Of a stretch of 64,000 nucleotides of DNA, positions 1 to 64,000 are shown piece after piece. Position 1 is the stretch's first letter, and each line of letters starts with the position of its first letter. A program made the position numbers and the translations under genes. The DNA lies in IMG/VR virus record IMGVR_UViG_3300050336_000030; one strand, written 5' to 3'. The notes beneath the pieces were generated by a model. The model did no database searches, was not told where the DNA came from, and saw only the letters and a program-made list of their open reading frames with translations. This stretch comes from a virus. Lineage: Duplodnaviria > Caudoviricetes.

Positions 1-775
1 CTCGTTTAGGAGAAGAGTATGTAAGTTTTACAGTACAGTTTCCCGAAATCGTTACGTTGTTTAAACCATCCACAAAATATATAGAGTTATAATTCCAATA
101 ATCAATAATTGTTCTATTTGCAGTAGTTGATGGAATTTCATCTTCTGTTATTGTAATAACTTCGCCATTTAAACAATTAGTAAACAGCATTTCTTCATTT
201 GTTGTATTATTTTTTATACTTATATTTCCTGTTGTTGCAGAAGTAATTACTATGTTTGGATATAATATTTTATCCGCTTCAGCAAAATCACTATCATTAA
301 ATACATCAAAAGTTAATGTTCCAGAATTACATGTTCTTGAAACTATCTTTTCGTGTGAATACGGGAACGGAGAATCGCATTGCACATTAAAAGTCATTCC
401 CCCATTTCTTCCACTGATATCAACCATTTCTCCAAAAGAAATTATCACTCGGTATCTTATGTCGTATAAATCGTCCTGATCGATGTATAGCCAATGGTAT
501 CCATCAGTTCTACACAACCATTTTTTAATTGATCTTTGTTCTTCGGAATTAAAATATGTTCCATCTTGTTTACATATAGTCAACGTAAATCTAAGAGGAT
601 TTGTATAATCTATATTTACTAAATGAAAGATATCTGAACCATAAGTCTTTGATGTTGTTATTTCCGTTTCTTCATCATTAGAAGATGATGAAGTACTGTC
701 AAATTTACACAATATAACTCCGAATTCTTCATTTGATGTTCCATTAAAAATAAAATTATATTCTTGGATAGTCAT
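1..775 (-). CDS. Distal tail protein (Dit)-like, truncated by the window edge
   Basis: Absent from the ORF track. ATG at 775 follows SD GGTGGTGA; the frame is open to base 1 (MTIQEYNFIFNGTSNEEFGVILC...IKKWL...VQCDSPFPYS). Lies directly downstream of the tape measure gene. Confidence 0.75.
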   Translation of the reverse strand, partial: MTIQEYNFIFNGTSNEEFGVILCKFDSTSSSSNDEETEITTSKTYGSDIFHLVNIDYTNPLRFTLTICKQDGTYFNSEEQRSIKKWLCRTDGYHWLYIDQDDLYDIRYRVIISFGEMVDISGRNGGMTFNVQCDSPFPYSHEKIVSRTCNSGTLTFDVFNDSDFAEADKILYPNIVITSATTGNISIKNNTTNEEMLFTNCLNGEVITITEDEIPSTTANRTIIDYWNYNSIYFVDGLNNVTISGNCTVKLTYSSPKR

Positions 776-798
776 TACTATATCACCACCTTTGCATT

Positions 799-835
799 AT
801 AAAAGACTACTCAACCTTTGACGGAAGAGTAGTCT
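799..835 (-). terminator. Intrinsic terminator-like hairpin after tape measure
   Basis: AGACTACTC/GAGTAGTCT stem followed by a T-tract on the minus strand. Confidence 0.6.
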
Positions 836-840
836 ACAAG

Positions 841-3800
841 TTATTTTAAACTGTTAATTTGTTTTGTTATTATTTCTGTTATTTTTGAAGCGTTACTTTT
901 AACCTCTGATATAATATCAAAATCTGAACTTACATTGCCTACATTTACTAAACTATCAAATTTTACAACAACACTATTACTTGTTTTATTGGTTAATAAA
1001 GAAGTATCAATATTAGGAGTTGTAAGTTTAGTTAAGTTATTCAATGGTTCAATATTTTTTATTAAATCACGTACTAAAGATGCTTTTTCGTCGGTAAAGT
1101 ATTCATCTCCGTGTTTTACTAAAGCTAGACCATCCTCACCGACTGATTTTATTAAATCTTTAAAGAAGCTAGATTTAATATTACTTGCATCAACTGTACC
1201 TCCCGTCTTAAACCCAGCTTTTTTCAGCTCTGCCAAAATTCTATTTTTATTAGCCATTCCCACTTTATCATTACCAACGTCATATAATTCCTGTATGTCA
1301 TTGATTCCTAAAGCGTGAGCTAAATCAATAATTCCTTCTTCATCAAGCGTGTTATATCCTTGAGAAGCCAAATATTTATTCAAGTCTGAAGCTTTAGAAT
1401 TAGAAGAATAAGTTTTGGTTACAACACCACCATTACCAATAATAGCAGTGACTTTATTATTTGATGATGATTTTGATGAACCAGAACTACTTGAATTGCT
1501 CTTGTTTGTAGAATTTAATGCATCCGTTAAATCACTAGACATTGATAGTCCAAACTCTTGAAGTCGGCTATTTATATCATCAAGTACCTTACCAAACTGA
1601 GATGATGTTAACTCGGCAGCTTGTTTAATTAATTCGGATTCTGATTCATACAATGAATTAATTTTTGCAAGTTTATCATCATATTCATCCTGGGCGTTCT
1701 GCTTTAGTCGTTCATATAAGTCATTTTCTTTATCGATTTTGGAATTGATTAAATCTTCGTAATTGTTAAGCGAATCATCTAAAGCATCTTCTTCCAAGTC
1801 AAGTTTATGCTCATATTGAGTATCATCTAAATCTGATTGTGCTTCTGCTAAACTATCTTGTAATTCTGATAATTCTTTTGCGGCGGCACGGTCACCAGTA
1901 TTGGCAGCTCTTTGTAATTCTGCCATTCTTGATTGAATATCAGCTATATTTTCTGTTTTCTCAGATATGGACTTCTGATATTCATAGGCTTCTTTATCTT
2001 CTTCCAGAGATTCACGTTTAGCATCAATTATCTTTTTATAAGCGTCAAGTTCATCATTTAGATTATCAATAGTTGCATCATGTTTTTCGTCTAAATCATC
2101 TAATACCTGGTTAAGTGTGTCTTCGGATTCTTGCTTTTCTTCATCGTAACGAGCTTTCATAGCTTCAACTATGTCATCATAATAGCTTTTAGCCGTTTTA
2201 CCAGCATCGGTCAATTGCGATTGCAAGTCCGACAATCTAGCATTATAATCATCAATTCCTACAGAACCACTAGCATATAAAGCATTAAGCTTTTCTATTT
2301 CAGACTTTAAAGCAGTAACATTGTTTCTAGCATTATTTAATCCGGTCTGGAATAAAGCTATTTGTTCAACACTGTTATCGTCCACAAAATCAAGCGATCC
2401 TTGAACCTCTTCATCCAATTTATCGAATGTATCTAGCAATTTATCAGATAAAGCAACTGCATCTTGAAATTTCTGTAATTTAGTATCGTTAACATAACCT
2501 TTATATTTTTCTTGTTCAATAGCAAGTTTAACTGTATTTTCTTCTAACTCAGCAATTTGCCTATTATACTGAACTATATAAGTTAATTGTGTTGGATCAG
2601 TTATTCCGTCTGTTGAGATTCTTGTTCCTGATTTTACAGCTTTTTTATCAGAATTAACTCGATATTTACTATTAATTTTTCCATAAAGCGAATCTATATT
2701 ACCTTCAGTTTCATCAATGGCACCAGCATACAAATCTACAATCTTTTTCTCATTGGATAATATCTGGTCAAGTAATTTATTTCGTTTCTCGTAATCAGTA
2801 GTATTAACGAGCTTTTCATTGAGTAAATCTATGTTACTATTGATTTTATCAACCTTGGTAGATGCAACATCCCATGGAATATCTGCTAATTCAGTTGAAT
2901 AACTTTTTAATTGTGCAAAACTATCTTGTACGCTTGAATTAGTGTCTGCTAGTTTATCTCTTAATTCGATTGCATCCTGTATAGCATTATAGCGTTTTTC
3001 GTCCTTAGAATTTTCACCTGTTCCGCTAAACTGTTCAATTGAGTAAGAGCCATTCTTAACTTTAGATTGGTCTGATTTTGATAATTTAGATAGGGCTTTA
3101 TTATATTGCTTTTGATAAACATCGGCGGTCTTTCTATAGGCACTTGCTAATTCTGATTGCTTTTGAATAAGTTTATTATATATATCGATTTGCGATTTTA
3201 CTGCGGAAGTATTTTTAAGTCTTGAGTTTAAGTTGTCTATTTCGTTTTGAAGAACTTTAGCTTTTTGAGCAGTTAAATCTAATTCTTGTGAATATTCTTT
3301 AGCAGATTTTTCAGCGGCTTTATTTGCTTTTTCTATATTACTGGTAGTTTTTGACCCACCCGCATAATTAACATTGGTTTTATTTCCACCTAAACCTGCA
3401 TAAAATGCATCGACTTCGGCTTGAGCTTTGTTTAAAATACTTGCAAAATCTTCTGGGCGAGTTCCCCCCATGCCAACTTTTCCAGATTTATATGCTTCAA
3501 GAATCTGTAACTGTTCACTTGTCGCTTTTGCAACGGACATTAAAGATAGTAAATTGGCTATATCACCAGAAGTACTTAGAGCCACATTGTTTACGCCCAT
3601 TTTTTGAGTAGCAAGATTTAATAATGCTATTCTTGTATCATCAGAAACATTTTGCTCATTTAGCAACTCTACTATTTCTTCTGCCGTAGCATTTCTTACA
3701 TCAAGTCCGGTTTCTGCTAATATTGCCTTTTGTTGTGCAAGTTTTTCTGTAACAATTTCTTCAGCATTAGAAATGCCAATGTGTTGTAATTGTGTAATAA

Positions 3801-6800
3801 TTAGGTCTTTGGTTGAATCATTCAAATTATCTAATACACCGCTAGTATTTAAATATGTGGTGACTAAATCATTAATTGATTTTTGAACATCGCCAGTAAC
3901 AGAATTCGCAGATGAAATATTTTTAATAAATTTATCAAATCCAGGAGTATTTCCAAACGCTTTATTTAAAGATTCTATATCTGAAATAGTTATAGATTGT
4001 TTATCTATTAAATTGGCATAAGCCGAATCTAGAGAGTTTAAAGCATTGTCAAATGTATTTAAAGAATCTATAGCAGACGATACAGTACCTATTGAAGTAG
4101 ATAAATTAACAGCATCATCATACAAACTTTTAAATGCATTGCTTTGACCTACAGTTGAAGTAATAGTGTTGTATTGTTCAGCAGCTAAATCTTTTAATGC
4201 AGAAGTAATATCTCCTATTCCTTTTTCACCTGTCACACCGTATTTTTCCCAATCAAAGTCAGCAAATTGTTGTCTTAAATCAATTAAATCTGATGATGAA
4301 AGAGAAGATACATCTGATAAAGATTCTTTTATAGTTGACATTGAAGACTGAAAATTATCTATTGTTTTTGAAATATCTTCATCGGTAAACATAGAAGCCA
4401 AACTGCCTGAAAATTTTGATGATGCTTTTTCTGCTTCTATGCCTTGTTCTGTTAATGCATTTGTGATTTTATATATTTGGTTGAGGAATTCTGTATCCGC
4501 TTCAGATAGTTCTATACCGCTTTCTTTATACGATTCTAAATTTTGAGCAGCACTTGCTAAAGCTCCTTTTAATTCCGCTTTCTTAGCTATTATTTTATCA
4601 TCTTGTTCAATTGATGTTGATTTTGTTTTTTCTAGTTCTTGATATGCTTTTATCATATCTTCAACAGAAGATTTATCTACATCAGTCGTTAATGGTGTCG
4701 GTGCTTTATTTCCTGTTCTTGCGGCATAAGCATCATCGGACGTTGTTCTAGTTTTTTGTTCAGCTTGGTATACAGCATAAGCTCTTTCTGTTTCTTGCTT
4801 GATTAAAATTTTATTTGCTTCTATCTGAGCTTGCAATAGTCCAAGTCTATTTTTTTCAGCTTCCGTTAAATCATCTCTAGCAGATAGACTATCATATTCA
4901 TTGCTTAAATTTTCCGTTTCAGTTCTAAGTTCATTTACTTTACTAATTAATTCATCGGAAGATTTTACATTTTCATCAATTACCGTTTTAAAGGCAAACA
5001 ATCCAGCGACAACTGTGCCTATAAGAAATAGTGGATTCGATAGAAAAGCAACCTTTAAACCATCTAAAGCCGCTGTTAATCCTACGGTTGAAGAAGCATT
5101 GGCAATTTCAGCCTCTGTTAATCCTACCAACATGCCAGATGCTTCAAGTGATTTTAGTTTTAGAATATCTAAACTCTTATAAAATTTTGCAATAGCTACT
5201 ACACCAGCAACTCCCAATACCGTATTTAAAGTTCCAAGATTATTAACCAACTTTAATACTTCAGTACCAAAACTTACAATATTTTTAATCCATTCACTAT
5301 TAATTGTGTTTTTAGAAAGCTGTTCAAACTGACTAGAAAAAGCCTCTGTTCTACCAGCAATAGAATCAAGATATTTTTTATTTTCTTTAGCGGCACTACC
5401 CATGCTATCAGAAGCAGATTTAACAGATTCTTTTACCATATCCCAATTTTGTAATATGGATAGTAGAACATTCTTCTGCCTGGTTCCGGCTGCTTCAAAA
5501 GCTAAAGCTTCTTGAGTGTTCTTATCTAGGTCACCCCACACAGCATCTAAATCGTTAAGTATATCATAAGCACTTCTTAATTGACCTGTTGTTTTATCAA
5601 CAATATTAACTACACCATTCGTTGCATTACTAAAATCCTTTTGCAGTTTGGCAACTGTTTCGACTTGTTCTTCTCCGTCTAATTGAACTGATTGAAGTCG
5701 AGTAAAAATAGTAATGGCACCTGATGCAACTTTTTCCATGTCTCCAAGAGTTGAATAACCAGCAGTTAAAATACCAAGCATTTGTTCAAATGATACTCCA
5801 GCCTGATCAGCAACAGCAGACAGACGGGTAGCTCCATCCACTAAATTATCAAAATCCACTGCCTGAGTATTGGATACTTCATTAATTGCATCAACAATGG
5901 TTGAAGCGTACTCGGCACCTTCTCCTAATCCATTTAATATATGTACTAAATCCTCTGCGGCTATACCAGCATCTTCAATGTTTTCAGATACATTAACCAT
6001 CATCAAAGCTTGTTTTGATAAATTCAATGCATCTTGTAAATCGTACCCAGCACGAACAAAATCTGTTATCGCAGATAGGGTAGTAGTTCCAGTCTTACCA
6101 ACCTGTTCACCTAATGCAAAAGCCTGATCTGTTACATTTTTTAAGCCAGATGCAGTCAAGTCTGTGACTTTAGATAGTTCAACCAATTGCTTGTCAAGTT
6201 CATATACGTTATCTACCATTTTCCGCATTGAATTTATGCCAAGCATCACCGCGCCAGCAGCACTAAAAAATGTGGTGAAGTTTCCAAGGTCGCTTTTGAA
6301 TTGTTGAAACACTGTTTTTCCACTTTGGCCAAGTGATGTAACTTCGGATTTTATATTTGTAAATTCTTTACGTAAATTTTTTAGTCCCGTAGTATCTACA
6401 TCGCTTAAACCATTTTGAATACTGTTCAATCTCTTTACAAAATCATCGCTTAACTTCGTATTTTCTCTTAAATATGTAGTAATTTGATTATCTAATATAT
6501 TCTTATCATATTTTAGTGTGGTGGACTTTTGTTGTTCTAAAGCCGTCTTTTTAAGTTCAGTTTGAATTTGTTTTTCAGTGCTAATTCGCTCTTGCATCTG
6601 AGACTTAATCTGATTGCTAAATACTTTTGCTTGTTCATTTCTCTGTTTTATTTCTAAATCAATAGCACTAAGATTCTTTTTATTAAATTGTTCCTGGGCG
6701 TGTTGAATTTCTTTAATAGAAGCAGTAGCAGTTTTACTATCAATTTCCGCATTAAATTTAATTTTGTATTGTTCTTGAACCTTTTTTATTTCAGACTGAA

Positions 6801-6864
6801 GTTGCTTATTGGCTTGAGCCATTTCATAAGCAACCTGAATTATCGCTTTAAATTGATCATTCAC
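841..6864 (-). CDS. Tail tape measure protein
   Basis: 2007 aa with a TP901-type core (ELDKQLVELSKVTD...AGYDLQDA), a hydrophobic segment and long coiled coils; upstream of Dit. Confidence 0.92.
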   Translation of the reverse strand: MNDQFKAIIQVAYEMAQANKQLQSEIKKVQEQYKIKFNAEIDSKTATASIKEIQHAQEQFNKKNLSAIDLEIKQRNEQAKVFSNQIKSQMQERISTEKQIQTELKKTALEQQKSTTLKYDKNILDNQITTYLRENTKLSDDFVKRLNSIQNGLSDVDTTGLKNLRKEFTNIKSEVTSLGQSGKTVFQQFKSDLGNFTTFFSAAGAVMLGINSMRKMVDNVYELDKQLVELSKVTDLTASGLKNVTDQAFALGEQVGKTGTTTLSAITDFVRAGYDLQDALNLSKQALMMVNVSENIEDAGIAAEDLVHILNGLGEGAEYASTIVDAINEVSNTQAVDFDNLVDGATRLSAVADQAGVSFEQMLGILTAGYSTLGDMEKVASGAITIFTRLQSVQLDGEEQVETVAKLQKDFSNATNGVVNIVDKTTGQLRSAYDILNDLDAVWGDLDKNTQEALAFEAAGTRQKNVLLSILQNWDMVKESVKSASDSMGSAAKENKKYLDSIAGRTEAFSSQFEQLSKNTINSEWIKNIVSFGTEVLKLVNNLGTLNTVLGVAGVVAIAKFYKSLDILKLKSLEASGMLVGLTEAEIANASSTVGLTAALDGLKVAFLSNPLFLIGTVVAGLFAFKTVIDENVKSSDELISKVNELRTETENLSNEYDSLSARDDLTEAEKNRLGLLQAQIEANKILIKQETERAYAVYQAEQKTRTTSDDAYAARTGNKAPTPLTTDVDKSSVEDMIKAYQELEKTKSTSIEQDDKIIAKKAELKGALASAAQNLESYKESGIELSEADTEFLNQIYKITNALTEQGIEAEKASSKFSGSLASMFTDEDISKTIDNFQSSMSTIKESLSDVSSLSSSDLIDLRQQFADFDWEKYGVTGEKGIGDITSALKDLAAEQYNTITSTVGQSNAFKSLYDDAVNLSTSIGTVSSAIDSLNTFDNALNSLDSAYANLIDKQSITISDIESLNKAFGNTPGFDKFIKNISSANSVTGDVQKSINDLVTTYLNTSGVLDNLNDSTKDLIITQLQHIGISNAEEIVTEKLAQQKAILAETGLDVRNATAEEIVELLNEQNVSDDTRIALLNLATQKMGVNNVALSTSGDIANLLSLMSVAKATSEQLQILEAYKSGKVGMGGTRPEDFASILNKAQAEVDAFYAGLGGNKTNVNYAGGSKTTSNIEKANKAAEKSAKEYSQELDLTAQKAKVLQNEIDNLNSRLKNTSAVKSQIDIYNKLIQKQSELASAYRKTADVYQKQYNKALSKLSKSDQSKVKNGSYSIEQFSGTGENSKDEKRYNAIQDAIELRDKLADTNSSVQDSFAQLKSYSTELADIPWDVASTKVDKINSNIDLLNEKLVNTTDYEKRNKLLDQILSNEKKIVDLYAGAIDETEGNIDSLYGKINSKYRVNSDKKAVKSGTRISTDGITDPTQLTYIVQYNRQIAELEENTVKLAIEQEKYKGYVNDTKLQKFQDAVALSDKLLDTFDKLDEEVQGSLDFVDDNSVEQIALFQTGLNNARNNVTALKSEIEKLNALYASGSVGIDDYNARLSDLQSQLTDAGKTAKSYYDDIVEAMKARYDEEKQESEDTLNQVLDDLDEKHDATIDNLNDELDAYKKIIDAKRESLEEDKEAYEYQKSISEKTENIADIQSRMAELQRAANTGDRAAAKELSELQDSLAEAQSDLDDTQYEHKLDLEEDALDDSLNNYEDLINSKIDKENDLYERLKQNAQDEYDDKLAKINSLYESESELIKQAAELTSSQFGKVLDDINSRLQEFGLSMSSDLTDALNSTNKSNSSSSGSSKSSSNNKVTAIIGNGGVVTKTYSSNSKASDLNKYLASQGYNTLDEEGIIDLAHALGINDIQELYDVGNDKVGMANKNRILAELKKAGFKTGGTVDASNIKSSFFKDLIKSVGEDGLALVKHGDEYFTDEKASLVRDLIKNIEPLNNLTKLTTPNIDTSLLTNKTSNSVVVKFDSLVNVGNVSSDFDIISEVKSNASKITEIITKQINSLK

Positions 6865-6888
6865 TTAAATATCACTCCTTTCTTGGTA

Positions 6889-6917
6889 TAAAAAATAACA
6901 CCTCGAAAGGAGGTGTT
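6889..6917 (-). terminator. Intrinsic terminator
   Basis: AACACCTC/GAGGTGTT stem plus T-tract on the minus strand. Confidence 0.6.
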
Positions 6918-6919
6918 TG

Positions 6920-8425
6920 TTAGCTTGCTTTATTGATTATTTTTTTAATTTGATTTATTTTTTCGTTGATTAAGGTTTTATAGCTATTGTCCTTTTCTGT
7001 CCAATAAGGTATTTCTAAATAAAAATAGCCATTGCATTCAGCAACAGCTTTCTTATATCTATCATATAATTTTCTTTGTTTAAGAGAGTCTTCAGGAGTT
7101 ATGTTATAATGTCTTGCATTCATATAATGAAATCCATCTATTTCATAATGTTGATGCCCATGTACTTCTATTATAAGTCTTAAAGTAATTATTTCGTTAT
7201 CAAAAGGTAATGACATGTGAGTTTTTGGATTAATTGGAACAATAGAACAATTTCTTTCATGCAATAGTTCGTATCTTAATTTTTTATTTAAATATATCCT
7301 AACTTTTTCTTGTAAAAAGCTTTCATTTCGTTCTCTTGAACATTCTGGACATCTAAATTCACAGAGTAGTGAATTATAAGTTGTTCTAATATAATCTTTA
7401 TGTTTTCCGTCTTTACATTTCCACCATACCTGTTTTCCACTAAACATACCAACTTCATATGGAGATTTTTTATTTTTATCCGACCAAATTTCTAAAATTT
7501 CTGGATGTAAATATCCAATTGAATCAAGCTTATTGATTTTCTTTCCGCTACAGTATGGACACCTTTTACCTGCAACAAAATTGTTACAAGCAATTTTATA
7601 TGGTTCATGATATTCTTTCTCTTGACAATTAATCCATACTAAATTATTTGAGGCATATGATATATCCCAAGGATTTATTTCGTTTTTATTATAGTTCCAA
7701 TATTTTTCTAATGCATCGCTTCCATATAGATCAAGTAAATATTGAGCGAAAGAATTACATTTATTACATCTCATGACTCCGGGCTCTCTAGAATTTTTAT
7801 TAGTAAAATTATTTAAAATTTTTAGTTCACTTTCATGTTTACCACAAGGACACTTAAAATAATATTTCTTATTCATACCATAAGAAACATCTTCCGGTTT
7901 TAATTTATTTAAATCATAATCCCACCTTTTTAATACGTCTAATTCATTATTTTCAGTGCACCATTGAGCGAAAGAATTACATTCTTTACATATTACTTCG
8001 GAATTTTTTCTTACAATGTGAGTTAAACTCATAGAGGTAGAGCTGTGAGATTTATTTTTATTACATTTAAAATAATATTTTTTATTTGAACTAAAAGCTA
8101 CTTTATCTGGTGCTTTATCATTAAGTTCATAATCCCATCTTTCTATCAAATCTAAGCGATTATTTTCATTACACCAATCATGAAACGTTTTATTTAATCT
8201 ATTATCATTGTAGTATTTAAGTCTTTCTTTTCCTATGCAACCACAGCTTTGAGTGTGACCGTTTCTTAAATCATACATATTAACCTGTACCGTTTCTACG
8301 TTACCACAACTACATTTGCATTCCCAAAATTGAACAAATTTTTCATATTTCCCTTTTTCAATTACGGTTAATCTACCATATGTATCACCAATTTCTATAT
8401 CCTTATATTTCTTACCCATTATCAA
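6920..8425 (-). CDS. Multi-zinc-ribbon protein with C-terminal PD-(D/E)xK nuclease (homing-endonuclease-like)
   Basis: N-terminal YGRLTVIE..WECKCSCG..SCGC; repeated W-x-Y..N..P..(W/F)KC..H..CPxC modules; C-terminal LPFD..IIEVHGHQHY..LEIPYW. Confidence 0.7.
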   Translation of the reverse strand: MIMGKKYKDIEIGDTYGRLTVIEKGKYEKFVQFWECKCSCGNVETVQVNMYDLRNGHTQSCGCIGKERLKYYNDNRLNKTFHDWCNENNRLDLIERWDYELNDKAPDKVAFSSNKKYYFKCNKNKSHSSTSMSLTHIVRKNSEVICKECNSFAQWCTENNELDVLKRWDYDLNKLKPEDVSYGMNKKYYFKCPCGKHESELKILNNFTNKNSREPGVMRCNKCNSFAQYLLDLYGSDALEKYWNYNKNEINPWDISYASNNLVWINCQEKEYHEPYKIACNNFVAGKRCPYCSGKKINKLDSIGYLHPEILEIWSDKNKKSPYEVGMFSGKQVWWKCKDGKHKDYIRTTYNSLLCEFRCPECSRERNESFLQEKVRIYLNKKLRYELLHERNCSIVPINPKTHMSLPFDNEIITLRLIIEVHGHQHYEIDGFHYMNARHYNITPEDSLKQRKLYDRYKKAVAECNGYFYLEIPYWTEKDNSYKTLINEKINQIKKIINKAS

Positions 8426-8443
8426 TCACCTATTATCCTTTCA

Positions 8444-8629
8444 TTATTTTTGACCATAAAAAATCCAGAGTGCTTTAAACAACTCTGGTGTTTTCGTATA
8501 TTTATATGTAGTTATTCCATCTATTTCTTTTACAAAGTTATATCTAATTCCTACCGATTTAAGGTAGTTCATCTCTTTTGGAAATTGTGTTGAATATTCC
8601 TTGTCAAATATCAGCTTTATATCAATCAC
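8444..8629 (-). CDS. Small phage protein (DUF5659-like)
   Basis: 61 aa with SD AAGGAG; EMNYLKSVGIRY..YKYTKTPELFKAL. Confidence 0.5.
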   Translation of the reverse strand: MIDIKLIFDKEYSTQFPKEMNYLKSVGIRYNFVKEIDGITTYKYTKTPELFKALWIFYGQK

Positions 8630-8845
8630 TCCTTATTTTTCTACATAAAAAAAGAACCATTCAGTCTAAACCAAACAGCCCTTTTATTAATATTCTCATT
8701 ATTCAATTTTATTCTTATACGTATAAAAGAGCCTATATGAACTAAATCACATAGACTCTTAGCTATACTTGTTACAGACTATACATGCTGTAGCCTGTAT
8801 TGAAAAAATTTCCTACCTAACTTATAATTTTATGGTAGGAGAGAG

Positions 8846-9049
8846 GTGCATATGCGAATTACAATAGATAGAGTATTAGACCAAAATAATAAGACAAGGT
8901 ATTGGCTCAGCCAAACTATTGACTGCAATTATCAAAGTCTTGCCAGGCTCTGCAATGGAGAGACTACAGCAATATTATTTGATCTTTTATCTCGTATCTG
9001 CGACGCATTAAACTGTACCCCTAACGATATCATGGACATAAAAGATTAA
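8846..9049 (+). CDS. XRE-family HTH regulator (YozG-like)
   Basis: YWLSQTIDCNYQSLARL..LSRICDALNCTPNDI; probable start ATG 8852. Confidence 0.8.
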   Translation: MHMRITIDRVLDQNNKTRYWLSQTIDCNYQSLARLCNGETTAILFDLLSRICDALNCTPNDIMDIKD

Positions 9050-9393
9050 GCTGCTTCAATCCTAATATATCCACTTTCAAAATATAATTCTCCAAATATA
9101 ATATCATCAATAATAATTTTTTGTGGCTTTACACTGTCTTTTAAGAATGATAATAAAGCACATCTATTTTTTAATAATATTCCTTTGCGATCCTTGCAAC
9201 AGACGTAATCATCATCAAGATCCATATGTAAACCCCTTAACAAATATACATATTCCCCTCGTTTTGGAAATACTTCAGTGATTTTGAATTTATCAATACC
9301 GTAGTCCCAAATTACTATCTCGATGTATTCGATAAACTCCTCAATTGTTAAATCGCTTTTAATAACTTTCTTTGCTGCTAACCCATTATTCAT
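9046..9393 (-). CDS. Hypothetical protein
   Basis: 115 aa ORF with SD AAGGAGG. Confidence 0.6.
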   Translation of the reverse strand: MNNGLAAKKVIKSDLTIEEFIEYIEIVIWDYGIDKFKITEVFPKRGEYVYLLRGLHMDLDDDYVCCKDRKGILLKNRCALLSFLKDSVKPQKIIIDDIIFGELYFESGYIRIEAA

Positions 9394-9421
9394 TATTGTG
9401 CCTCCTTATTGTGTTGGTATA

Positions 9422-9646
9422 TCACACAATATGCTTTCTCCAGTCTAAGAAAAAGACTACATTACACTCCTCATTTAAAGCCCGAGAGATTTTTAGTATG
9501 CTTATCTGGGTTGGTATGCATTCCCCACGCTCTACCCTTTCAATAGTCATTCTATGTAAACCAGCCAACTTCGCTAATTCTCTCGTTGATAAATTTTTCT
9601 CCATTCTGAGTTTTTTAATGTTGTTAAGCACTGTCATCCTTGGCAT
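9422..9646 (-). CDS. XRE-family HTH regulator
   Basis: NNIKKLRMEKNLSTRELAKLAGLHRMTIERVERG. Confidence 0.85.
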   Translation of the reverse strand: MPRMTVLNNIKKLRMEKNLSTRELAKLAGLHRMTIERVERGECIPTQISILKISRALNEECNVVFFLDWRKHIV

Positions 9647-9898
9647 GTACCTATATGTGTGTGATATGAATTTAGTAATAACAGTTCATGCAATTGCATG
9701 AGTATATTTTACTACTTAAAATGGCACATGTGTGTATCCAAAGTAAAATATTTGTAAAAGAATTACTACCAAATTCGACAATAAGTTACAATGATATTAT
9801 ACAAATAATAGATGTAGCATACAATGAGAAATTTTACCAAATGATTAACTTTTATTAATGAGAGAACAGTGGATATGAAATGAGAGATTTATTCAGTT

Positions 9899-10954
9899 CT
9901 ATTCAGTTTTATTTTCAGTATCTTCCTTATTCTCTGTCGTTCCAAATCCAAACATTTCATCTATTGTATCTTCTGAATGATCTTTACAGTAAGAGAGAGT
10001 GGTACTCGGATCTGAATGATGTGCAAATATTTGTATTTTCTCCAATGGATATTTCTGGTTAGTTCCATCTGGATTTTTAAGTCTATCATCAGCCCCTTGT
10101 GCCAAACATTCAATACGAGAATGACGCATTGTATGTACAAATATATTACATTCTTCGCCACGAATTTCAGAAAGTATCTTATTGCATTTAAGTATACGAT
10201 AGTATAATGCTTCTTTAGTAACTTCCGATTTATGATCTCCACTGCCTTTATACCAAAGACTTTCTATATCATCATTTCCACGTTGCTCTAAGTAAAGCTT
10301 AATTAACTCTCTGGTGTCATCAAGATATACAAGACAAAACATTTTGCCTCTTTTACCTCTGACAATATTAGTTTTATTACTTTCTGCTAAACCCTGTTTT
10401 TTTACTTGAAACAGTTCATTCTTCCGACCCGCAGAATCAAAACCTAAACTCCAAAATACCGCAGTTTGTAAATCATCTTCGGATACAAGTTTATCTCTTA
10501 CTTTTATAAATTCATCGAATGTAAAGAAGAAATCATCCTCATCAGTTTTAACTTTTTCTCTCGGCAAGCCTTTTACTTTCTTCGCAGTGTTAATATCATA
10601 ATCATATTCGTCTTCTTCTTCACAATAGGTAAGCATACTATTAACCATAGATTTCAACCTATTTACTCTATTAGGCGATAAGTCACAATCTTCTGATAAC
10701 CATATACTCATATTACGAAAATCTTTCTTTGTCATTTCTAGTATGTATTTATTTTTATGTTGCAGTAATATGTATATTAAAATAATTCTACCATCTTGAA
10801 AATATGATTCCACTGTGGATTTTGCTTTCTTTCTTTGCTTATATTCAGCTAAAAAATCTTCCAAAATAGCTTTATTTTCAGGATTAACCTGTTCCCAACG
10901 TTCCGGCGTATAAGTTCTATTATAAACCCCTCTTGATCTACCCATTATTTTCAC
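9899..10954 (-). CDS. Tyrosine recombinase within the tail operon (position like SPbeta YomM)
   Basis: Catalytic motifs SAGRKNE, GKRGK, HTMRH, HHSDPSTTLSY. Confidence 0.85.
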   Translation of the reverse strand: MKIMGRSRGVYNRTYTPERWEQVNPENKAILEDFLAEYKQRKKAKSTVESYFQDGRIILIYILLQHKNKYILEMTKKDFRNMSIWLSEDCDLSPNRVNRLKSMVNSMLTYCEEEDEYDYDINTAKKVKGLPREKVKTDEDDFFFTFDEFIKVRDKLVSEDDLQTAVFWSLGFDSAGRKNELFQVKKQGLAESNKTNIVRGKRGKMFCLVYLDDTRELIKLYLEQRGNDDIESLWYKGSGDHKSEVTKEALYYRILKCNKILSEIRGEECNIFVHTMRHSRIECLAQGADDRLKNPDGTNQKYPLEKIQIFAHHSDPSTTLSYCKDHSEDTIDEMFGFGTTENKEDTENKTE

Positions 10955-11009
10955 TCCTTATAGTAAAATAGAGTAGGAAATTAATCCTACTCAAATTAAA
11001 AGTTCCATA

Positions 11010-11044
11010 TAAAAAGAACCCTAAGCGTTGAAACTTAAGGCTCT
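11010..11044 (-). terminator. Intrinsic terminator
   Basis: Minus strand AGAGCCTTAAG-loop-CTTAGGGTTCT followed by TTTT. Confidence 0.6.
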
Positions 11045-11076
11045 GTGTACTTCACCAAACGGTGATTTTGTTAAGA

Positions 11077-11499
11077 TTATACAATTGGAACTCCTTGTTT
11101 TTTTAATTCATCAACCAATATAGCTGTTGCATTTTCATCACACCATGCTAAGAAATCTTTAAAGAAAAATCCTTCTCTGTAAATACCAGAATTACCATGG
11201 AAACCAGCGTCTGCCATATATAATTGTGTTTCTCCGTCCCAATAATTGTTATAATTCATCAATGTATCATCCATTCCGATTTCTGCTGAAGTAGGAGATA
11301 GAAGATTAGATACTGCGCTTGAATAAAAAGACATCGTACGCTGATAAATTTTCGGCTGATACAAATTATAATAATCTTCCATTATGTATTCTTGTAATTT
11401 AGACAATAATCTTTGAGATGCTTTTTCAATAGCCTTGCTAATTAATGGTTCTAACATCTTTTTTAATTGTTCAGTAGAAGTAAATGTTTTAACTGCCAT
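11077..11499 (-). CDS. Putative tail-associated virion protein
   Basis: YxPKIYQRT motif; position in the tail module. Confidence 0.45.
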   Translation of the reverse strand: MAVKTFTSTEQLKKMLEPLISKAIEKASQRLLSKLQEYIMEDYYNLYQPKIYQRTMSFYSSAVSNLLSPTSAEIGMDDTLMNYNNYWDGETQLYMADAGFHGNSGIYREGFFFKDFLAWCDENATAILVDELKKQGVPIV

Positions 11500-11723
11500 T
11501 ATTTCTTTTCCTCATCCTTATTCTCTTTATCCTTAACATAACTTACCAATTCTTCAACAATAAGTTTTTGAAGTTCTGTTGCGTCTAGTTCTTTTGCTCT
11601 TTTTGCAAGTGCTACGATATCCGGTAATCCATCAACGAATCCATACAATTGACTAATAAGAGCAGTTTCTATTGTTAATTTTTGTTTCTTTAATTCATGC
11701 ATTTCTCTAAAATATTTAAACAT
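11499..11723 (-). CDS. Hypothetical protein
   Basis: 74 aa with SD GGAGG; translationally coupled to the next gene. Confidence 0.6.
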   Translation of the reverse strand: MFKYFREMHELKKQKLTIETALISQLYGFVDGLPDIVALAKRAKELDATELQKLIVEELVSYVKDKENKDEEKK

Positions 11724-11737
11724 ATATTAATCCTCCA

Positions 11738-12220
11738 TTATTTTAATAAATTATTTGACGACCAAGTTCCAATTCCAATAGCATCAGCTTCATCTTCTGA
11801 AACATTAAATCCATACTTTTCTTTTACAAATATCTGCGTATTTAATTTTTGTTCAACTCTTTTACGTCCTTTAATTTTACAAAATGATTTCCATGCAGTC
11901 GGTTCAATTAAAGTAAAACCTATATCTTTCAAAAATAAATGAGCCATAATTACTCCTTGTAATTGGCTCAACTGTTGGAAAGTCCCATAATTATTTTGAA
12001 ATTGCACTTGCTCAAATACTATATAATCTGGCTTAACATTATTTATTAAAGCGATAATTTTATCATTCATTTCTTTCATTCGCTCTATTGGATTTTTTTC
12101 ATCTTCGTTAGCACAAAGTAATCCATATGTATCCAAATTCTTATTTTTAAATATTGAGTAACCAGTAATCTTAGTTGATTGATCTAAGTTTAAAATAGTT
12201 ACCGTTTTCTTATTTGTCAT
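11738..12220 (-). CDS. RuvC-like Holliday junction resolvase
   Basis: LNLDQSTKITGYS, IVFEQV, PTAWKS, DEADAIGIG. Confidence 0.85.
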   Translation of the reverse strand: MTNKKTVTILNLDQSTKITGYSIFKNKNLDTYGLLCANEDEKNPIERMKEMNDKIIALINNVKPDYIVFEQVQFQNNYGTFQQLSQLQGVIMAHLFLKDIGFTLIEPTAWKSFCKIKGRKRVEQKLNTQIFVKEKYGFNVSEDEADAIGIGTWSSNNLLK

Positions 12221-12259
12221 ATTTCACTTCCTTAAAACTATTTAAAAGTTGTAATTTAT

Positions 12260-12472
12260 CTACTTACTTTGTTTTTGAGCATTCCATCTACCAATTAATT
12301 TCTTGTGGTCTTCTTTATTAAACACAAAAATAAATCTGTTTTCATCAGTAGCATACATATCAACTGGCCTTACTCCCCAATTCCAATACTGCGCACTCTG
12401 AGTTGCATTCCCATACGGAATTGTATCATCTGTTTCATATTCTTTTCCTGTAAATTCACTTATAACTCTCAA
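12260..12472 (-). CDS. Hypothetical phage protein
   Basis: TTG start after SD AAAGGAAG. Confidence 0.55.
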   Translation of the reverse strand: MRVISEFTGKEYETDDTIPYGNATQSAQYWNWGVRPVDMYATDENRFIFVFNKEDHKKLIGRWNAQKQSK

Positions 12473-12593
12473 TAATCATCTTCCTTTCTTTTTTCGTAAA
12501 AAAAATGGGATACGTAAAATTCGTTTGTGTGCGAATAATACATATCCCATAAGATATTAAATTAGGTATATCAATACTATTCACACAATCACC

Positions 12594-12902
12594 TTATTTC
12601 TTTCTTTGATTGGTACGCTTAACAGATACATTATCAATCTGTAAAATTTCATCTATTTTATTTTTTATTTCAATAACAAAATTATCTTTTTCAGATAAGT
12701 CTATTTTAGATAGTTGTTTTTTTGCTTCACTTTTATCTATATGCTTATTTTCATAATCACGAATAATCATGAAAATCTTATAATGTTCTTGAGTATCTAC
12801 AATTGTTCTCCAAGGCATATAAGTCTTTGTGCTATCACATGTATCACAACCTGAATATTTTTTACCACAAATACTACAAGTATGATTTAAAATTTCTGGC
12901 AT
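12594..12902 (-). CDS. Zn-binding protein downstream of the tail tube gene (possible assembly chaperone)
   Basis: CSICGKKYSGCDTC; SD GAGGTGA. Confidence 0.5.
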   Translation of the reverse strand: MPEILNHTCSICGKKYSGCDTCDSTKTYMPWRTIVDTQEHYKIFMIIRDYENKHIDKSEAKKQLSKIDLSEKDNFVIEIKNKIDEILQIDNVSVKRTNQRKK

Positions 12903-12964
12903 TAATTCACCTCATTATTTAATAGGGCAGTAGTAATTAATACCACCGCCCACATTTTATAAAA

Positions 12965-13762
12965 TTAGTCCTCGCTTACCATGATATCAAATAAAGTTGC
13001 AGTATCATCACAATACGGTTTCTGTAACTGGTAATTTGCAGCATGTTTACCATCAGATGTTAATGCTAAAGTGACTGCCGTAGGATCAATCTGTGCTCTA
13101 GGACAAGAAATAACTCCAGCATATACCAGATTTTTATTACATGGATCGTGGAATATTGCATGAATAAGCAATGATTTAACTTCAGGTACGCTAGAAGTAG
13201 ATTTAGAAACTTTTACAGCGGTAGAAGTTTCTTTGTTATATCTTACAAATGCTTTACCAGTTACATCACTTGGCAATGTAATTGTTTTAGTAGCTGCATT
13301 TAATGTAAATTTACCTTCTCCAGCAGTCGCTGCCACCTCATATGTAGCACCAAATGTATTGTTATCATTGATAACTTTAACGTATTTTACTTCGGCTCCA
13401 GCTGTTCCAACTGGAACATATTTTAAAACAACTGTATGATCTGCTCCAATATTAATTGTTTCAGCAACCGGCATAGTCATTTTAGCAGAATCAGAAGCAA
13501 CCTGTTTTGTAGTACCAAACTGACTTGCCGCTAAATCAAGGGATAAAAGTGAGTTTGTAAATCCAAACGTACCCTGTTGTGCAGTATAAAATGTAGCGAT
13601 TGGAGTACCAATGGCATCTACAACATCTGTTGCCGTAGCACTTGTAACCAAACTAGGTGACTCAATTTGAGTATATCTTCCTGTTAATTCACCAGTAGCC
13701 GGATCATACTCTTCAACGGCTCTAATTTTTTCAAGAATCAATTCATTAGGATTAAAAGCCAT
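12965..13762 (-). CDS. Major tail tube protein
   Basis: 265 aa, Thr/Ala/Val-rich, strong SD AAGGAGG; follows the tail terminator-like genes. Confidence 0.7.
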   Translation of the reverse strand: MAFNPNELILEKIRAVEEYDPATGELTGRYTQIESPSLVTSATATDVVDAIGTPIATFYTAQQGTFGFTNSLLSLDLAASQFGTTKQVASDSAKMTMPVAETINIGADHTVVLKYVPVGTAGAEVKYVKVINDNNTFGATYEVAATAGEGKFTLNAATKTITLPSDVTGKAFVRYNKETSTAVKVSKSTSSVPEVKSLLIHAIFHDPCNKNLVYAGVISCPRAQIDPTAVTLALTSDGKHAANYQLQKPYCDDTATLFDIMVSED

Positions 13763-13810
13763 AATATAATTCCTCCTTTAATAATTTAAGACAATAAAAA
13801 AAGAACTCAT

Positions 13811-14572
13811 TTAATCGAGTTCTCCTGTCCAGTCTAATTGTTTTTTATCTATTTCTTTTAAATTTATTCCATAACCAGAATAGCCACTTTGCAACAGCAA
13901 TTCTGCATTTTTAATTTTTAATATTCTCCTTACACTGTCTGTAAACGCAAATATTTTCATACTCCAAACAGTGTCATGATTGTATTTAAATCCTTCACTA
14001 TTTACCATTGCTGAAATCAAATTTAACAATTGAGAATGATATTCCTTGTTTTTACTCATTTCATAAGCTTCTCTATCGTCGTCTATCAAAATTTGTTTTG
14101 TACTTTCATTAGCTGGTAATTGGTCATTTCTTTTAAATCCATGCATTTTACGTAAATAGTCAATTATAACCTGATATGTATAGCTATCTATAACAATCAT
14201 TTCGGCATTTGGTGAATTGTCATCTGGTTTTACTTTTTGAGCCATGCATATTTCACCATTTTGTGTATTGTCATATATCTCAAATTTAGTAAAATCAAGA
14301 CTACCAAAAATAATAGATGTTTGCTCTTTTGTATACCCCTTTATAAGAATATTATAAAATAATTCAAAATCTCCTATTTTTGTATAATCAATTCCAATAT
14401 CCGCAAGTTGCCATTTTAAATCTGCTCCAACTGAGGTAAGAGTATTAATCATCTGATAATATTTCTTTTCTCCGTATTTACATATCTCATCAAGTGATGG
14501 TTGATGTATTATAATATAATCACTTACAAAATAATCTTGTCCTCTGTATATTAGCAATTCATCATTATACAT
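13811..14572 (-). CDS. Conserved morphogenesis protein
   Basis: IHQPSLDEI motif; position between neck and tail tube genes. Confidence 0.5.
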   Translation of the reverse strand: MYNDELLIYRGQDYFVSDYIIIHQPSLDEICKYGEKKYYQMINTLTSVGADLKWQLADIGIDYTKIGDFELFYNILIKGYTKEQTSIIFGSLDFTKFEIYDNTQNGEICMAQKVKPDDNSPNAEMIVIDSYTYQVIIDYLRKMHGFKRNDQLPANESTKQILIDDDREAYEMSKNKEYHSQLLNLISAMVNSEGFKYNHDTVWSMKIFAFTDSVRRILKIKNAELLLQSGYSGYGINLKEIDKKQLDWTGELD

Positions 14573-15038
14573 TATTCATCACCTTATTCTTTAGACTGTT
14601 TGCAGAAATATTTCTAAATTGCAATGTACGAGCATGATAATCATTTTCTAAATTACTCTCAACATCAGAAACTAATTCTAATTCAAAACCTAAAAAATTA
14701 GACCAGTTAAAAGAATCAGTTATAACTCCGGCTAACAAATCGTGTCTTGTTAAACCATTCCACATTATTTCTGTTTCATGACATACCACCCCAATATTGA
14801 TAGTAATATTTTTTAGAACTTCATTAATAGGACTTATCCTGCTATTAAAATCAAAACATATGTAATTTTTAACAGTAGTTTGAATATTTGGTACTTTCAT
14901 ATAAGGAAATATGTTTACATTTATCATTCCAGATGGAGCAGTTAAGGTTTTATTATTTATTAATGTATAAACATCTGGTATACCTATTAATCTTTGTGCT
15001 ATTTTTTGTTTATATTCAATATTTTCAGATATAACCAT
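14565..15038 (-). CDS. Putative tail terminator/completion protein
   Basis: NIFPY..YICFDF..RHDLLA; size and synteny. Confidence 0.5.
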   Translation of the reverse strand: MVISENIEYKQKIAQRLIGIPDVYTLINNKTLTAPSGMINVNIFPYMKVPNIQTTVKNYICFDFNSRISPINEVLKNITINIGVVCHETEIMWNGLTRHDLLAGVITDSFNWSNFLGFELELVSDVESNLENDYHARTLQFRNISANSLKNKVMNNV

Positions 15039-15050
15039 TCATCCACCTCC

Positions 15051-16067
15051 CTACCACATTCCAACAATCGTTAATACAATAGAAGAGTAGAATCCACTAT
15101 TTAATTCAGTACAAGTTAATTCAATTTCATTGCCTATCAAATCGTAAGAATTTTCATTTACTACAATACTAGCTGTTCCATCGCCATTATCAGTAAGTAC
15201 AATTTTACCATTATATGGGTTATCAATCGTATACTCAGGTTGAACATCCATAACAATTTCACCCAATTCATTAGTAAACGTAGCCGTAAAATTACAAGGC
15301 AGTCCAAGTCTTACTTTGTTGTCATTAGTTTCTGATATAATTTTTACAATTACAGTAGTTGTATCAGGATCAGGCAGTTCCGGTGTTGGAACTGGTTCCT
15401 TATAATTACAAATTCCTAAATCTTTTCTATCATCTGATTGTATTTGGTCTTGCTGTACAATAAAATAGATTAATCCTTTATCACCGTAGTTAAATGTAGT
15501 TGTGTCAACAGCCCCAATTAATTCATACGGAGTCGGGTCAGTAGTATTTTTATCAATAAAAAATCTCCATGTTTTATCATCCGTATTTTTAAGTAAAACC
15601 GTATTATCATCAAAAGACAATAAAACTGACTTTTTATTAGCACCTAGCGTAATCATGTCATTTTCATCTTCGCTGAAAGTTTTGTCAGAAGTGATACATG
15701 GATAGGAGAGGATAGTGCCGTCTGGTGATTGGAATTTGAGAGTCCAGTTGCATTCTTGCATTTTACCGGAAGTGTAAACTTCATCATCAGCATTTATTTT
15801 TATAATAAGAAATATCTTATTTTTATATTTAACTACGTCCCCACATTTTAACGATTCATTAGGAAGCGAACTAATTAAAATATAATCGCCCGACGTTCCA
15901 GTAAAAGTAATTGATGCATCTATATCATTAATTTTTACAGACTTATAAGAAAGTGAATCTGGTAGGTGTTTGGATATATAATTCTGCATTGAATTTAAAT
16001 CACGTTCACGTTTAGATGAACCATTGATATTTAATCTAGTGTTATATAAATCCCAATTAATACTCAT
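15051..16067 (-). CDS. Putative head-closure/neck protein with C-terminal Ig-like domain
   Basis: LKCGDVV..FLI..MQECNWTLK; Pro-rich linker followed by a beta-rich tail. Confidence 0.55.
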   Translation of the reverse strand: MSINWDLYNTRLNINGSSKRERDLNSMQNYISKHLPDSLSYKSVKINDIDASITFTGTSGDYILISSLPNESLKCGDVVKYKNKIFLIIKINADDEVYTSGKMQECNWTLKFQSPDGTILSYPCITSDKTFSEDENDMITLGANKKSVLLSFDDNTVLLKNTDDKTWRFFIDKNTTDPTPYELIGAVDTTTFNYGDKGLIYFIVQQDQIQSDDRKDLGICNYKEPVPTPELPDPDTTTVIVKIISETNDNKVRLGLPCNFTATFTNELGEIVMDVQPEYTIDNPYNGKIVLTDNGDGTASIVVNENSYDLIGNEIELTCTELNSGFYSSIVLTIVGMW

Positions 16068-16077
16068 AATCCACCTC

Positions 16078-16377
16078 CTATTGTTTTGACAATTTTTCTA
16101 ATATATTTGTGCCTTTTAATATTTCTCGCTTACAAGTCTTCTTATCAAACTCGTTTGTTCGCAAATATTGAATTATATTAATAACAGAAATATATTTTTG
16201 ACTTGCCTTTAAAATAGGAAAAGTTTCTAGCCCACCTAGCAGTTGAATACATAAACTATCCATATATTCATTTAAATATAAATCATTATCATCATTTAAT
16301 GCTAATACCTTATACACCGCGCCAATCATTGAATTTAAAAATAAGTTAGTTGTCTCATCTTTCATATAATCAACCAC
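16078..16377 (-). CDS. Hypothetical protein in the neck module
   Basis: 99 aa ORF coupled to its neighbours. Confidence 0.55.
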   Translation of the reverse strand: MVDYMKDETTNLFLNSMIGAVYKVLALNDDNDLYLNEYMDSLCIQLLGGLETFPILKASQKYISVINIIQYLRTNEFDKKTCKREILKGTNILEKLSKQ

Positions 16378-16807
16378 CTAACTTTCCTAGATCAGCATTA
16401 GCAAATGAATAATTGTTAATTAATCTTTTAGACTCTTTTTTGCACATTTCTAATGTTTCTCTGGTTTCTTTAAGTAAATTAGCAGGAGATGCGGCAATTT
16501 TATAATCATTAGCATTTAGAAAATTTTTAATATTTTCTGTTGAGAGTACTTTGGGCTTTAACCATTCAACAATCATTGTTTCAGCTAAAATATCAATAAT
16601 TTCGTCATCAATAGATTGGTTAAACTGCTTGAGTATCTCATCTCTATCAAATAAATCAACTTTACATGCTTTTTTAAACCTAACACATGCTGAAATTAAA
16701 TATCCTGTAATAATTTCTTCTTTTTGAATATCAGTGAATTTTATAATATCATAGTCGTCAATTTTACCCAAAAATACATTTATTACATCAGAATATGGAG
16801 TTGCCAT
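16370..16807 (-). CDS. Head-tail adaptor protein
   Basis: MATPYSDVINVFLGKIDD..FNQSIDDEIIDILAETMIVEWL; synteny. Confidence 0.65.
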   Translation of the reverse strand: MATPYSDVINVFLGKIDDYDIIKFTDIQKEEIITGYLISACVRFKKACKVDLFDRDEILKQFNQSIDDEIIDILAETMIVEWLKPKVLSTENIKNFLNANDYKIAASPANLLKETRETLEMCKKESKRLINNYSFANADLGKLGG

Positions 16808-16827
16808 ACTTAATCAACTCCTTTCTA

Positions 16828-17436
16828 TTAATCTTCGGGTGAGGTAAGTTCACAATCAAGTACTTCTTCTAATGCTTTTACTTTAGCAATTGAATCAAGT
16901 ATTCCTTGTTTAATAAGTTCATTAGCACGTACAATTAATGATTCTTTAACTGTTTGAGTCATTTTAGGTACTTTTAATTTAATATCAGCAGCACTCCAAT
17001 TAAAGATATCATTAAGGTTTTTAGGGCATAACGTTTCAGAGTAGTAATGAGAAATTTGTAATGCTTCATATACATCTTCAATATTTACGTCATCGTAAAC
17101 TTCATCTTTATCCGCAATTCCTTCAATCAAAATCCAATTTTCTTCTAAAAATCTTCTTTGATTAGACTTCATCGCACGTATATCTGATACATATAAACTC
17201 TGAACTTCTCCCATGTTATTCCAACGATAAATATCGCCAGTTTTATGATTAACATAAGTTAAAATACCAAAAACATTGCTAGAAACCAAAAGAGAAACAT
17301 TGTCATCTAATTTTATCTTTTTTGCAACATTTTTACTTTCTTCTTTTATTCCAACTACATTTTTTTCTTCTGATTTTATATTATTTGTTTCTGTTTTCTT
17401 AGCTTCTCTTTGAGCCTTTGTGTAAGCCATAGTCAT
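16828..17436 (-). CDS. Conserved protein downstream of the capsid gene
   Basis: 202 aa; C-terminal LDSIAKVKALEE. Confidence 0.55.
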   Translation of the reverse strand: MTMAYTKAQREAKKTETNNIKSEEKNVVGIKEESKNVAKKIKLDDNVSLLVSSNVFGILTYVNHKTGDIYRWNNMGEVQSLYVSDIRAMKSNQRRFLEENWILIEGIADKDEVYDDVNIEDVYEALQISHYYSETLCPKNLNDIFNWSAADIKLKVPKMTQTVKESLIVRANELIKQGILDSIAKVKALEEVLDCELTSPED

Positions 17437-17498
17437 TCATCCTTTCATTTCTTTAATTCAAAAGAGGGTGAAAACTATGTCCACCCTCTAGTAATAAA

Positions 17499-18497
17499 TT
17501 AAGCCATTGTCATGATACCCATCTTCTCGTTAAATGCAAGACCTACTCCAAATTCCTGACCATACAGATAATTCTGTGTAAAGTCAGCGGATTGTAATGG
17601 ATCATTAGCTGATAATAAACCAGTACCAACATTAACAACCTTAATAGGTTTATCGCTACCAGCAATAACATAAATCTTATTATCGTCTAACAAGAAAGTA
17701 TCAGTTCCAGTCGCATGTCTCTGAGGTAAATAAATCATGTTTGTACCATTGAATTTACCATAGTAACCCATATTATATAAATCAGCCTTTGCTTCATCAG
17801 AAACAACAGCAGTAGTAACTTTTCTAAGTGCTTTCTTTGTACCAAAAATAGTACCAACAGCCTCTGTAGCAGCTTCTACATGCCCAACTAAATCAAGTAA
17901 TCCATCTTCTGTATAAGTACCAGTAGGCACATATGTAGAATTTAAGCCACGAGTTGTAGCTGTAACACCCTTAAATGCTGTATATGTATCATTTTTGAGT
18001 TTATTAGCCATAGCATCAGAAACTTTAATAATGAAAGTGTTAAAATCTGTTCTGCCAGCAAGAAGTCTCTTTAATTCTTCATATACTTTGATAACCTTTA
18101 ATGTGGTATCTACATTGTATTTGGTCATTTCGCCAAGTCTCTGTCTACGAATACCACTAACACCATAAGATGCATCGGCTACTACAAATTCCGTCTTATC
18201 TTCAGTCCAGAAATCAATATCATCTCCGAGAGAAAGATTTCTATAGTCTGCAAGATTGAAGAAAAATTCATTACCTGACAAACCTTCGTGAACGATTGCA
18301 GGAATAATTTCCTCTACAATCTCAAATAACTGATTTCCTCTATGAAATGTTTTAAAGTCAATTGTTGTCTTTCCGCCATTAGCTTCAATTAATGCCTCTC
18401 TAAGAGCCTCTGAATTCTTAGCTACGTCAGAAAAGTTAGCACTTACTCTATTCTGAATAATATCGGTAGCAAGCTTAATTACATGTAATTTTTCCAT
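17499..18497 (-). CDS. Major capsid protein
   Basis: 332 aa with strong SD; position in a portal-protease-decoration-capsid series; IFGTKKAL..GYYGKFNGT. Confidence 0.85.
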   Translation of the reverse strand: MEKLHVIKLATDIIQNRVSANFSDVAKNSEALREALIEANGGKTTIDFKTFHRGNQLFEIVEEIIPAIVHEGLSGNEFFFNLADYRNLSLGDDIDFWTEDKTEFVVADASYGVSGIRRQRLGEMTKYNVDTTLKVIKVYEELKRLLAGRTDFNTFIIKVSDAMANKLKNDTYTAFKGVTATTRGLNSTYVPTGTYTEDGLLDLVGHVEAATEAVGTIFGTKKALRKVTTAVVSDEAKADLYNMGYYGKFNGTNMIYLPQRHATGTDTFLLDDNKIYVIAGSDKPIKVVNVGTGLLSANDPLQSADFTQNYLYGQEFGVGLAFNEKMGIMTMA

Positions 18498-18530
18498 ATT
18501 ATTAATTCCTCCTTATTATATTATTTATTA

Positions 18531-19013
18531 TTAAATAACCTGAACTGCATACTTACCGTTAACAAAATCAATGATTGTACCAACCTGAGTACTTCCGGAA
18601 GTTAATGTGTCAACGCATTTTAATTTAGTGCCAGCCTGTAATTCTACAATCTTTCCTTTTGCCGGAGTTCCAGTAAAACCTTCTGCTGTAACAGAAAAGA
18701 TATTTCCAGAAACAAGTTTATCTCCAGTACATACATCACCAGCTTCATTTCTAAAATCAGAAAGATTCTTCTTTCTTTCGTCTGCCAAGACTTCTGGTGT
18801 AGTGATTAATGCTAAAGATGCAACTGTTGAATCAACAGCAGGGGTAGAAGAAGTATAAATTTCTCTCTCCCCATCAATTAAATTACCAACTACTACAACA
18901 TTTCCATTTTCAATTACGGTATCAACTCCACTCGGCTGATATTTTAGTGAAATTCTCTTTGTTCCATCAAACTCGCTTGTCATTTTTTCACGAGTAACTA
19001 CACAATAACTCAT
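18531..19013 (-). CDS. Capsid decoration/minor head protein
   Basis: IENGNVVVVG motif; between protease and capsid genes. Confidence 0.65.
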   Translation of the reverse strand: MSYCVVTREKMTSEFDGTKRISLKYQPSGVDTVIENGNVVVVGNLIDGEREIYTSSTPAVDSTVASLALITTPEVLADERKKNLSDFRNEAGDVCTGDKLVSGNIFSVTAEGFTGTPAKGKIVELQAGTKLKCVDTLTSGSTQVGTIIDFVNGKYAVQVI

Positions 19014-19085
19014 ATTAAAATCCTCCTTTAGAATTTAAAATTAATATTTTTAGACATAAAAATAGAGCAGTACACATCTGCTCAA

Positions 19086-20618
19086 TTACTTCTGATATAC
19101 TTTTGCAAGTAAACCACCATATTCATCTACTACATCATCGCTCTTATTATCATTAAGAGGAAGTTTTACAGAACTATCTTTTTTGTCTTTTGCAGTAAAC
19201 TTAGTAGACGTTTTTCCAACAATACAGAAACATTTTTCTTCAATTTGATCAATCGTTAAATCACCGTAATTCTCTTTCAAATTAACAAATTCAACGTTGT
19301 CTGATAATTGTTTTTCAAAACGCTCAAATACTTCTGATACTTCATTTTCTCTCTGTTTCTTCAATATATTCGCTTGAAAAACTTCTAGTTTATCAAATTC
19401 TACATTTGACTTTGAATAATTTTTCTTATACTCTTCATATTCATCTTTTAAAGTAGTATAATTTGCTCTTTCCTGATCAATCTGATTTTTTTCTTCAATA
19501 GTAAGCCAAACTTTTATCATTTCTTCAAAATCACCAGTAACAGAAGCAACCATTTTTTCTGTATCAAATGTATATGTAAATCTTCCATATTTAGTTTCGT
19601 AATCACCATCTTTCATCCAGTGATTCTTTTCTACATATACATAAGTATCATCAAAATCTTCTACCCAATAATATGTTTCTTCAACAATTTCATTATTTTC
19701 GTCTTTAACAACACTATTATCAAGCGCATTTCTTAATGCTTCTCGTTTTTGAGTCATTGTGGCAGAAAATAAAACTGGTTCATCTGTTGAACTATTGAAT
19801 TTTTTATTTAGCTTATTTTCTAATTCTTCTAATGAGATTTCATCTATAGAAAAATCAAGCATTTCAGCAGTTACATTAAATTTCTTTAAAACTTCTAACT
19901 TTTCATCCAACTTATTTATACCTCCTTCTTCAAAATCTTTTATATCATCAACATCAGTATTATCTGATGGCTGATTTTGAATGTAATTTGTAAACTGTTC
20001 TAATTTGGTTTTGATTTCATTCATAGTAAATACCGTATCTATTGAAGCAGAACGCATAGCAGGAGATACATCATCTCCTAAAGCACATGCTCCATAGAAT
20101 TTAAATGTATCAAACGCAAAGTATCCGTCTTCGTTAAAATGACCCGTATAATTATCATCTAATTCCATAGATTCTTGTTTATTTGAATCTCTTTCAAATA
20201 TTTCAGTAGAATCGTCAAATTTTGTCCACAGTAAACCTGAACATACTAGAAACTCTCTTTCTATACCATCGTCACAGACACGCATTTCAAAATGAGCATC
20301 ATTAGTTTCTGGTATAACTCCTATAGCTTTACCTTTATAATGTAATTTTATTTGCCCATCTTTCTTTTCCAGTTCAATACGATGATCTGAAAAATCATTT
20401 TCTCCATCTTTATTTTCCTCTATATAAGCCAGAATAGGAGTATTTGCTAATGTAGGTATTGCAGCCTCTACAGATTCTTTGCTAAAATATGATCCATTAA
20501 GGTTGTTACCAAGATGCATTAGAAATATTTTGCATTGAATAAACCTATTATCAGCAACTTTATATTCTTTGATTTTCTCAAAATTAACTGGAACAGTTAA
20601 ATCAATATGTTTTTTCAT
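19086..20618 (-). CDS. Prohead protease/scaffold
   Basis: HLGNNLNGS, NTPIL, DFSDH, QESME, GACALG..PAM; acidic coiled-coil C-terminus. Confidence 0.8.
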   Translation of the reverse strand: MKKHIDLTVPVNFEKIKEYKVADNRFIQCKIFLMHLGNNLNGSYFSKESVEAAIPTLANTPILAYIEENKDGENDFSDHRIELEKKDGQIKLHYKGKAIGVIPETNDAHFEMRVCDDGIEREFLVCSGLLWTKFDDSTEIFERDSNKQESMELDDNYTGHFNEDGYFAFDTFKFYGACALGDDVSPAMRSASIDTVFTMNEIKTKLEQFTNYIQNQPSDNTDVDDIKDFEEGGINKLDEKLEVLKKFNVTAEMLDFSIDEISLEELENKLNKKFNSSTDEPVLFSATMTQKREALRNALDNSVVKDENNEIVEETYYWVEDFDDTYVYVEKNHWMKDGDYETKYGRFTYTFDTEKMVASVTGDFEEMIKVWLTIEEKNQIDQERANYTTLKDEYEEYKKNYSKSNVEFDKLEVFQANILKKQRENEVSEVFERFEKQLSDNVEFVNLKENYGDLTIDQIEEKCFCIVGKTSTKFTAKDKKDSSVKLPLNDNKSDDVVDEYGGLLAKVYQK

Positions 20619-20670
20619 TTTTCACCTCCTTAAAATGGTATTAAAAATAGAACCTATAAAGAGGTTCATA

Positions 20671-22152
20671 TTATTCGTTTATTCTATTATCATTTTCTCT
20701 GGTTTGTACACCTGCTTCCGATAATTCATCATCAGATACTTTTGGTGCACCAACATCTCCAGTACTTGTAGTTCCTTGAGTATGAGAGCTTTGTAATGGA
20801 ACTAATCTATAATGATACTGTAATACTTCATTTTCAAGAAAAGTCATTGCGTCAGTATCGGCAGGACTATAGCCTAAACAGGCACAAATTGCGTTTATAA
20901 CTGGCATTCCATATTGACCATTTTTAAGTAGAAAATCTAAATAATCTTTTCTACTATAGAGCGTTACATCAAGAAATTGTACTTTAAATTTGTAATTACC
21001 AGACTCTTGTTTCAATTTTCGATTTAACCATCGTTCAATTTGTCTTAATACTGCATACACTATTTCTTCATCTGATTTAATAGAGTTACCTATTGTTGCG
21101 CTTGATGACTTCTGAGAATTAAATAGTAATTCTGAAACACCTCCGGCAGACCAAAAATTAGTTTCTGCTTCAGCTACACGATTTATATTATTTGTTGTAC
21201 CTGTTTTTTCAAAAGAATGTTCATCTATCTGCATAGGAGAGAGTGCTAAACCAATATTATCAGGTAATACTCCATTCATCATATTATAAAATTTAACTGC
21301 TTCTTCATATGGGAATTTGTAGTCACCCTCATCCGTTAATGGAATAAGTAAAGACAGCAACTTATAGTTTCCTATTTCTTCAGATGCTTTAGTCAACATT
21401 TTATAATCTTCGATATCATAAATCATTGGAAGTAATCCAATAAATGGAGCAATTGGATATTCTATATCTTCATTTAACTTAATACAGATAGAATTTTTGC
21501 TATCAATTTCTTGCCATCTCTTTTTAGGATTTTTTTCATAAATGGCATATTTTAATTTAAACTCATCACCCCATGCTTCTAATTTATCTTTTCTTGTATT
21601 GAAATACTGAAAATCAAAAGCATAAGTATATATGCCATCTTCATTACTATTAATTTGGCAATAATCAGGAGGCAGCTTATTAATTACATAAGAATCTTTT
21701 GTTTCGTACTCGTAACCATAAAAAACATCTTCTCTAAATACAGTCGTCATTACCTTTAATAATTCATGCTTTAAATTCATGTTTTCTAAACGAGATAAAA
21801 CATTTTTATATTTTGTCTTGAATTTCTTTATATCAACGTTTTCTGTATCTAATTTATATGGAACAACTATGTATGCAAAAATAGCCATCTTCGCAAAATA
21901 ATTTATTAGTCTACGATAATGGCTACTTGCATTATAAAGATATATGGAGGCTTTTCTTAATTGTTTTTCATTGTTTTCTGGTGCTTCAAGCCATTTTATT
22001 ATATCTTGCTTTGTATACTTTTTAAAAAGAATCATTTCTTTTTTATTATCTTCTAAATCTTTTAATATCAATTTAGCAGTTTTCATATATTGTAAAGCTG
22101 CTGTAAAATCGGCTTTTTGCTTTTCTGTTAATTTTACTTCTTCTTCAGACAT
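20671..22152 (-). CDS. Portal protein
   Basis: 493 aa between terminase and protease; LYNASSHYRRLINY..AGGVSELLFN..QIERWLNR. Confidence 0.85.
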   Translation of the reverse strand: MSEEEVKLTEKQKADFTAALQYMKTAKLILKDLEDNKKEMILFKKYTKQDIIKWLEAPENNEKQLRKASIYLYNASSHYRRLINYFAKMAIFAYIVVPYKLDTENVDIKKFKTKYKNVLSRLENMNLKHELLKVMTTVFREDVFYGYEYETKDSYVINKLPPDYCQINSNEDGIYTYAFDFQYFNTRKDKLEAWGDEFKLKYAIYEKNPKKRWQEIDSKNSICIKLNEDIEYPIAPFIGLLPMIYDIEDYKMLTKASEEIGNYKLLSLLIPLTDEGDYKFPYEEAVKFYNMMNGVLPDNIGLALSPMQIDEHSFEKTGTTNNINRVAEAETNFWSAGGVSELLFNSQKSSSATIGNSIKSDEEIVYAVLRQIERWLNRKLKQESGNYKFKVQFLDVTLYSRKDYLDFLLKNGQYGMPVINAICACLGYSPADTDAMTFLENEVLQYHYRLVPLQSSHTQGTTSTGDVGAPKVSDDELSEAGVQTRENDNRINE

Positions 22153-22167
22153 TTTATAGCCTCCTTT

Positions 22168-23916
22168 CTAATTTGAATATAGTTTCGGTTGACGAAAATA
22201 AAGCTGAGTGTTTGTTGAATCAACCTTGCTTGGCTTTTTTAATTTACGTTCAAGTTGGCATTGAACCCAATAATTGTATCCAACACTCGATACTCTGTCT
22301 TTTCTCATTCCTGTTTTTTCATATACTTTAATATTTACTCCTTTTGTTTCATACTCTAAATTTATTAACTCATTAATTAATAATGTAGTATGTATATATG
22401 GTAATTGAAGTTTTATTTTTTCTGTTGCGTTCATTGAGTTATATCCACGAATATCATTGAAATTTTCTTCTGCCTCAAATTCATTTATAAGTAAATTTAT
22501 AGATCCTTGCCTAAATCCTTCACGTAAACCTAAATACATATCATTATTGAATTGAGCAGTAGCTTGAATAGCCCAAATAACTTTAGGAGCCTTTTTATCT
22601 AAACATCTATCTGCAAATACCTGATCATTACAACAACTTAATGGTGGATAAACAATACCAAACAACGGATCTGATATATCTCTACAAAGTGCATCATAAA
22701 TTCCAATACCAATTCCCTTTACATCTAATGCTATATCTGTACATTTAAACTGTTCAAATAATCTTCTTACTATTAAAGCTAATTCACTTGTATGTAATCC
22801 TTCATGATTTTCTGTATATATGAGATTCCCTATGTATTTATTATTTTGAGTTGGTAAAGCACTGTTAATAAATATAGAAGCCGCGTCATTATTTTGTTTT
22901 TTAGATGCTAAAAGAGCAACATCCACCGACAATATTCTTTTTTCTCCATTCGCTAAATCTGGAATTTTTGAACGTTTATCTGTTGCTGAAGTTGGAGGAT
23001 ATATTGCATTTCGCAAATTCCTTTGTTTTGAAATGTCTTCATAGGAGAAGAAAGCCCCATCAGTGTCTCCATACCACAAGCAGCCCATTTCCATATCCCA
23101 AGCCATTTCGCTAAAATCAGCTTCAGACATTTCATCTTCAACTTGCTCACTTGATAATAACCCCTCTTTTATTGATAACTGATATGGCAATCCACATATA
23201 AAATATCTTTTTTTATCATTAACAAGATTAGCGCAATAGGCTTTAGCTTTTTCAAAACTCCAATGACTTTTAAACCAACAACTAGACATATAAATTTCTT
23301 TATTTCTTTCTACTAAATGTTTATATTCTTTTTTGTTTAAAAACTTTGGATTTCTTGGAGCTGTTAAGAATTTTCTTAATACCGTATTGATAACATTTAA
23401 ATCTACCATACGAAATTCATCTGTTATCAAAATATTCGCTCTGGCATGTCTTCCTGAATCTCCTGCGGTTACAACTTTTATCCAAGAACCATTTTTAAAT
23501 TCAATAAATGCTTTATTTTGACCAACACTGTAATCGCTGATTTCAAGCCTTAAATTATCTGAATTTACCATGAGATCTGTTGTAATTTTTTCTAAAACCT
23601 CATTTGCCTGGGAACGATTTTTTGATGCCACACATATTTTGGTTCCTGGATATAAAATACATCTAACGACACAAAATATAGCAGTTAACCACGTTTTTCC
23701 TTGCCCTCTAGCAGCAAGATACATGAAATAATTACTAAGATTCATCATGTAAAGTAGTATTGCTTGAAATAATTTAAGACTTACTCCAAGATAATCTTTT
23801 ACAAACCTGTGAGGATTGGATCTATAAAAGCTACACCATGTGGCTACACCTTCCATAATCTTATTGGATTTATCGTTAGCTACCTCTTTATCGGTACGTT
23901 TATTATTCGTCATCAT
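22168..23916 (-). CDS. Terminase large subunit
   Basis: Walker A AARGQGKT, Walker B LITDEFR, nuclease motifs SVDVA and KDRVSS. Confidence 0.92.
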   Translation of the reverse strand: MMTNNKRTDKEVANDKSNKIMEGVATWCSFYRSNPHRFVKDYLGVSLKLFQAILLYMMNLSNYFMYLAARGQGKTWLTAIFCVVRCILYPGTKICVASKNRSQANEVLEKITTDLMVNSDNLRLEISDYSVGQNKAFIEFKNGSWIKVVTAGDSGRHARANILITDEFRMVDLNVINTVLRKFLTAPRNPKFLNKKEYKHLVERNKEIYMSSCWFKSHWSFEKAKAYCANLVNDKKRYFICGLPYQLSIKEGLLSSEQVEDEMSEADFSEMAWDMEMGCLWYGDTDGAFFSYEDISKQRNLRNAIYPPTSATDKRSKIPDLANGEKRILSVDVALLASKKQNNDAASIFINSALPTQNNKYIGNLIYTENHEGLHTSELALIVRRLFEQFKCTDIALDVKGIGIGIYDALCRDISDPLFGIVYPPLSCCNDQVFADRCLDKKAPKVIWAIQATAQFNNDMYLGLREGFRQGSINLLINEFEAEENFNDIRGYNSMNATEKIKLQLPYIHTTLLINELINLEYETKGVNIKVYEKTGMRKDRVSSVGYNYWVQCQLERKLKKPSKVDSTNTQLYFRQPKLYSN

Positions 23917-24964
23917 TTAATGCACCACCAAACACAGCGTCAAATAATGCTTCATCGTCATCTTCATATTCCGGCTTTTCAACTTTATATTTATTTATTT
24001 CATCTTCATACATTTTCGAATATGAATTCTTTATTCCCATCATTTTACACAAATGTCCAAGAAAATAGACGGTAATATATTTAGCTATACCGTCAACATC
24101 TTTCCATTCTTCACTTGGTTCAGGAATAGGCTTTTCATTTTCCCATTTGCGAATTAATGTACCAAAAGTATTTTGTTCTGCCAATGTATTGTCTTTAGTT
24201 TGTTTAGGTTGTAAATTAGCAGTATTTAAAAGATCTTGTAATGTTTTTATTAAATCTTTTGTAGGCTCATTTTTTCTTTTTGCTTTAGCAATATCTAACT
24301 GAGCAAAACATATTTGTTTAAAAACTTCTTCTTGAGCTTTTGTTGTACATTCATGCCGAGTAGTCCAATCAATATATTCATTTTCTAAAAATTCATAATC
24401 ATCATCTGCAAAACCAGTTCCAAAAAACTTAACTGTTTTTAATTTTGCTTTTTTAGCTTCTTTAACGTCATCTAACGTTTCAATTACATCTTCTCTTTCA
24501 GCTTCTACGCGCTCGGTTATAGTATCTAAATACGTTTTCCCAATCCAAGGCTTAATTTGAACTTTACTTGAATATGTAGATAGTCTGCTCCTGTTTTTAC
24601 TGATATCTTTACTAGCGGCTAATGGAGATTCGTTAAAATATATCCCATACATACAACATATGTGGTCTATTGCCTTTTCTTCATTCCCCATATAAAACTC
24701 AGTAAGTGATTTATATAATTGGTCAGTGCATTTTTTGCATGTTGTTACAAAACCATCATTTCCTTTAAAAGTTTCAAAGTTTGACGGCATAAAATTACCT
24801 TCCTGTTTCGAATATGTATTACCACAGCAAGAACACTTATAAACTCTAGCCGAATTGTCCGTCGATTTTATATCAATATTTACATCTTTGTTTACTTGAG
24901 TCTTTGCACTAACATTTTTAGTAACAGTCTCAAGTTTGGTTGCACGTCCAGCGATAGTGCTCAA
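23903..24964 (-). CDS. Zn-finger protein upstream of TerL (candidate terminase small subunit)
   Basis: CSCC..CKKC; FGTLIRKWENEKPIP; overlaps the TerL start. Confidence 0.55.
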   Translation of the reverse strand: MSTIAGRATKLETVTKNVSAKTQVNKDVNIDIKSTDNSARVYKCSCCGNTYSKQEGNFMPSNFETFKGNDGFVTTCKKCTDQLYKSLTEFYMGNEEKAIDHICCMYGIYFNESPLAASKDISKNRSRLSTYSSKVQIKPWIGKTYLDTITERVEAEREDVIETLDDVKEAKKAKLKTVKFFGTGFADDDYEFLENEYIDWTTRHECTTKAQEEVFKQICFAQLDIAKAKRKNEPTKDLIKTLQDLLNTANLQPKQTKDNTLAEQNTFGTLIRKWENEKPIPEPSEEWKDVDGIAKYITVYFLGHLCKMMGIKNSYSKMYEDEINKYKVEKPEYEDDDEALFDAVFGGALNDDE

Positions 24965-25006
24965 CCCCTTTCATTTATTAATAGTGGAAGAGTAGTAATT
25001 CCACAT

Positions 25007-25037
25007 AAATAAATCCCGTAGCGATGAAACTACGGGA
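25007..25037 (-). terminator. Intrinsic terminator
   Basis: TCCCGTAG/CTACGGGA stem plus T-rich tail. Confidence 0.55.
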
Positions 25038-25087
25038 CTCAATAATATTAAGCACCCAAATCACAAGGTAAAGTGATATCAGATGCT

Positions 25088-25654
25088 TTAATCACACATA
25101 GATTTAATTTGACTAAAATGCATATATGTAATATTACTTAATTTTTTCTTCTTGTCTAGCTCATCTTCAGTTATTCCGATAAGTATTGGATTTTTATAAT
25201 TCTTGCCATATGCTAATAATTGAGTATTTGGATTTTTCTTCTTGATTTTTAATTCCATAATTACTGGTTTATCTGTATTAGTATCTTTTGCTAGAATATC
25301 TATTCTGCCAATAGGTTCAACTGGTACTTCACGTTTGACAAATGTGTAATTTGGAAATATTTTAGTGAAATTATCAACAATATAATCTGACATTTCCTTT
25401 TCTTTTAAATCATTATTTGATGTTCCTAGAAGTCTCATTACTCTTTCTGACATAACAGAATCTTTTAAATATATACATGCTGTTAAATCAAATTTATAAA
25501 GCAATCTCATTGATTCAATTGCTAAATATAAATCATCAAATTCTTCCTTTTCTCTAATGGCTAATTTGATTTTAGAAACTTTTACAAAAAATTTTTCAAA
25601 AGTATTACAATCAAATAATTCTGTTAACATTCTTTCTGCTGTATATTGTCTCAT
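25088..25654 (-). CDS. Protein with a NucS/DUF91-like PD-(D/E)xK endonuclease domain
   Basis: KREV..GRIDILAKD..VIMELK..QLLAY. Confidence 0.7.
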   Translation of the reverse strand: MRQYTAERMLTELFDCNTFEKFFVKVSKIKLAIREKEEFDDLYLAIESMRLLYKFDLTACIYLKDSVMSERVMRLLGTSNNDLKEKEMSDYIVDNFTKIFPNYTFVKREVPVEPIGRIDILAKDTNTDKPVIMELKIKKKNPNTQLLAYGKNYKNPILIGITEDELDKKKKLSNITYMHFSQIKSMCD

Positions 25655-25676
25655 CTTATTACCTCCATATAATAAT

Positions 25677-25754
25677 CTCCAATATTAGTTAAAGTGAGAG
25701 GGTGGTATTGGAGTTTGCCACCCCAAGATAATAGCTAGTTATCTTGTTTCTCAC
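25677..25754 (-). promoter_or_regulatory. Structured 5' leader (three-way junction with possible pseudoknot near the SD)
   Basis: GTGAGA/TCTCAC closes two hairpins; loop CUCCAAUA is complementary to downstream UAUUGGAG. Confidence 0.5.
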
Positions 25755-26029
25755 AGAAATGAAATTATATCCTTTGACAAATATAATTCCTCGTTTTCAA
25801 ACCTCTCACCTTGAATGACCTCTCTGTTATTTGCCGATGTTTCACAACATTAACATAAGGATTAACTTTTGATCCGTAGCATCTACAACCATTTAATAGA
25901 CGGTATTTGCGTTTTGGTAACCCGGTCACGCTCCGCACAATATTCAGTTGTAATAGTGTTTTTAGGCACTAAAAAAGACCATGTGCTGTGACACACATAG
26001 TCTCTAAATTCTCAATAAAAAATCATATT

Positions 26030-26470
26030 TTATTCACCATTTCCAAGACTAAAGGCAATTACAGTACCATCTTTATGCCAATCTTCTTGGAATTTCTTTA
26101 AACTTTGTTTACTATATTCATGTATGTAAACTAAATCCTCACCGAATATCTTAGGTTTCCCATCATCAAAATGAGTTTTATCTATACTTACGAATCCATC
26201 ATTAGTTATGCAAATAGCATAGTCGCCATCTTCGTAATCATGTTCAAAATCTATGTAGCCCATATCAAATGTAAAGCCATCAAAATCCATAAATATAAAA
26301 TATTTAAATAGTTCTTGAACTAATTCTTCATTACATATGATAGCAATAGAAGCAAATTCACTATCTTTATCGTCAGCAATCCTTGCCATTTCGTTTACGC
26401 AGCTCTCAACAAAGAAAGACGGAGAGTAGTATCTTTTTATGTTATATTTATCCATTCTATAGGTATTCAC
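26030..26470 (-). CDS. Hypothetical acidic protein
   Basis: 146 aa ORF; start may be the internal ATG. Confidence 0.6.
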   Translation of the reverse strand: MNTYRMDKYNIKRYYSPSFFVESCVNEMARIADDKDSEFASIAIICNEELVQELFKYFIFMDFDGFTFDMGYIDFEHDYEDGDYAICITNDGFVSIDKTHFDDGKPKIFGEDLVYIHEYSKQSLKKFQEDWHKDGTVIAFSLGNGE

Positions 26471-26474
26471 CTCT

Positions 26475-27683
26475 TTAATTTAATTTAATATTACATGTTG
26501 CTTCACGACCATCTTCTTTATTAAAAATAAATAACGATTGCCCGGCTTTGGAATATAATCTATGTTCATTGGCATAGTCATCTGTTCCTGCTAGTGACCT
26601 AACCAATATACTTTCAATCCCAAACTGTTCAAATTCTTCAAGATGATGTTTATCTGCTGATATAGTATAATCAATTGTAATTCCATATAACTTACTAAAT
26701 ATGGTATTAACTGTAACACCTAAATCTTTAAATTTATCTAAATCACCATGAGTACAACAAATGTTATATCCTAGAACATTTAATTTAATAAATTCTTTAA
26801 ATTCAGCGTATACAATTTCAATATCATTTCTTTCTTTAAATCGTTGTTTCATCCACCAAGGAACAATTTTTTCCATATTATCAGAATGAATACTATCGTT
26901 CTTATTTTGGATCGTTCTAAGATGATTCCCATAAGTGGAATAAACATATGTATTATCAACTTCGTTTGATAAATCATTTATAGCTTCAGCCATAATTTCC
27001 GCAACATGCATCAACTGATCACACGTGTCCTCTTCTGATGCAACTCTAACCCCTGTATGAATTGCACCGTGTGCTGAATCTCCCAAAAGCAACACATGTA
27101 ACTTCTTTGGCTTATATAATTGTAAGTGTTTCTTAGCCTTAGCAACCAACAGTTCAACTCTTTGTTTACAAATTTCTGTATTATATGTATTAAAAATGTT
27201 ATCTGTAACCATACCATAATGCCAATCTGCGAAACAAATAATAGCTTCTCTATTTGTATAATCAATAATAAACTTATCAAATTCTAAAGGCTTTTCCTTA
27301 TTTAATTTGTTAGCAACATATATTAATTCTTCAGATAAGTGATCAGCTCTTGAATCGGACATTAACAGCTTGTTATATTCTCTGCGTTGGTCACGTACCT
27401 GCGTCTTTATCTTATATAATTCATCCTTTTGAACTTGAATTTCTTTGGAATATCCAGCATCAATCATTTTTGAGAACACATTTTCATAATATGTCTTAGC
27501 TTGTTGAAAAGGTTTCCTATAAGCAGAAGAGTTATATGTTTCATCTTCTTCACGTAATTCTCTATTAAAAATGTCAGCAAGTTCTTCCCAAGTCATATCT
27601 AATAACCCCGAATCCTTTGCTGACGCTAAACGCCAAATATATTGATATTCGTTTTCATCCGAATGTCTTTTTAAATCAATTAT
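26475..27683 (-). CDS. Calcineurin-like metallophosphoesterase (position like SPbeta YonJ)
   Basis: DWHYG, GD, GNH, THGD, DKHH motifs. The frame stays open 29 codons above the tracked ATG to an ATA/ATT next to SD GGTGA. Confidence 0.8.
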   Translation of the reverse strand: MIDLKRHSDENEYQYIWRLASAKDSGLLDMTWEELADIFNRELREEDETYNSSAYRKPFQQAKTYYENVFSKMIDAGYSKEIQVQKDELYKIKTQVRDQRREYNKLLMSDSRADHLSEELIYVANKLNKEKPLEFDKFIIDYTNREAIICFADWHYGMVTDNIFNTYNTEICKQRVELLVAKAKKHLQLYKPKKLHVLLLGDSAHGAIHTGVRVASEEDTCDQLMHVAEIMAEAINDLSNEVDNTYVYSTYGNHLRTIQNKNDSIHSDNMEKIVPWWMKQRFKERNDIEIVYAEFKEFIKLNVLGYNICCTHGDLDKFKDLGVTVNTIFSKLYGITIDYTISADKHHLEEFEQFGIESILVRSLAGTDDYANEHRLYSKAGQSLFIFNKEDGREATCNIKLN

Positions 27684-27706
27684 AAGTCACCAGTCCTCTC
27701 TATAAT

Positions 27707-27895
27707 TTATTCGATTGGTTTAATCGTGTCATCCTTTTTAATCGAAAGAGTAATGCCCTCGATTCCATCCCAACGATCAATTAACTCTTGAATGGAATAC
27801 ACATTAGTTTCATCTTTCAAATATTCTGTGATTGTTCCGGCTTCCTTATCTATCTTTGCTTTTGAATATGTTTCACCTAAGTTTTTCTTAGCCAT
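27707..27895 (-). CDS. yonK: YonK-like protein
   Basis: 62 aa MAKK..TITEYLKDETNVYSI..LSIK; synteny with YonJ-like gene. Confidence 0.6.
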   Translation of the reverse strand: MAKKNLGETYSKAKIDKEAGTITEYLKDETNVYSIQELIDRWDGIEGITLSIKKDDTIKPIE

Positions 27896-27940
27896 TTATA
27901 TAAAATCCTCCAATTATTAAATATTTATTAACAATTACTA

Positions 27941-27969
27941 TTGACAATTGTAATTAAATGATATATAGT
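27941..27969 (+). promoter_or_regulatory. sigmaA-type promoter antisense to the late operon
   Basis: TTGACA-17-TATAGT with no plus-strand ORF downstream. Confidence 0.55.
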
Positions 27970-28029
27970 GTAATTAGTGAAAAATTACGAATCGAATGTG
28001 AAATAAAAAAATAATATTATAGTGAATAA

Positions 28030-28275
28030 TTATTCATCGTCGTCATCATAATCATCGCCATAAATGTACTTAACTTCATAATCAGGAGTTGGTTCAGCTG
28101 GCTTGATGAATTCACGTAAAACGGCGGTATCCTTCTGATAATTTAAGAGTTTCTTATTTGGATAAATTTTAAGTAATTCCAACCACGTTAAAACTATCTC
28201 AAATATCTTATCAACCAAAGGAACTATTAGTAAGCCTACGACAATTCCACTAATAATATATTTAGAATTTTTCAT
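28030..28275 (-). CDS. Small membrane protein
   Basis: ATG 28275 after SD AAGGAGG; N-terminal hydrophobic helix and acidic tail. Confidence 0.65.
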   Translation of the reverse strand: MKNSKYIISGIVVGLLIVPLVDKIFEIVLTWLELLKIYPNKKLLNYQKDTAVLREFIKPAEPTPDYEVKYIYGDDYDDDDE

Positions 28276-28288
28276 TACAACCGCCTCC

Positions 28289-29734
28289 TTACAAATGAAC
28301 AACCATATCTTTTGAAGAACACAGAACTCTAGATGTTTTATTCTTCTTATATATGGCATTCTGCATTTCTTTTTGCAGGTCTAATTTTGCCTGTTGAGAA
28401 CCATGAACTAAAATTATCTTCTCTGTATTTAATTCAGATCCTATTTCAACCAATTGATTATGATTAGCATGACTGCTAAAAGTCGAAAGAGTAATGCAAT
28501 CAGCTCTGTTTGGAATGGGTTTTTTATTTATTGTAAGCGTTTTATTATCTTTAAAATTTTTAATCCTATAAGATAAATAAGAACTATCTCCACCAACATA
28601 ACCGGAGAAAATAATCATGTTCTTATCGTCTTTTAAATATTCTTGCAGATAATTAACAACCCTACCATTTGTACAGAATCCCGAAGATGAAATTACTATC
28701 TTAGGATTATCGTCTTTTATGCAAGCTGTTGATTCATCTTTTTCTCTTATGAATTTAACATTTTTCCAGCTGTATACTTTATTCCAAAGATTTAAATTGT
28801 CTCCAGTAATTACTTCTGAATATAAATCACAAATATCACAACTCAATTTTGAATCAACTACTACATCATAATTAAATGATTTATCATCATGATATAATTC
28901 ATAAATAGTAGTTAGTAATTCTTGAGTACGACTAAAACTAAAAGCTGGTAATAGCACTTTTCCTTTGCGTTCCATTACGGTATTTATCGCTACTCGTAAA
29001 TGTTCTATATCAAACTCCCTGGTCTTTTTATTAATTCGTGTTGATTCTCCGTATGTAGATTCTAAAATTGAAATTTTGTTGAAATCTTTGCATATTTCGG
29101 TATTCTCTACATAATGATTATTACTTTTTATAGATCCAATATCGCTTGTATATAAGATAGACGTTTTATCATTATCTCCGTTTAATATTAATTGAAGCTG
29201 TTTTGATCCAACACAATGAGAATTTCTATACCATTTAAAACTTATCACATCATCTAATTTATATAATGTATCGTAATTATCATACTCATATACAAAATCC
29301 AATGCTCTATAAACATCGTCTTCAGTATAGATAGGAGAGTAGTCTCTTCCAAACTTTTTAGACAACATTCTTGCATCACTCTCTAAAATAAAACTGCTAT
29401 TTAATAGCATTGTTTCAAAGAATGCTGCGACTTCATGACAAGTAACGATTTTCCCCTTAAACCCCTCTTTTACTAATCTACATAATAGGCCGGAATGATC
29501 GATGTGTTGATGAAGTACAAAACAATAGTCTAATTCACTTGGAACAAATTTAAATTTAGCCGTATTTATACGATATGACTCCAATATAGAATTTGATTGA
29601 TATAATCCGCATTCTAATAAAATCTGTTTACCATTATATTTAATTAATATTTGACTCCCCGTAACATCATTGGAATTTTCTCCAATAAAATAAATACCAT
29701 CGCCTTTTAACTTTTTCTTGGCAATAATGTTCAC
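28289..29734 (-). CDS. MBL-fold beta-CASP ribonuclease
   Basis: HQHIDH, SHCVGS, YTSDIG, ESTYG, PAFSFSRTQE, SSGFCTNGR, FSSHA, LVHG. Confidence 0.9.
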   Translation of the reverse strand: MNIIAKKKLKGDGIYFIGENSNDVTGSQILIKYNGKQILLECGLYQSNSILESYRINTAKFKFVPSELDYCFVLHQHIDHSGLLCRLVKEGFKGKIVTCHEVAAFFETMLLNSSFILESDARMLSKKFGRDYSPIYTEDDVYRALDFVYEYDNYDTLYKLDDVISFKWYRNSHCVGSKQLQLILNGDNDKTSILYTSDIGSIKSNNHYVENTEICKDFNKISILESTYGESTRINKKTREFDIEHLRVAINTVMERKGKVLLPAFSFSRTQELLTTIYELYHDDKSFNYDVVVDSKLSCDICDLYSEVITGDNLNLWNKVYSWKNVKFIREKDESTACIKDDNPKIVISSSGFCTNGRVVNYLQEYLKDDKNMIIFSGYVGGDSSYLSYRIKNFKDNKTLTINKKPIPNRADCITLSTFSSHANHNQLVEIGSELNTEKIILVHGSQQAKLDLQKEMQNAIYKKNKTSRVLCSSKDMVVHL

Positions 29735-29747
29735 GCGCCTTTCAAGT

Positions 29748-29993
29748 TTATTTTTTATTCCCTTTTTCTTGTTCTTTCTTTGTGTTAAAATAAATCAAAT
29801 AATATTTATCATCACAATCAATTTTATTTTCATAATAATAAGAGAATAAAACCTTTTCACATATCCAATATCTTTTACTTCTACTTCTCTTATCTTTAGA
29901 GGATATATTTGAATCTTTATCTATTCCTTGAATATTCTTTAAATATCCCTCTTTAATTAATATATCTCTTTCGTATTGCGTTATTTGTTTTAT
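29748..29993 (-). CDS. Hypothetical 81-aa protein with ATA start
   Basis: SD AGAAAGGGA then ATA AAA CAA ATA ACG; open frame IKQITQYERDILIKEGY..KGNKK*. Confidence 0.5.
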   Translation of the reverse strand: MKQITQYERDILIKEGYLKNIQGIDKDSNISSKDKRSRSKRYWICEKVLFSYYYENKIDCDDKYYLIYFNTKKEQEKGNKK

Positions 29994-30054
29994 AAAAACC
30001 GTCCCTTTCTAAAATAAATTTATATAATCTCCAAAGTAGGAGAATAATACCATA

Positions 30055-30632
30055 GAAAAAGACTCCCATATTTCAAGGAGTCTATATACTGGTGAGTTAT
30101 ATTCTAAATTAACGTCCCGTAACTCTCGGAAACTAATACAATTAATGATTTGCGCAGCATAGCATGTCTGCTGATAATAATGTTGTACCAATTCTCATAG
30201 AAGAACGAAGTCTTCATGGTTGGGATTTCATACCCTAAGTACATTCTGTTGTGACTTCCATCACGTTTCTTTTATACCATAAATTAATCATCTTATTTGA
30301 AACGGTCTACTCCACAAGATATGTGTATTTTGTACACAGCTTTTTATAGGCTCTGTGCCTAATCGTTAAATTCCATCCGCTATAGAGCATTAGCGAAGAT
30401 TAATATTTTTTAGCCGGTGCTAATCACTTCACCCTCTTTAATGTCTTGGCAATTTATTAATCGGATAGCCACATATAACCGATACTCCCTGTTGGATTTA
30501 GCATAATAAACTTTCTCATTTATAGGCTGAGATACACCTCTTTAATAATCCTCACTTTATGGCAGAGGTTTTCCGATATTAATAGTGAGAGAGTAGGATG
30601 AACGGAGTTTAGATAATCGCGTCCACCCTACT
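30055..30632 (-). ncRNA. Candidate large structured ncRNA ending in an intrinsic terminator
   Basis: No credible gene; many hairpins; long-range UCGGAAA/UUUCCGA helix; several loop-loop complementarities; terminator at 30055-30083. Confidence 0.55.
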
Positions 30633-30776
30633 GAGAGGAGAGTTGTATATTAACGAATTATCGTAAGTATTTTAATAAAAAGTTGATTTTATAACGTTGC
30701 ATATAACTATTATTACATAATAAGAAAAATTATTTGAAATCGATTCATACTAGTAAAATCAATGGTTTGAGATGTT

Positions 30777-31715
30777 TTAACTATTTAAATCATCTGGTAA
30801 AGTTTTATTTTTATGATAATATCTCAGTGCTTTTTCTCTACTTTTTTCTTTTCTATAAATTTCATAGCACTCATCACACCTGGTTTTTGTATTGTTTCTA
30901 GCATCAACTTTAATATTAACACCACAATCTATACACTGAATAGTTTTTGTTTCTTTAGGTTGATATCCCCTGTGTTTAATACAATATTTATATGTACTAT
31001 TTTTATTTTGCTTAAATAGTATTCCACACTCGTCGCATCTATAATAATTTTCTCCTAAATATAATAAGTATTCGTATCCAAGTTCTCTGAAATCGTTTAT
31101 GTATAAAATTGGATCACTTATACTATCTACAAATAATAACTGAATATTCTTATTAGTATTCTTCTTGGATATTGATATTAAAGGATAGTAAGTAATCACA
31201 CCATCATCATTAACATTCTTTAATAAATTTGCATTTAATAATTTGTTTATTAATAGCATTTTATCATTTTTAAACTTTACGCTAACTCTAGCTGATTTAA
31301 AAATTTCTGGCAATTTAGTATTGACCCAATTATTATTACTTTCTGAAGATGCATTATATAGTTTAGCATGACACAACATTGCAAAAACCAATTTTTCTAA
31401 TGTAATATCTTTCAGTGTAGCAATTGTCTCTAATTCTTTTTCTGTAATACCAACATTATCAATTTCCCTCATATCATATTTAGATGATTTCTTTGAGATA
31501 TCTTCAATTATATCTTCCCATAAAACAGAATTATAATTCTTATAGTTATTTCGCATGAATTCATCTAATTTAACATAGGTATCTTTTGAGTCGTATCCAA
31601 TCACTTTGCGATAATATTTTCCAAGCAAAAATAATGTTGCTGACGGTTTTGTCCCGATTTCTCGACTCTCTAATATTTCTTCCGCATATTTCTTTTCGTT
31701 TAATATTATTGACAA
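30777..31715 (-). CDS. Conserved protein with C-terminal Zn fingers, coupled to the RNAP gene
   Basis: CDECG..YC, CIDCG..RCDEC; overlaps the RNAP stop. Confidence 0.65.
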   Translation of the reverse strand: MSIILNEKKYAEEILESREIGTKPSATLFLLGKYYRKVIGYDSKDTYVKLDEFMRNNYKNYNSVLWEDIIEDISKKSSKYDMREIDNVGITEKELETIATLKDITLEKLVFAMLCHAKLYNASSESNNNWVNTKLPEIFKSARVSVKFKNDKMLLINKLLNANLLKNVNDDGVITYYPLISISKKNTNKNIQLLFVDSISDPILYINDFRELGYEYLLYLGENYYRCDECGILFKQNKNSTYKYCIKHRGYQPKETKTIQCIDCGVNIKVDARNNTKTRCDECYEIYRKEKSREKALRYYHKNKTLPDDLNS

Positions 31716-34462
31716 TCTTCTTCCTCCATTTCTATTTCTACGTTAATTTTAGTCTTTTCCATTTTGAATTTTTGCCCATTAAATAAAATATCACCAGATT
31801 CGCATAATGTAGGGTAATTAATTTCATAATTGTTTCTTTTAAGTAAATTTTTAATAAACACATCACCACATATATCCCATGCAAACTGTTTTGAGTTATT
31901 AGTTGTATAGCACATATCAAGTACAATATTACACAAAATTTCTTCGTTTGTGCAAACCAGATAACAAGCCTTTTTAAAAGTTTCTTTCATAATAAATCTC
32001 ATTATATTTTTTTCATTTGATTTAATACGTTGTTTTTTACATAATTTCGAATAATTACTCAAACTAGTTTTATATTCGTTGTATATTTTACTTACTTTCT
32101 CATATAAATCTTTAGAATATTCTGTATCACTTTTTAAAATTGAATAATCAAATTCGCTTCCATTGTTAAATCTAAAATTGTCAAACTTACTTTCTATTTT
32201 CCAACATATTTTATTTATTATACAAGGATTCATACCTAAAGGAATTTTTTTATAATAGTAATAAATAAATTTTTCTTCTTCTTTTGTCTTTTTTTCTTTA
32301 GATAGCAATTCGTCAAAAGTAATCCCAAATTGCATGATACATTTATCATTGTTATTCTGTTTGTAATCTTCATATTTATGTTTTTCTTTTGGATATATAT
32401 ATTGCATAAAGTAAGGTTTTTTATCTGCAATTATAGTGCGATTAATTACATTATTTTTATTTTGCTTTGAAGAATAATTACTGTTATATTTATTTGATAT
32501 CCAATTGTGCCATTCTTCAGGCATAGGATTAGATTCAATTCCTTTGGTCTTGTCAATTGCATTTTGCTGATATAATTGACCACATTTAATCCTATAATCC
32601 AAAATATTATATTCTCTAGTATTTGGCTTATATTGTGATTGTACCTCAATCATAGATGTGATTTTATTAGTAATTTCACCAACAGCATTACCAAAACTAT
32701 TTATATTTGCTTGTATAAAACTATCTTCTGTTGGTACGCACTTAGGGGCTTTGCGTTGCTCACATATAATTGCCGGTAATATTTTTGTGTTTTCAACAAT
32801 AAGCGGCATTGACACATTTATGACACAATCTCCATCTTTGTCCAACCCATTCATTGCATGTGCCGATGTATCCCAACTATTAAAAATACTAATAGTTTTC
32901 ATATATTTATAAAATTCATCCATTTCTTCATTATGTACGATTTCAAATACTCTAATATTATTATGACATGTCATTGGTGCTCTAAAACTTGCTATTTTAT
33001 TTACTTCTTTATCTAACCAATACTTTGAATACATTTGTCCAGCCTTTAATAATCCTGTAACTTTTAATCCAAACATAGACTGACATAATGAATATGGATC
33101 TCCACTTACTAATGAATAATTAGCTGGAACATTCAAAACTCCTACTTTCGCTTCATTAATTCTTTTTCGTATCATTGAATGTATCCTATTCCTAACAAAA
33201 GGATCATTCATCATACGTTTATCAATCATAAGAGCTGTAGAAAAATCATTATCCAAATGTTGTACATTGATTTTATTTAATTCAGTGCCTTTTATATAAA
33301 GTAAAGTTTTCCTATAATCACCGCTTAAAATATCGTATATTTCATTAATAGTAGATTCGATCAATTCATCAATTTGTTCATCTGTAAAATCATAGCTCTG
33401 TAAAAATTGGTAATTCATAGTACGTTCATTTTCCAATTCTTCTTCTGAGGCTTTTGTAATTGAAAAAGTATAATTATTCTTTTTGCAATTATACAGGTAC
33501 ATGTATATTGACTGATATGAATCCCATAATTTTAACATAGACTCCGTTAAAACTAACTCTATTCTATCTATATGATGCCAGGCGCCCCAAACATCCTGAA
33601 TATATTTTATGCCGTTATCCCGTGCAAATTTTTGAAAGTCAACGCAAAATACAGCCCCCTTACAAAAACTATTCCGTATAACACATCCAGATAGAATATA
33701 ATCTTCTTCAATATCATTACTCCATCGCTCCATTAGTGATGGCATGGCAAGTCCATAACCATCACTATCATTTAATTCTATATAATCATTTATTAATTGC
33801 ATTTTTGGTTGTTTCATATTGCTATCATCTAATTTAATATAATCTGTTTTAAATTTGGTAATACAATCTTTTACAACAACAATTCCTTTTGGCATAGAAA
33901 CAGGGGTAGAAGCACTACATGTTAATGCTTGGTAAGCTTCTAATTTTGCAGGAGAGAACTCTTTACTTTTATCTCTTCCATTATCAATACGCCTTTTAAG
34001 CTCAGGTAATAATTTTTCATTTACAAAAACTATAGTTGAATTTTTAACACCTCCAGTTGTTCCTAATAAACGCCTATAAGTAATATCGTTAATTATGAAT
34101 CCATTTTTACATATTTTTTGATAATCTTTTAATTTATCTATGACAACACACATGTAATCTGGTTTAAATAATAAATCATCTAGCTGTTTATAATACATTT
34201 TTATTTCATTTTGTGTTTGCCTTATGTTTGGATTTCTTTTTAGCTTTTTTATTCTGTTTTTAATGAAACTAATTGTTATTTCTGGATTAAATACATCGTT
34301 AACTTCATCAATAAACCTTAAAATTTGATTATCGCTTAATGCTATCAATTCATTATTTACTCTAGCTTCATCTATTGACATATTTATATTCCAATCAGCC
34401 CTTCTTAAACGAGAAGAATGAACTTTTAAAATATATCTTTGCGAGGTTAGTTGTTTGGACAT
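31706..34462 (-). CDS. yonO: YonO-type single-subunit (RdRP-fold) DNA-dependent RNA polymerase
   Basis: 918 aa; DSDGYG, IRNSFCKG, FRAP, catalytic GLDKDGD (DxDGD), QNAIDKTKG; upstream of the late genes as in SPbeta. Confidence 0.88.
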   Translation of the reverse strand: MSKQLTSQRYILKVHSSRLRRADWNINMSIDEARVNNELIALSDNQILRFIDEVNDVFNPEITISFIKNRIKKLKRNPNIRQTQNEIKMYYKQLDDLLFKPDYMCVVIDKLKDYQKICKNGFIINDITYRRLLGTTGGVKNSTIVFVNEKLLPELKRRIDNGRDKSKEFSPAKLEAYQALTCSASTPVSMPKGIVVVKDCITKFKTDYIKLDDSNMKQPKMQLINDYIELNDSDGYGLAMPSLMERWSNDIEEDYILSGCVIRNSFCKGAVFCVDFQKFARDNGIKYIQDVWGAWHHIDRIELVLTESMLKLWDSYQSIYMYLYNCKKNNYTFSITKASEEELENERTMNYQFLQSYDFTDEQIDELIESTINEIYDILSGDYRKTLLYIKGTELNKINVQHLDNDFSTALMIDKRMMNDPFVRNRIHSMIRKRINEAKVGVLNVPANYSLVSGDPYSLCQSMFGLKVTGLLKAGQMYSKYWLDKEVNKIASFRAPMTCHNNIRVFEIVHNEEMDEFYKYMKTISIFNSWDTSAHAMNGLDKDGDCVINVSMPLIVENTKILPAIICEQRKAPKCVPTEDSFIQANINSFGNAVGEITNKITSMIEVQSQYKPNTREYNILDYRIKCGQLYQQNAIDKTKGIESNPMPEEWHNWISNKYNSNYSSKQNKNNVINRTIIADKKPYFMQYIYPKEKHKYEDYKQNNNDKCIMQFGITFDELLSKEKKTKEEEKFIYYYYKKIPLGMNPCIINKICWKIESKFDNFRFNNGSEFDYSILKSDTEYSKDLYEKVSKIYNEYKTSLSNYSKLCKKQRIKSNEKNIMRFIMKETFKKACYLVCTNEEILCNIVLDMCYTTNNSKQFAWDICGDVFIKNLLKRNNYEINYPTLCESGDILFNGQKFKMEKTKINVEIEMEEEDCQ

Positions 34463-35895
34463 TCATTTTCCTCCTCATTTCTTAATATAAAAACATGTCT
34501 AAATACACTTTCTTTCCCATCATTCATAATTATATAATTATAAATTTCATTCATTGATTTTTGTAATTTTTCAATTATATAATTTAAAATACATTCTTGT
34601 GAAATATCATCAAAATTAAATATACTCACCCAAAAATAATCTTCATGATTGTAATTATATGCATTTTTGATTTTTATATAAATTTTATAACCATCTTTCC
34701 AATTGGAAGTTTTTGGCTTTTCAAAATTCAATTCCCAAATTGAATTTATTATTTGTAAATTAATATTGAATAATACTTCATCTATTTCTTTACAAAATAT
34801 TGGATATTTTAATTCTCTATCGTATATCTCATCTGCCTCATTTTTTATTTTATTAATAACATTTTTTATTTTTGAATATCTAAAAATCCATTCTCTTGAA
34901 TGATACCATTTAGACAAATCCTTATTCGTCATTAATGACTTATAATTACAATAAATATAAAATCCTTCCCTATCTATAAACTGTACTCTATTAATTATTA
35001 CGTTTTCAGGAAACATATTTTTGATATTTGTTTCTGTGAATTCAGTCCGTAAACATGAATTAATTATATCTCTAAATGAATCATTATAATCTTTAACACA
35101 TGACATTTTTTTAACTATATTAAAACAAACTTCTTTATCTTCATTTGGAAGATTATTAAACGAATATAATAATTTTTTAAAATTAGTTCCATGAGTTTTA
35201 AAATTTTGAAGTTCATTCCAAAACCAATCAAGTCTTTCCCACATAATTTTATAATTTAATTTATCTTGGCGTTTCCATTCAAGTTTTCTTTTGGCAATAG
35301 TTTCATCATAATCTGATTTTGTATATAATTTAATAAAGCATTTACCATCAGAATAAATCAGATTAAATTCTGGAATATCGTATGAAAATTTTTGATTAAT
35401 AAAATATCTAACATCAACTTCTACTACGTCGTTTCCTAATTCATCCCACTTTGGAATATAGTGTTCAGTCTTTTTATTTGTATTTTTAATTTCAAAAAAG
35501 AATGTTTTGTCTTCTTTTGTATAAACCGTAATGTCTGGCCTGTAATCACCAAACTTAGTATGATATGTTTTCTCTGTTTCAATTTTTTCTACCGTATAAT
35601 TTTGTTCATTAATTCTCAATTTACACCCAGATTCAAATAACCATGTTTTACATATGAAATGAACAAAAGTTTCATCATTACATCCTCCTGTCTCATGATA
35701 ATAATGTGCTTGTACTTGATATTCTCTGTCATCCTTATATGCTCTTGGCTTTATAATTCCTCTACAACAAGGACAATAATATACGGTATTTTCATTTGCA
35801 TCTTTTATGTGTATGTAATTTGCGTCTTCACCAAGTGAATCTAATGCTACTATGAGTTGCGGTAAATCTTTATACATGTCTTTGTATTCTTCCAT
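34447..35895 (-). CDS. CoiA-like Zn/PD-(D/E)xK nuclease-domain protein
   Basis: YYCPCC..HYYH..ETFVHFICK..YRPDI..FFEIKNT. Confidence 0.65.
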   Translation of the reverse strand: MEEYKDMYKDLPQLIVALDSLGEDANYIHIKDANENTVYYCPCCRGIIKPRAYKDDREYQVQAHYYHETGGCNDETFVHFICKTWLFESGCKLRINEQNYTVEKIETEKTYHTKFGDYRPDITVYTKEDKTFFFEIKNTNKKTEHYIPKWDELGNDVVEVDVRYFINQKFSYDIPEFNLIYSDGKCFIKLYTKSDYDETIAKRKLEWKRQDKLNYKIMWERLDWFWNELQNFKTHGTNFKKLLYSFNNLPNEDKEVCFNIVKKMSCVKDYNDSFRDIINSCLRTEFTETNIKNMFPENVIINRVQFIDREGFYIYCNYKSLMTNKDLSKWYHSREWIFRYSKIKNVINKIKNEADEIYDRELKYPIFCKEIDEVLFNINLQIINSIWELNFEKPKTSNWKDGYKIYIKIKNAYNYNHEDYFWVSIFNFDDISQECILNYIIEKLQKSMNEIYNYIIMNDGKESVFRHVFILRNEEENECPNN

Positions 35896-36024
35896 TTAAT
35901 TCTCCTCTCAATTTTAATATAATACATTAAGTACCATAAAACTATCACTTAACCACTATTGTAAAAATCAAATTCCCTAAACACAGATAAATCCTTAACC
36001 ATTTCCAATATGGTACCATCCTTT

Positions 36025-36819
36025 CTATTTTTCGGTGTTTTGATCAAACTTCTTCTTTAAATACTTAAACTCTTTTATATAATCAATCCCCCATTGTAAC
36101 TCTTTTTCGTAATTATAATTATCATCAATAATGAAGCTTCCATTTTCAGTATTCTTTTTATACTTATATTTATTAACAAACAGTGTAACTTCCGTATGCC
36201 AATTATCATTTTCATCTTTCCATCGTGGCAACTCATAAGACTTAATAATATTCATTTCATTCAATATTTTTACCGACCTGGATATATACCTGTTGCTTAA
36301 ACCGATATCTTTCTCAATATTGATATACATCCGGTAACAAAATTCAGGTTTATCTGATTCATTGCCAATATAATATTCTTGCCTACGCAACATATTGACT
36401 CGCAAGTAAGAGAGTACAAGCAGTAGAATGGAAGAGTTCATTCTATTTGTATCTTCTGTATATTTTTTAAAGTCTCTTATCTTTTGAATTTCATTAAAGT
36501 AAATAATTGCAAAACTATTTGGAACATCAAACTTATCATTGTTAATAACGGCTTCGCAAAACAAATTTGATAAAATATTTCCATTAACCGTTATGTATTC
36601 ATTATTAACTAATCCATTTATGCATTGTGTGACTTGGTCATTAATTTTATTTTTATGATAATCAACTGAATGACCACACCACCCAACTATATTATTACAA
36701 GAAAACCCAACAGTATCATCAAACCCTCTTTTTGAAGCAAAATAAGAATATACCATAACATATTTCTCTTTAAAATCTTTAGTATAAATTATTTCTCTTG
36801 GTATTAATATGTAATTGAT
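36025..36819 (-). CDS. Putative replication initiator / winged-HTH protein
   Basis: The frame extends 21 codons above the tracked ATG to an ATC after SD GGAGGGTG (INYILIPREII..); C-terminal HTH IEKDIGLSNRYISRSVKILNEMNII; direct repeats upstream. Confidence 0.5.
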   Translation of the reverse strand: MNYILIPREIIYTKDFKEKYVMVYSYFASKRGFDDTVGFSCNNIVGWCGHSVDYHKNKINDQVTQCINGLVNNEYITVNGNILSNLFCEAVINNDKFDVPNSFAIIYFNEIQKIRDFKKYTEDTNRMNSSILLLVLSYLRVNMLRRQEYYIGNESDKPEFCYRMYINIEKDIGLSNRYISRSVKILNEMNIIKSYELPRWKDENDNWHTEVTLFVNKYKYKKNTENGSFIIDDNYNYEKELQWGIDYIKEFKYLKKKFDQNTEK

Positions 36820-36852
36820 TTTTACACCCTCCCTATAACTGTAAATTTATGT

Positions 36853-36924
36853 ATATTTTAATTTAGGTACATTCACCAATGGTCTAAAATAAAAAATATT
36901 TTAATTTAGGACATTGAAAATGGC
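36853..36924. repeat. Two direct repeats (iteron/operator-like)
   Basis: ATATTTTAATTTAGG at 36853 and 36896, each followed by (T)ACATT..AATGG. Confidence 0.6.
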
Positions 36925-37131
36925 ACTTTGGTTACACTCATAAACTATATATACAAATATAACTATAGATTACTTTTTGCTACGCAATCGAAATAAACTT
37001 TTTGCATCTATTTCTTGTTTTATTTTTACCATACCATTTCTCCTTTCTGATTAATTTTATCATATTTCGAATAGTATCATATAACTATCACTGTAACCTT
37101 TTTCTTTGTAATATTCTATCCCTACACTTAT

Positions 37132-37172
37132 AGAATACCACAGCAAAACTACTTTGTCAATACGTTTCATAT
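37132..37172 (-). promoter_or_regulatory. sigmaA-type promoter of the rep-RNAP operon with an upstream ATATGAAAC box
   Basis: Minus strand ATATGAAAC-GTA-TTGACA-17-TATTCT with extended TG. Confidence 0.6.
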
Positions 37173-37225
37173 AACTAATACATAAAATTTTTTAATGAGC
37201 GTAAGTTTCCCTACACCCATAATGA

Positions 37226-37807
37226 TTATAATTTGAAGTTGCTGAAGTCTGTATTTATGATTTTGTACTTTACATTACATTTCTCTGGTAACTTTATATT
37301 ATCTCCAATTATAAATATCATTGGCATGATAGGGTAGTGGTTCTTGTAATTTCCACTTATATAAAATTTTTCATATTTGTTATAATTAAATCCTTTATGG
37401 CTTATTTCTACTTCAAGTAATCCTACATCAAGTTTTCCATTGTATCTGTAACCAAATACTGCATCAGGTCTTATATCATCGTATACGGGTTCTATCTTAA
37501 AATTTAATATTTCTGCTTTCTTGTGAAGTTCTCTGTAAAAATCCGTTACCAATATGCTATGTCTTAGCTGCTTAGGTAATGTTTTCTTTGTGTGATAGAT
37601 ATATTCTTGTGATACAAAATCTCTGGTACGTCTAATCATCTTTTCTTTATATATCATCGCTAATCTCTTATAACATGATCTTACACTTGGAAAGAATACT
37701 TCAGCTATTGTAGAGGTAGTAGCTACTTTATAGTTGTTTATAAAGTTAATTATCTCGTAATCTCTACTTGTCATCATGGCCTCTATCCTTTCATCAAAAA
37801 TTTTCAA
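37226..37807 (-). CDS. Replic_Relax-family protein (wHTH + PD-(D/E)xK)
   Basis: MTSRDYEIINFI..LRHSILVTDFY..IRPDAVF..LLEVE; follows FtsK; true start probably ~37777. Confidence 0.75.
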   Translation of the reverse strand: MKIFDERIEAMMTSRDYEIINFINNYKVATTSTIAEVFFPSVRSCYKRLAMIYKEKMIRRTRDFVSQEYIYHTKKTLPKQLRHSILVTDFYRELHKKAEILNFKIEPVYDDIRPDAVFGYRYNGKLDVGLLEVEISHKGFNYNKYEKFYISGNYKNHYPIMPMIFIIGDNIKLPEKCNVKYKIINTDFSNFKL

Positions 37808-39029
37808 TTACCTGTAATAATTCATCATCTGTAGTGATTTTTTCATTTAACATAAATGCTTTGTTAATATAGGTATGTTTAATCAGTTCCTTACATTGTT
37901 CTATATCCAAATAAGGACATTGTATCTCAGTAATTTTCCCTCCACGTTTAAATTTACCATGACCATTTCCATGTAATTTTTCTAATCCAGTTTCATCAAT
38001 AATAATGCTGCTATTTGTTCCATTGAGTGTTTTTAACCCTAATACGTTGCCTATATTGACCTTTATTCCTCCAGTTACAACTTTAGAATCTGGTCTTTGC
38101 GTTGCAATTATAACATGTATACCACAACTTCTCGCTTTTCTCCCAAGTTCTTCTATTAGAGATAAACCATCTTTATTGTATTGTAAATCAGCAAATTCAT
38201 CTATTATTAGAATTTGATAATCAATTTTTGTATCTTTAAATTTACTATTATAACCTTTGATTCCAGTTACTCCAACACTATAAAAAAGATTGCTTCTTCG
38301 TTCAACCTCAATACATAATTCTTGTAATATTTTTTTTGCCTCACTAATATTACGCGAAAAACTTATTACTTGTTTTGACTTTGAAAATACAGAAAATTCA
38401 ACCCCCATTTTAAGATCTATTAAATGAAGTTTAATGTTAGTTGTAAGTAAAATATTAGTTATAATCGATCTAATTATTGTGCTCTTTCCTGATCCTGTTT
38501 CTCCGGCTATAAGCATATGTGGTTCTCCATCGGATAGGTCACATGTAATTAATTCTCCCCGTCTATCATATCCGATAATGATTGGCACATCACCTTTAAT
38601 CTTAATGGGAGAGTAGTGGTAATTGGATTTTAATTTCTCATTATATTCTTCAATGTATATTTCTTTATAAGTATATTTGATATCTATATCTTTTCCCACA
38701 TATTGCTCTATAGCTTCTTTTTTATCAAGAAAGTCCGTTAATGATAATCCACATGGCAGTGTAAATTTATAAATGGTACTGTAATCTGTTTTGTGTTTGC
38801 TTTTGAATATTGGGTATGCAATTCCTATTCCTAAGTCAAGATTCTTAAATATCTTATTGTATTTACTCCAAGTCCATCCATAATAAGCTAATCCAGCAAC
38901 ACCACTTGCGTTTAGCATATAACTAATCGGTGCAAATGGTGGATAGAGTGCAGATATAAATGCTCCACCTATAATGCAATAAATACTGGTTTCAATAAGT
39001 GAATCTTTCTTATCTTTTTTACTTGCCAT
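37794..39029 (-). CDS. FtsK/SpoIIIE-family ATPase with N-terminal TM helices
   Basis: PHMLIAGETGSGKS, LIDLKMG, IIDEFA, GIHVIIATQRP. Confidence 0.9.
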   Translation of the reverse strand: MASKKDKKDSLIETSIYCIIGGAFISALYPPFAPISYMLNASGVAGLAYYGWTWSKYNKIFKNLDLGIGIAYPIFKSKHKTDYSTIYKFTLPCGLSLTDFLDKKEAIEQYVGKDIDIKYTYKEIYIEEYNEKLKSNYHYSPIKIKGDVPIIIGYDRRGELITCDLSDGEPHMLIAGETGSGKSTIIRSIITNILLTTNIKLHLIDLKMGVEFSVFSKSKQVISFSRNISEAKKILQELCIEVERRSNLFYSVGVTGIKGYNSKFKDTKIDYQILIIDEFADLQYNKDGLSLIEELGRKARSCGIHVIIATQRPDSKVVTGGIKVNIGNVLGLKTLNGTNSSIIIDETGLEKLHGNGHGKFKRGGKITEIQCPYLDIEQCKELIKHTYINKAFMLNEKITTDDELLQVIENF

Positions 39030-39037
39030 AAAACCTC

Positions 39038-39322
39038 CTATTCAAAAACACCTAATAGAGTATCAATACCATTTTCATTTATTGGCAGGTTATTATTTAA
39101 CACTGGCCTATAACTATAATTTTTATTATATTCGTGCGGATTTTCCTCTCGTTCTAATTTTTCCATTGCAGCTTCTTTTAACCAACCACTAACATCAATA
39201 AAATTACATCTTTTTTCTATACGAAAATATAATTCCAATTCTTTTGGTTTTCTTTTAAATGATACTTCAATAACCGGATTTCTATCACTCTCTGGATTCC
39301 ATATTTTATTTTTATTTCTCAT
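39038..39322 (-). CDS. Putative ParR-like DNA-binding adaptor
   Basis: Small gene right after the actin-like ATPase; VSFK..ELY..SGWLKEA RHH-like pattern. Confidence 0.55.
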   Translation of the reverse strand: MRNKNKIWNPESDRNPVIEVSFKRKPKELELYFRIEKRCNFIDVSGWLKEAAMEKLEREENPHEYNKNYSYRPVLNNNLPINENGIDTLLGVFE

Positions 39323-39324
39323 AA

Positions 39325-40245
39325 CTACCTCCTAGTACAGAATACTTGTGGCTGATTGAGAATATTACCAAATTTTTGTAATCCCACTTTGTAATAGCCT
39401 AATGCATTTGAAAATTGTGAATTTGGCATTAATTTGACTGACGGGAAGTACTGTTTAAACAATTCATAGAATATAATTGCACTTCCACCACAGAGGTAGA
39501 TTTGTGTACTGGTAGACGGATAGTTTAATTGGAACTCTTTTATAATAGGATTTAAATATTGTTTTAATGTTGGAATTAAGAAATCGTTAGATACTTTTTC
39601 ACCATAAATGGTAAGGCCGTTAACAAGAATGTTTTCTGCATATTGAATATCATAAGCCAAGTTATACTTCTCGTTTACCTGGTTAATTATCTTGGAATAT
39701 ATTTTTTGTATGCCTTGCATCCAAGTATCATATTTGTGTAAGATTGGATTCCCATACATTATTTCTAAGTACGCAATATCAATTGACATTCCACCAAAGT
39801 CAAAGATAATAATATTTCCACTTACATCTTGTAGACTTAATAATGCTCCGATTCCTTGTGGCATAACCAATACATCATTAATTTGAAATTTAAATGGCTT
39901 ATCTTTGTAGATGACTTCACAGTTGTTATATCCGAGTATCATTTTCTTGAATTTATCTTTCTGAGATTTTAATTGGCTTATGGGTAATCCAACAACTAAG
40001 TAATAATCATCTGATCCGGTAAGTGCTAAGTTAGTAAGCGTAGTAACTTTGTTCATTTCTGAATCTGATTTGTCGAATTGTATATTTCTGTCACCAGCTC
40101 CGACGGAGTAATCAACTCCATCAATGGTTATAAAAGCGGAACTTCCCATTGTGATTCCTGACTTTGTATAAGCGGAACGAAATATCCTCATTTCATTATC
40201 TTTGGTGTATAAGTATCCATGGTCTAATCCTTTAATTTTACTCAT
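39325..40245 (-). CDS. ParM/StbA-family actin-like ATPase
   Basis: GLDHGYLYTK, VVGLP, PQG, IFDFGGMSID, LCGGSA, NALGY. Confidence 0.88.
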   Translation of the reverse strand: MSKIKGLDHGYLYTKDNEMRIFRSAYTKSGITMGSSAFITIDGVDYSVGAGDRNIQFDKSDSEMNKVTTLTNLALTGSDDYYLVVGLPISQLKSQKDKFKKMILGYNNCEVIYKDKPFKFQINDVLVMPQGIGALLSLQDVSGNIIIFDFGGMSIDIAYLEIMYGNPILHKYDTWMQGIQKIYSKIINQVNEKYNLAYDIQYAENILVNGLTIYGEKVSNDFLIPTLKQYLNPIIKEFQLNYPSTSTQIYLCGGSAIIFYELFKQYFPSVKLMPNSQFSNALGYYKVGLQKFGNILNQPQVFCTRR

Positions 40246-40263
40246 ACTGCCTCCTTACATGAA

Positions 40264-40352
40264 TTTTCATGAAAAATCCTGTAATTAATCTTGATTTATA
40301 CTTTAATCTATGCCTATATGAGAGATTAGTTTACTAAATTTCATGAAATTTA
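40264..40352. repeat. Paired TTTCATGAAA palindromes upstream of parM (parC/operator candidate)
   Basis: TTTTCATGAAAA at 40264-40275; perfect 18-bp TAAATTTCATGAAATTTA at 40335-40352. Confidence 0.5.
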
Positions 40353-40417
40353 TAGAAATCAGCATAGTGCTTGTATGATTTTGTCCTTTTTGTTCATAAT
40401 ACCGATGAGGTGATAAC

Positions 40418-40963
40418 ATGTTGATATATTCAATTGCAATGATAATATTAATTATGTTTGTAATCTGGATCATAAACCATAAGCAGTATAAAGCAAATAA
40501 GCCAATTGGTGACATTGGGGAGAGTATAGTTAAAAATAGATTGAGTGTGCTAGTGGATGATTATGTCGTTGAACATAATGTTCATTTGGGGAAAGCTCAG
40601 ATAGATCATCTTGTAATTAACCATGGAGTTAAAATTGTATTTGTTATAGAAACAAAATTGTGGGGAGGTATTATTACCGGAAGTAGTAGTGATGATTACT
40701 GGAGACAGGATAAAAATGGGGTAATAAGATATTTTGATAATCCAATAAAACAGAATAATTATCATTGCAGCGTAGTGAGAAAATATTATTCTGGGTATAA
40801 GGTTTATAATGTAGTAGTGTTTGTTAAGAATAACAATGTACCTAAATCAAAATGTATTATTGGTGTAAATGATTTGGTTAATTATATTATTGGGATGACT
40901 AATAAGGTGTCTAATAGGGGTGGAATAGAGGTAGAAACAGACTGGTTGACCAAGAGGGTGTAG
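40418..40963 (+). CDS. NERD-domain nuclease-like protein with N-terminal TM helix
   Basis: GDIGE..QIDHLVI..VFVIETKLWGG..NPIKQN..H. Confidence 0.85.
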   Translation: MLIYSIAMIILIMFVIWIINHKQYKANKPIGDIGESIVKNRLSVLVDDYVVEHNVHLGKAQIDHLVINHGVKIVFVIETKLWGGIITGSSSDDYWRQDKNGVIRYFDNPIKQNNYHCSVVRKYYSGYKVYNVVVFVKNNNVPKSKCIIGVNDLVNYIIGMTNKVSNRGGIEVETDWLTKRV

Positions 40964-43000
40964 ATATTAGAAATACTATATTATTATTTTAATTTTGAAT
41001 CCTTATTGGCGTTTTTGCTACTGGTGGTACTATTTCATTTTTTTAAAATCAAAAAAAATCTCACGCGCGATAACACCTTCATTATGTAATCATGGTTGTG
41101 AGCCATTTTTATTATCTAGGTATAGTATTTAACATTTTAAAGATTTTATACGCTCTAAAGAATGATTAGAAATAAATAAGCATTCATTTTGGTTATGTTA
41201 TAGGTGTAATTTTAAACTATTGGATTAAATTTGAGTTTTAAGGGGTTGTTTTCTATTTTTAGTGGTGAGGTATATTAATTATCCTTAAAAGGATTTAAAT
41301 TGAAATTTGGGTTCATTTTCTGTGATTTAATACATAGATTACTAATTTTGGTGATGTGAGTATGTGGAGAGTTTAATTTCTAAGAGAATAGTGCATTGAT
41401 TCTTATGTTTATGAGCTAAATTTGATTTATCATTCTTGGAAGTGTTTCATATTGATAATATCAATGTTTATTTCTTTGTATATAAGTCATAGAGGCTCTA
41501 AAATGGTTTAGGTGGGTATTTTATTGTCTGTATAGGTAAAATCGATTCTAGGGTTGATTATAATTAAATTTTATAAGAAAAAGGTAATTTAATAAGTGGG
41601 TTATATATGGAACGGATGGTATATTGGATTGGGGAGTGAGTGTTATATGTAAAATATACTCCCTACTTCGATATGCTTCGGTGATGGTACATAGAAAATG
41701 TGGTGTAATGGCTGATTTTATGCGTGTTTAAGAGTATTATTGGATTAATTTTATGATGTGATTTATGATCAATCTGGTGCCATTTTAATGATTTTGGGTG
41801 TTGTTCGGGAGAATACAGTGTTTATAAGGGGTTGAGCGAGATTTGGGTTAGGATAATGGTAAGATAGGAGAGTAAATGATTTATATTTATGCAATTTTAC
41901 TAGTGGGCTAAAGTCGCTATTTTACTAGATTTGATTGGGATGGGTGAGGAGGAGTGTCGAACATGGTGCCGAAGGTTATTGTGATATTGCACAAATGGCT
42001 GAAAGTGGCTTAAATACTGGGGTTTCGACGTTTCAAAAGATTTGGGACGTGGAGATGGAACAGATAGGGCACTTTTTCTTTCTGGAAGCTTGCTCTAAAA
42101 TGTAAATATACCCCGGTCTAAGAATAAAATAATATGCCATAAAAGTATAGTATTATTGCATATTATCGAGTAAATATTGACTTTTGTTGAAAAAGTGTAA
42201 TTTTATATAGGTGAATCAATCAGGAATGATATAAATTTGATGTAAGAGATACTATAAATAATGACCACACTGGTCATATATCGGAGTTCGATATATTGAT
42301 TCTTTTTGACTAAATAATAAATTTTAGTCAGTATAATGAAATGGTACAATATTCACATTTTTAACTCTACCATAATCTATCAATCTCTTTATATATCACA
42401 TATCTATAATCATATCGCAATAGAAATATGACAATAGTATTATTTTCACCAACTTATAATATTATCTGTATAATCATACAGTTAATTTGCATATTTATAA
42501 TATGCTTTATATTGACTAGATTGCTAATTTCAGTCAATAAAATATTCATATTAGAAACATATTGTCACTGTATAAATTATCATATTGTATCTATAAATAT
42601 ACGTTATCATTTCATCCATAAATCAGCTCTATTAATCTTACTATTTAGTATTACATAGTAGAATATCAATCTATCATATTAACAATTCATTACTAAGTAT
42701 AAATGAGTACTAAATAAATCATCCCAATACCAGCTCTATTCACCTGATCACGTCCATTCATTTCCATTATATAATCAGGTCACACATATGCACCTTTATA
42801 ACCTCGTATACGTCTCATATAGCTATTCTATTATTCACACGATATCTAATACCTAAATTCATTTATAATCGATTCTAAGCCATACCATATATGGCGTATA
42901 AATCTATCTATATCAACCATTAACCACTACATATAGTATCCAACCATCGCATAATATAATTAGTATTTCCTGATACCATTTATCAAATAATCATTAAAAA
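40964..43000. other. Long non-coding spacer between divergent genome arms
   Basis: No credible ORFs; G/T-rich to ~42100 and C/A-rich from ~42350. Confidence 0.6.
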
Positions 43001-43004
43001 AGTT

Positions 43005-43054
43005 ATATGAAACGATAAAAAGGTATTGCAATAGTGATAGATATATGATACAAT
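43005..43054 (+). promoter_or_regulatory. sigmaA-type early promoter with ATATGAAAC box
   Basis: TTGCAA(43026)-17-TACAAT(43049) with extended TG. Confidence 0.6.
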
Positions 43055-43084
43055 AAAGATAGTTAAAGAAGAGGTAATCAATAA

Positions 43085-43131
43085 GGACTTTATGAACGGC
43101 ATACAATAGGATTCAAGTTCCTATAAGTCCA
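43085..43131 (+). ncRNA. tRNA-like element lacking an anticodon arm
   Basis: GGACTT/AAGTCC; TATG-AACGG-CATA; ATAGGA-TTCAAGT-TCCTAT (canonical 7-nt T-loop). Confidence 0.5.
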
Positions 43132-43267
43132 CTCTAGGTTATAAAGTAGTAACCATACAATTAGAACGGATAGACAACGAGCGGACGGAATCACCTGTCA
43201 TAACGGTATGACTTACATAACCAAATTGAACGGCGGACACAATTACATAGAGATAGGAGGTGATACC

Positions 43268-43372
43268 ATGTATAACACTTCATTTGGTTTCCTTGCATAC
43301 GTTAACGGCAAATTAATGTTGTTTGCAAGCGAAGAAGAATACGAAGAATACATACAGGATAGCACCACCTAG
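43268..43372 (+). CDS. Small 34-aa protein
   Basis: Perfect SD AGGAGGTGAT; MYNTSFGFLAYVNGKLMLFASEEEYEEYIQDSTT. Confidence 0.7.
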   Translation: MYNTSFGFLAYVNGKLMLFASEEEYEEYIQDSTT

Positions 43373-43809
43373 TAACATCTTAAACCGACATAAAGTATTA
43401 GTCAACTAGTTTCTGATAATACGATTCATAGTAACTATAATAATAAGTCCTTAAAGTAATAATGGCACTTGGACGTTGAAAACTTCATCCATTCTGAAAT
43501 AGTGGTAACACATTATTCGCACATATAAATTAATGTGCATGGCTCTAGCTCTAATGTGTATGGTAACTATAAAACGTGTGAATCGTTTGTGTAAGTCGGG
43601 TAAATAACAGTTATATAAAACAAATACAGTAAAACAGTAATACAATGTATTTATACAATGCTAACAACTTATAACTGAAATAATCTAGGATAGCTGGATA
43701 CGAGTAGGATATACACGAAAGTATAGAGCATAAAACGAATAGCAAAAATTAATTGTTATGACTTGTTAGTATTCATATTTACATTGGAACTATAAACATT
43801 AATAAATTT

Positions 43810-44013
43810 ATGGAGGTAAACAGTATGGATAATTTAAGAATCTACAAATTAGCATATGAAAGACTATTACAGGAGTTAACTTTTGAGAAAAGCAAGCCAC
43901 AAACTGAATTAGTAAAGAACAAAGTTATTGAACTTGATAACGAGGTTATATGGCTTGATGAACAGATTAAAAAACTAGAATACGAGAAAAGTTTAGAATT
44001 TTGGTACAAATAA
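43810..44013 (+). CDS. Hypothetical early protein
   Basis: ORF; probable start at ATG 43825 after GGAGGT. Confidence 0.6.
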   Translation: MEVNSMDNLRIYKLAYERLLQELTFEKSKPQTELVKNKVIELDNEVIWLDEQIKKLEYEKSLEFWYK

Positions 44014-44028
44014 ATCTAACATTTTATA

Positions 44029-44271
44029 GTGATTATAGGAGGAAATAACATGGTAAAAAGAATTGAAACTAGGCTAAATTGTATGATTGATTGGTTAGAA
44101 AAGGAATCTATTGAGTATTCAAGAGAAGAGTTTAAAAAAGATGTTGAAAGAATGCAAGATGCAATAAATGAAGCATTATTCATTGATTTAATAACAGATA
44201 AGCAGTATTCAGAACTTACAGAATTAGTTAAAACAAAGTCTATTAAGTATTTTTTAAATAAATCAAATTAA
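44029..44271 (+). CDS. Hypothetical early protein
   Basis: ORF; probable start at ATG 44050 after AGGAGG. Confidence 0.6.
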   Translation: MIIGGNNMVKRIETRLNCMIDWLEKESIEYSREEFKKDVERMQDAINEALFIDLITDKQYSELTELVKTKSIKYFLNKSN

Positions 44272-44274
44272 GAA

Positions 44275-44344
44275 TTTATATGCAGAGTGGCAGAGGATAA
44301 AACCTCTGTTAATGCACTAGCTAAACGGTCACAAGTCCGATAAA
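44275..44344 (+). ncRNA. Twister ribozyme, P5-type permutation
   Basis: TTTAT..TGCA GA GTGG CAGAGG ataaaa CCTCTG TTAA TGCA..CGG TCACAAGT CCG ATAAA; P1, P2, P4, P5 and T1 all pair. Confidence 0.75.
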
Positions 44345-44376
44345 CAAGGCACTACCATATTATAGGAGGTTGTACA

Positions 44377-45114
44377 ATGGCAAGTATAGATTTTATAAGT
44401 AAACGTATCCAAGGTAAACAAAAGGAAATTGACAAATTAAATAAGAAGCTTGAAAGAATTCAGAAAGCTAAACAATCTAATTGGGAAAAGAACCCTTATT
44501 ACTATAGCGAATATGATTTAAACAGTACAGAAAAGGAATTGAATTTTGCAATTAAACAGCTTGATAGTTTGCAATCTGATTTACAAACAGCAAACGAAAA
44601 AGCAAATAGCCGTAATGTATTAGCAATAACTCAATTTTTAGATGCTTGGTTACAAAGAAATATAGAATTCTACACAGAGGAAAAGGAAAAATATGATATA
44701 GCTTTATCTGACTACCGGCAGCATGATAGAGATTACTGTAATTGGTTTAATTCACTAAGACATAATGTAACGGTAGAGAAAAGAAAAGAAGTAGAAAAGA
44801 ATCACAAAGAGTATAGAACTAATTTTATTAAATCTTGGAATACACAATTTGACCACGGAACTAAAGAATGGCATGAAACAATGCATAACGATTTAAAAGA
44901 GGAATACAATCGTAAATACGATTATATAATCGAAAAGACAAACGAAATAGTAGGCGAAATTACAGACGCAAGCTATTTAACAGTAGACGCAAACGGAAAT
45001 TTAAACGGCTACATTATAGGAACAAGAGGAAAAGCAAACGTCAATACAATCGGTGCAGGTGGTTACAATATACAATGTTATCATTTCAGAACGCTAATTC
45101 ATGAAATTAAATAA
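44377..45114 (+). CDS. Conserved phage coiled-coil protein
   Basis: C-terminal [24 protein letters not shown]; strong SD. Confidence 0.7.
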
Positions 45115-45169
45115 CAAAAGTAGTAATCAAACAATTATTTTATTCATAGTAAAGGAGAAATGAAACATT

Positions 45170-45427
45170 ATGATTAATATTGATACATGGGTTAGAGGAT
45201 ATAAAGTAAGGGCTTTTAATTGGGTAGATAACAATAGTATATATTTTAATGTACAATATTTTCAATCTGGTCAATCAATTAGTAAACCTCCTGTTTGGGA
45301 TAAAACAGTATATATTACAGATAATGAGGCTGGACAAAAGCTTATAAGAGAATTTTTAGATTCATTAGTTGAACATGTTGCAAAAATGCAAATTATAAAT
45401 GGTAATAAAGTAGTAATAACAGCATAG
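45170..45427 (+). CDS. Hypothetical protein
   Basis: 85 aa ORF with SD. Confidence 0.6.
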   Translation: MINIDTWVRGYKVRAFNWVDNNSIYFNVQYFQSGQSISKPPVWDKTVYITDNEAGQKLIREFLDSLVEHVAKMQIINGNKVVITA

Positions 45428-45481
45428 AAAGTGCATTTTATGAAGTATAAGCAATATAAAACAATAACAGGAGGTAACACG

Positions 45482-45646
45482 ATGTTATCATATGAAGAGA
45501 TCAATAAGAATCAAAAGGAAGACAAAAATTATATTGCAATCGGTGACAATGGAAAAGAATATACAGCTTCATGGGTAGTAAAATATCCGGCAATGTTTTT
45601 CTGTATTCCGTCAACCGTTGAAGTTATCGGTTATAAAGAAGCATAA
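45482..45646 (+). CDS. Hypothetical protein
   Basis: ATG after SD GGAGGT (MLSYEEINK..). Confidence 0.55.
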   Translation: MLSYEEINKNQKEDKNYIAIGDNGKEYTASWVVKYPAMFFCIPSTVEVIGYKEA

Positions 45647-45756
45647 CTATTTAATATTTATATGTGCTTACAAGATATATAAAACGGCTTGTAAGTAGTT
45701 ATAAAGATTAAATGTAACTAATAAACAATCATATTAAATTATAGGAGGATTTTACA

Positions 45757-47475
45757 ATGATGAAAGATATTAACGGAATCGAATTACAAGAAGGTATGTT
45801 TTTAAAACTAACAGGATGTAAAGTAAAAAATGATAACAGTATTTATATTATAGCAGTAGATCAAAATACAAATGAGCAGTATACAAAAAGTAATTGCTAC
45901 ATTTTACACAAGGTAAACGCAAACGGAACAGAATCAAAAGCAAAATACAACTTATTATTTATTGATAAATGGTTATTTGAAAAGAATCCAGAGGTTAAGA
46001 TTGAAGTTGTAACAGATTTAAAACAGGCAGCAAAGGAAGTAAAAGAGTTTTTAAATGGTGTAATATCAATTGAAAAAGTTTATTCGTTTATTGATGCAGA
46101 TAATCAAACACTTAAAACATTAACAGCCGGACAGTATATCACATTTAAAAAACGCTTGCATTTACAAGGTAGAATGTATTCATTTTCAGGAACATATAAA
46201 CTAGATCATATTAGCAATCATGGAGAAAATATCTATAGTTTACATTTAGTTGGGGCAAAGGGTGAAACGGTATCATATAACGACAATAATAATTATCAGG
46301 GCAGACCTATTGTATTAAGTTTTAAAGAAAAATTAATGAATCAACTTTTTAATGAAGAATATGTAACAATTCAAGAACGCACAGAAACAACAAAAGGAGA
46401 ATTGCAAAAGGCAACAAAGGAAGAAATCAAAGACGAAGTAATAACAGAGCAGCCAAAAACAGTAACTGAAACTATTCCAGAAGTTGAAACAGCAACAGAA
46501 GAAGTTACAGAGAATAATACACAGCAAGAAGAAACAGCGGAACAAAATGAAGTTATAATAGTAGAAAGAAAGTATTTCCCTATTAATGAACAACTTGCAA
46601 AGTCAGCAAAAGGTATGTGGAGTTTTTCGGATTATACTCCAAACAGTACAACAAACAGCTATAAAAAATCAGTAGATGAAATATACGCCATTGTTGATAA
46701 AATAGCAGAACGAAAGCCGTCAAGAATATCAGAAGCCGAAACAATAGCAGAAAAATACTCTCGTAAATATGCAGAATGGATCAATAAAAGCAATCATATT
46801 GAAATGATGTGTCCCTCAGTTATGATATGTGGAGGATCAAATTTTCCGGTTAGAAAGAAAGAAAAACAGAATAGGGCAAGAGATAATCACCAGAAAGAAT
46901 TTGAGTATATTAACGGTTATATTTCAAAATTAGAAAATATATTAAACGGTAACGAAGTTATTAAGAGTGGAGACGCTGACGCAATCGAAAAATTACAAGA
47001 AAAATTAAAACAGTTTGAAGAACTACAAGAGACAATGAAACAAGTAAACGCATATTATCGTAAAAATGGATCTCTTGACGGATGTACGCTAATTAGTCAA
47101 AAAACCATTAACAGTATTAAGGATTTAATGATTAGAATTCCATATCATACGCAGCCATTTGCTAGTTATGAATTGACTAATAATAACGCAAGTATCAAAA
47201 ACACCAAACAGCGTTTAGAATCATTGCAGAAAGTAAAGGAAATAGGCACAAAGGAAACAATAAAAACGGAAGTTTGTCAAGTGGTAGAGAATAGCGAATT
47301 GATGCGTATTCAATTATTATTTGATAGTATTCCAGATGCAGAAACACGAAACATTTTAAAATCTAATGGTTTTAAATGGAGTCCAACAAATAAGGCATGG
47401 CAGCGACAATTGACCGATAATGCAAGATATAGCACAAAGAAAGTAATAGAACAATTAGAAAAACTATCAGCGTAA
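45757..47475 (+). CDS. Multidomain early protein with a DUF3560-like C-terminal half
   Basis: PSVMICGGSNFP, IKSGDADAIEKLQEKL, RIQLLFDSIPD..LKSNGFKWSPTNKAWQR; E/T-rich linker. Confidence 0.6.
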   Translation: MMKDINGIELQEGMFLKLTGCKVKNDNSIYIIAVDQNTNEQYTKSNCYILHKVNANGTESKAKYNLLFIDKWLFEKNPEVKIEVVTDLKQAAKEVKEFLNGVISIEKVYSFIDADNQTLKTLTAGQYITFKKRLHLQGRMYSFSGTYKLDHISNHGENIYSLHLVGAKGETVSYNDNNNYQGRPIVLSFKEKLMNQLFNEEYVTIQERTETTKGELQKATKEEIKDEVITEQPKTVTETIPEVETATEEVTENNTQQEETAEQNEVIIVERKYFPINEQLAKSAKGMWSFSDYTPNSTTNSYKKSVDEIYAIVDKIAERKPSRISEAETIAEKYSRKYAEWINKSNHIEMMCPSVMICGGSNFPVRKKEKQNRARDNHQKEFEYINGYISKLENILNGNEVIKSGDADAIEKLQEKLKQFEELQETMKQVNAYYRKNGSLDGCTLISQKTINSIKDLMIRIPYHTQPFASYELTNNNASIKNTKQRLESLQKVKEIGTKETIKTEVCQVVENSELMRIQLLFDSIPDAETRNILKSNGFKWSPTNKAWQRQLTDNARYSTKKVIEQLEKLSA

Positions 47476-47573
47476 CAAGATAATATATCATGCACATTAT
47501 AGTTTTATACGTGTTATAATGTGCATGAATAAGTGTTAAAACAACAATTACATATAAATGGAGGTATGAAACT

Positions 47574-47900
47574 ATGAAAAGATTATTTAAGAAAAACACA
47601 TGTTTTAACTGGAGCGAGATCAAGATTATTGATACCGAGGAAAACACATTTACACAGTATTTACAAGATAACGAAATTGGATTTATTTTCTCTAAATCAA
47701 CAGACACACTTGAAAAAATGTTTTATTCATCGGCAGATGATTGTATTAAGAGATTAACAGAACGTGGTATTCTAGGAACGGAAGTAGACTATGAACAACA
47801 AATTGAATCAGAAAGAATCGGTCAGATAAGGTTGAAATCAGAGCAAGAAAGAATTAAAAAGAATCCGTTAGAATATAAACAGCGTATAGCCGCATTGTAG
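47574..47900 (+). CDS. Hypothetical protein
   Basis: 108 aa ORF with SD GGAGGT. Confidence 0.6.
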   Translation: MKRLFKKNTCFNWSEIKIIDTEENTFTQYLQDNEIGFIFSKSTDTLEKMFYSSADDCIKRLTERGILGTEVDYEQQIESERIGQIRLKSEQERIKKNPLEYKQRIAAL

Positions 47901-47919
47901 GGAAAGAGAGGTAAACAGA

Positions 47920-48126
47920 ATGACAGTAGAACAGACAAATAGAATTAACATTACGCTTGATAGAGCAATAGAGCAGAATAAAATTGACAATAAAACAGAT
48001 GCAGTTATAACAGAAAATAAAGACGGTTTAGCTTTACTTAATTGGAAGAATTCAAGACGAAGTTTTTGTTTTACAATATTTCAGGATGGATCAATTCATA
48101 GCGGAAAATTTGGAATGTGGCAATAA
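47920..48126 (+). CDS. Hypothetical protein
   Basis: 68 aa ORF with SD. Confidence 0.6.
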   Translation: MTVEQTNRINITLDRAIEQNKIDNKTDAVITENKDGLALLNWKNSRRSFCFTIFQDGSIHSGKFGMWQ

Positions 48127-48187
48127 AATTTTATAACTTAAAATTGTAATTTCATGTGGTGTCATAGGACACAGAAAGAAGGATATT

Positions 48188-48367
48188 ATGGAAATTAAAA
48201 TAAACGAAACTTACACATTTAATCATAAGGAAGGAAATGTATTAGAAAAATATGATGGAACACAATGTAAGATAATTAGTAAAGATAACATGCATAATGA
48301 TATGTATTTTGCAGAAATGTGTGATGGTAGAAAAATTCAAGTTTACACAAAAGAATTAAGCAGATAG
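48188..48367 (+). CDS. Hypothetical 59-aa protein
   Basis: Below the ORF-track cutoff; SD AAGGA; MEIKINETYTF..QVYTKELSR. Confidence 0.55.
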   Translation: MEIKINETYTFNHKEGNVLEKYDGTQCKIISKDNMHNDMYFAEMCDGRKIQVYTKELSR

Positions 48368-48411
48368 AAAATAGATTTTATAAGCCTTTAAAAGCTAGAA
48401 AGTAGGTTAAT

Positions 48412-48645
48412 ATGGAAATAAATTTTAATAAAAATGTTCCAAAGGAAATAGAAAAAAGAACGATTGAAAATATAGAAGTATATAAATTAAGTCTTGGAGA
48501 CGCATTTGAAGAAGCTGTAAGGGAACTTGCTAAGAAAGGTACTAAATTATGGAAAGCTTGGTATTATAGCGATTTTAGAGAATATCTTCCTGAAATATAT
48601 CGAAAAGAATATCTTGATTTTAGTAAGTATCCGTTAAAGTATTAA
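48412..48645 (+). CDS. Hypothetical protein
   Basis: 77 aa ORF. Confidence 0.55.
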   Translation: MEINFNKNVPKEIEKRTIENIEVYKLSLGDAFEEAVRELAKKGTKLWKAWYYSDFREYLPEIYRKEYLDFSKYPLKY

Positions 48646-48698
48646 TAACAAATAAATATGAACCAAAGACGGTTTTTATCAAGAAAGGAGATAATAAT

Positions 48699-48902
48699 AT
48701 GACAGTTAAACAGGCAGCGAAAGGTGTAGTGTCAAATATAGGAACAAGAACTTATGATATAGATTTTATTAACAGCGATGGTGAAGTTGATGAAACACAG
48801 TTTGATGCAAAAGGAACTGAAGAACTGAGTGAAATATATTCAGAATTCTGTAAAGAAAATGGATTTAAATCTAACACCGTTATTAGTATTACTGATGTAT
48901 AA
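48699..48902 (+). CDS. Hypothetical protein
   Basis: 67 aa ORF with SD AAAGGAG. Confidence 0.6.
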   Translation: MTVKQAAKGVVSNIGTRTYDIDFINSDGEVDETQFDAKGTEELSEIYSEFCKENGFKSNTVISITDV

Positions 48903-48959
48903 AATTATTTAATTATAATTAACATTAAAACAGGTTTTATATAGTTAGGAGTTTGGTAT

Positions 48960-49313
48960 ATGGGAGCAAATAAGGGAAAGCAAAATATTAGAATGAAAAG
49001 AGTTTGCGAAAGGGTAGCAAATAAAACAACTTATAAGGGATTAACAGAGCAGGAAGTAAAATACGTCAAAACAGTAAGGCAGCATCAACAAATAGAAAAG
49101 GATTTGAATTATTTTTATGCTACCTGTAAAAGAACAGAAACAGGTCAAGTAGACTGGGATTCAATGGACGATAAAGAACTTGATTACTTTGACTATATTT
49201 ACAAGTTATCAGAACGTTTATACAAAAGAAAATCTAATATGGAAGAAAAGTTTGACGGTGACAAGGTTATGAAAAGTTTTCTACAAATAAATAATAGGAG
49301 CATAAGTTTCTAA
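48960..49313 (+). CDS. Hypothetical protein
   Basis: 117 aa ORF with SD. Confidence 0.6.
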   Translation: MGANKGKQNIRMKRVCERVANKTTYKGLTEQEVKYVKTVRQHQQIEKDLNYFYATCKRTETGQVDWDSMDDKELDYFDYIYKLSERLYKRKSNMEEKFDGDKVMKSFLQINNRSISF

Positions 49314-49617
49314 ATAGTCAAACTAGAATCGGGAGGTAAACACAATGGAAGAAGTTAAAGAAACGTTAGATTATGACGTACTAGTAAAATGCAATAACTA
49401 AGGAGATTATACAACATAAAACCAATATTAGAATTTGAACTAAACAGAAAATACAATACAAAGCTTAACCGATATGAATTAAAAGTAAATAAAGAAAGCG
49501 TGAGATATATTAATATGAAACTAACAGAAGAACAGAAACAGCATAATATTAAAGAGGGTATAAATAAATTAGTTTCCATAGTACTAGAAAAAATAATATT
49601 AGACGGAGGACTAAACA

Positions 49618-49887
49618 ATGTTAAGCAAAATAAAAACACTTGAAACAGCAAATAATATTTATCAGTTTAGTTATAAGGTAACGGAGAAGACTACATACGA
49701 GCAGCGCCAGGAACAGAAAGAGGAATTGTTATATCAGATTAAACAGAAAGCAATAGGAGGATCACTTGTTATACTTGGTTTTATTCCTTTCTTGGCTTCT
49801 CATATGTTAATATCATTTACATTAGGGGCGATACCTCTGTTAATCGGAATAGCTTTAATATTAACAAAAGAACATGTAACAGGGTGA
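49618..49887 (+). CDS. Small two-TM membrane protein
   Basis: Two C-terminal hydrophobic segments; SD GGAGG. Confidence 0.6.
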   Translation: MLSKIKTLETANNIYQFSYKVTEKTTYEQRQEQKEELLYQIKQKAIGGSLVILGFIPFLASHMLISFTLGAIPLLIGIALILTKEHVTG

Positions 49888-49901
49888 AATTATTAATAGA
49901 A

Positions 49902-49945
49902 ATATGAAACAAATAATTGACTTTTGGATATAATAATACTACAAT
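49902..49945 (+). promoter_or_regulatory. sigmaA-type promoter with ATATGAAAC box
   Basis: ATATGAAAC at 49902; TTGACT-17-TACAAT. Confidence 0.55.
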
Positions 49946-49985
49946 ATAGGTAATAGATATATACAACATAAAGGAGACGGTAATT

Positions 49986-50435
49986 ATGATAAAAGAAATA
50001 GTAAAGAACACAGAACAACTACAAAAGAAGTGCAGAACAGCATCAGCAAAAGAAGATTTACATATCATTAAAAATTTAATTGATACCGCTAATGATGCAA
50101 ATAAACCACCGGAAACAGAAAACGATGTTCAACGTGGATGCTGTGGGTTAGCTGCGAATCAAATAGGATACGATAAACGGATTGTCATAGTATCAGTTGG
50201 AAAAGATAAATGGATTCCATTAATTAATCCAATGATTACTTTTAAATCAAAAGAACGGCATGAGTCAATCGAGGGTTGTATGTCACTTGATGGAGAAAGA
50301 ACAGTTCAAAGGCATGATACAATAAAGGTTAAATTTCAACAATCAAACGGTAAGTTTTCAGAGTTTAGATGTCATGATTTTTTAGCAACAGTAATACAAC
50401 ATGAAATTGATCATCTTGATGGAAAGTTGATATAA
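49986..50435 (+). CDS. def: Peptide deformylase
   Basis: GCCGLAANQIG, EGCMS, QHEIDHLDG. Confidence 0.92.
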   Translation: MIKEIVKNTEQLQKKCRTASAKEDLHIIKNLIDTANDANKPPETENDVQRGCCGLAANQIGYDKRIVIVSVGKDKWIPLINPMITFKSKERHESIEGCMSLDGERTVQRHDTIKVKFQQSNGKFSEFRCHDFLATVIQHEIDHLDGKLI

Positions 50436-50496
50436 TAATTAATTGAAAATGACTGGAAAATGTAGTAAGATTTAAATAAAAATATTATTACATAAG

Positions 50497-50772
50497 ATGG
50501 TAAAATTAAAGTTATTTTTAAGGATGTATATGAGAAAATATGATATTAAAACTAAAGATTTAAAGCTTATTAGAGAAATGGAAATAAAGGTATCTCTTAG
50601 AACAGCTAGTGAATCAGAAAAAATATGTGTTGAATTATATCGTAGGTTTATAGATTTAGAAAAAGATGTTGTTAAAAATCCAATTGGAACTAAGGAAGAG
50701 ATTGATAAAGAACTAGAAGAAGAAATATATAATTATGGTGGAATGCTATATATTGGAAAAATAGAAAAATAA
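50497..50772 (+). CDS. Hypothetical protein
   Basis: ORF; start uncertain. Confidence 0.5.
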   Translation: MVKLKLFLRMYMRKYDIKTKDLKLIREMEIKVSLRTASESEKICVELYRRFIDLEKDVVKNPIGTKEEIDKELEEEIYNYGGMLYIGKIEK

Positions 50773-50862
50773 AGAAAGACATATTGCCAGAGTTATTAAG
50801 TTTGCAGAATCAAATGTAATGTAAACTAATTACTTTTCTGTTTATGAAAAGAAGGTGAAAAT

Positions 50863-51126
50863 ATGATACCATGTAAGAGATGTGGACTTTGTTGCATTAT
50901 AGAATTGTGTTCAAAAGGAAGAAGAAAAGATAAAACGAAAAAGGGAAATTGTAAATATTTAATTCATAATAATGATGGAACTACATCATGTAAATTAATA
51001 CTTGAAAATAAAATGAAAAATAGCGCTATAGAATTTGAACAAGGGTGTGTTTTTCAGGAAGATTATCCGCATTTGTATGAATTTTATAGTGAAACTATTT
51101 TAGCAAATAATCAAATTAAAAGCTGA
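50863..51126 (+). CDS. CxxCxxCC Cys-cluster (YkgJ-like Zn/Fe-S) protein
   Basis: CKRCGLCC..CKYL..CKL..C. Confidence 0.6.
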   Translation: MIPCKRCGLCCIIELCSKGRRKDKTKKGNCKYLIHNNDGTTSCKLILENKMKNSAIEFEQGCVFQEDYPHLYEFYSETILANNQIKS

Positions 51127-51185
51127 ATTTGCCATAATAGGTGTAAACCAAATATTGATTCTATAAGGTGAAAGGGGAGGTTTAA

Positions 51186-51485
51186 ATGCAAATAGGTGAT
51201 ATTTACAGTGGGTATCCTTACAGTATTATGATATGTAGAATTGGCGATGATTCAGTAGATGTTATACCAATTACGGCAGACAAAAACAAAATAGATAGAC
51301 TAAATAATAATTGCTATTCAGAATTTATGTTAAATAATCGTAAAGAGTACGCTTTATTGCATTTAGTAGAAACGATTGAAAATATCCATTCAACAAAATT
51401 AGATAGTGTTGGGAAAGACATTTATAATCAGATTTTAAATGATTATGCATTTAAGATGTTGGGCGTCAAAATTGTGGTAAAATGA
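51186..51485 (+). CDS. Hypothetical protein with weak PemK/MazF-like pattern
   Basis: GDIY..VDVIPIT; otherwise divergent. Confidence 0.4.
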   Translation: MQIGDIYSGYPYSIMICRIGDDSVDVIPITADKNKIDRLNNNCYSEFMLNNRKEYALLHLVETIENIHSTKLDSVGKDIYNQILNDYAFKMLGVKIVVK

Positions 51486-51511
51486 TTATTTTATAAGGAG
51501 AGTGTTTAACA

Positions 51512-51853
51512 ATGACATATAATTCTGATATCAAAAATGAATATATTAAATTATCAGGGTTTAAACTTGAAACAAAAGAAATACTTTCATATTTATTTAG
51601 TAAATCAGGAGAAATAGAAAGATCACTAGATAAAGATTTATATGAATTTGAGGTATCTGATATAAAAACATTATTAAATGATTTAAAGTTAAAGTCAAGA
51701 GAAACATTAGAAACAGCATGTGTAATGTTTACTAATTATTACGATTGGTATTGGATTGACTATATGAATGTAGATGTTAGCGGAACGGAAAATCCTTTCA
51801 ACGAAGAAATCGTTAAACCAATAATACAAAGAATATATTTAAAAGCGTTATAG
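51512..51853 (+). CDS. Stand-alone N-terminal core-binding domain of an MrpR/integrase-like protein
   Basis: YNSDIKNEYI..LFSKSGEIERSLDKDLYEF..YYDW..NPF; no catalytic domain. Confidence 0.55.
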   Translation: MTYNSDIKNEYIKLSGFKLETKEILSYLFSKSGEIERSLDKDLYEFEVSDIKTLLNDLKLKSRETLETACVMFTNYYDWYWIDYMNVDVSGTENPFNEEIVKPIIQRIYLKAL

Positions 51854-51890
51854 AATGAACAATCTATTCAGATTTTAGGAGGAAATTAAC

Positions 51891-52208
51891 ATGGATATAA
51901 TGAAACTTTATACAAGATTAACTGAAACATACAAAACATTACAAGCAGGTTTAGAGGGAGAATTTGATGGTTATAAAAATACAGATGAACAGCCGGACGC
52001 AAGATTAACAGAAGCTAGTATAAAATTAGAAGACATTATGAATGATTTATTGGATGAAATTACAAATGAAGCAGCCAGTAATTCATTAAAAATTGACATT
52101 GGAGAATGTAACATGAATTATGAATCTGGTAAACTTACAATTCCTAAAAATGAAAAAATTGATAAACTAGATAAAGAACATATAAAATGGGGAACAAAAA
52201 ATAAATAA
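51891..52208 (+). CDS. Hypothetical protein
   Basis: 105 aa with SD AGGAGG. Confidence 0.6.
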   Translation: MDIMKLYTRLTETYKTLQAGLEGEFDGYKNTDEQPDARLTEASIKLEDIMNDLLDEITNEAASNSLKIDIGECNMNYESGKLTIPKNEKIDKLDKEHIKWGTKNK

Positions 52209-52325
52209 TACTCTCCATCGTGACAGCGAAATATGGCTGTAGACGCAAAGTTACACGATGGATTGACATTAATAATAATTAATAGTCATATTATTAATTA
52301 AATAATTATGAAAGGAATTATTATT

Positions 52326-52505
52326 ATGGGAGTTTTAGAATTTATTATTGCACTAATAGTTGCTTTTGGTTCTGTCTTTGTTCTTACTACACTTATAGCT
52401 GTAGGATTTAAAGATGAAACAATAGCCATAATTAATGCAATAAAAGGTAAGGAAACTATTAATACAGAAGAAAATATAATTAGTAAAGATGAAATAGAAA
52501 CATAA
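52326..52505 (+). CDS. Small single-TM protein
   Basis: MGVLEFIIALIVAFGSVFVLTTLIAVG; SD AAAGGA. Confidence 0.6.
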   Translation: MGVLEFIIALIVAFGSVFVLTTLIAVGFKDETIAIINAIKGKETINTEENIISKDEIET

Positions 52506-52506
52506 T

Positions 52507-52578
52507 CTCGACTAGACGAGTATAAACAGGCATTAGGTCTAGTGCGCCACACCTGTAATAACATCAGGTGTGGGTTGT
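52507..52578 (+). ncRNA. Pistol self-cleaving ribozyme
   Basis: CTCG ACTAGA CGAG TATAAACAG GCA TTAGG TCTAGT GCG CCACACCTG..CAGGTGTGG GT TGT; P1, pseudoknot, P2, P3, GCG and the G-U cleavage site are all present. Confidence 0.88.
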
Positions 52579-52634
52579 TAGATTATTAATCAATTAACTG
52601 TCTGTATTGGAAAAATAGAAAGGATGTGAGTTAT

Positions 52635-52748
52635 ATGAAACTATTAAAATTCATGTTAACATGGTTACTAATGATAATAATGGCTATTTTTATGCCAGTG
52701 TTGATGTTAATGAAATATAAAGTAACAGTAGAAGCAGAAAGACAATGA
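52635..52748 (+). CDS. 37-aa hydrophobic peptide
   Basis: SD AAGGATGTGA; MKLLKFMLTWLLMIIMAIFMPVLMLMKYKVTVEAERQ. Confidence 0.55.
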   Translation: MKLLKFMLTWLLMIIMAIFMPVLMLMKYKVTVEAERQ

Positions 52749-52777
52749 ATCAATTCTTTGATTAAGAAGTGATGGTG

Positions 52778-52845
52778 ATATGAAACAATTTAAAAATCTA
52801 TTGACAAATAAATGTAAATTTGGTATAGTAAAGGTAATATGAAAC
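52778..52845 (+). promoter_or_regulatory. sigmaA promoter flanked by two ATATGAAAC boxes
   Basis: TTGACA(52801)-17-TATAGT with extended TG; boxes at 52778 and 52837. Confidence 0.6.
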
Positions 52846-52853
52846 GAACGAAT

Positions 52854-53075
52854 TTAATTTAGAGATTTTGGATCATCACTTATACCGGTAATATAATCAA
52901 GAGATATATTAAAAAATTTAGCAAGTAAGATTAATTTGTTAAGAGTTGGTTCTTTTGTACCAGACAAATAAAATTGCAAACCTCTTACAGATATACCTAT
53001 AGCGTCAGCTAATTCTTGATTAGATATGTTATTTTTTTCTTTTAATTCTTTAAGCCTAGTATTAAAGTTTGCCAT
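52854..53075 (-). CDS. XRE-family repressor
   Basis: RLKELKEKNNISNQELADAIGIS..EP..LAKFFNISLDYITG. Confidence 0.9.
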   Translation of the reverse strand: MANFNTRLKELKEKNNISNQELADAIGISVRGLQFYLSGTKEPTLNKLILLAKFFNISLDYITGISDDPKSLN

Positions 53076-53107
53076 ATAAATTACCTCGAAAATTTTTTAT
53101 TTTATCA

Positions 53108-53164
53108 TTGACATGAACTAAAGTACATGGTATTATATACATATAAACATGAACTATAGTTCAT
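53108..53164 (+). promoter_or_regulatory. Promoter with two palindromic operators
   Basis: TTGACA-17-TATTAT; ATGAACTAAAGTACAT at 53113-53128 and perfect ATGAACTATAGTTCAT at 53149-53164. Confidence 0.75.
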
Positions 53165-53177
53165 AGAAAGGAGTATA

Positions 53178-53384
53178 ATGTTAATATTACGATTAAAAAA
53201 TGAAAGATTGAATAGAAATTTAACACAGGAACAATTAGCAGCAATATTGCAAGTGTCACTTAGAACGTATCAACACTTGGAACATGGAACTAAAAAACCG
53301 TCATGTGATTTAGTTATAAAGTTACAAAATTATTTTAACAAAAATATTCAAGAATTACTAGATAAAGTTGAAGAAGATATCTAG
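53178..53384 (+). CDS. Cro-like XRE HTH protein
   Basis: LKNERLNRNLTQEQLAAILQVSLRTYQHLEHGTKKPS; divergent from the repressor. Confidence 0.88.
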   Translation: MLILRLKNERLNRNLTQEQLAAILQVSLRTYQHLEHGTKKPSCDLVIKLQNYFNKNIQELLDKVEEDI

Positions 53385-53418
53385 TATCTTATATTAATAG
53401 AAAGGATTAGGTGGTGAT

Positions 53419-54534
53419 ATGGAAGTAAGACGTACGAATTATTCATTAAAAAGAATAGTTTCGGATATGAAAAAAGGTAAAATAACATTTGATTTTCCAA
53501 TTCAAAGAGAATCTGGACAATGGGACAAAACGCAACAAGGTTTATTAATTCATAGTATTTTACAAGGATTTATTATTCCCGATGTTTATATCATAAAAGA
53601 AGGATCAACTGAATTTTCTCCATTTTCTGTATTAGATGGTAAACAACGGTTAACAACGGTTTATAATTACTACAATGATAAATTTAAACTTCCAAAAGAT
53701 ATTGAAAATGTGGTAATAATAGATGTTGATTTTACCAATGGTGAACAAAATATTTCAGAAAATAGTTATATAGTTGCTGATAAGAGATTTTCGGAATTAG
53801 ATGGTAAACTAAAAGAAATTTTTTTAGATTTTACGTTTGATGCAAAAATGCTAGTTGGTTTTACAGATGATGAAATTGAAGAACAATTTTACAGATTAAA
53901 CAATGGATGTATTTTTACTAAAGCACAAAAAAGTAATGTTAAACTTGGTACCGTACTTGCTGGAAAATTAAAAGAAATAGAACAAAGTAATTTTTTCAAA
54001 TATAAAGCATTATTTTCATCTGCCCAAAGAAGAAGAGGTGAAATTACAAGTTGTATATTACAAACACTTATGTTATTGATAGGGTATGAATATAGTAATT
54101 TTGGCTCCAGCGAAGTATTTAAATTTGCAGAATGGTACAGTGAAAATTATGATGAAAAACAATTAGAATATTGTAAACAATTGTTTGACAGACTTTATAA
54201 TTTATTGCCTAAAGATGAAATGTCTAAAAAATATTTAAAGAAAATAAATATTCCCATGCAAGTGATGAACTTGGATTATATGGATAGTTTAGATGAATCA
54301 ATATCCGACAAGGAGTATACGGAATTTTTAACAAAGTGGTTTGAGGTATGGATTGAAACATCTGGATACATAGATTTCTGTGGTCAAGGTTCTACTAGTA
54401 AAACAAAAGTTGAGGGAAGATTAACAATAATTGATAAAGAATTAAAAGATTATGTGATAAATAAAACAATTGAAAGGAACGAGAGCAATGGAACAATTAA
54501 AGAGGAAACTGACAGATTTGAAGCCGCATCCTAA
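53419..54534 (+). CDS. DUF262 (ParB/GmrS-like) domain protein
   Basis: PIQR..W..LIHSILQGFIIP..VLDGKQRLTT..FYRLNNG. Confidence 0.85.
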   Translation: MEVRRTNYSLKRIVSDMKKGKITFDFPIQRESGQWDKTQQGLLIHSILQGFIIPDVYIIKEGSTEFSPFSVLDGKQRLTTVYNYYNDKFKLPKDIENVVIIDVDFTNGEQNISENSYIVADKRFSELDGKLKEIFLDFTFDAKMLVGFTDDEIEEQFYRLNNGCIFTKAQKSNVKLGTVLAGKLKEIEQSNFFKYKALFSSAQRRRGEITSCILQTLMLLIGYEYSNFGSSEVFKFAEWYSENYDEKQLEYCKQLFDRLYNLLPKDEMSKKYLKKINIPMQVMNLDYMDSLDESISDKEYTEFLTKWFEVWIETSGYIDFCGQGSTSKTKVEGRLTIIDKELKDYVINKTIERNESNGTIKEETDRFEAAS

Positions 54535-55627
54535 AAACGAAGAGATTTATGGAAGTAATGAAGACGTAAGTGATCTTATTGTTAAAATTCAAAAAAGCGG
54601 TAAAGTATCAACATTCACTATTACCAAAAATAACGTTATTATCGCAGGTCATAGGAGAAGAAAGGCTTGTATGCAATTAGGTATTAAAGAAGTAAACGTT
54701 GAAATTATGGACTTTGATTCTCCAGAAGATGAAGTTGAGTGGTTGATACTTGACAATGCTACTAGAGAAAAAACAGTTGAACAAAAAGGCAGAGAAGCTA
54801 AAACATTATTGGAAGTAGAAAAAGTTAAGGCAGAAAAGAGATTATCAGAACTAGGTGCAACTGGAGGCAGAGGTAAAAAGGGTATGGCAGAACTGCCACA
54901 GGGTTTTGAAAAGGGATTATCCAGAGATTTAACCGCGCAAAAAGTAGGTTTGAAGTCGGGTAGGGAAGTAGAAAGGGCTATTAAAACAGTAGAAATTATT
55001 GATGGATTAAAGGAGGATGGTAAAGATGAAGAGGCTGAGTTGATAAGAGGAGTATTAAATAATCGAAGTGTATCAATAGCAGAAGAATTAGCAAAAAATA
55101 TTGATAATGTTGTAATTCCAGACGAAGAAAAAGAATTAATTAAAACTGGAAAGAAAAGTGCATATTCATATGTTGAAAAAGCAAAACAAAAATTACAACC
55201 ACAAGAAGAAACTAAAGTATGTAAGGTCTGCGGTAAAGAATTATCATTATATAATTTTTATGATGGTAAAAATACTTGTAAAAATTGTTGTGCAGAAGAA
55301 GATAGAAAAAGAAAAGAAAATAGTAGGGTTTTTCGAGATGCTTCTGGTAATGAATTAAAAATTGATCATGAATTATTAAAGGGGGTTGATATGAATGCCA
55401 TAATTGAAAGTATAAAAGGAGATGTAAATCGGAATCCAGAAATCAATTATGAATTAGAATACGAATTATTTAAATCTAATGTAGACGATTTTATATTCGC
55501 AAATAATAAGTTTATAAAAAATAATGAACTATATAATGGTATGTCAAATGATTTACAATTAATGTTTAAAAATGAAGTAAATAAGTTAAGTAATGCTGTT
55601 GAACAATTAAAAAATATTATAAAATAA
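54488..55627 (+). CDS. ParB N-terminal domain protein with HTH and Zn finger
   Basis: LKPHPKNEEIY..IIAGHRRRKA..LDNATRE; CKVCGK..CKNC; ATG after AAAGGA. Confidence 0.8.
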   Translation: MEQLKRKLTDLKPHPKNEEIYGSNEDVSDLIVKIQKSGKVSTFTITKNNVIIAGHRRRKACMQLGIKEVNVEIMDFDSPEDEVEWLILDNATREKTVEQKGREAKTLLEVEKVKAEKRLSELGATGGRGKKGMAELPQGFEKGLSRDLTAQKVGLKSGREVERAIKTVEIIDGLKEDGKDEEAELIRGVLNNRSVSIAEELAKNIDNVVIPDEEKELIKTGKKSAYSYVEKAKQKLQPQEETKVCKVCGKELSLYNFYDGKNTCKNCCAEEDRKRKENSRVFRDASGNELKIDHELLKGVDMNAIIESIKGDVNRNPEINYELEYELFKSNVDDFIFANNKFIKNNELYNGMSNDLQLMFKNEVNKLSNAVEQLKNIIK

Positions 55628-55632
55628 GGAGA

Positions 55633-56505
55633 ATGAAAATTATGAGTACATTAAAAAATTTAATTAAAAACAATAAGGTAGTGGATGGTAATTTGGCACT
55701 TAATAATGTGGTAGATATTACAGATGAACCAGCAGGGACAATTAAAACTATGAAACTTAATACATCAGTGTTAAACTCAACTCAGCCTTATCAACGCGAT
55801 TTAGATCAAAAGAAAATTGCTGTTATTGTATCTAATTTTAATATTCATAAATTTGGTATTATTAAGGTTAGTTATAGAGATGGGGTATATTATGTTTATG
55901 ATGGGCAACATAGATTAGCCGCAATTAAAACCAAAAATGGTGGCAGAGATTGTTTAGTAGAGTGTGAAGTTCACTATGGACTTACATACGAAGATGAAGC
56001 TAGATTGTTTGCGGAACAATATGATGGAGCAACAAAAGTTGATATTGTATATAAGTGGAGGGCTATGTATGAAGGTAGGTTACAGCCTGTATATGAAATA
56101 GTAAACTCATGTAAGAGAATTGGAATTGATATTAATTTTTCAAAATCCAAAACTAACAATCGTATAATTTGTCTTGGTGAATTACAGAAAATGTGGAATA
56201 AACTTAAGGCTGAAGATACTTTAAAAGCCATTAGTTTAATTAAAGAGACTTGGAATGGGGATATGAATTCATTTAACAAGAGTATAGTTGCCGGAATGAA
56301 AGAGTTTTATGCAATTTATAAAGATGAAATTAATGAACAGACTTTTGTTAAGCAATTGAGAAGAATTGAACCTGCTAAGATCGAAGCTCTTGGAAATTCT
56401 GATATGATTACTCGTGGTGATTTAAAATATGCAAAGGTTATTTGGGATGTATATAATAGAAATCTCAGAGAAAATAATCGTTTAGATTATAAGTTTAAAG
56501 GTTAA
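55633..56505 (+). CDS. ParB-like (DUF6551-type) protein
   Basis: YQRDLD..FGIIKVSYRDG..VYDGQHRLAA..EARLF. Confidence 0.75.
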   Translation: MKIMSTLKNLIKNNKVVDGNLALNNVVDITDEPAGTIKTMKLNTSVLNSTQPYQRDLDQKKIAVIVSNFNIHKFGIIKVSYRDGVYYVYDGQHRLAAIKTKNGGRDCLVECEVHYGLTYEDEARLFAEQYDGATKVDIVYKWRAMYEGRLQPVYEIVNSCKRIGIDINFSKSKTNNRIICLGELQKMWNKLKAEDTLKAISLIKETWNGDMNSFNKSIVAGMKEFYAIYKDEINEQTFVKQLRRIEPAKIEALGNSDMITRGDLKYAKVIWDVYNRNLRENNRLDYKFKG

Positions 56506-56655
56506 TTAATTGATAATTAAAAATTACGGCAAAATATCACCGTCAAAGTATCAATTTCGCCGTAATGAATAGCAATATCCTTTGAAAGGATATCCTTATT
56601 TATTATATATCATTATTGATATCCTTTCAAGAATTAAAAATGAGGAGATTACATA

Positions 56656-56937
56656 ATGAACGGAAAAATCCAAAAAGTAATTGATTTATATGAAGCTTCT
56701 TATGATAGATTGACTGGTGTTTGTATATATGTAAATAGTCAAGTTTATGACACGGATTTTACTTCAGTAACATTTTATGAAGATAAATTTCACTTTGAAT
56801 TTGACGAAGATGAATTAGATGATTTTGAAGTAAATATAACTGAAATAGTGGATATAAAATTTGATAAAGTTTCAGGAATGGTTGTTTCCATTTTAGAATT
56901 ATTTAATGGAGATGTAATATTAATATTTAATTTATAG
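56656..56937 (+). CDS. Hypothetical acidic protein
   Basis: 93 aa with SD GAGGAG. Confidence 0.6.
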   Translation: MNGKIQKVIDLYEASYDRLTGVCIYVNSQVYDTDFTSVTFYEDKFHFEFDEDELDDFEVNITEIVDIKFDKVSGMVVSILELFNGDVILIFNL

Positions 56938-57022
56938 TAATAAGTCTCCGGTGTTAGAGATAGCATCGGAGATATAATCGGAAACATATAAGTAATATGA
57001 AACAATGAAAGGAGCGATAAAT

Positions 57023-57565
57023 ATGTATGTATTAACTAACGGAACATGCTATTATAATAAAACAGATACAAATAAAATAGTAAAAGTTACAAATATTAAC
57101 GATGCGTTTATATTTGATACAGAAGAACAGGCAAACAAAGAAATTAAGAGAGCTCCAGCAAAATTAAAAAACTATAAACTCAAAGAAATCTTTGAGGTAG
57201 CCCCACAGTCACATAAGATATGTAAACGAAAATCGTTTGGTACAGGAACCAGAAAAGCAGTTTACAGAAAGTCCAAAGGTCATTGTTGCTTGTGCGGTGA
57301 ATTTGTTGATTATGATGATTTTACAGTGGATCACATCATTCCGTTAGCAAAGGGTGGTACTAATGATATTGATAATTTACAATGCGCTTGCAAAGTATGT
57401 AATAACATTAAAACTGACGTTTTACCAAATGAATTTATTGATAAGATTACAGAAATGATTATTCATAATATGAACAATAAATATAATAAGAAAATAGGAA
57501 ATAAAATTATTAAGATGATAATAACAGCTAATGTACATAGATTAATTAAAAGAAAATCTAGTTAA
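57023..57565 (+). CDS. HNH endonuclease
   Basis: CCLCG..TVDHIIPLAKGGTNDIDNLQCACKVCNNIK. Confidence 0.9.
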   Translation: MYVLTNGTCYYNKTDTNKIVKVTNINDAFIFDTEEQANKEIKRAPAKLKNYKLKEIFEVAPQSHKICKRKSFGTGTRKAVYRKSKGHCCLCGEFVDYDDFTVDHIIPLAKGGTNDIDNLQCACKVCNNIKTDVLPNEFIDKITEMIIHNMNNKYNKKIGNKIIKMIITANVHRLIKRKSS

Positions 57566-57599
57566 AATACTTATTTGATACATAGAAAGGAGAATTAAT

Positions 57600-57773
57600 A
57601 TGTTTGATTGTGAAAATGAAATGTGCTGCTATACATGTTTAAGTGGTGAATATGTTAAAGACAATGATTTAGGATATAAAGTATTATGTCATGAAGATGA
57701 TGAGTATAGAGAACCAGATGAAGTTTGTTTGAAATTTAAAGATCATCAACAATATAAAAATACTATTTTGTAA
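57600..57773 (+). CDS. Small Cys-rich protein
   Basis: SD AAAGGAG; MFDCENEMCCYTC.. Confidence 0.5.
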   Translation: MFDCENEMCCYTCLSGEYVKDNDLGYKVLCHEDDEYREPDEVCLKFKDHQQYKNTIL

Positions 57774-57911
57774 AGAAAGGAATATGAAATGTATGTCAGG
57801 ACTGAAGTTATTAATAAATATAGTAAATGAAATATTTTTCTCCAAGAAAAGAGCGAATGATTTATATAATAAAAATCAAGAAAGGAAAAGAAAGTTAGGT
57901 TTAATAAAATA

Positions 57912-58139
57912 ATGAAAATGCAGGAATTAAGATTAAATGATACGGAAAGATATAAGAAATTTGTTGCACTTAAAATAATAGGGGTTACGGTAGAAAGAGT
58001 TAATAAAAAGCTGGTGATATCAATAGAAAATTACCCTAATGCAGATAAATATATGGATACTACTTTTGATACTGTAGATGATATCCTAATGGCATTTAAA
58101 GATGAATTTATGAAACAGAAAATTAAATTAGCAGCTTAG
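57912..58139 (+). CDS. Hypothetical protein
   Basis: 75 aa ORF. Confidence 0.5.
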   Translation: MKMQELRLNDTERYKKFVALKIIGVTVERVNKKLVISIENYPNADKYMDTTFDTVDDILMAFKDEFMKQKIKLAA

Positions 58140-58157
58140 TAAAGGAGATGTGAAACC

Positions 58158-58307
58158 ATGACAGGAATATTCAAACTATTATTTTTACCTATATTAAAAT
58201 TTATGGAGTATGATAGCTACGTTAAAACACGTGATAGACTTGATAATGATCCGTATAATACGATTAAGAGTGACAAGTGGAAACGAGAACGTGGAATGTT
58301 AAAGTGA
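58158..58307 (+). CDS. Hypothetical 49-aa protein
   Basis: SD AAAGGAG; MTGIFKLLFLPILKF.. Confidence 0.5.
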   Translation: MTGIFKLLFLPILKFMEYDSYVKTRDRLDNDPYNTIKSDKWKRERGMLK

Positions 58308-58320
58308 AAGGGTGATAATT

Positions 58321-59298
58321 ATGTGTTACAAAGACGAGGTTCAAAGAGAATCTATTGAAAAATTAGAAGAAAAATTAGTCAATGTACCGGAGTTTATACA
58401 GAATTATTTTACATTCTTGAACAGTGCTAAGTCTAAAGTCGTATATTGGAGTAATATTCGTTCTTTTTTAGAATGGCTTATTGAACAAAAGGTTATTAAA
58501 AATACAGTAGAATATATTGTAGTTGACGATTTAAAGAATGTAAATGATATTCATATAGTTAAATATTTAGATGGTAGATTAGCAGGTATGTATGGAGAAA
58601 AAATATCTCTCAATACTGCAAATAATAAAATGAATTACATTAGAGGGTTTTGGAGTTACTTACTTGAAAATGATTATGTTCCGAAGAATATAGCAACAAA
58701 AAGAGTTGCTAATAAATACAAAGTAAAAATAGACAAAGAAGTAGAAGTTCCTACTGATGAAGAAGTTGAACAATTTTTAAGCAATCTTGAAAGTATTAAG
58801 AGTGAAATAATAGCAGTTAGAAATATAGCAATCGTTAAGTTATTTATGGGTAGCGGAATTCGTATTGAAGAACTTGTTGGATTGGACATCAATGATTTAC
58901 ATTTAGATGGTAATGAACCATATATTTCTATAATGCGTAAAGGTGAACAACATACAAAAAAAGATTTAGATATAAGTCAATCAGCAGTGGAAGCTATTAA
59001 TGACTATTTAAAAATAAGAAATTTGAATTCTGAATTAAAAGACATGGAACCTTTGTTTTTATCTGAAAGAAAAGATAGATTAGCTCAAAACTCAATTCAA
59101 AAATTCTTTGAAACGTACAGTAATGGAATGATCCATCCTCATATGCTCCGGCATTACGCAGGTACTAAAATGTATGAAAGCAATCATGATATTGTGGGAG
59201 TAAGTGAACAGTTAGGTCATGGAGATATTAATACAACTAAAAAGTATTATGTTAAGTCTGACAAGAGTTCTATTAGGGCTGCATTAAATAGTATTTGA
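58321..59298 (+). CDS. XerC/D-like tyrosine recombinase
   Basis: SGIRIEELVGL, RKG, HPHMLRHYAGT, QLGH..TTKKYY. Confidence 0.92.
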   Translation: MCYKDEVQRESIEKLEEKLVNVPEFIQNYFTFLNSAKSKVVYWSNIRSFLEWLIEQKVIKNTVEYIVVDDLKNVNDIHIVKYLDGRLAGMYGEKISLNTANNKMNYIRGFWSYLLENDYVPKNIATKRVANKYKVKIDKEVEVPTDEEVEQFLSNLESIKSEIIAVRNIAIVKLFMGSGIRIEELVGLDINDLHLDGNEPYISIMRKGEQHTKKDLDISQSAVEAINDYLKIRNLNSELKDMEPLFLSERKDRLAQNSIQKFFETYSNGMIHPHMLRHYAGTKMYESNHDIVGVSEQLGHGDINTTKKYYVKSDKSSIRAALNSI

Positions 59299-59353
59299 TT
59301 AAACAGGATTATTTGAATGTCTACAATTTGTATGATATAATTACAGTAATTAT

Positions 59354-59641
59354 TTGGTAGAAGAAATGTTTTTAAAACAGAGATTTTATAGTGATATGAA
59401 AGGAAAATTTGTGATGGATGATATAAAACAAATGAAAAATAAATGCCATCAAGTTTTTGATTCCTACTGGGCGAAACAATTAAAGGGGACAGATAAGAAA
59501 CACATTAGAAATGTCAGGAAAAGAGCTTACATTAGATTAACAACTGAAATGAGATTGCCTGATAAAAGATATAGCCATTTTAGTAAAATGAATGACTTAC
59601 AAACACTGAATAAGGCTTATGCAATTATAATACAATGGTAA
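59354..59641 (+). CDS. Hypothetical protein (DUF3268 C-terminal-like)
   Basis: CHQVFDSYW..RKRAYIRL..HFSKM; start uncertain. Confidence 0.45.
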   Translation: MVEEMFLKQRFYSDMKGKFVMDDIKQMKNKCHQVFDSYWAKQLKGTDKKHIRNVRKRAYIRLTTEMRLPDKRYSHFSKMNDLQTLNKAYAIIIQW

Positions 59642-59677
59642 ATATAAACATTATTTCATGTAGAAAGAGAGGATGTT

Positions 59678-59983
59678 ATGTATAAAGTAACGTATTTAGA
59701 TGAAAACAGAAAAGGATTTTCAAATACAGAGCCTTGGATATTAGACGAATTTGAAAATATTAATATAGCGAACAGTGAAGCTGATCGGCTCATTGAAGAA
59801 GGATATAAAGATGTGAAAGTAATACCTGTTAAATTAATTACTTGGCAGTGTTTAAAAAAGCTAAATAATGAAGAATTGTTAAATTTAGTAACAGATATTA
59901 ATAACGGCACTAGTTATACAGTAGATGGATATGAAGATATTTATCCTACTGATGAAGAAATTTTAGATTATGCAGGAGTATAA
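59678..59983 (+). CDS. Hypothetical protein
   Basis: 101 aa with SD GAGGA. Confidence 0.6.
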   Translation: MYKVTYLDENRKGFSNTEPWILDEFENINIANSEADRLIEEGYKDVKVIPVKLITWQCLKKLNNEELLNLVTDINNGTSYTVDGYEDIYPTDEEILDYAGV

Positions 59984-60038
59984 ATAACACGATAAAAAAC
60001 GATTTTTATTTTGATTTATAAAAAGGAGATGTTTTTAT

Positions 60039-60260
60039 TTGAAACATATTGTAACAACGGTGAATGAAAGAGCTGGAGTTTATCCAGTAGGAACAAGTTC
60101 TTGTTTTAATATAGGTATTAGTGGTAATTGTAAAAATAATTGCTACAAGTGTTCTGCATTTGATAATGATGAAATGACAGATCAGGATATTGTTGATAAT
60201 TTTGGAGTAGAAGAACAGGAACGTATGTTAAAAGAATTTGAAGAATGTGGTGATTTATAA
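60039..60260 (+). CDS. Small Cys-rich protein
   Basis: TTG start after AAGGAG; C..C..C..C. Confidence 0.55.
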   Translation: MKHIVTTVNERAGVYPVGTSSCFNIGISGNCKNNCYKCSAFDNDEMTDQDIVDNFGVEEQERMLKEFEECGDL

Positions 60261-60287
60261 ATAAAAAATTTTGTTGGAGGATTTTAA

Positions 60288-60461
60288 ATGGCAGCAATAT
60301 GTAAAGAGTGTGGATGTGAAGATTTAAGATTTGACGAAAATATAGGTTATTATTGCAATAACTGTTCTAGTGTAAATATTTTATATTTTAAACAATATGA
60401 AAGTGAAAATTTCACAATAAAACAATTAAAAAGTAAATATAAAGAGCAGATAAAAAAGTAA
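60288..60461 (+). CDS. Small zinc-ribbon protein
   Basis: SD GGAGG; CKECG..YYCNNCS. Confidence 0.55.
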   Translation: MAAICKECGCEDLRFDENIGYYCNNCSSVNILYFKQYESENFTIKQLKSKYKEQIKK

Positions 60462-60485
60462 TTTTGTTTAGATTAAAAAAAGGAG

Positions 60486-60740
60486 ATGATAAAAATGAGA
60501 TTAACTAATAAAACAGAACGTTGGAGTATGGGAAACGAAACGTATAAAGGGAAATACAAAGGATATGAATGTAATATTAGCTATTCTTCAGAATATTATA
60601 GTAAAATTCCATTTTGGTATTTTACATGTACTAGTAAGGAAGATAAAAGTTTTAATTCATTGTGGAATAGTTTAAAGTACAATACAAAAGAAGAGTGCCA
60701 TGATGCTTGTATAAAATATATTGATGAAGATTGTAAATGA
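60486..60740 (+). CDS. Hypothetical protein (paralog A)
   Basis: MRLTNKTERWSMG..YKGY..WYF..FNSLW. Confidence 0.6.
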   Translation: MIKMRLTNKTERWSMGNETYKGKYKGYECNISYSSEYYSKIPFWYFTCTSKEDKSFNSLWNSLKYNTKEECHDACIKYIDEDCK

Positions 60741-60776
60741 ACTTAAATTTTGTTTGGTTATAAGGAGGATGATAAG

Positions 60777-60992
60777 ATGAAATTAACTGATAAGACAGAT
60801 AAATGGAGTATGGGCAGTAGAAGATATGAAGGAAGAAAGAATGGATATAAAGTAGCAATTATTTTTTTAGCAAAAAGTTGGGCTGATGAAAACGAATATT
60901 GGTTTTATACGTTGTCTAATGATAACTATAGTTACAATTGTTTATGGGAAAAATTATTATTTACTAGTTATCCAACTAACTTTATATGGTAA
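60777..60992 (+). CDS. Hypothetical protein (paralog B, possibly C-terminally truncated)
   Basis: MKLTDKTDKWSMG..KNGY..WFY..YNCLW; SD AAGGAGG. Confidence 0.55.
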   Translation: MKLTDKTDKWSMGSRRYEGRKNGYKVAIIFLAKSWADENEYWFYTLSNDNYSYNCLWEKLLFTSYPTNFIW

Positions 60993-61031
60993 TTTGCAGA
61001 CCAAACGAGAATTTGGTAGTTATAGAAAGGA

Positions 61032-61241
61032 ATGATAATTATGGATGATATTATTCTATCCAGAGAAGCTTCTTTGAATTTAATTAAACAGTTATGTAAT
61101 CCTGACAAAGAAGCATTAGAAAAAAGAGATGAGTATTTAGCAAGCATATATCAAGCAGTAATAAAAAATAAAGATGGATCTATCACATTAATATGTGATG
61201 ATTTGGATTTGATCGAATTAGAACATCAATCGTCTGATTGA
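61032..61241 (+). CDS. Hypothetical protein
   Basis: ORF with SD AAAGGA. Confidence 0.55.
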   Translation: MIIMDDIILSREASLNLIKQLCNPDKEALEKRDEYLASIYQAVIKNKDGSITLICDDLDLIELEHQSSD

Positions 61242-61483
61242 TGTTTAAAAATGAAAAGGAGATTAAAATTATGGATAGTAAATTAGAGTATGAATTAAGT
61301 GAACAGTTGGAAACACCAAGCTTTGCCAAGATACATACAAAGGTTATGAGATTATGGTGTGAAGCTGAAGAAGGAACAGAAATGTTTGATAAGTTAAAAG
61401 ACATCATTGATACAATTGAGGAAGAACGAAAGAAATTAGAAAATGTTAAGTCATTAGCTTTTATGATAGCTAATAAATTATAG
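61238..61483 (+). CDS. Hypothetical protein
   Basis: Probable start at MDSKLEY after AAGGAG. Confidence 0.55.
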   Translation: MMFKNEKEIKIMDSKLEYELSEQLETPSFAKIHTKVMRLWCEAEEGTEMFDKLKDIIDTIEEERKKLENVKSLAFMIANKL

Positions 61484-61522
61484 ATGAAAGAATCATTTGA
61501 TGCTAAAAATAATTTTATAAAT

Positions 61523-61560
61523 GTACTTGACACGTACATGTTAAGTGTATATAATGGTAC
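61523..61560 (+). promoter_or_regulatory. Consensus sigmaA promoter with GTAC boxes
   Basis: TTGACA(61527)-17-TATAAT(61550); GTAC at 61523, 61534 and 61557. Confidence 0.7.
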
Positions 61561-61577
61561 TTGAAAGGAGGAACAAT

Positions 61578-61727
61578 ATGGCAAAGCAAAAGCAAAACAC
61601 TAAAAGAGTTAGTGTTTTCTTATCCCCAGAAATACATCAAGAATTACAATTAGAAGCAGAAGAAAAAGGAATGAATGTTAGTGCTTTAATTAGATTGATT
61701 ATAATGGAGAGAAGAACAAAAAAATAG
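61578..61727 (+). CDS. Ribbon-helix-helix (CopG-like) regulator
   Basis: TKRVSVFLSPEIHQELQLEAEEKGMNVSALIRLII; SD AAAGGAGG. Confidence 0.8.
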   Translation: MAKQKQNTKRVSVFLSPEIHQELQLEAEEKGMNVSALIRLIIMERRTKK

Positions 61728-61803
61728 TGGTTGCATCACCCTGAGAAAGTTAACAACCACTATAGCCATACTTTGCCACATAAACTCATAGGTGGATTGG
61801 CTA
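61718..61803 (-). ncRNA. Candidate small antisense RNA
   Basis: Minus-strand TTGAAA-17-TATAAT (extended TG) at 61837-61809; two hairpins; terminator TAGTGGTTG/CAACCACTA plus T7. Confidence 0.6.
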
Positions 61804-61863
61804 TTAATATTATAGCATAAATGGCTAATCCTTTCAAGTTGTTAAAGAAAGGAAACTATAATA

Positions 61864-62157
61864 ATGATTAAAGAAGAATTGAACAAAGCAATTAACATGC
61901 AAGAAGAATTTGGAAACCCATTTATTGTTGTATATAAACCTAAGAACAAAAATAAAATCGTTGAATTCGATTCTGATACAGCTGCATTTGACATTGTGGA
62001 AAATACAGTAATGTTTGACTTTTGGGAGATGGATGGATTTAATGTAAAGTTAGATAAAATCAAATCTATTCTGTTTGAAAAATTTTCAGATGCTATGACA
62101 ATTGTACATATTAGTTTAAAAAATAAAAATACGGTGATGCTACATTTTATGAAATAA
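61864..62157 (+). CDS. Hypothetical protein
   Basis: 97 aa with SD AAAGGA. Confidence 0.55.
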   Translation: MIKEELNKAINMQEEFGNPFIVVYKPKNKNKIVEFDSDTAAFDIVENTVMFDFWEMDGFNVKLDKIKSILFEKFSDAMTIVHISLKNKNTVMLHFMK

Positions 62158-62187
62158 TTTCTTGTGACTTGGGAAGGTGGTGATAAG

Positions 62188-63405
62188 ATGAAAGTCACAA
62201 GAGTAGAACAACAAATGATTAAGAAAAGTCACCCATTATGGAAAGTTATTGATGAAAAATGTTATCATTCTAAAAACTTATATAATGAAGCTAATTATGT
62301 AATCAGACAAGAGTTTATAAATAATGGTAAATATATTAATTACTATGATATGAACAAAGAATTTAAAACACACGATAATTATAAGCTATGCGGAAGTCAA
62401 CCTGCTAATTGTACTTTGAGGCTACTTGATAAGAACTGGAAATCTTTCTTTGTAGCTATAAAGGATTGGACTAAGAATAAAGAAAAATATCTTGGTATGC
62501 CAAAAATGCCAAAGTATCTTAAAAAGGATGGTAGATATATTTGGAGTATCCCTAACAATACCGTTTTCATTAAAGAAGCTGGTAAAATTCATTTTGCAAT
62601 AAGAAAAATGCAATCGTATAATTGGAAGACTAACGCAAAAGGCAGATTATTACAAGTAAGATTCGTACCAAGAGCAAACTTCTACATGATGGAAATTATA
62701 TATGAAACAGAAGTGATTGATATACCTTCAGATCTTAAATCTAGCAGAATTACATCAATTGATTTAGGGATAGACAACTTTATAACTATGACAAATAATA
62801 TCGGCATTCAGCCAATTATTATTAACGGTAAAGGTATTAAATCCATAAATCAATTTTATAACAAACAAAGAGCCAAGATGCAAAGTGAACTAAAAATAAG
62901 GCATAATAAGTTTACAAGTAACAAATTTATTGCAATGACTAACAAAAGAAATAGGCGAATCAAGAATTATATTCATTGTACTAGTAAATATATAGTCGAT
63001 TATTGCAAGAAAAATAACATTGACACATTAGTTTGTGGGATTAATAAGGAATGGAAGCAAGAATCAAGTATGAGTAAAGTTTCAAATCAAAAGTTTATTA
63101 CAATTCCTTATGATATGTTAATTAGCCAGCTAGAATACAAGTGTCAGGATTATGGCATTAAATTCATCACAACAGAAGAGAACTATACAAGCGGTACATC
63201 ATTCTTAGATGGTGAAATTCCATGTAAAGAAAATTATGATAAGAGCAGACGTATCAAGAGAGGTTTGTTTCAATCTAAAAATCAATTAATAAACAGCGAT
63301 GTAAATGGTTCACTACAAATCATGAAGAAAGTATTTCCAGATGCATTTAAGCAATGCTACGGAATAGAGGGTGTTCTAACCCCTGTAATTATAAGTGTAG
63401 CGTAA
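62188..63405 (+). CDS. tnpB: RNA-guided endonuclease TnpB (IS200/IS605/IS607-associated)
   Basis: SKNLYNEANY, PKYLKKDG, RuvC-I SIDLGIDN, TEENYTS, RuvC-III INSDVNGS; no transposase nearby. Confidence 0.9.
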   Translation: MKVTRVEQQMIKKSHPLWKVIDEKCYHSKNLYNEANYVIRQEFINNGKYINYYDMNKEFKTHDNYKLCGSQPANCTLRLLDKNWKSFFVAIKDWTKNKEKYLGMPKMPKYLKKDGRYIWSIPNNTVFIKEAGKIHFAIRKMQSYNWKTNAKGRLLQVRFVPRANFYMMEIIYETEVIDIPSDLKSSRITSIDLGIDNFITMTNNIGIQPIIINGKGIKSINQFYNKQRAKMQSELKIRHNKFTSNKFIAMTNKRNRRIKNYIHCTSKYIVDYCKKNNIDTLVCGINKEWKQESSMSKVSNQKFITIPYDMLISQLEYKCQDYGIKFITTEENYTSGTSFLDGEIPCKENYDKSRRIKRGLFQSKNQLINSDVNGSLQIMKKVFPDAFKQCYGIEGVLTPVIISVA

Positions 63406-63480
63406 TATGCTACATGATTTATTATAAATCGATTAATAATAATCGAATAGAATGTATATTTGATATGAGGAGAATAATTA

Positions 63481-63867
63481 ATGAAAAGAGATATGGATCT
63501 AGTAAGAAAAATTCTTTTTGCGATTGAAGAACAAAGTGATGGAACAGCTATATATGATCTTGAAATTGAAGGATATACAGACAAAGAAATTGCATATCAT
63601 TGTAAGATATTATTTGATGCAGGTTATTTACTTGATTATGATGCTCAATATGCAGACGGTGATTACTTGATTGGATTTGGTGTTGGTAATTTATCTTGGA
63701 ATGGAAACGAATTTTTGGACATTATTAGAAATGATACAGTATGGAATAAAACAAAAGATACTATAGTTAAAAATGGGTTATCCATGGTAGTCGATGTAAT
63801 AAAATCTATAGCAACTGATATTGTATCGAGTATGACACAGGCTGTTATTAAAGGCATGATACAATAA
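63481..63867 (+). CDS. DUF2513-family protein
   Basis: MKRDMDLVRKILFAIE..YHCKIL..LSWNGNEFLDIIR. Confidence 0.85.
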   Translation: MKRDMDLVRKILFAIEEQSDGTAIYDLEIEGYTDKEIAYHCKILFDAGYLLDYDAQYADGDYLIGFGVGNLSWNGNEFLDIIRNDTVWNKTKDTIVKNGLSMVVDVIKSIATDIVSSMTQAVIKGMIQ

Positions 63868-63904
63868 ATCGATGATTTGACAATGATTGAAAAGTGGTGA
63901 TATT

Positions 63905-64000
63905 ATGCAGTTAGCTGATAAATTAAAAGATCTTAGAGAAGAACATGGATATATGCAAAAAGATGTATCTCAAATGTTAGGAATAGCCCCTAATACCTTA
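63905..64000 (+). CDS. XRE HTH regulator, truncated by the window edge
   Basis: MQLADKLKDLREEHGYMQKDVSQMLGIAPNTL.. Confidence 0.75.
   Translation, partial: MQLADKLKDLREEHGYMQKDVSQMLGIAPNTL

What the first reader, a model, noticed from the sequence alone, without database searches (positions are those of the whole stretch)
44010..63881. Early genes are punctuated by a 6-6-6 quasi-palindrome: candidate recombinase-driven gene-cassette array
Seen: 18-bp sites with two inverted 6-bp arms around a variable 6-bp spacer sit on or just after stop codons and before the next SD. Copies: 44010 ATAAAT-CTAACA-TTTTAT; 45126 ATCAAA-CAATTA-TTTTAT; 45424 ATAGAA-AGTGCA-TTTTAT; 48138 TTAAAA-TTGTAA-TTTCAT; 48364 ATAGAA-AATAGA-TTTTAT; 48662 ACCAAA-GACGGT-TTTTAT; 51147 ACCAAA-TATTGA-TTCTAT; 51477 GTAAAA-TGATTA-TTTTAT; 52745 ATGAAT-CAATTC-TTTGAT; 57562 TTAAAA-TACTTA-TTTGAT; 57754 ATAAAA-ATACTA-TTTTGT; 59992 ATAAAA-AACGAT-TTTTAT; 60257 ATAAAT-AAAAAA-TTTTGT; 60450 ATAAAA-AAGTAA-TTTTGT; 61000 ACCAAA-CGAGAA-TTTGGT; 61225 ATCAAT-CGTCTG-ATTGAT; 61484 ATGAAA-GAATCA-TTTGAT; 63447 ATAGAA-TGTATA-TTTGAT; 63864 ATAAAT-CGATGA-TTTGAC. 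Three more lie in the late arm (11054, 12242, 30675). Known: inverted arms around a 6-8 bp spacer is the core-site geometry of tyrosine recombinases, and Tn916 Int tolerates non-identical 6-bp spacers. The window encodes two intact tyrosine recombinases (9899-10954, 58321-59298), one inside the array. Inference: single SD+ORF units may be mobile cassettes shuffled by a phage recombinase, an integron-like system without attC hairpins. Alternative: binding sites for a dimeric regulator or nucleoid protein.
Basis: partly seen in the sequence, partly recalled or inferred. Interest (0 to 1): 0.82.

Follow-up and report, generated by a model that had tools for sequence, protein, structure and literature searches.

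The report
Dispersed 18-bp dyad marking phage gene-module junctions
A real 18-bp symmetric DNA site (ATAAAA-N6-TTTTAT) sits between about 40% of neighbouring genes in this SPbeta-like phage and its relatives, including the model phage SPbeta, and homology between related phages tends to switch on or off at these sites, so they are probably protein-recognised crossover points for swapping gene modules.

Summary
All 22 strings are at the stated coordinates. The dyad with exactly 6 bp between its arms is strongly enriched in intergenic DNA (45 sites against 3-10 for other spacers) and not in coding DNA. Other first-stage readers noted the same motif in other windows of this genome.

The arms do not covary, so this is a symmetric double-stranded DNA site, not a hairpin. 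The phage is a distant SPbeta relative. SPbeta, phi3T, Goe14 and Mammaliicoccus phi127 carry the same dyad; more distant relatives do not. It differs from the known SPBRE/MrpR operator.

Dyad-bearing spacers are mosaic junctions 3-4 times more often than other spacers in three comparisons. Crossovers map to the dyad's edges or the spacer boundaries, and Shine-Dalgarno sites show no such effect.

A clade-restricted tyrosine recombinase (YomM-type, window 9899-10954) with invariant catalytic residues is the best candidate enzyme, but the correlation is imperfect and nothing shows binding. An operator for a dimeric regulator remains a serious rival. The test could not be run in the window's own lineage.

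The parts
44010..44027 (.). dyad ATAAAT-CTAACA-TTTTAT; stop of the upstream gene at positions 2-4
   Evidence: The same left arm and spacer, with different right arms and downstream genes, occur in L006 9644 and L007 7065/9960.
   Evidence: Conserved with its spacer in L005 and L006 as an island in unalignable DNA.
45126..45143 (.). dyad ATCAAA-CAATTA-TTTTAT, 9 nt before the SD
   Evidence: PWM score 14.6
45424..45441 (.). dyad ATAGAA-AGTGCA-TTTTAT; TAG stop inside the left arm
48138..48155 (.). dyad TTAAAA-TTGTAA-TTTCAT
48364..48381 (.). dyad ATAGAA-AATAGA-TTTTAT; stop inside the left arm
48662..48679 (.). dyad ACCAAA-GACGGT-TTTTAT (passes the PWM, fails the strict pattern)
   Evidence: score 13.4
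51147..51164 (.). weaker dyad ACCAAA-TATTGA-TTCTAT
   Evidence: score 11.8; 3 mismatches to consensus
51477..51494 (.). dyad GTAAAA-TGATTA-TTTTAT, overlapping the end of the upstream ORF
52745..52762 (.). dyad-like ATGAAT-CAATTC-TTTGAT in a promoter/operator region
   Evidence: 3 mismatches, individually uncertain
57562..57579 (.). dyad TTAAAA-TACTTA-TTTGAT; stop inside the left arm
57754..57771 (.). dyad ATAAAA-ATACTA-TTTTGT
59992..60009 (.). perfect dyad ATAAAA-AACGAT-TTTTAT
60257..60274 (.). dyad ATAAAT-AAAAAA-TTTTGT
60450..60467 (.). dyad ATAAAA-AAGTAA-TTTTGT
61225..61242 (.). ATCAAT-CGTCTG-ATTGAT: fits the degenerate pattern but has 4 mismatches to consensus
   Evidence: individually uncertain
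61484..61501 (.). dyad ATGAAA-GAATCA-TTTGAT
63447..63464 (.). dyad ATAGAA-TGTATA-TTTGAT, 42 nt after the TnpB stop
11054..11071 (.). late-arm dyad just upstream of the YomM-like recombinase gene
12242..12259 (.). late-arm dyad
30675..30692 (.). perfect late-arm dyad ATAAAA-AGTTGA-TTTTAT
9899..10954 (-). YomM-type tyrosine recombinase; best candidate reader or enzyme for the dyad
   Evidence: Orthologue of SPbeta YomM (E=2e-14). Arg174, His271-x-x-Arg274, His309/310 and Tyr319 are invariant in 22 homologues. Present in dyad-positive phi127, Staph SPbeta-like and phiCD211; absent from dyad-negative PMBT24 and phiL47. Also present in G006/G007, which lack a dyad excess.
58312..59298 (+). Xer-type tyrosine recombinase inside the array; second candidate
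   Evidence: Pfam Phage_integrase 8.6e-30. Best PDB match XerH, with the HMLRH box and Tyr present. A Phage_integrase gene sits at the same relative place in L005 and L006. Only weakly similar to SPbeta YopP.

Best explanation
The dyad is a two-fold symmetric recognition site on double-stranded DNA: two 6-bp arms (half-site A-T-[A>C,G]-[A>G]-A-[A>T]) exactly 6 bp apart. It is read by a dimeric phage protein conserved in SPbeta-like phages, and it lies in the short spacer between one gene's stop codon and the next gene's Shine-Dalgarno site. It acts as a preferred crossover point where gene modules are exchanged between related phages. The mechanism I think most likely is conservative site-specific exchange by a phage tyrosine recombinase (YomM-type at 9899-10954, or the Xer-type at 58312-59298). 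The enzyme would bind the two arms and cut at the edges of the spacer. Because almost every dyad in a genome has a different spacer, exchange would be favoured between the same dyad in two related genomes and disfavoured between different dyads of one genome. Shown: the site is real, symmetric, confined to intergenic DNA and shared across the clade; mosaic junctions concentrate on it in relatives. Inferred: that a protein binds it, which protein, and that exchange is site-specific and not a by-product.
For: - Spacing-specific intergenic enrichment.
- No arm covariation: 181 Watson-Crick pairs against 183.8 +/- 3.1 expected, p=0.86, and the two arms deviate from consensus symmetrically. This indicates a dsDNA dimer site, not a hairpin.
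- The same dyad is enriched in SPbeta (21 intergenic against 0-11), phi3T, Goe14 and phi127 (52 against 14 and 20), is weaker in Staph SPbeta-like, and is absent from PMBT24 and phiL47.
- Junction association: SPbeta against phi3T/Goe14, 23/35 dyad spacers are junctions against 38/120 (OR 4.1, p=0.0004). Flanking non-dyad spacers 0.41 against 0.68; label shifts 13-18 against 23 observed. In long spacers, 10/21 junctions lie within 5 nt of the dyad against 3.6 expected (p=0.001). SD-like sites give 9/57 against 10.6 expected.
- Replicates: phi3T against Goe14 (OR 3.65, p=0.004; 6/11 against 1.5) and phi127 against phi6255 (OR 3.2, p=0.016).
- Fine structure: identity switches at the outer edge of the left arm (SPbeta 83687, 92393, 99497, 86073), at the left-arm/spacer boundary (87598) or at the spacer/right-arm boundary (86885). 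An intact dyad is usually kept in both genomes.
- Window lineage: ATAAAT-CTAACA followed by different right arms and genes in four loci.
- About 30% of spacer-sharing dyad pairs with a homologous flank keep homology on one side only, left and right about equally.
- The YomM-type recombinase tracks the dyad in 8 genomes and keeps its catalytic residues. SPbeta integrates with a serine recombinase, so this enzyme has no assigned role (PMC10516654, PMC8270828).
Against: - No binding or cleavage data exist.
- The arms are only 6-7 bp, whereas typical recombinase arms are 9-13 bp.
- The Bacillus and Mammaliicoccus YomM proteins (and YopP) have Lys in place of the second catalytic Arg.
- G006 and G007 carry a 62%-identical YomM-like gene but show no dyad excess (24 against 48; 12 against 29). 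G004 and G005 show almost none.
- The phyletic correlation is confounded by relatedness.
- Most junction-bearing spacers still lack a dyad (38 of 61 in the SPbeta comparison).
- A first, cruder test with strict dyads, counting block ends, showed no spacer-level preference (17.5% against 12-16%).
- In SPbeta 100-134 kb the effect is absent (7/13 against 16/34).
- The excess of same-spacer dyads with both flanks different is seen in Bacillus (61 against 24 expected) but not in Mammaliicoccus (14 against 14).
- The junction test could not be done in the window's own lineage.
- The tight placement between stop and SD, and the MrpR precedent for a recombinase fold turned into a regulator in the same phage family, fit a regulatory role equally well.
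Confidence: 0.42

Rival explanations
1. Operator or roadblock sites. The dyad is bound by a dimeric regulator: an XRE-type HTH protein such as the YonR-like proteins at 52854-53075 and 63905-64222, or a recombinase-fold protein that has become a regulator, as MrpR did. It would control or insulate transcription between cistrons, as mycobacteriophage stoperators do. Junctions coincide with it only secondarily, through selection for intact expression units or through breakage at tightly bound proteins.
For: Symmetric, non-covarying half-sites about 11-12 bp centre to centre suit an HTH dimer. The sites sit inside operons, not at promoters, which have their own operator-like repeat. The position is fixed between stop and SD. 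In SPbeta a tyrosine-recombinase-fold protein is the master repressor and binds a dispersed intergenic repeat (PMC10516654). Strong conservation of the arms across hosts implies direct selection.
Against: This model does not predict that dyad spacers are junctions 3-4 times more often than neighbouring spacers, nor the clustering of junctions at the dyad in long spacers, nor the negative SD control. The YonR-like protein does not track the dyad: it is absent from phi127 and Staph SPbeta-like. HU/YonN is absent from this phage and from phi127. MrpR ChAP-seq peaks in SPbeta were only at SPBREs.
Confidence: 0.33
2. By-product recombination without a dedicated enzyme. The dyads serve some expression role, and because they are repeated they act as short linker homologies for the phage's annealing or recombination proteins, like the PeSL cassettes of T4-type phages.
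For: PeSLs flank accessory ORFs in hyperplastic regions and mediate modular shuffling and mini-circles (PMC2839356). Crossovers inside the conserved arms would produce the fine structure seen. phi127 encodes a Sak4-like annealing protein.
Against: Only 6+6 conserved bases are available, far less than a PeSL. The equally conserved and more abundant SD motif shows no junction excess (9/57 against 10.6; 5/29 against 5.1). The dyad contains neither a promoter nor a terminator.
Confidence: 0.12
3. RNA-level element. AUAAAA-N6-UUUUAU would form a hairpin or a protein-binding signal in the polycistronic mRNA and affect processing, stability or re-initiation of translation.
For: The site lies between stop and SD on the transcribed strand. 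The early arm contains self-cleaving ribozymes, so transcript processing does occur.
Against: There is no compensatory variation: 13 of 39 sites have a mismatch at the central pair, and a six-pair A-U stem would be very weak. A consensus that is two-fold symmetric without pairing makes sense only for duplex DNA. In SPbeta, sites also lie in divergent and convergent intergenic regions.
Confidence: 0.05
4. Chance or composition: A-rich then T-rich hexamers arising from AT-rich intergenic DNA and stop-codon context.
For: At up to 4 mismatches the count equals background (578 against 574). The left-arm consensus contains TAA.
Against: Strict spacer-6 specificity in seven genomes from three host genera, confined to intergenic DNA. 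Full dyads also occur far from any stop codon.
Confidence: 0.01

Closest known systems
PeSL mobile regulatory cassettes of T4-type phages (Arbiol et al. 2010, PMC2839356; PMC4122927)
   Same: Short repeated intergenic elements flank small accessory ORFs in plastic genome regions, and insertions, deletions and replacements between close relatives are bounded by them.
   Different: PeSLs are composite promoter plus terminator stem-loops, much longer, and recombine by homology. This dyad is 18 bp, has only 12 conserved bases, contains no promoter or terminator and forms no hairpin. An SD control argues against simple short-homology exchange.
Tyrosine-recombinase core sites (dif/XerCD, loxP/Cre, lambda core, Tn916)
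   Same: Two inverted arms around a 6-8 bp spacer. Crossovers map to the spacer edges. The genome encodes catalytically intact tyrosine recombinases.
   Different: Arms are 6-7 bp instead of 9-13. There are tens of sites per genome, each with a different spacer. No binding or cleavage has been shown.
Integron attC/attI cassette system
   Same: Gene-sized units are separated by recombination-type sites, and stop codons often lie inside the site.
   Different: attC sites are structured single-strand hairpins conserved in shape, not sequence, whereas here the arms do not covary. There is no IntI-type integrase and no attI/Pc platform. The site shows no polarity relative to the gene, and each gene keeps its own SD.
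SPBRE, the MrpR (YopR) operator of SPbeta (PMC10516654)
   Same: A dispersed intergenic repeat in the same phage family, read by a tyrosine-recombinase-fold protein.
   Different: SPBRE is an asymmetric 15-16-mer (about ACAAAAAATATGTATA) at about 10-12 promoter regions. The dyad is symmetric, has 20-50 copies, lies inside operons, and was not among the MrpR ChAP-seq peaks. This phage has a separate promoter-bracketing repeat that looks like its SPBRE analogue.
Stoperators of cluster A mycobacteriophages (from my own knowledge: Brown et al. 1997, EMBO J)
   Same: Tens of repressor sites dispersed in short intergenic spacers near stop and start codons within long operons.
   Different: Stoperators are asymmetric 13-bp sites that act in one orientation, and they are not known to mark mosaic junctions.
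Shufflon sfx sites / Rci (from my own knowledge)
   Same: One tyrosine recombinase acts on many short sites within one replicon.
   Different: sfx sites share a conserved spacer with asymmetric arms and give only inversions within one gene cluster.

Membership tests
Tyrosine-recombinase core site | Two inverted recombinase-binding arms flanking a 6-8 bp spacer | tested here: met
   6-bp arms with exactly 6 bp between them; no other spacer length is enriched.
Tyrosine-recombinase core site | Arms long enough for specific binding (usually 9-13 bp) | tested here: not met
   Information content is confined to 6 (at most 7) positions per arm.
Tyrosine-recombinase core site | Strand exchange at the spacer edges | tested here: inconclusive
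   Homology breakpoints in relatives map to the arm/spacer boundaries or to the outer arm edge. They cannot be resolved within the identical arms and are equally compatible with crossovers inside the arms.
Tyrosine-recombinase core site | Bound and cleaved by a cognate recombinase | not testable with these tools
   Needs EMSA, ChIP or suicide-substrate assays.
Tyrosine recombinase (proteins 9899-10954 and 58312-59298) | Catalytic residues R, K, H-x-x-R, H/W and the nucleophile Y | tested here: met
   58312-59298: Pfam 8.6e-30, XerH match, HMLRH box and Tyr. 9899-10954: Arg174, His271-x-x-Arg274, His309/310 and Tyr319 invariant in 22 homologues; the catalytic Lys was not assigned. The SPbeta and phi127 orthologues have H-x-x-K.
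Integron | attC: imperfect palindrome that folds as a single-strand hairpin, conserved in structure | tested here: not met
   No arm covariation (p=0.86); the arm sequence is conserved instead.
Integron | IntI-type integrase next to attI and a Pc promoter, at the head of a one-way cassette array | tested here: not met
   The best structural relatives by sequence are Xer proteins; IntI4 gives only a weak partial match. The recombinase genes lie inside the array or in the late arm. Sites show no polarity relative to genes.
SPBRE/MrpR operator | The 15-bp SPBRE sequence at promoter regions bound by MrpR | tested here: not met
   The SPBRE derived from 9 of 10 ChAP-seq target promoters is unrelated to the dyad. 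Only 2 chance-level matches occur in this genome.
PeSL | Strong sigma-70 promoter plus terminator stem-loop | tested here: not met
   The dyad holds no -35/-10 pair and no G+C stem. No plus-strand terminators were predicted in 42-62 kb.
PeSL | Flanks accessory ORFs and bounds indels and replacements between close relatives | tested here: met
   Junction association in three comparisons.
Stoperator-type dispersed operator | Asymmetric site in one orientation relative to transcription | tested here: not met
   The two arms have mirror-image base frequencies.

The most novel reading that the evidence does not exclude
SPbeta-like phages carry a genome-wide, address-coded site-specific recombination system. 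Tens of identical-armed dyads each have a different 6-bp spacer. A phage tyrosine recombinase can therefore exchange DNA only between the same junction in two co-resident relatives (infecting phage and prophage). Gene modules would be swapped in register, without flanking homology and without deleting the phage's own genes. This would be a dedicated mechanism for phage mosaicism at gene boundaries.
Probability: 0.25. Interest if true: 0.9.

Novelty: new variant of a known kind. Interest (0 to 1): 0.72.

Why it matters
How phage genomes come to be mosaics with junctions at gene boundaries is an old question: random illegitimate joining followed by selection, or conserved linker sequences. Here a short, precisely defined site is shared by a whole clade that includes SPbeta, a genetically tractable model phage of Bacillus subtilis, and mosaic junctions concentrate on it.

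That makes the question directly testable. One can delete yomM or yopP, mutate individual dyads, cross SPbeta with phi3T and map the crossovers. If a recombinase is responsible, it would be a new way of building gene-cassette systems and a possible tool for in-register module exchange. If a regulator is responsible, it would add a second dispersed operator system to SPbeta biology. I found no description of this dyad in the SPbeta papers held in the library.

Tried and rejected
- **Megablast to phage records:** the early and late arms found nothing.
- **Hairpin (RNA or attC-like):** rejected, no covariation.
- **Promoter:** rejected. Promoters are ordinary sigma-A type with their own bracketing repeat.
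- **HU/YonN-type reader:** rejected, absent from this phage and from phi127.
- **YonO RNA polymerase as reader:** rejected, a 41%-identical copy sits in dyad-negative PMBT24.
- **YonR-like HTH:** does not track the dyad. A first query was cut by the window edge and is void.
- **MrpR:** already assigned to the SPBRE in SPbeta.
- **First junction test:** strict dyads, counting block ends, suggested no spacer-level preference. It was superseded because it missed weaker dyads and did not use the spacer as the unit.
- **Stop-codon lock:** 16/39 is about the one-third expected from the TAA in the consensus.
- **Distant relatives:** L002-L004 and the distant carriers of the 245-aa gene (L027-L029) have no dyad excess.
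- **Read-level search for excision circles:** no RNA holder was listed and only contigs were available. The two joints reported come from an unrelated contig with 23-29-nt matches.
- **phi3T-SPbeta hybrid:** only two crossovers, both inside long tracts where the parents are identical, so they cannot be resolved.
- **Junction test on the window's own early arm:** relatives share only one gene or nothing.
- **Sequence searches of the YomM-like protein against solved structures:** nothing found.
- **Not done:** no structure prediction or complex prediction was run, and no collection scan with a composite dyad+SD pattern was run, because too few exact copies exist.

Full report
**Identity of the window.** The window is bases 937-64936 of a complete 139,975-bp viral record with terminal repeats, about 29% G+C. 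It came from an anaerobic-digester metagenome. Its terminase is 46-47% identical to those of SPbeta, phi3T and the Goe phages, and the layout matches SPbeta: a late arm on the minus strand, then a long plus-strand arm of small genes. Orthologues of SPbeta YomM (9899-10954), YonO RNA polymerase (31706-34462), YonR (52854-53075, 63905-64222) and, just past the window, MrpR/YopR (window-equivalent 66784-67794) are present. The closest carriers of one early gene include an Anaerocolumna MAG contig.

**The observation.** The class is nevertheless real.
- TAAA-N8-TTTA occurs 16 times in intergenic spacers at that spacing and about 3 times at others.
- Degenerate half-sites give 45 intergenic sites at spacer 6 against 3-10 for every other spacer, with no coding excess.
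- A PWM finds a dyad in 29-52% of co-directional spacers against 0-11% for control spacers.
- The site lies between the stop and the next SD, with the right arm 1-13 nt before the SD core.
- The stop codon lies at positions 2-4 of the left arm in 16 of 39 sites, roughly as expected because the consensus A-TAA-AA contains TAA.
- Plus-arm spacers are occupied more often (29/89) than late-arm spacers (4/37).

**What kind of element.** The arms do not covary: Watson-Crick pairs number 181 against 183.8 expected under independence (p=0.86). Thirteen of 39 sites have a mismatch at the central pair, and the two arms deviate from consensus in mirror-image fashion. That excludes an RNA or single-strand DNA hairpin and points to a two-fold symmetric site on duplex DNA read by a dimer. 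The dyad is not a promoter. The early arm's sigma-A promoters are bracketed by a different repeat, (G)TGATAGTtaTATGAAAC, which is probably this phage's analogue of the SPbeta SPBRE operator bound by MrpR. The SPBRE itself, recovered from the published MrpR targets, is an unrelated asymmetric 16-mer.

**Distribution.**
- SPbeta has the same dyad (21 intergenic sites at spacer 6 against 0-11), as do phi3T (41 in total) and Goe14 (38).
- Mammaliicoccus phi127 has 52 against 14 and 20, with about 30 perfect copies. Staphylococcus SPbeta-like has a weaker excess and phiCD211 is borderline. Enterocloster PMBT24 and Lactococcus phiL47 have none.
- L006, a relative of the window's phage, has it (14 against 1-7).

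The element is therefore a trait of the closer SPbeta-like clade across three host genera, which implies a conserved reader. I found no mention of it in the SPbeta papers available.

**Breakpoints.** The window's own relatives are too mosaic for statistics. Only one 245-aa gene is shared, from its SD to its stop. Even so, the dyad at 44010 recurs as ATAAAT-CTAACA with different right arms and downstream genes in L006 and twice in L007, and the dyad at 44262 is conserved with its spacer in L005 and L006.

I therefore ran the test in the SPbeta family. A first crude version looked negative. With PWM-called dyads and the spacer as the unit:
- 23 of 35 dyad spacers are mosaic junctions against 38 of 120 others (OR 4.1, p=0.0004). 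This holds in each length class, against flanking spacers (0.68 against 0.41) and against shifted labels (13-18 against 23).
- In long spacers, 10 of 21 junctions lie within 5 nt of the dyad against 3.6 expected (p=0.001). SD-like sites show nothing (9/57 against 10.6).
- phi3T against Goe14 gives OR 3.65 (p=0.004) and 6/11 against 1.5.
- The independent pair phi127 against phi6255 gives OR 3.2 (p=0.016).
- Base by base, identity switches at the outer edge of an arm, at the left-arm/spacer boundary (SPbeta 87598) or at the spacer/right-arm boundary (86885), usually leaving an intact dyad in both genomes.
- About 30% of spacer-sharing dyad pairs with a homologous flank keep homology on one side only, left and right about equally, so the site has no polarity relative to genes.

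**Who reads it.**
- HU/YonN is absent from this phage and from phi127.
- YonO is present in dyad-negative PMBT24.
- YonR-like proteins do not track the dyad.
- Only four proteins are shared with SPbeta and phi127 and missing from PMBT24: YomM-like, YonG-like, YonJ-like (an exonuclease) and MrpR-like.
- YomM-type proteins keep the box-I Arg, both His residues and the Tyr across about 25%-identical orthologues. The second Arg is Lys in the Bacillus and Mammaliicoccus proteins but intact here, and the full set is invariant in 22 close homologues of a family of more than 1,200.
- The Xer-type gene at 58312-59298 is also intact.
- Against YomM: G006 and G007 carry it at 62% identity without a dyad excess, and G004 and G005 show almost none.

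**Verdict.** The dyad is real, symmetric, clade-wide and associated with mosaic junctions. I rate site-specific exchange by a phage tyrosine recombinase as the most likely mechanism (0.42) and a dimeric regulator's operator as the main rival (0.33). Read-level and hybrid-phage tests were uninformative.

Noticed in passing
window 52779-52786 and 52838-52845 around promoter 52801-52829; also 37164(-), 43006, 49903, 56996; beyond the window 70900/70962, 77355/77418, 89137/89247, 105287/105398 (window-equivalent coordinates): A second intergenic repeat, about (G)TGATAGT(T/A)A-TATGAAAC, occurs mostly in pairs that bracket sigma-A type promoters: one copy just upstream of the -35 and one just downstream of the -10. 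It is probably the operator of this phage's MrpR-like master repressor, the functional analogue of the SPbeta SPBRE.
   Followed up: partly
window 44281-44340 and 52506-52579: Rfam finds a Twister-P5 ribozyme (51.8 bits) directly after the dyad at 44262, and a Pistol ribozyme (59.6 bits). L005 and L006 have unmatched structured inserts of about 60-80 nt at the equivalent places before and after the 245-aa gene.
   Followed up: partly
G000 genome 67720-68730 (window-equivalent 66784-67794, just past the window end): Orthologue of the SPbeta master repressor MrpR/YopR (23% identity over 304 aa, E=1e-6), next to a 415-aa gene that also has a phi127 counterpart.
   Followed up: no
G000 genome 117718-118338 (+): A fourth Phage_integrase-fold gene (409-aa frame, Pfam E=2e-31), possibly the true integrase. 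No SprA-type serine integrase homologue was seen in the BLAST comparison with SPbeta.
   Followed up: no
window 62164-63405: TnpB (OrfB_IS605 plus the Cas12f-like TNB domain) with no TnpA nearby, inside the early arm.
   Followed up: no
window 37226-40245 (-) and L006 2380-5458: Genes whose L006 counterparts carry ALP_N (actin-like), FtsK/SpoIIIE and Replic_Relax hits share 66-69% DNA identity with the window. This is a partition or plasmid-like module in an SPbeta-like phage and may indicate a phage-plasmid lifestyle.
   Followed up: no
window 44377-45114: The 245-aa protein of no known family has more than 1,200 relatives and occurs in phage, plasmid/ICE-like (L007: ParA, ParB, MobC, NikA) and other contexts. 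It is a widely travelling accessory gene.
   Followed up: partly
window 49986-50435 and 53419-56505: The early arm carries a peptide deformylase gene and a run of defence-like genes (GmrSD_N, an unassigned 385-aa protein, and DUF6551 with a weak DndB-like match).
   Followed up: no
phi127 (PV389080.1) 20159, 31271, 38328, 44655: Perfect ATAAAA-N6-TTTTAT dyads lie inside long annotated ORFs (ribonucleotide reductase, endolysin, a 7.9-kb tail gene). This is unexplained; they may mark intron, intein or domain-module boundaries.
   Followed up: no
window 31706-34462 (-): The YonO-type RNA polymerase is much closer to that of Enterocloster phage PMBT24 (38-41% identity) than to SPbeta YonO (26%), while the terminase shows the opposite pattern. 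The backbone itself is mosaic.
   Followed up: no

Follow-up and report, generated by a model that had tools for sequence, protein, structure and literature searches.

A type-P5 twister ribozyme separating two same-direction genes in a large phage of the YonO type, and its proposed part in cutting an early polycistronic transcript

Which part does a self-cleaving RNA play when it lies between two genes of a phage? Ribozymes in such places have been described since 2011-2015 (PMC3088659; PMC4604425), twisters, with three permuted forms and two pseudoknots, are textbook matter (PMC5408937), and the twisters of bacteria and phages still lack a formally established role (PMC6765202). The question is raised again by a stretch of 64,000 nucleotides (the window; bases 937-64936 of a 139,975-bp IMG/VR record), in which a sequence-only reading had placed a P5-permuted twister ahead of a gene for a 245-aa protein. 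The present analysis concerns the identity of this element, the divergent letters of its pseudoknots, its neighbourhood and its relatives. It points to an active type-P5 twister that lies in sense orientation within an early polycistronic transcript of a large phage of the YonO type, a reading which we regard as probable.

The carrier is an uncultured phage with direct terminal repeats and about 30% G+C, the genome of which is estimated to be complete. Its genes fall into two arms, the leftward one reaching to about 40 kb and the rightward one starting at about 40.4 kb. Portal and large terminase are encoded in the leftward arm, as is a 918-aa YonO-type RNA polymerase, which shares 41.6% identity with the split YonO homologue of Clostridium phage c-st, 37% with the proteins of Enterocloster bolteae phages and 26% with yonO of Bacillus phages of the SPbeta type; judged by this protein, the carrier appears closest to c-st. 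The rightward arm holds many small genes without assigned function and a primase. Where the arms diverge, an FtsK/SpoIIIE-type ATPase (37794-39029, - strand), an actin-like ALP segregation protein (39325-40245, - strand) and a NERD nuclease-related protein (40418-40963, + strand) were found. As these genes resemble plasmid maintenance functions, the phage may persist as an episome. They are followed by about 2.2 kb (40964-43207) without any ORF longer than 76 aa, be it in code 11 or with TGA read as W or TAG as Q, and this segment matched nothing in Rfam or in the DNA of cultured phages and contained no notable repeats; an origin, a regulatory RNA or decayed genes are possibilities. A 481-aa protein with Beta-Casp and RMMBL domains (28289-29734, - strand) represents an RNase J/CPSF-like nuclease that could act on RNA ends, and no link between it and the ribozymes was found.

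When both strands of the 64-kb window were scanned against 4227 Rfam families, positions 44281-44340 of the + strand matched Twister-P5 (RF02684) along the entire model (positions 1-58 of 58) with 51.8 bits and an E-value of 7e-8, and the same match was returned by a search of the whole genome. Since the score lies 14 bits above the curated cut-off (gathering score, 37.6 bits) and the E-value is this low, the match is far beyond chance, and at the level of sequence and consensus structure the identity of the segment as a twister ribozyme is confirmed. A search with exactly this covariance model had been named as the check on the sequence-only reading; it came out positive and above the curated threshold, and the twister-P5 layout of that reading holds, each of its listed elements being found where it had been put.

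The core (44281..44340, + strand) consists of the 5' strand of P2, L1, the P1 hairpin, the cleavage junction, the 3' strand of P2, a linker and P4 with L4. In P2, UGCA 44281-44284 faces UGCA 44313-44316 and forms three or four pairs, depending on whether A44316 takes part in P2 or in the pseudoknot T2. The 5' side of L1 is GAGUG (44285-44289). It is followed by the P1 hairpin (44290..44309, + strand), in which 44290-44296 pair with 44303-44309 in seven pairs including a closing G-U pair, with AUAAAA as the loop. The UAA junction occupies U44310-A44311-A44312 and the linker 44318-44325, while P4 and L4 (44326..44339, + strand) are built from CGG 44326-44328 pairing with CCG 44337-44339 around the loop UCACAAGU. 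P1, P2 and P4 are the essential helices of twisters and P5 is optional (PMC5408937), and the minimum free energy fold of the element yields P2, P1 and P4 (z = -2.4). In the alignment to the covariance model GCAGAG, G44289, UAAUGC, CGGUC, CAAG and CG all match, and the only mismatches at upper-case positions concern the T2 pair, which is compensated, and one A of the linker. Following the structural rules for the extra G-C pair, the U/A pair, T1 and T2 (PMC5408937), the conserved extra pair G44328-C44337 and the pair U44329/A44334 are present as well, assigned by homology. The G and the U equivalent to 44328 and 44329 are invariant and nearly invariant, respectively, in 24 aligned twisters, both positions having been left out of the search pattern.

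Twisters cut at the U-A step of the P1/P2 junction (PMC5408937). From where the UAA junction falls in the model alignment, the scissile bond is predicted between U44310 and A44311 (44310..44311, + strand), and the adenine 3' of the predicted scissile phosphate, A44311, is present. It is the same bond that had been predicted before, then at about 65 nt upstream of the 245-aa gene; counted to the AUG at 44377, the distance is 66 nt.

The pseudoknots deserve closer attention, as it was here that the sequence-only reading had seen a possible variant. For T1 it had paired GTGG with TCAC. Three of these four pairs stand, namely G44287-C44332, U44288-A44331 and G44289-C44330 (5' strand GUG, 44287..44289, + strand; partner C44330-A44331-C44332; assigned from the sequence), and the fourth is not supported, G44290 belonging to P1. 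For comparison, type-P5 twisters were gathered from IMG/VR by a pattern leaving the nucleotides of T1 and L2 free, and 25 were picked by P1 and P4 alone. As MAFFT alignments of the twisters were structurally inconsistent in the T1/P1 region, covariation was counted by a position-anchored script instead. T1 is fully paired in 24 of these 25 viral twisters, compared with 9.9 on average and 17 at most when partners were shuffled, and among the seven combinations encountered six are fully paired (GGG:CCC, GUG:CAC, GGA:UCC, GCG:CGC, GCA:UGC and GAG:CUC). P1 behaves in the same way: a helix of at least five pairs is formed by 95% of 106 distinct P1 segments of the same type (105 among the metagenome copies listed and that of the window itself), as against 5.7% of shuffled ones. 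T1 and P1 thus covary strongly across relatives.

For T2 the earlier reading had wavered between AC and GC as the partner in L2. The covariance model sets AC (44316..44317, + strand) beneath the consensus GC; its partner is G44335-U44336, two nucleotides that by the structural rules bulge from L4 to make T2. In the viral twister set an A in L2 accompanies only a U in L4 (10/10) and never occurs with a C (0/11), which assigns T2 to the pairs A44316-U44336 and C44317-G44335. Three of the ten (L108, L123 and L051) cannot form a fourth pair of P2, A standing opposite A, so the A there belongs to T2. The version with GUG/CAC and AC/GU, searched as an exact 28-base pattern, occurs in at least 129 copies in at least 120 metagenome contigs, with at least 105 distinct P1 sequences. 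The choice is hence settled for AC, and the suspected variant turns out to be a widespread pair: as far as comparison of the copies shows, AC:GU in the window is the compensated form of the usual GC:GC and a common natural variant. These data bear on the suspicion that the element might be a chance look-alike or a decayed relic which no longer cleaves, a suspicion that could draw on the departure of T2 from the consensus and on a P2 of maybe only three to four pairs. We consider this very improbable, given the E-value and the margin above the curated cut-off reported above, and given that the compensated T2 is common to at least 120 independent contigs with at least 106 different P1 stems.

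The stem after which the type is named fared differently. The letters TTTAT (44275-44279) and ATAAA (44340-44344), which had been read as P5, are present and complementary in five A-U pairs, but a real helix was not borne out. Among the 128 listed metagenome twisters with the same T1 and T2, flanking helices of at least four pairs occurred in 4.7%, versus 7.1% with 3' flanks swapped between loci, and of at least five pairs in 2.3% versus 2.6%, so that the frequency in these listed twisters does not rise above chance. The helix 44275-44279/44340-44344 is absent from the minimum free energy fold, and in the twisters of two close relatives among the viral contigs (L008 and L009) no flanking P5-like helix was seen by eye. 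'Type P5' would here denote an order of elements, without a supported stem. The letters TTTAT also form part of a 6-6-6 junction-like site, ATCAAA-TTAAGA-ATTTAT (44262..44279), which has two mismatches to ATAAAA-N6-TTTTAT, overlaps the stop codon of the preceding 80-aa ORF and contributes with its right arm the 5' strand of the proposed P5. At that stringency the motif is found 64 times in the whole window with 60 matches expected, i.e., without excess. 5' of the 245-aa homologue L008 has ATAAAA-TTAAGA-TTTGAT and L009 ATAAAA-TTAAGA-ATTGAA. A site centred on TTAAGA accordingly precedes the 245-aa gene in each of the three phages (at about 2903-2920 in L008 and 2897-2914 in L009); the genes 5' of it are unrelated, and the spacer 3' of it is occupied by the twister in the window, whereas in L008 and L009 it consists of unrelated sequence.

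The twister fills the 105-nt spacer between the 80-aa ORF and the 245-aa ORF, both on the + strand. The former (44029..44271, + strand) ends with TAA at 44269-44271, 9 nt 5' of the ribozyme core; the latter (44377..45114, + strand) starts 37 nt past the end of the core and is preceded by the sequence AGGAGGU, taken as its Shine-Dalgarno motif (44364..44370, + strand). Neither protein matched Pfam or PHROG. Viral contigs gave no relatives of the 80-aa protein, which leaves the idea that the twister travels with this gene unsupported, and they gave no orthologue with the exact core of the window twister; by megablast the 5-kb neighbourhood had no match in cultured phages. Placement was judged from 129 metagenomic twisters with GUG/CAC and AC/GU among the matches listed. 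In this listed sample the nearest 5' ORF of at least 60 aa lies on the strand of the ribozyme in 113 of 116 cases, in 77 of 115 its stop codon overlaps the core or is at most 12 nt away from it, and a start on the same strand follows within 60 nt 3' of the twister in 65 of 110. The window, with 9 nt from stop to core and 37 nt from core to AUG, agrees with this pattern. The flanking proteins of the listed matches fall into 81 clusters for 103 upstream ORFs and 64 clusters for 82 downstream ORFs, and since the neighbouring genes are so unrelated, the twister is best seen as a generic intercistronic signal and not as the partner of one gene.

How loosely twister and gene are joined becomes apparent from the relatives of the 245-aa protein, homologues of which were found in eleven viral contigs. 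In L008 and L009, the two closest, it shows 85-86% amino acid identity, and it is the only gene of the neighbourhood that the window has in common with these close relatives. Each of the two carries one twister-P5, situated directly past the stop codon of the homologue and not before the gene. With 35.1 bits these twisters score just below the cut-off; by eye they display all helices, T1 as GGA:UCC and T2 as AC:GU. DNA homology between the window and L008/L009 extends only from 44357/44364, around the Shine-Dalgarno sequence, to 45114, the stop codon, and no neighbouring ORF is common to them, so that the twister stands outside the shared gene module. On the metagenome contig L160 a twister with a different P1 is found directly 5' of a distant 245-aa homologue. 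The gene consequently has its twister on the 5' side in the window phage and L160, and on the 3' side in L008 and L009. In the latter two, 85-105 nt separate the TTAAGA site from the gene, and these slots had no Rfam match at E <= 1. Another ribozyme in that place was considered and rejected, as the folds (z = -1.0 and -0.7) were like those of shuffled sequences in addition to the lack of an Rfam match. Denser tandem arrays of type-P5 twisters between small genes were observed on other contigs, with three copies within 2.6 kb (L091), three within 1.1 kb (L063) and two copies (L130).

Beyond the viral contigs, five cultured phages were searched, the carrier's own genome searches serving as the positive control. 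Neither twister-P5 nor pistol was present in c-st, Enterocloster CB457P1 and CB473P3, SPBc2 or Lysinibacillus LysYB1, which indicates that the ribozyme is dispensable for such phages. One might then suppose that the twister is a hitch-hiking module, i.e., a small mobile or recombination-shuffled spacer at cassette joints that brings the phage no benefit. The position of the twister outside the homology block, its occurrence on the other side of the same gene in the relatives, its absence from these five phages and the adjoining 6-6-6 site, the TTAAGA centre of which is kept in L008 and L009, are in line with this. However, the core nucleotides and both pseudoknots are intact and compensated in all copies examined, which argues for selection on activity, and the strict sense orientation in 113 of 116 listed matches speaks for a role that the element plays as RNA, inside mRNAs; we hold a module without benefit to be improbable. 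A further, tentative idea, which we rate as rather unlikely, is that the ribozymes are free-standing, interchangeable punctuation modules, occupying the slot between cassette joint and gene and being gained, lost or moved independently of the genes. Under this idea selection would act on cutting somewhere near the joint and not on a given UTR.

The twister is not the only ribozyme of the carrier. On the same strand and 8.3 kb 3' of it, a pistol ribozyme (52506..52579, + strand) matches RF02679 along the whole model (positions 1-68 of 68) with 59.6 bits against a cut-off of 34.5 and an E-value of 2.5e-8, its predicted cut being G52574/U52575. It starts with the first base past the stop codon of a 65-aa ORF, and past it strong promoter-like sites with TG extensions (52801-52829 and 53108-53136) precede an HTH gene and a gene for a GmrSD_N/ParB-like nuclease. 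The whole genome thereby comes to two ribozymes and one tRNA, the rest of it containing no further ribozyme at gathering score or E <= 1. Within the window ARAGORN gave neither a tRNA nor a tmRNA, and at 43026-43200 there was no Rfam match up to E <= 1. RtcB is not encoded by the phage. Ligation of the segment between twister and pistol into a circle was considered and dropped, owing to the missing RtcB and the lack of support for a circle of 8.3 kb.

The + strand between 40 and 54 kb yielded no terminator-like site, and this finding, together with the promoter-like sites past the pistol, makes 3'-end formation a close rival of the preferred reading. The selected role would then be to trim the upstream message and leave it capped by P1, as a substitute for a terminator, with any effect on the downstream message being incidental or negative. 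Twisters do hug the upstream stop codon far more tightly than the next start, as the 77 of 115 listed matches within 12 nt demonstrate, the pistol begins right after a stop codon, and P1 would stay behind as a 3'-terminal hairpin after the cut. Yet the Shine-Dalgarno sequence of the 245-aa gene follows only 24 nt past the core, with no promoter-like site in between, so translation of the gene would have to start from either the cleaved fragment or RNA that has stayed intact. The two explanations differ in emphasis only and are inseparable by sequence alone. We judge the 3'-end role as the selected one to be somewhat unlikely, though the strongest of the alternatives.

The preferred reading remains that of an active twister whose role is most likely to cut the polycistronic early transcript. 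The element belongs to the twister family, is oriented in the sense direction and is placed between genes; that the site is transcribed, that cleavage occurs in vivo and that the mRNAs are affected is what we infer from these facts. In the proposed course of events, the host RNA polymerase would transcribe through the twister site, after which P2, P1 and P4 would form and L4 would dock through T1 (GUG:CAC) and T2 (AC:GU). The 2'-OH of U44310 would then attack the adjacent phosphate. The upstream product, with the 80-aa gene, would have U44310 as its last nucleotide and bear a 2',3'-cyclic phosphate there, right behind the P1 hairpin; the downstream product would carry a 5'-OH on its first nucleotide, A44311, which lies 66 nt ahead of the start codon of the 245-aa gene. 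In the predicted folds of both products the P1 hairpin is the sole clear feature. The cut would make the upstream and downstream messages independent of each other with respect to stability and perhaps translation, and the pistol would do likewise at the end of the gene block. A 2007 study by Collins et al. is said to have found that the 5'-OH end produced by the glmS ribozyme of B. subtilis is a substrate of RNase J1. If the end generated here were treated in the same manner, the cut could destabilise the downstream message instead of protecting it. Processing of long phage transcripts was proposed for hammerhead arrays, for which cutting was demonstrated in vitro and in E. coli, and native polycistronic fragments were likewise shown to be cleaved (PMC3088659), and a 2019 review offers the transcript-processing reading for twister, too (PMC6765202).

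Seen against known systems, the locus is of a familiar kind. With type-P5 twisters (RF02684; Roth et al. 2014 as summarised in PMC5408937) it shares the order of elements, the conserved nucleotides and both T1 and T2, whereas it differs in having AC:GU instead of the consensus GC:GC in T2, no P3, an unsupported P5 helix and a P2 of three or four pairs. As in hammerhead prophage operons (Perreault et al. 2011, PMC3088659), sense-strand ribozymes lie between co-directional phage genes with variable neighbours; terminase, portal, YonO-type RNA polymerase and terminal repeats mark the carrier as a phage. The presence of more than one ribozyme class in one gene block resembles known phage associations (PMC3088659, PMC4604425 and PMC6765202). 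According to the latter two, pistol was discovered because twister, hammerhead and pistol ribozymes occur near phage genes and near one another (Weinberg et al. 2015). In contrast to clustered hammerheads, the window phage has just two ribozymes, 8.3 kb apart, of different classes and without a hammerhead; its distinction is that the carrier is a complete 140-kb YonO-type phage, five cultured neighbours of which lack both twister-P5 and pistol. A comparison can also be drawn with glmS of Bacillus subtilis, for both are cis-cleaving ribozymes in an mRNA of a Firmicute system and leave a 5'-OH on the coding fragment, which in the window is predicted. The glmS ribozyme requires a metabolite cofactor and is located in a 5' UTR; the window twister, by contrast, is intercistronic, and we know of no cofactor requirement for twister.

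A twister between phage genes is a known kind of element in a known kind of place, and in this sense ordinary. With this locus, a complete large phage genome of the YonO type (SPbeta / c-st) gains one twister of secure identity and one pistol, and as the current picture is left unchanged, the value of the find is confirmatory. Modestly new are the complete YonO-type carrier, the displacement of the twister relative to a conserved gene between close relatives and the figures for strand and stop codon. The bias towards the sense strand (113/116), the proximity to the stop codon (77/115) and the independence from particular genes, each among the matches listed, bear on the question of what bacterial and phage twisters are for. 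If the ribozymes are indeed modules that come and go at such joints, a cultured relative with a module of this sort would make the function of phage twisters directly testable.

Follow-up and report, generated by a model that had tools for sequence, protein, structure and literature searches.

Gene organization of the locus

The window, by which we mean the whole 64,000-nucleotide stretch of DNA that was analysed, corresponds to bases 937-64936 of a 139,975-base phage genome of about 29% GC, which has direct terminal repeats and was rated complete. Coding shifts from the minus to the plus strand near 40 kb, and the arm between 44 and 64 kb is coded wholly on the plus strand, with genes for a primase, a peptide deformylase, a GmrSD_N-domain protein and ParB-like nucleases in the neighbourhood of the locus. 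The primase is 35-48% identical to its nearest named relatives, which come from phages of [Clostridium] innocuum and Faecalibacterium and from phage contigs of human faeces, suggesting that the host is probably a low-GC gut Bacillota. The 371-aa GmrSD_N neighbour had no match in the bacterial genomes scanned, and a megablast of the 44-56 kb region against named phages also gave no match.

Between two plus-strand ORFs, and with phage genes nearby, lies a gap at 52506-52634 that holds the element described here. The upstream ORF (P0001, 52326..52505, +) codes for 59 aa, with a single hydrophobic helix at the N-terminus and an acidic tail behind it, and the downstream ORF (P0002, 52635..52748, +) codes for 37 aa that are mostly one hydrophobic helix. 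The stop codon of the former, TAA at 52503-05, abuts the element, which begins at the very next base, while 55 nt lie between the 3' end of the element and the 37-aa ORF. The motif GAAAGGA precedes the ATG by 9 nt in the 59-aa ORF and by 10 nt in the 37-aa ORF; genome-wide, 51 of its 63 plus-strand copies precede the start of an ORF of at least 30 aa, compared with 10.7% of random positions. The first-pass annotation had described a pistol ribozyme between two small membrane-peptide genes, and both ORFs were indeed found where it had put them, each with a single hydrophobic helix and the motif in front of its ATG. Homology, Pfam, PHROGs, exhaustive HMMER and atlas searches with the two peptides returned nothing or noise, with no homologue, family or look-alike. 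As no homologues were found, it is solely the ribosome-binding motif and the hydrophobicity of the products that speak for the two ORFs, which we regard as probable genes. Two minus-strand ORFs, 52298-52564 and 52631-52753, overlap the region. No family passed the threshold for either of them, and the first lacks a ribosome-binding site ahead of its start.

A scan of the sequence between the 59-aa and the 37-aa ORFs revealed neither a promoter-like nor a terminator-like site, so that cleavage of a common transcript in the gap would separate the two ORFs and leave the downstream RNA with a 5'-OH end. Further along, a convergent gene for an Xre/cI-type HTH protein (52854..53075, -; Pfam HTH_3, E 3.6e-15) faces the pair, and the plus strand from the pistol to this gene was found to contain no intrinsic terminator. 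Beyond the HTH gene, a palindromic operator/promoter region feeds a new plus-strand module. The convergent gene is one half of a divergent pair of small HTH genes, the other being at 53178-53384 on the plus strand, and between the two are a perfect palindrome ATGAACTATAGTTCAT (53149-64), a near-copy of it (53112-29) and an 11/12 promoter match. This layout, which resembles a repressor/operator switch, stands ahead of the GmrSD_N-domain gene and two ParB-like nuclease genes. On the other side of the locus, the 117-nt gap upstream of the 59-aa ORF contains a branched hairpin (52214-52262, +; -20.7 kcal/mol, z -4.2), in which an 8-bp outer stem CCAUCGUG/CACGAUGG encloses two small hairpins. It had no Rfam match and is followed directly by a TTGACA promoter-like site.

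Identity and architecture of the ribozyme

Weinberg and colleagues are said to have discovered the pistol class of self-cleaving ribozymes, which has reportedly been described since 2015. Structures of pistol ribozymes have been solved, among them that of env25 (5K7C), and to our knowledge pistols neither have a ligand nor keep to one partner gene. By the definition of Harris and colleagues (2015, PMC4604425), a pistol has three stems and a pseudoknot, together with ten nucleotides that are highly conserved and a junction whose length is fixed. The reaction is an internal phosphoester transfer that proceeds at about 10 per min at physiological Mg2+, one product ending in a 2',3'-cyclic phosphate and the other beginning with a 5'-OH (PMC4604425).

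The element in the gap is a genuine and complete copy of this class, a new example rather than a new element. The Rfam Pistol model (RF02679; gathering score 34.5) matched 52506-52579 on the plus strand over its full length, from position 1 to 68 of 68, and scored it at 59.6 bits. The E value was 2.5e-8 when the 64-kb window was searched with all 4227 Rfam families and 1.3e-11 for the genome. This is the covariance model search that had been proposed as a check of the first reading from the letters, and its outcome upholds the claim of a complete pistol, with every element then listed in place. The order of elements within the originally proposed span, 52507-52578, also stood; the model match is one base wider at each end.

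The P1 hairpin (52507..52520, +) pairs CUCG at 52507-10 with CGAG at 52517-20 around a 6-nt loop, ACUAGA (52511-16), and this loop pairs in turn with UCUAGU at 52538..52543 (+) to form a pseudoknot of six Watson-Crick pairs out of six. A linker UAUAAACA(G) at 52521-29 (+), holding AUAAA at 52522-26, leads into the 5' strand of P2, GGCA at 52529-32 (+), which pairs with UGUU at 52576-79 through A-U, C-G, G.U and G.U. P3 (52547..52573, +; -14.6 kcal/mol) is a hairpin of 9 bp with a 9-nt loop, formed by CCACACCUG at 52547-55 and CAGGUGUGG at 52565-73. Between P3 and P2 is a 2-nt junction containing the predicted scissile step, G52574/U52575 (+), which follows from the register of the covariance model and from the site known for the class (PMC4604425). 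The same step had been proposed from the letters, and it agrees with the model alignment as well as with the catalytic positions given in PMC6154101. Its home in a phage of a low-GC lineage is also in keeping with the class. In a few details the copy departs from the usual pistol: a U-U mismatch closes P1 at its base (U52506/U52521), where most pistols have A-U, the first P3 pair is C-G and not U.G, the P3 loop is longer, and an extra G.U lies at the outer end of P2.

The catalytic core (52533..52546, +) was placed in env25 numbering by the covariance model alignment, with roles taken from the review of pistol crystal structures (PMC6154101). Read directly, it holds UUAGG at 52533-37 and GCG at 52544-46. 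U29, U30 and A31 correspond to 52533-35, purine-32 to G52536, the G33-C41 pair to G52537-C52545, the general base G40 to G52544, and G42 to G52546. In the structures reviewed, position 32 is a purine, A and G both being active, the G33-C41 pair supports a triple with G40, the general base, G42 is among the core positions, and G53-U54 is the scissile step (PMC6154101). None of the catalytic and conserved positions is altered in the window pistol, and all are invariant across an alignment of 13 copies.

Comparison with other pistols

A core-string scan of the viral collection led to nine other phage contigs, all of which scored as pistols, at 44-78 bits. In the 13-copy alignment P1 was 97% paired, with compensatory changes, and in the pseudoknot all six pairs had changed on both sides among the 13 natural pistols while staying 97% paired, whereas slid controls gave 25-41%. 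Compensatory change of this kind indicates that the RNA fold is under selection. P3 was a hairpin in 13 of 13 pistols compared, with unrelated sequences, and the scissile junction was GU in 50 of the 52 pistols among the matches listed. Of the 12 other phage pistols that were scored (range 44-78), 11 exceed the window pistol. This places it at the low end and, together with the two G.U pairs in P2 and the mismatched U-U that closes P1, might point to an inactive relic. We consider a relic very improbable, however, since the conserved and catalytic positions are all intact, P1, the pseudoknot and P3 are perfect helices, and the third P2 pair is most often G.U in the natural copies of the comparison.

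A 193-kb phage (G011; L029 / L145, G011:C1:37608-37681) has a pistol whose first 41 nt are identical to those in the window, P1 and pseudoknot included, and whose P3 is unrelated. When that genome was compared with 20 kb of the window arm, the two had this pistol core in common, 43 nt at 98%, and otherwise a single stretch of 53 nt, 81% identical, in another part of the arm. The relatives to which the primase and the 371-aa neighbour led (L008-L012) had no pistol anywhere in their records; in L008 and L009, the homologue of the 371-aa GmrSD_N protein is 55% identical. From these pistol-less relatives, and from the sharing of mainly the core with the 193-kb phage, it appears that the ribozyme is a module which is gained and lost independently of its neighbours. 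In proviruses L008 and L009 the slot of the pistol is taken by a tRNA gene (5886-5956), which there lies 45 nt upstream of the GmrSD_N gene.

Such isolated sharing could also mean that the pistol matters mainly as DNA, a conserved island for recombination or cassette exchange to which RNA cleavage is secondary. P1 and the pseudoknot are identical in the window and the 193-kb phage, despite free variation at these positions in the class, and the neighbour genes differed in every phage sampled, both of which would fit such an island. On the other hand, a shared stretch of 43 nt offers little length for homologous exchange, neither a repeat nor a link to a recombinase turned up at the locus, and the compensatory changes are a mark of selection on the RNA fold. 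We therefore rate this explanation, too, as having very little chance of being right.

Two other records add to the picture of pistol-bearing phages. An 8.5-kb viral fragment (L022, G014:C1:3615-6680) was found to carry four pistols at 69-75 bits within 2 kb, every one in a gap between small genes. A 144-kb provirus (L027 / L147, G009:C1:77091-81548, minus) has a pistol and a Twister-P5 ribozyme 4.3 kb from each other on the same strand, in the order opposite to that of the window.

Complementarity of the flanking sequences

It had further been suggested that the flanks ATAATCT and AGATTAT can close the ribozyme. The complementarity exists: ATAATCT at 52502-08 and AGATTAT at 52580-86 form 7 bp that are present in the nested minimum-energy fold and overlap the first two pairs of P1. 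As a feature of the class it did not hold up, for among the 52 pistols of the matches listed the longest flanking helix averaged 3.88 in natural pistols and 3.83 in permuted flank pairs, and a helix of at least 7 bp occurred in 2 of 52 natural pistols where 1.6 were expected. A closing helix was thus rejected as a class feature of the ribozyme, and it is treated here as a product of chance or, at the most, a peculiarity of this locus. By the fold model it could compete with folding of the ribozyme. A longer nested fold also gives alternative pairings; a nested model cannot represent the pseudoknot, and these were hence given no weight.

Position of phage pistols relative to stop codons

To describe where pistols lie in phage genomes, a census was made with one degenerate core pattern, the matches to which were filtered on P1, the pseudoknot, P3, P2 and junction length, and ORFs were called with a home-made caller. 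At least 52 distinct, structurally valid phage pistols were obtained. Among the matches listed, 34 of 47 upstream ORFs of at least 50 aa ended within 10 nt of the first base of the ribozyme, the median gap from the upstream stop to the pistol being 2-3 nt, and the median distance from the cut to the next start supported by a ribosome-binding site was about 70 nt. Among these matches, 28 pistols had the upstream stop as their nearer neighbour and 6 the next start (p 2e-4), and after dereplication by flank 29 of 44 remained within about 10 nt and the split became 24 versus 6 (p 0.0014). The window pistol, with a gap of 0 and a leader of 60 nt, is typical of the census. The neighbour genes vary from phage to phage, and among the phages sampled it is in the window alone that membrane peptides flank the pistol on either side.

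Perreault and colleagues (2011, PMC3088659), who described clustered hammerheads in prophages, did not mention stop codons. Like the window pistol, those hammerheads lie on the same strand, in intergenic gaps and between small phage genes of varying identity, and the role proposed for them is that of cutting long phage transcripts (PMC3088659). The two arrangements differ in that clustered hammerheads flank single genes or short blocks, while this genome has two ribozymes, of other classes and 8.2 kb apart, with an AT-rich motif or plain hairpins at most of the other junctions. A single further pistol adds little, as the class is known and gaps between phage genes are its known habitat; the placement against stop codons, by contrast, provides a concrete and testable clue to what phage pistols do.

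One reading of this clue is that the pistol is a module of the 3' end of the upstream cistron and not a leader of the downstream one, that it is coupled to translation, and that it here serves as a terminator-free operon end. Because the ribozyme starts on the stop codon and is cut 5 nt from its own 3' end, the upstream message would gain a pseudoknotted cap ending in a cyclic phosphate. Were this so, the footprint of the terminating ribosome would overlap P1 and the pseudoknot and could couple cleavage to translation, and read-through RNA antisense to the convergent repressor gene would be passed to a 5'-to-3' exonuclease. We put this forward as a rather unlikely account of the locus.

More doubtful still is that cleavage is conditional, either since a ribosome at the abutting stop unwinds P1 and the pseudoknot, in which case only poorly translated messages would be cut, or since the flanking helix traps an inactive fold. 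The beginning of the pistol right after a stop, with a placement that is strongly non-random across pistols, would suit the ribosome route, and the 7-bp helix that overlaps two P1 pairs in the minimum-energy fold would suit the other. Yet pistols cleave within seconds (PMC4604425), probably ahead of any ribosome, the class shows no excess of the flanking helix, and no ligand-binding extension was seen, the P3 loop being a plain 9 nt; taken with these points, conditional cleavage seems improbable.

Proposed role in transcript processing

Ribozyme processing of long phage transcripts has been proposed (PMC3088659; PMC6765202), and although reviews consider the role of these RNAs in bacteria and phages unresolved, the processing of polycistronic messages is the main suggestion (PMC6765202; PMC3088659). 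For the present locus we think it quite likely that a functional pistol on a plus-strand early transcript uncouples the fates of two halves of a polycistronic message. During transcription P1 would fold first, the P1 loop would then pair with the P2-P3 junction to give the pseudoknot, and P3 and P2 would follow. With G52544 as the general base, the 2'-oxygen of G52574 would attack the phosphate next to it, and the RNA would be cut at G52574|U52575. The upstream piece would carry the 59-aa ORF, with nearly the whole ribozyme fold right behind its stop, and would end in a 2',3'-cyclic phosphate. The downstream piece would begin with a 5'-OH and consist of a predicted 60-nt unstructured leader (52575..52634, +) with the ribosome-binding site GAAAGGA at 52618-24, followed by the 37-aa ORF. 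With the message split in this way, the two halves could meet separate fates. We infer that cleavage takes place in vivo, that it is constitutive and that it alters the stability of each half. The leader proved to be no more structured than its shuffles (z +0.85), so that no switch over the ribosome-binding site is apparent in it, and the idea of one was rejected.

Two known systems help to place this proposal. In the early genes of phage T7, RNase III sites cut the polycistronic early transcript and leave a structured 3' end on the upstream message, the processing being done by a host protein enzyme and yielding 5'-phosphate ends. By analogy the window RNA would, unlike that of T7, cut itself and leave a 5'-OH and a cyclic phosphate. 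The glmS ribozyme of Bacillota depends on a metabolite as cofactor and belongs to a single gene. Self-cleavage of glmS likewise occurs in an mRNA leader and leaves a 5'-OH (PMC11780869), and in Bacillus subtilis this 5'-OH product is degraded by RNase J1 (PMC11780869). If the host is one of the Bacillota, decay of the downstream RNA and less antisense read-through into the HTH gene would be predicted from the glmS and RNase J1 precedent. The phage genome itself was searched for enzymes able to heal or seal cleaved ends, and no RtcB, RNA ligase or AAA_33/PNK-type kinase was found.

That precedent can be carried further, to the view that the purpose of the cut is 3'-end formation and the clearing of read-through, with a protected upstream 3' end and RNase J-type decay of the 5'-OH RNA that also keeps the 37-aa peptide low and limits transcription antisense to the convergent HTH gene. 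The B. subtilis product would be a parallel, the nearest named primase relatives are from phages of Bacillota, the stretch up to the HTH gene at 52854-53075 is free of intrinsic terminators, and the retention of nearly the whole ribozyme on the upstream fragment, behind the stop, is general in the census. However, the RNase J argument presumes a Bacillota host, which is no more than probable, the second ribozyme of the genome, a Twister-P5 at 44281-44340, lies near the start of the arm and not at an operon end, and the good ribosome-binding site and the open 60-nt leader past the cut favour downstream expression over removal. For these reasons we hold clearing to be unlikely as the purpose of the pistol, and prefer to see the ribozyme as a means of uncoupling the two halves of the message.

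Other elements at gene junctions

The Twister-P5 ribozyme (RF02684; 44281..44340, +) scored 51.8 bits against a gathering score of 37.6 and is situated 8.2 kb upstream of the pistol on the same strand, with about 17 genes between them. The upstream stop, at 44269-71, comes 10 nt before its first base, and the ATG at 44377 starts 36 nt past its end, a slot of the same kind as that of the pistol. A permissive Rfam rescan of 40-64 kb yielded no further family beyond the pistol and Twister-P5, and in the rest of the genome Rfam found one tRNA only; the genome thus has exactly two self-cleaving ribozymes, both in the plus-strand arm. With two ribozymes set among junctions that have an AT-rich motif or hairpins, this 140-kb genome offers a simple system in which to ask whether junction elements interchange.

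Several of these junction elements were observed in the arm. Plain hairpins occur at 45665-45697, 56944-56973 and 47490-47526 on the plus strand and include stems of 10 bp (z -4.5) and of 13 bp (z -6.0), and among the same junctions there is a 12-bp perfect palindrome, ATGCACATTATA/TATAATGTGCAT, that is promoter-like on both strands. An AT-rich quasi-palindrome of 18 bp, approximately ATNRAA-N6-TTTTAT, was seen at or just after the stop codons of many junctions between 44010 and 63481 (+), and a loose TTTTAT-like pattern was present at 16 of 38 junctions, in the same slot as that of the two ribozymes. Insertion of the pistol into such a motif was considered and rejected, as its arms match the motif consensus poorly. 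In the motif itself, the conservation of the right-arm sequence is greater than the complementarity of the arms.
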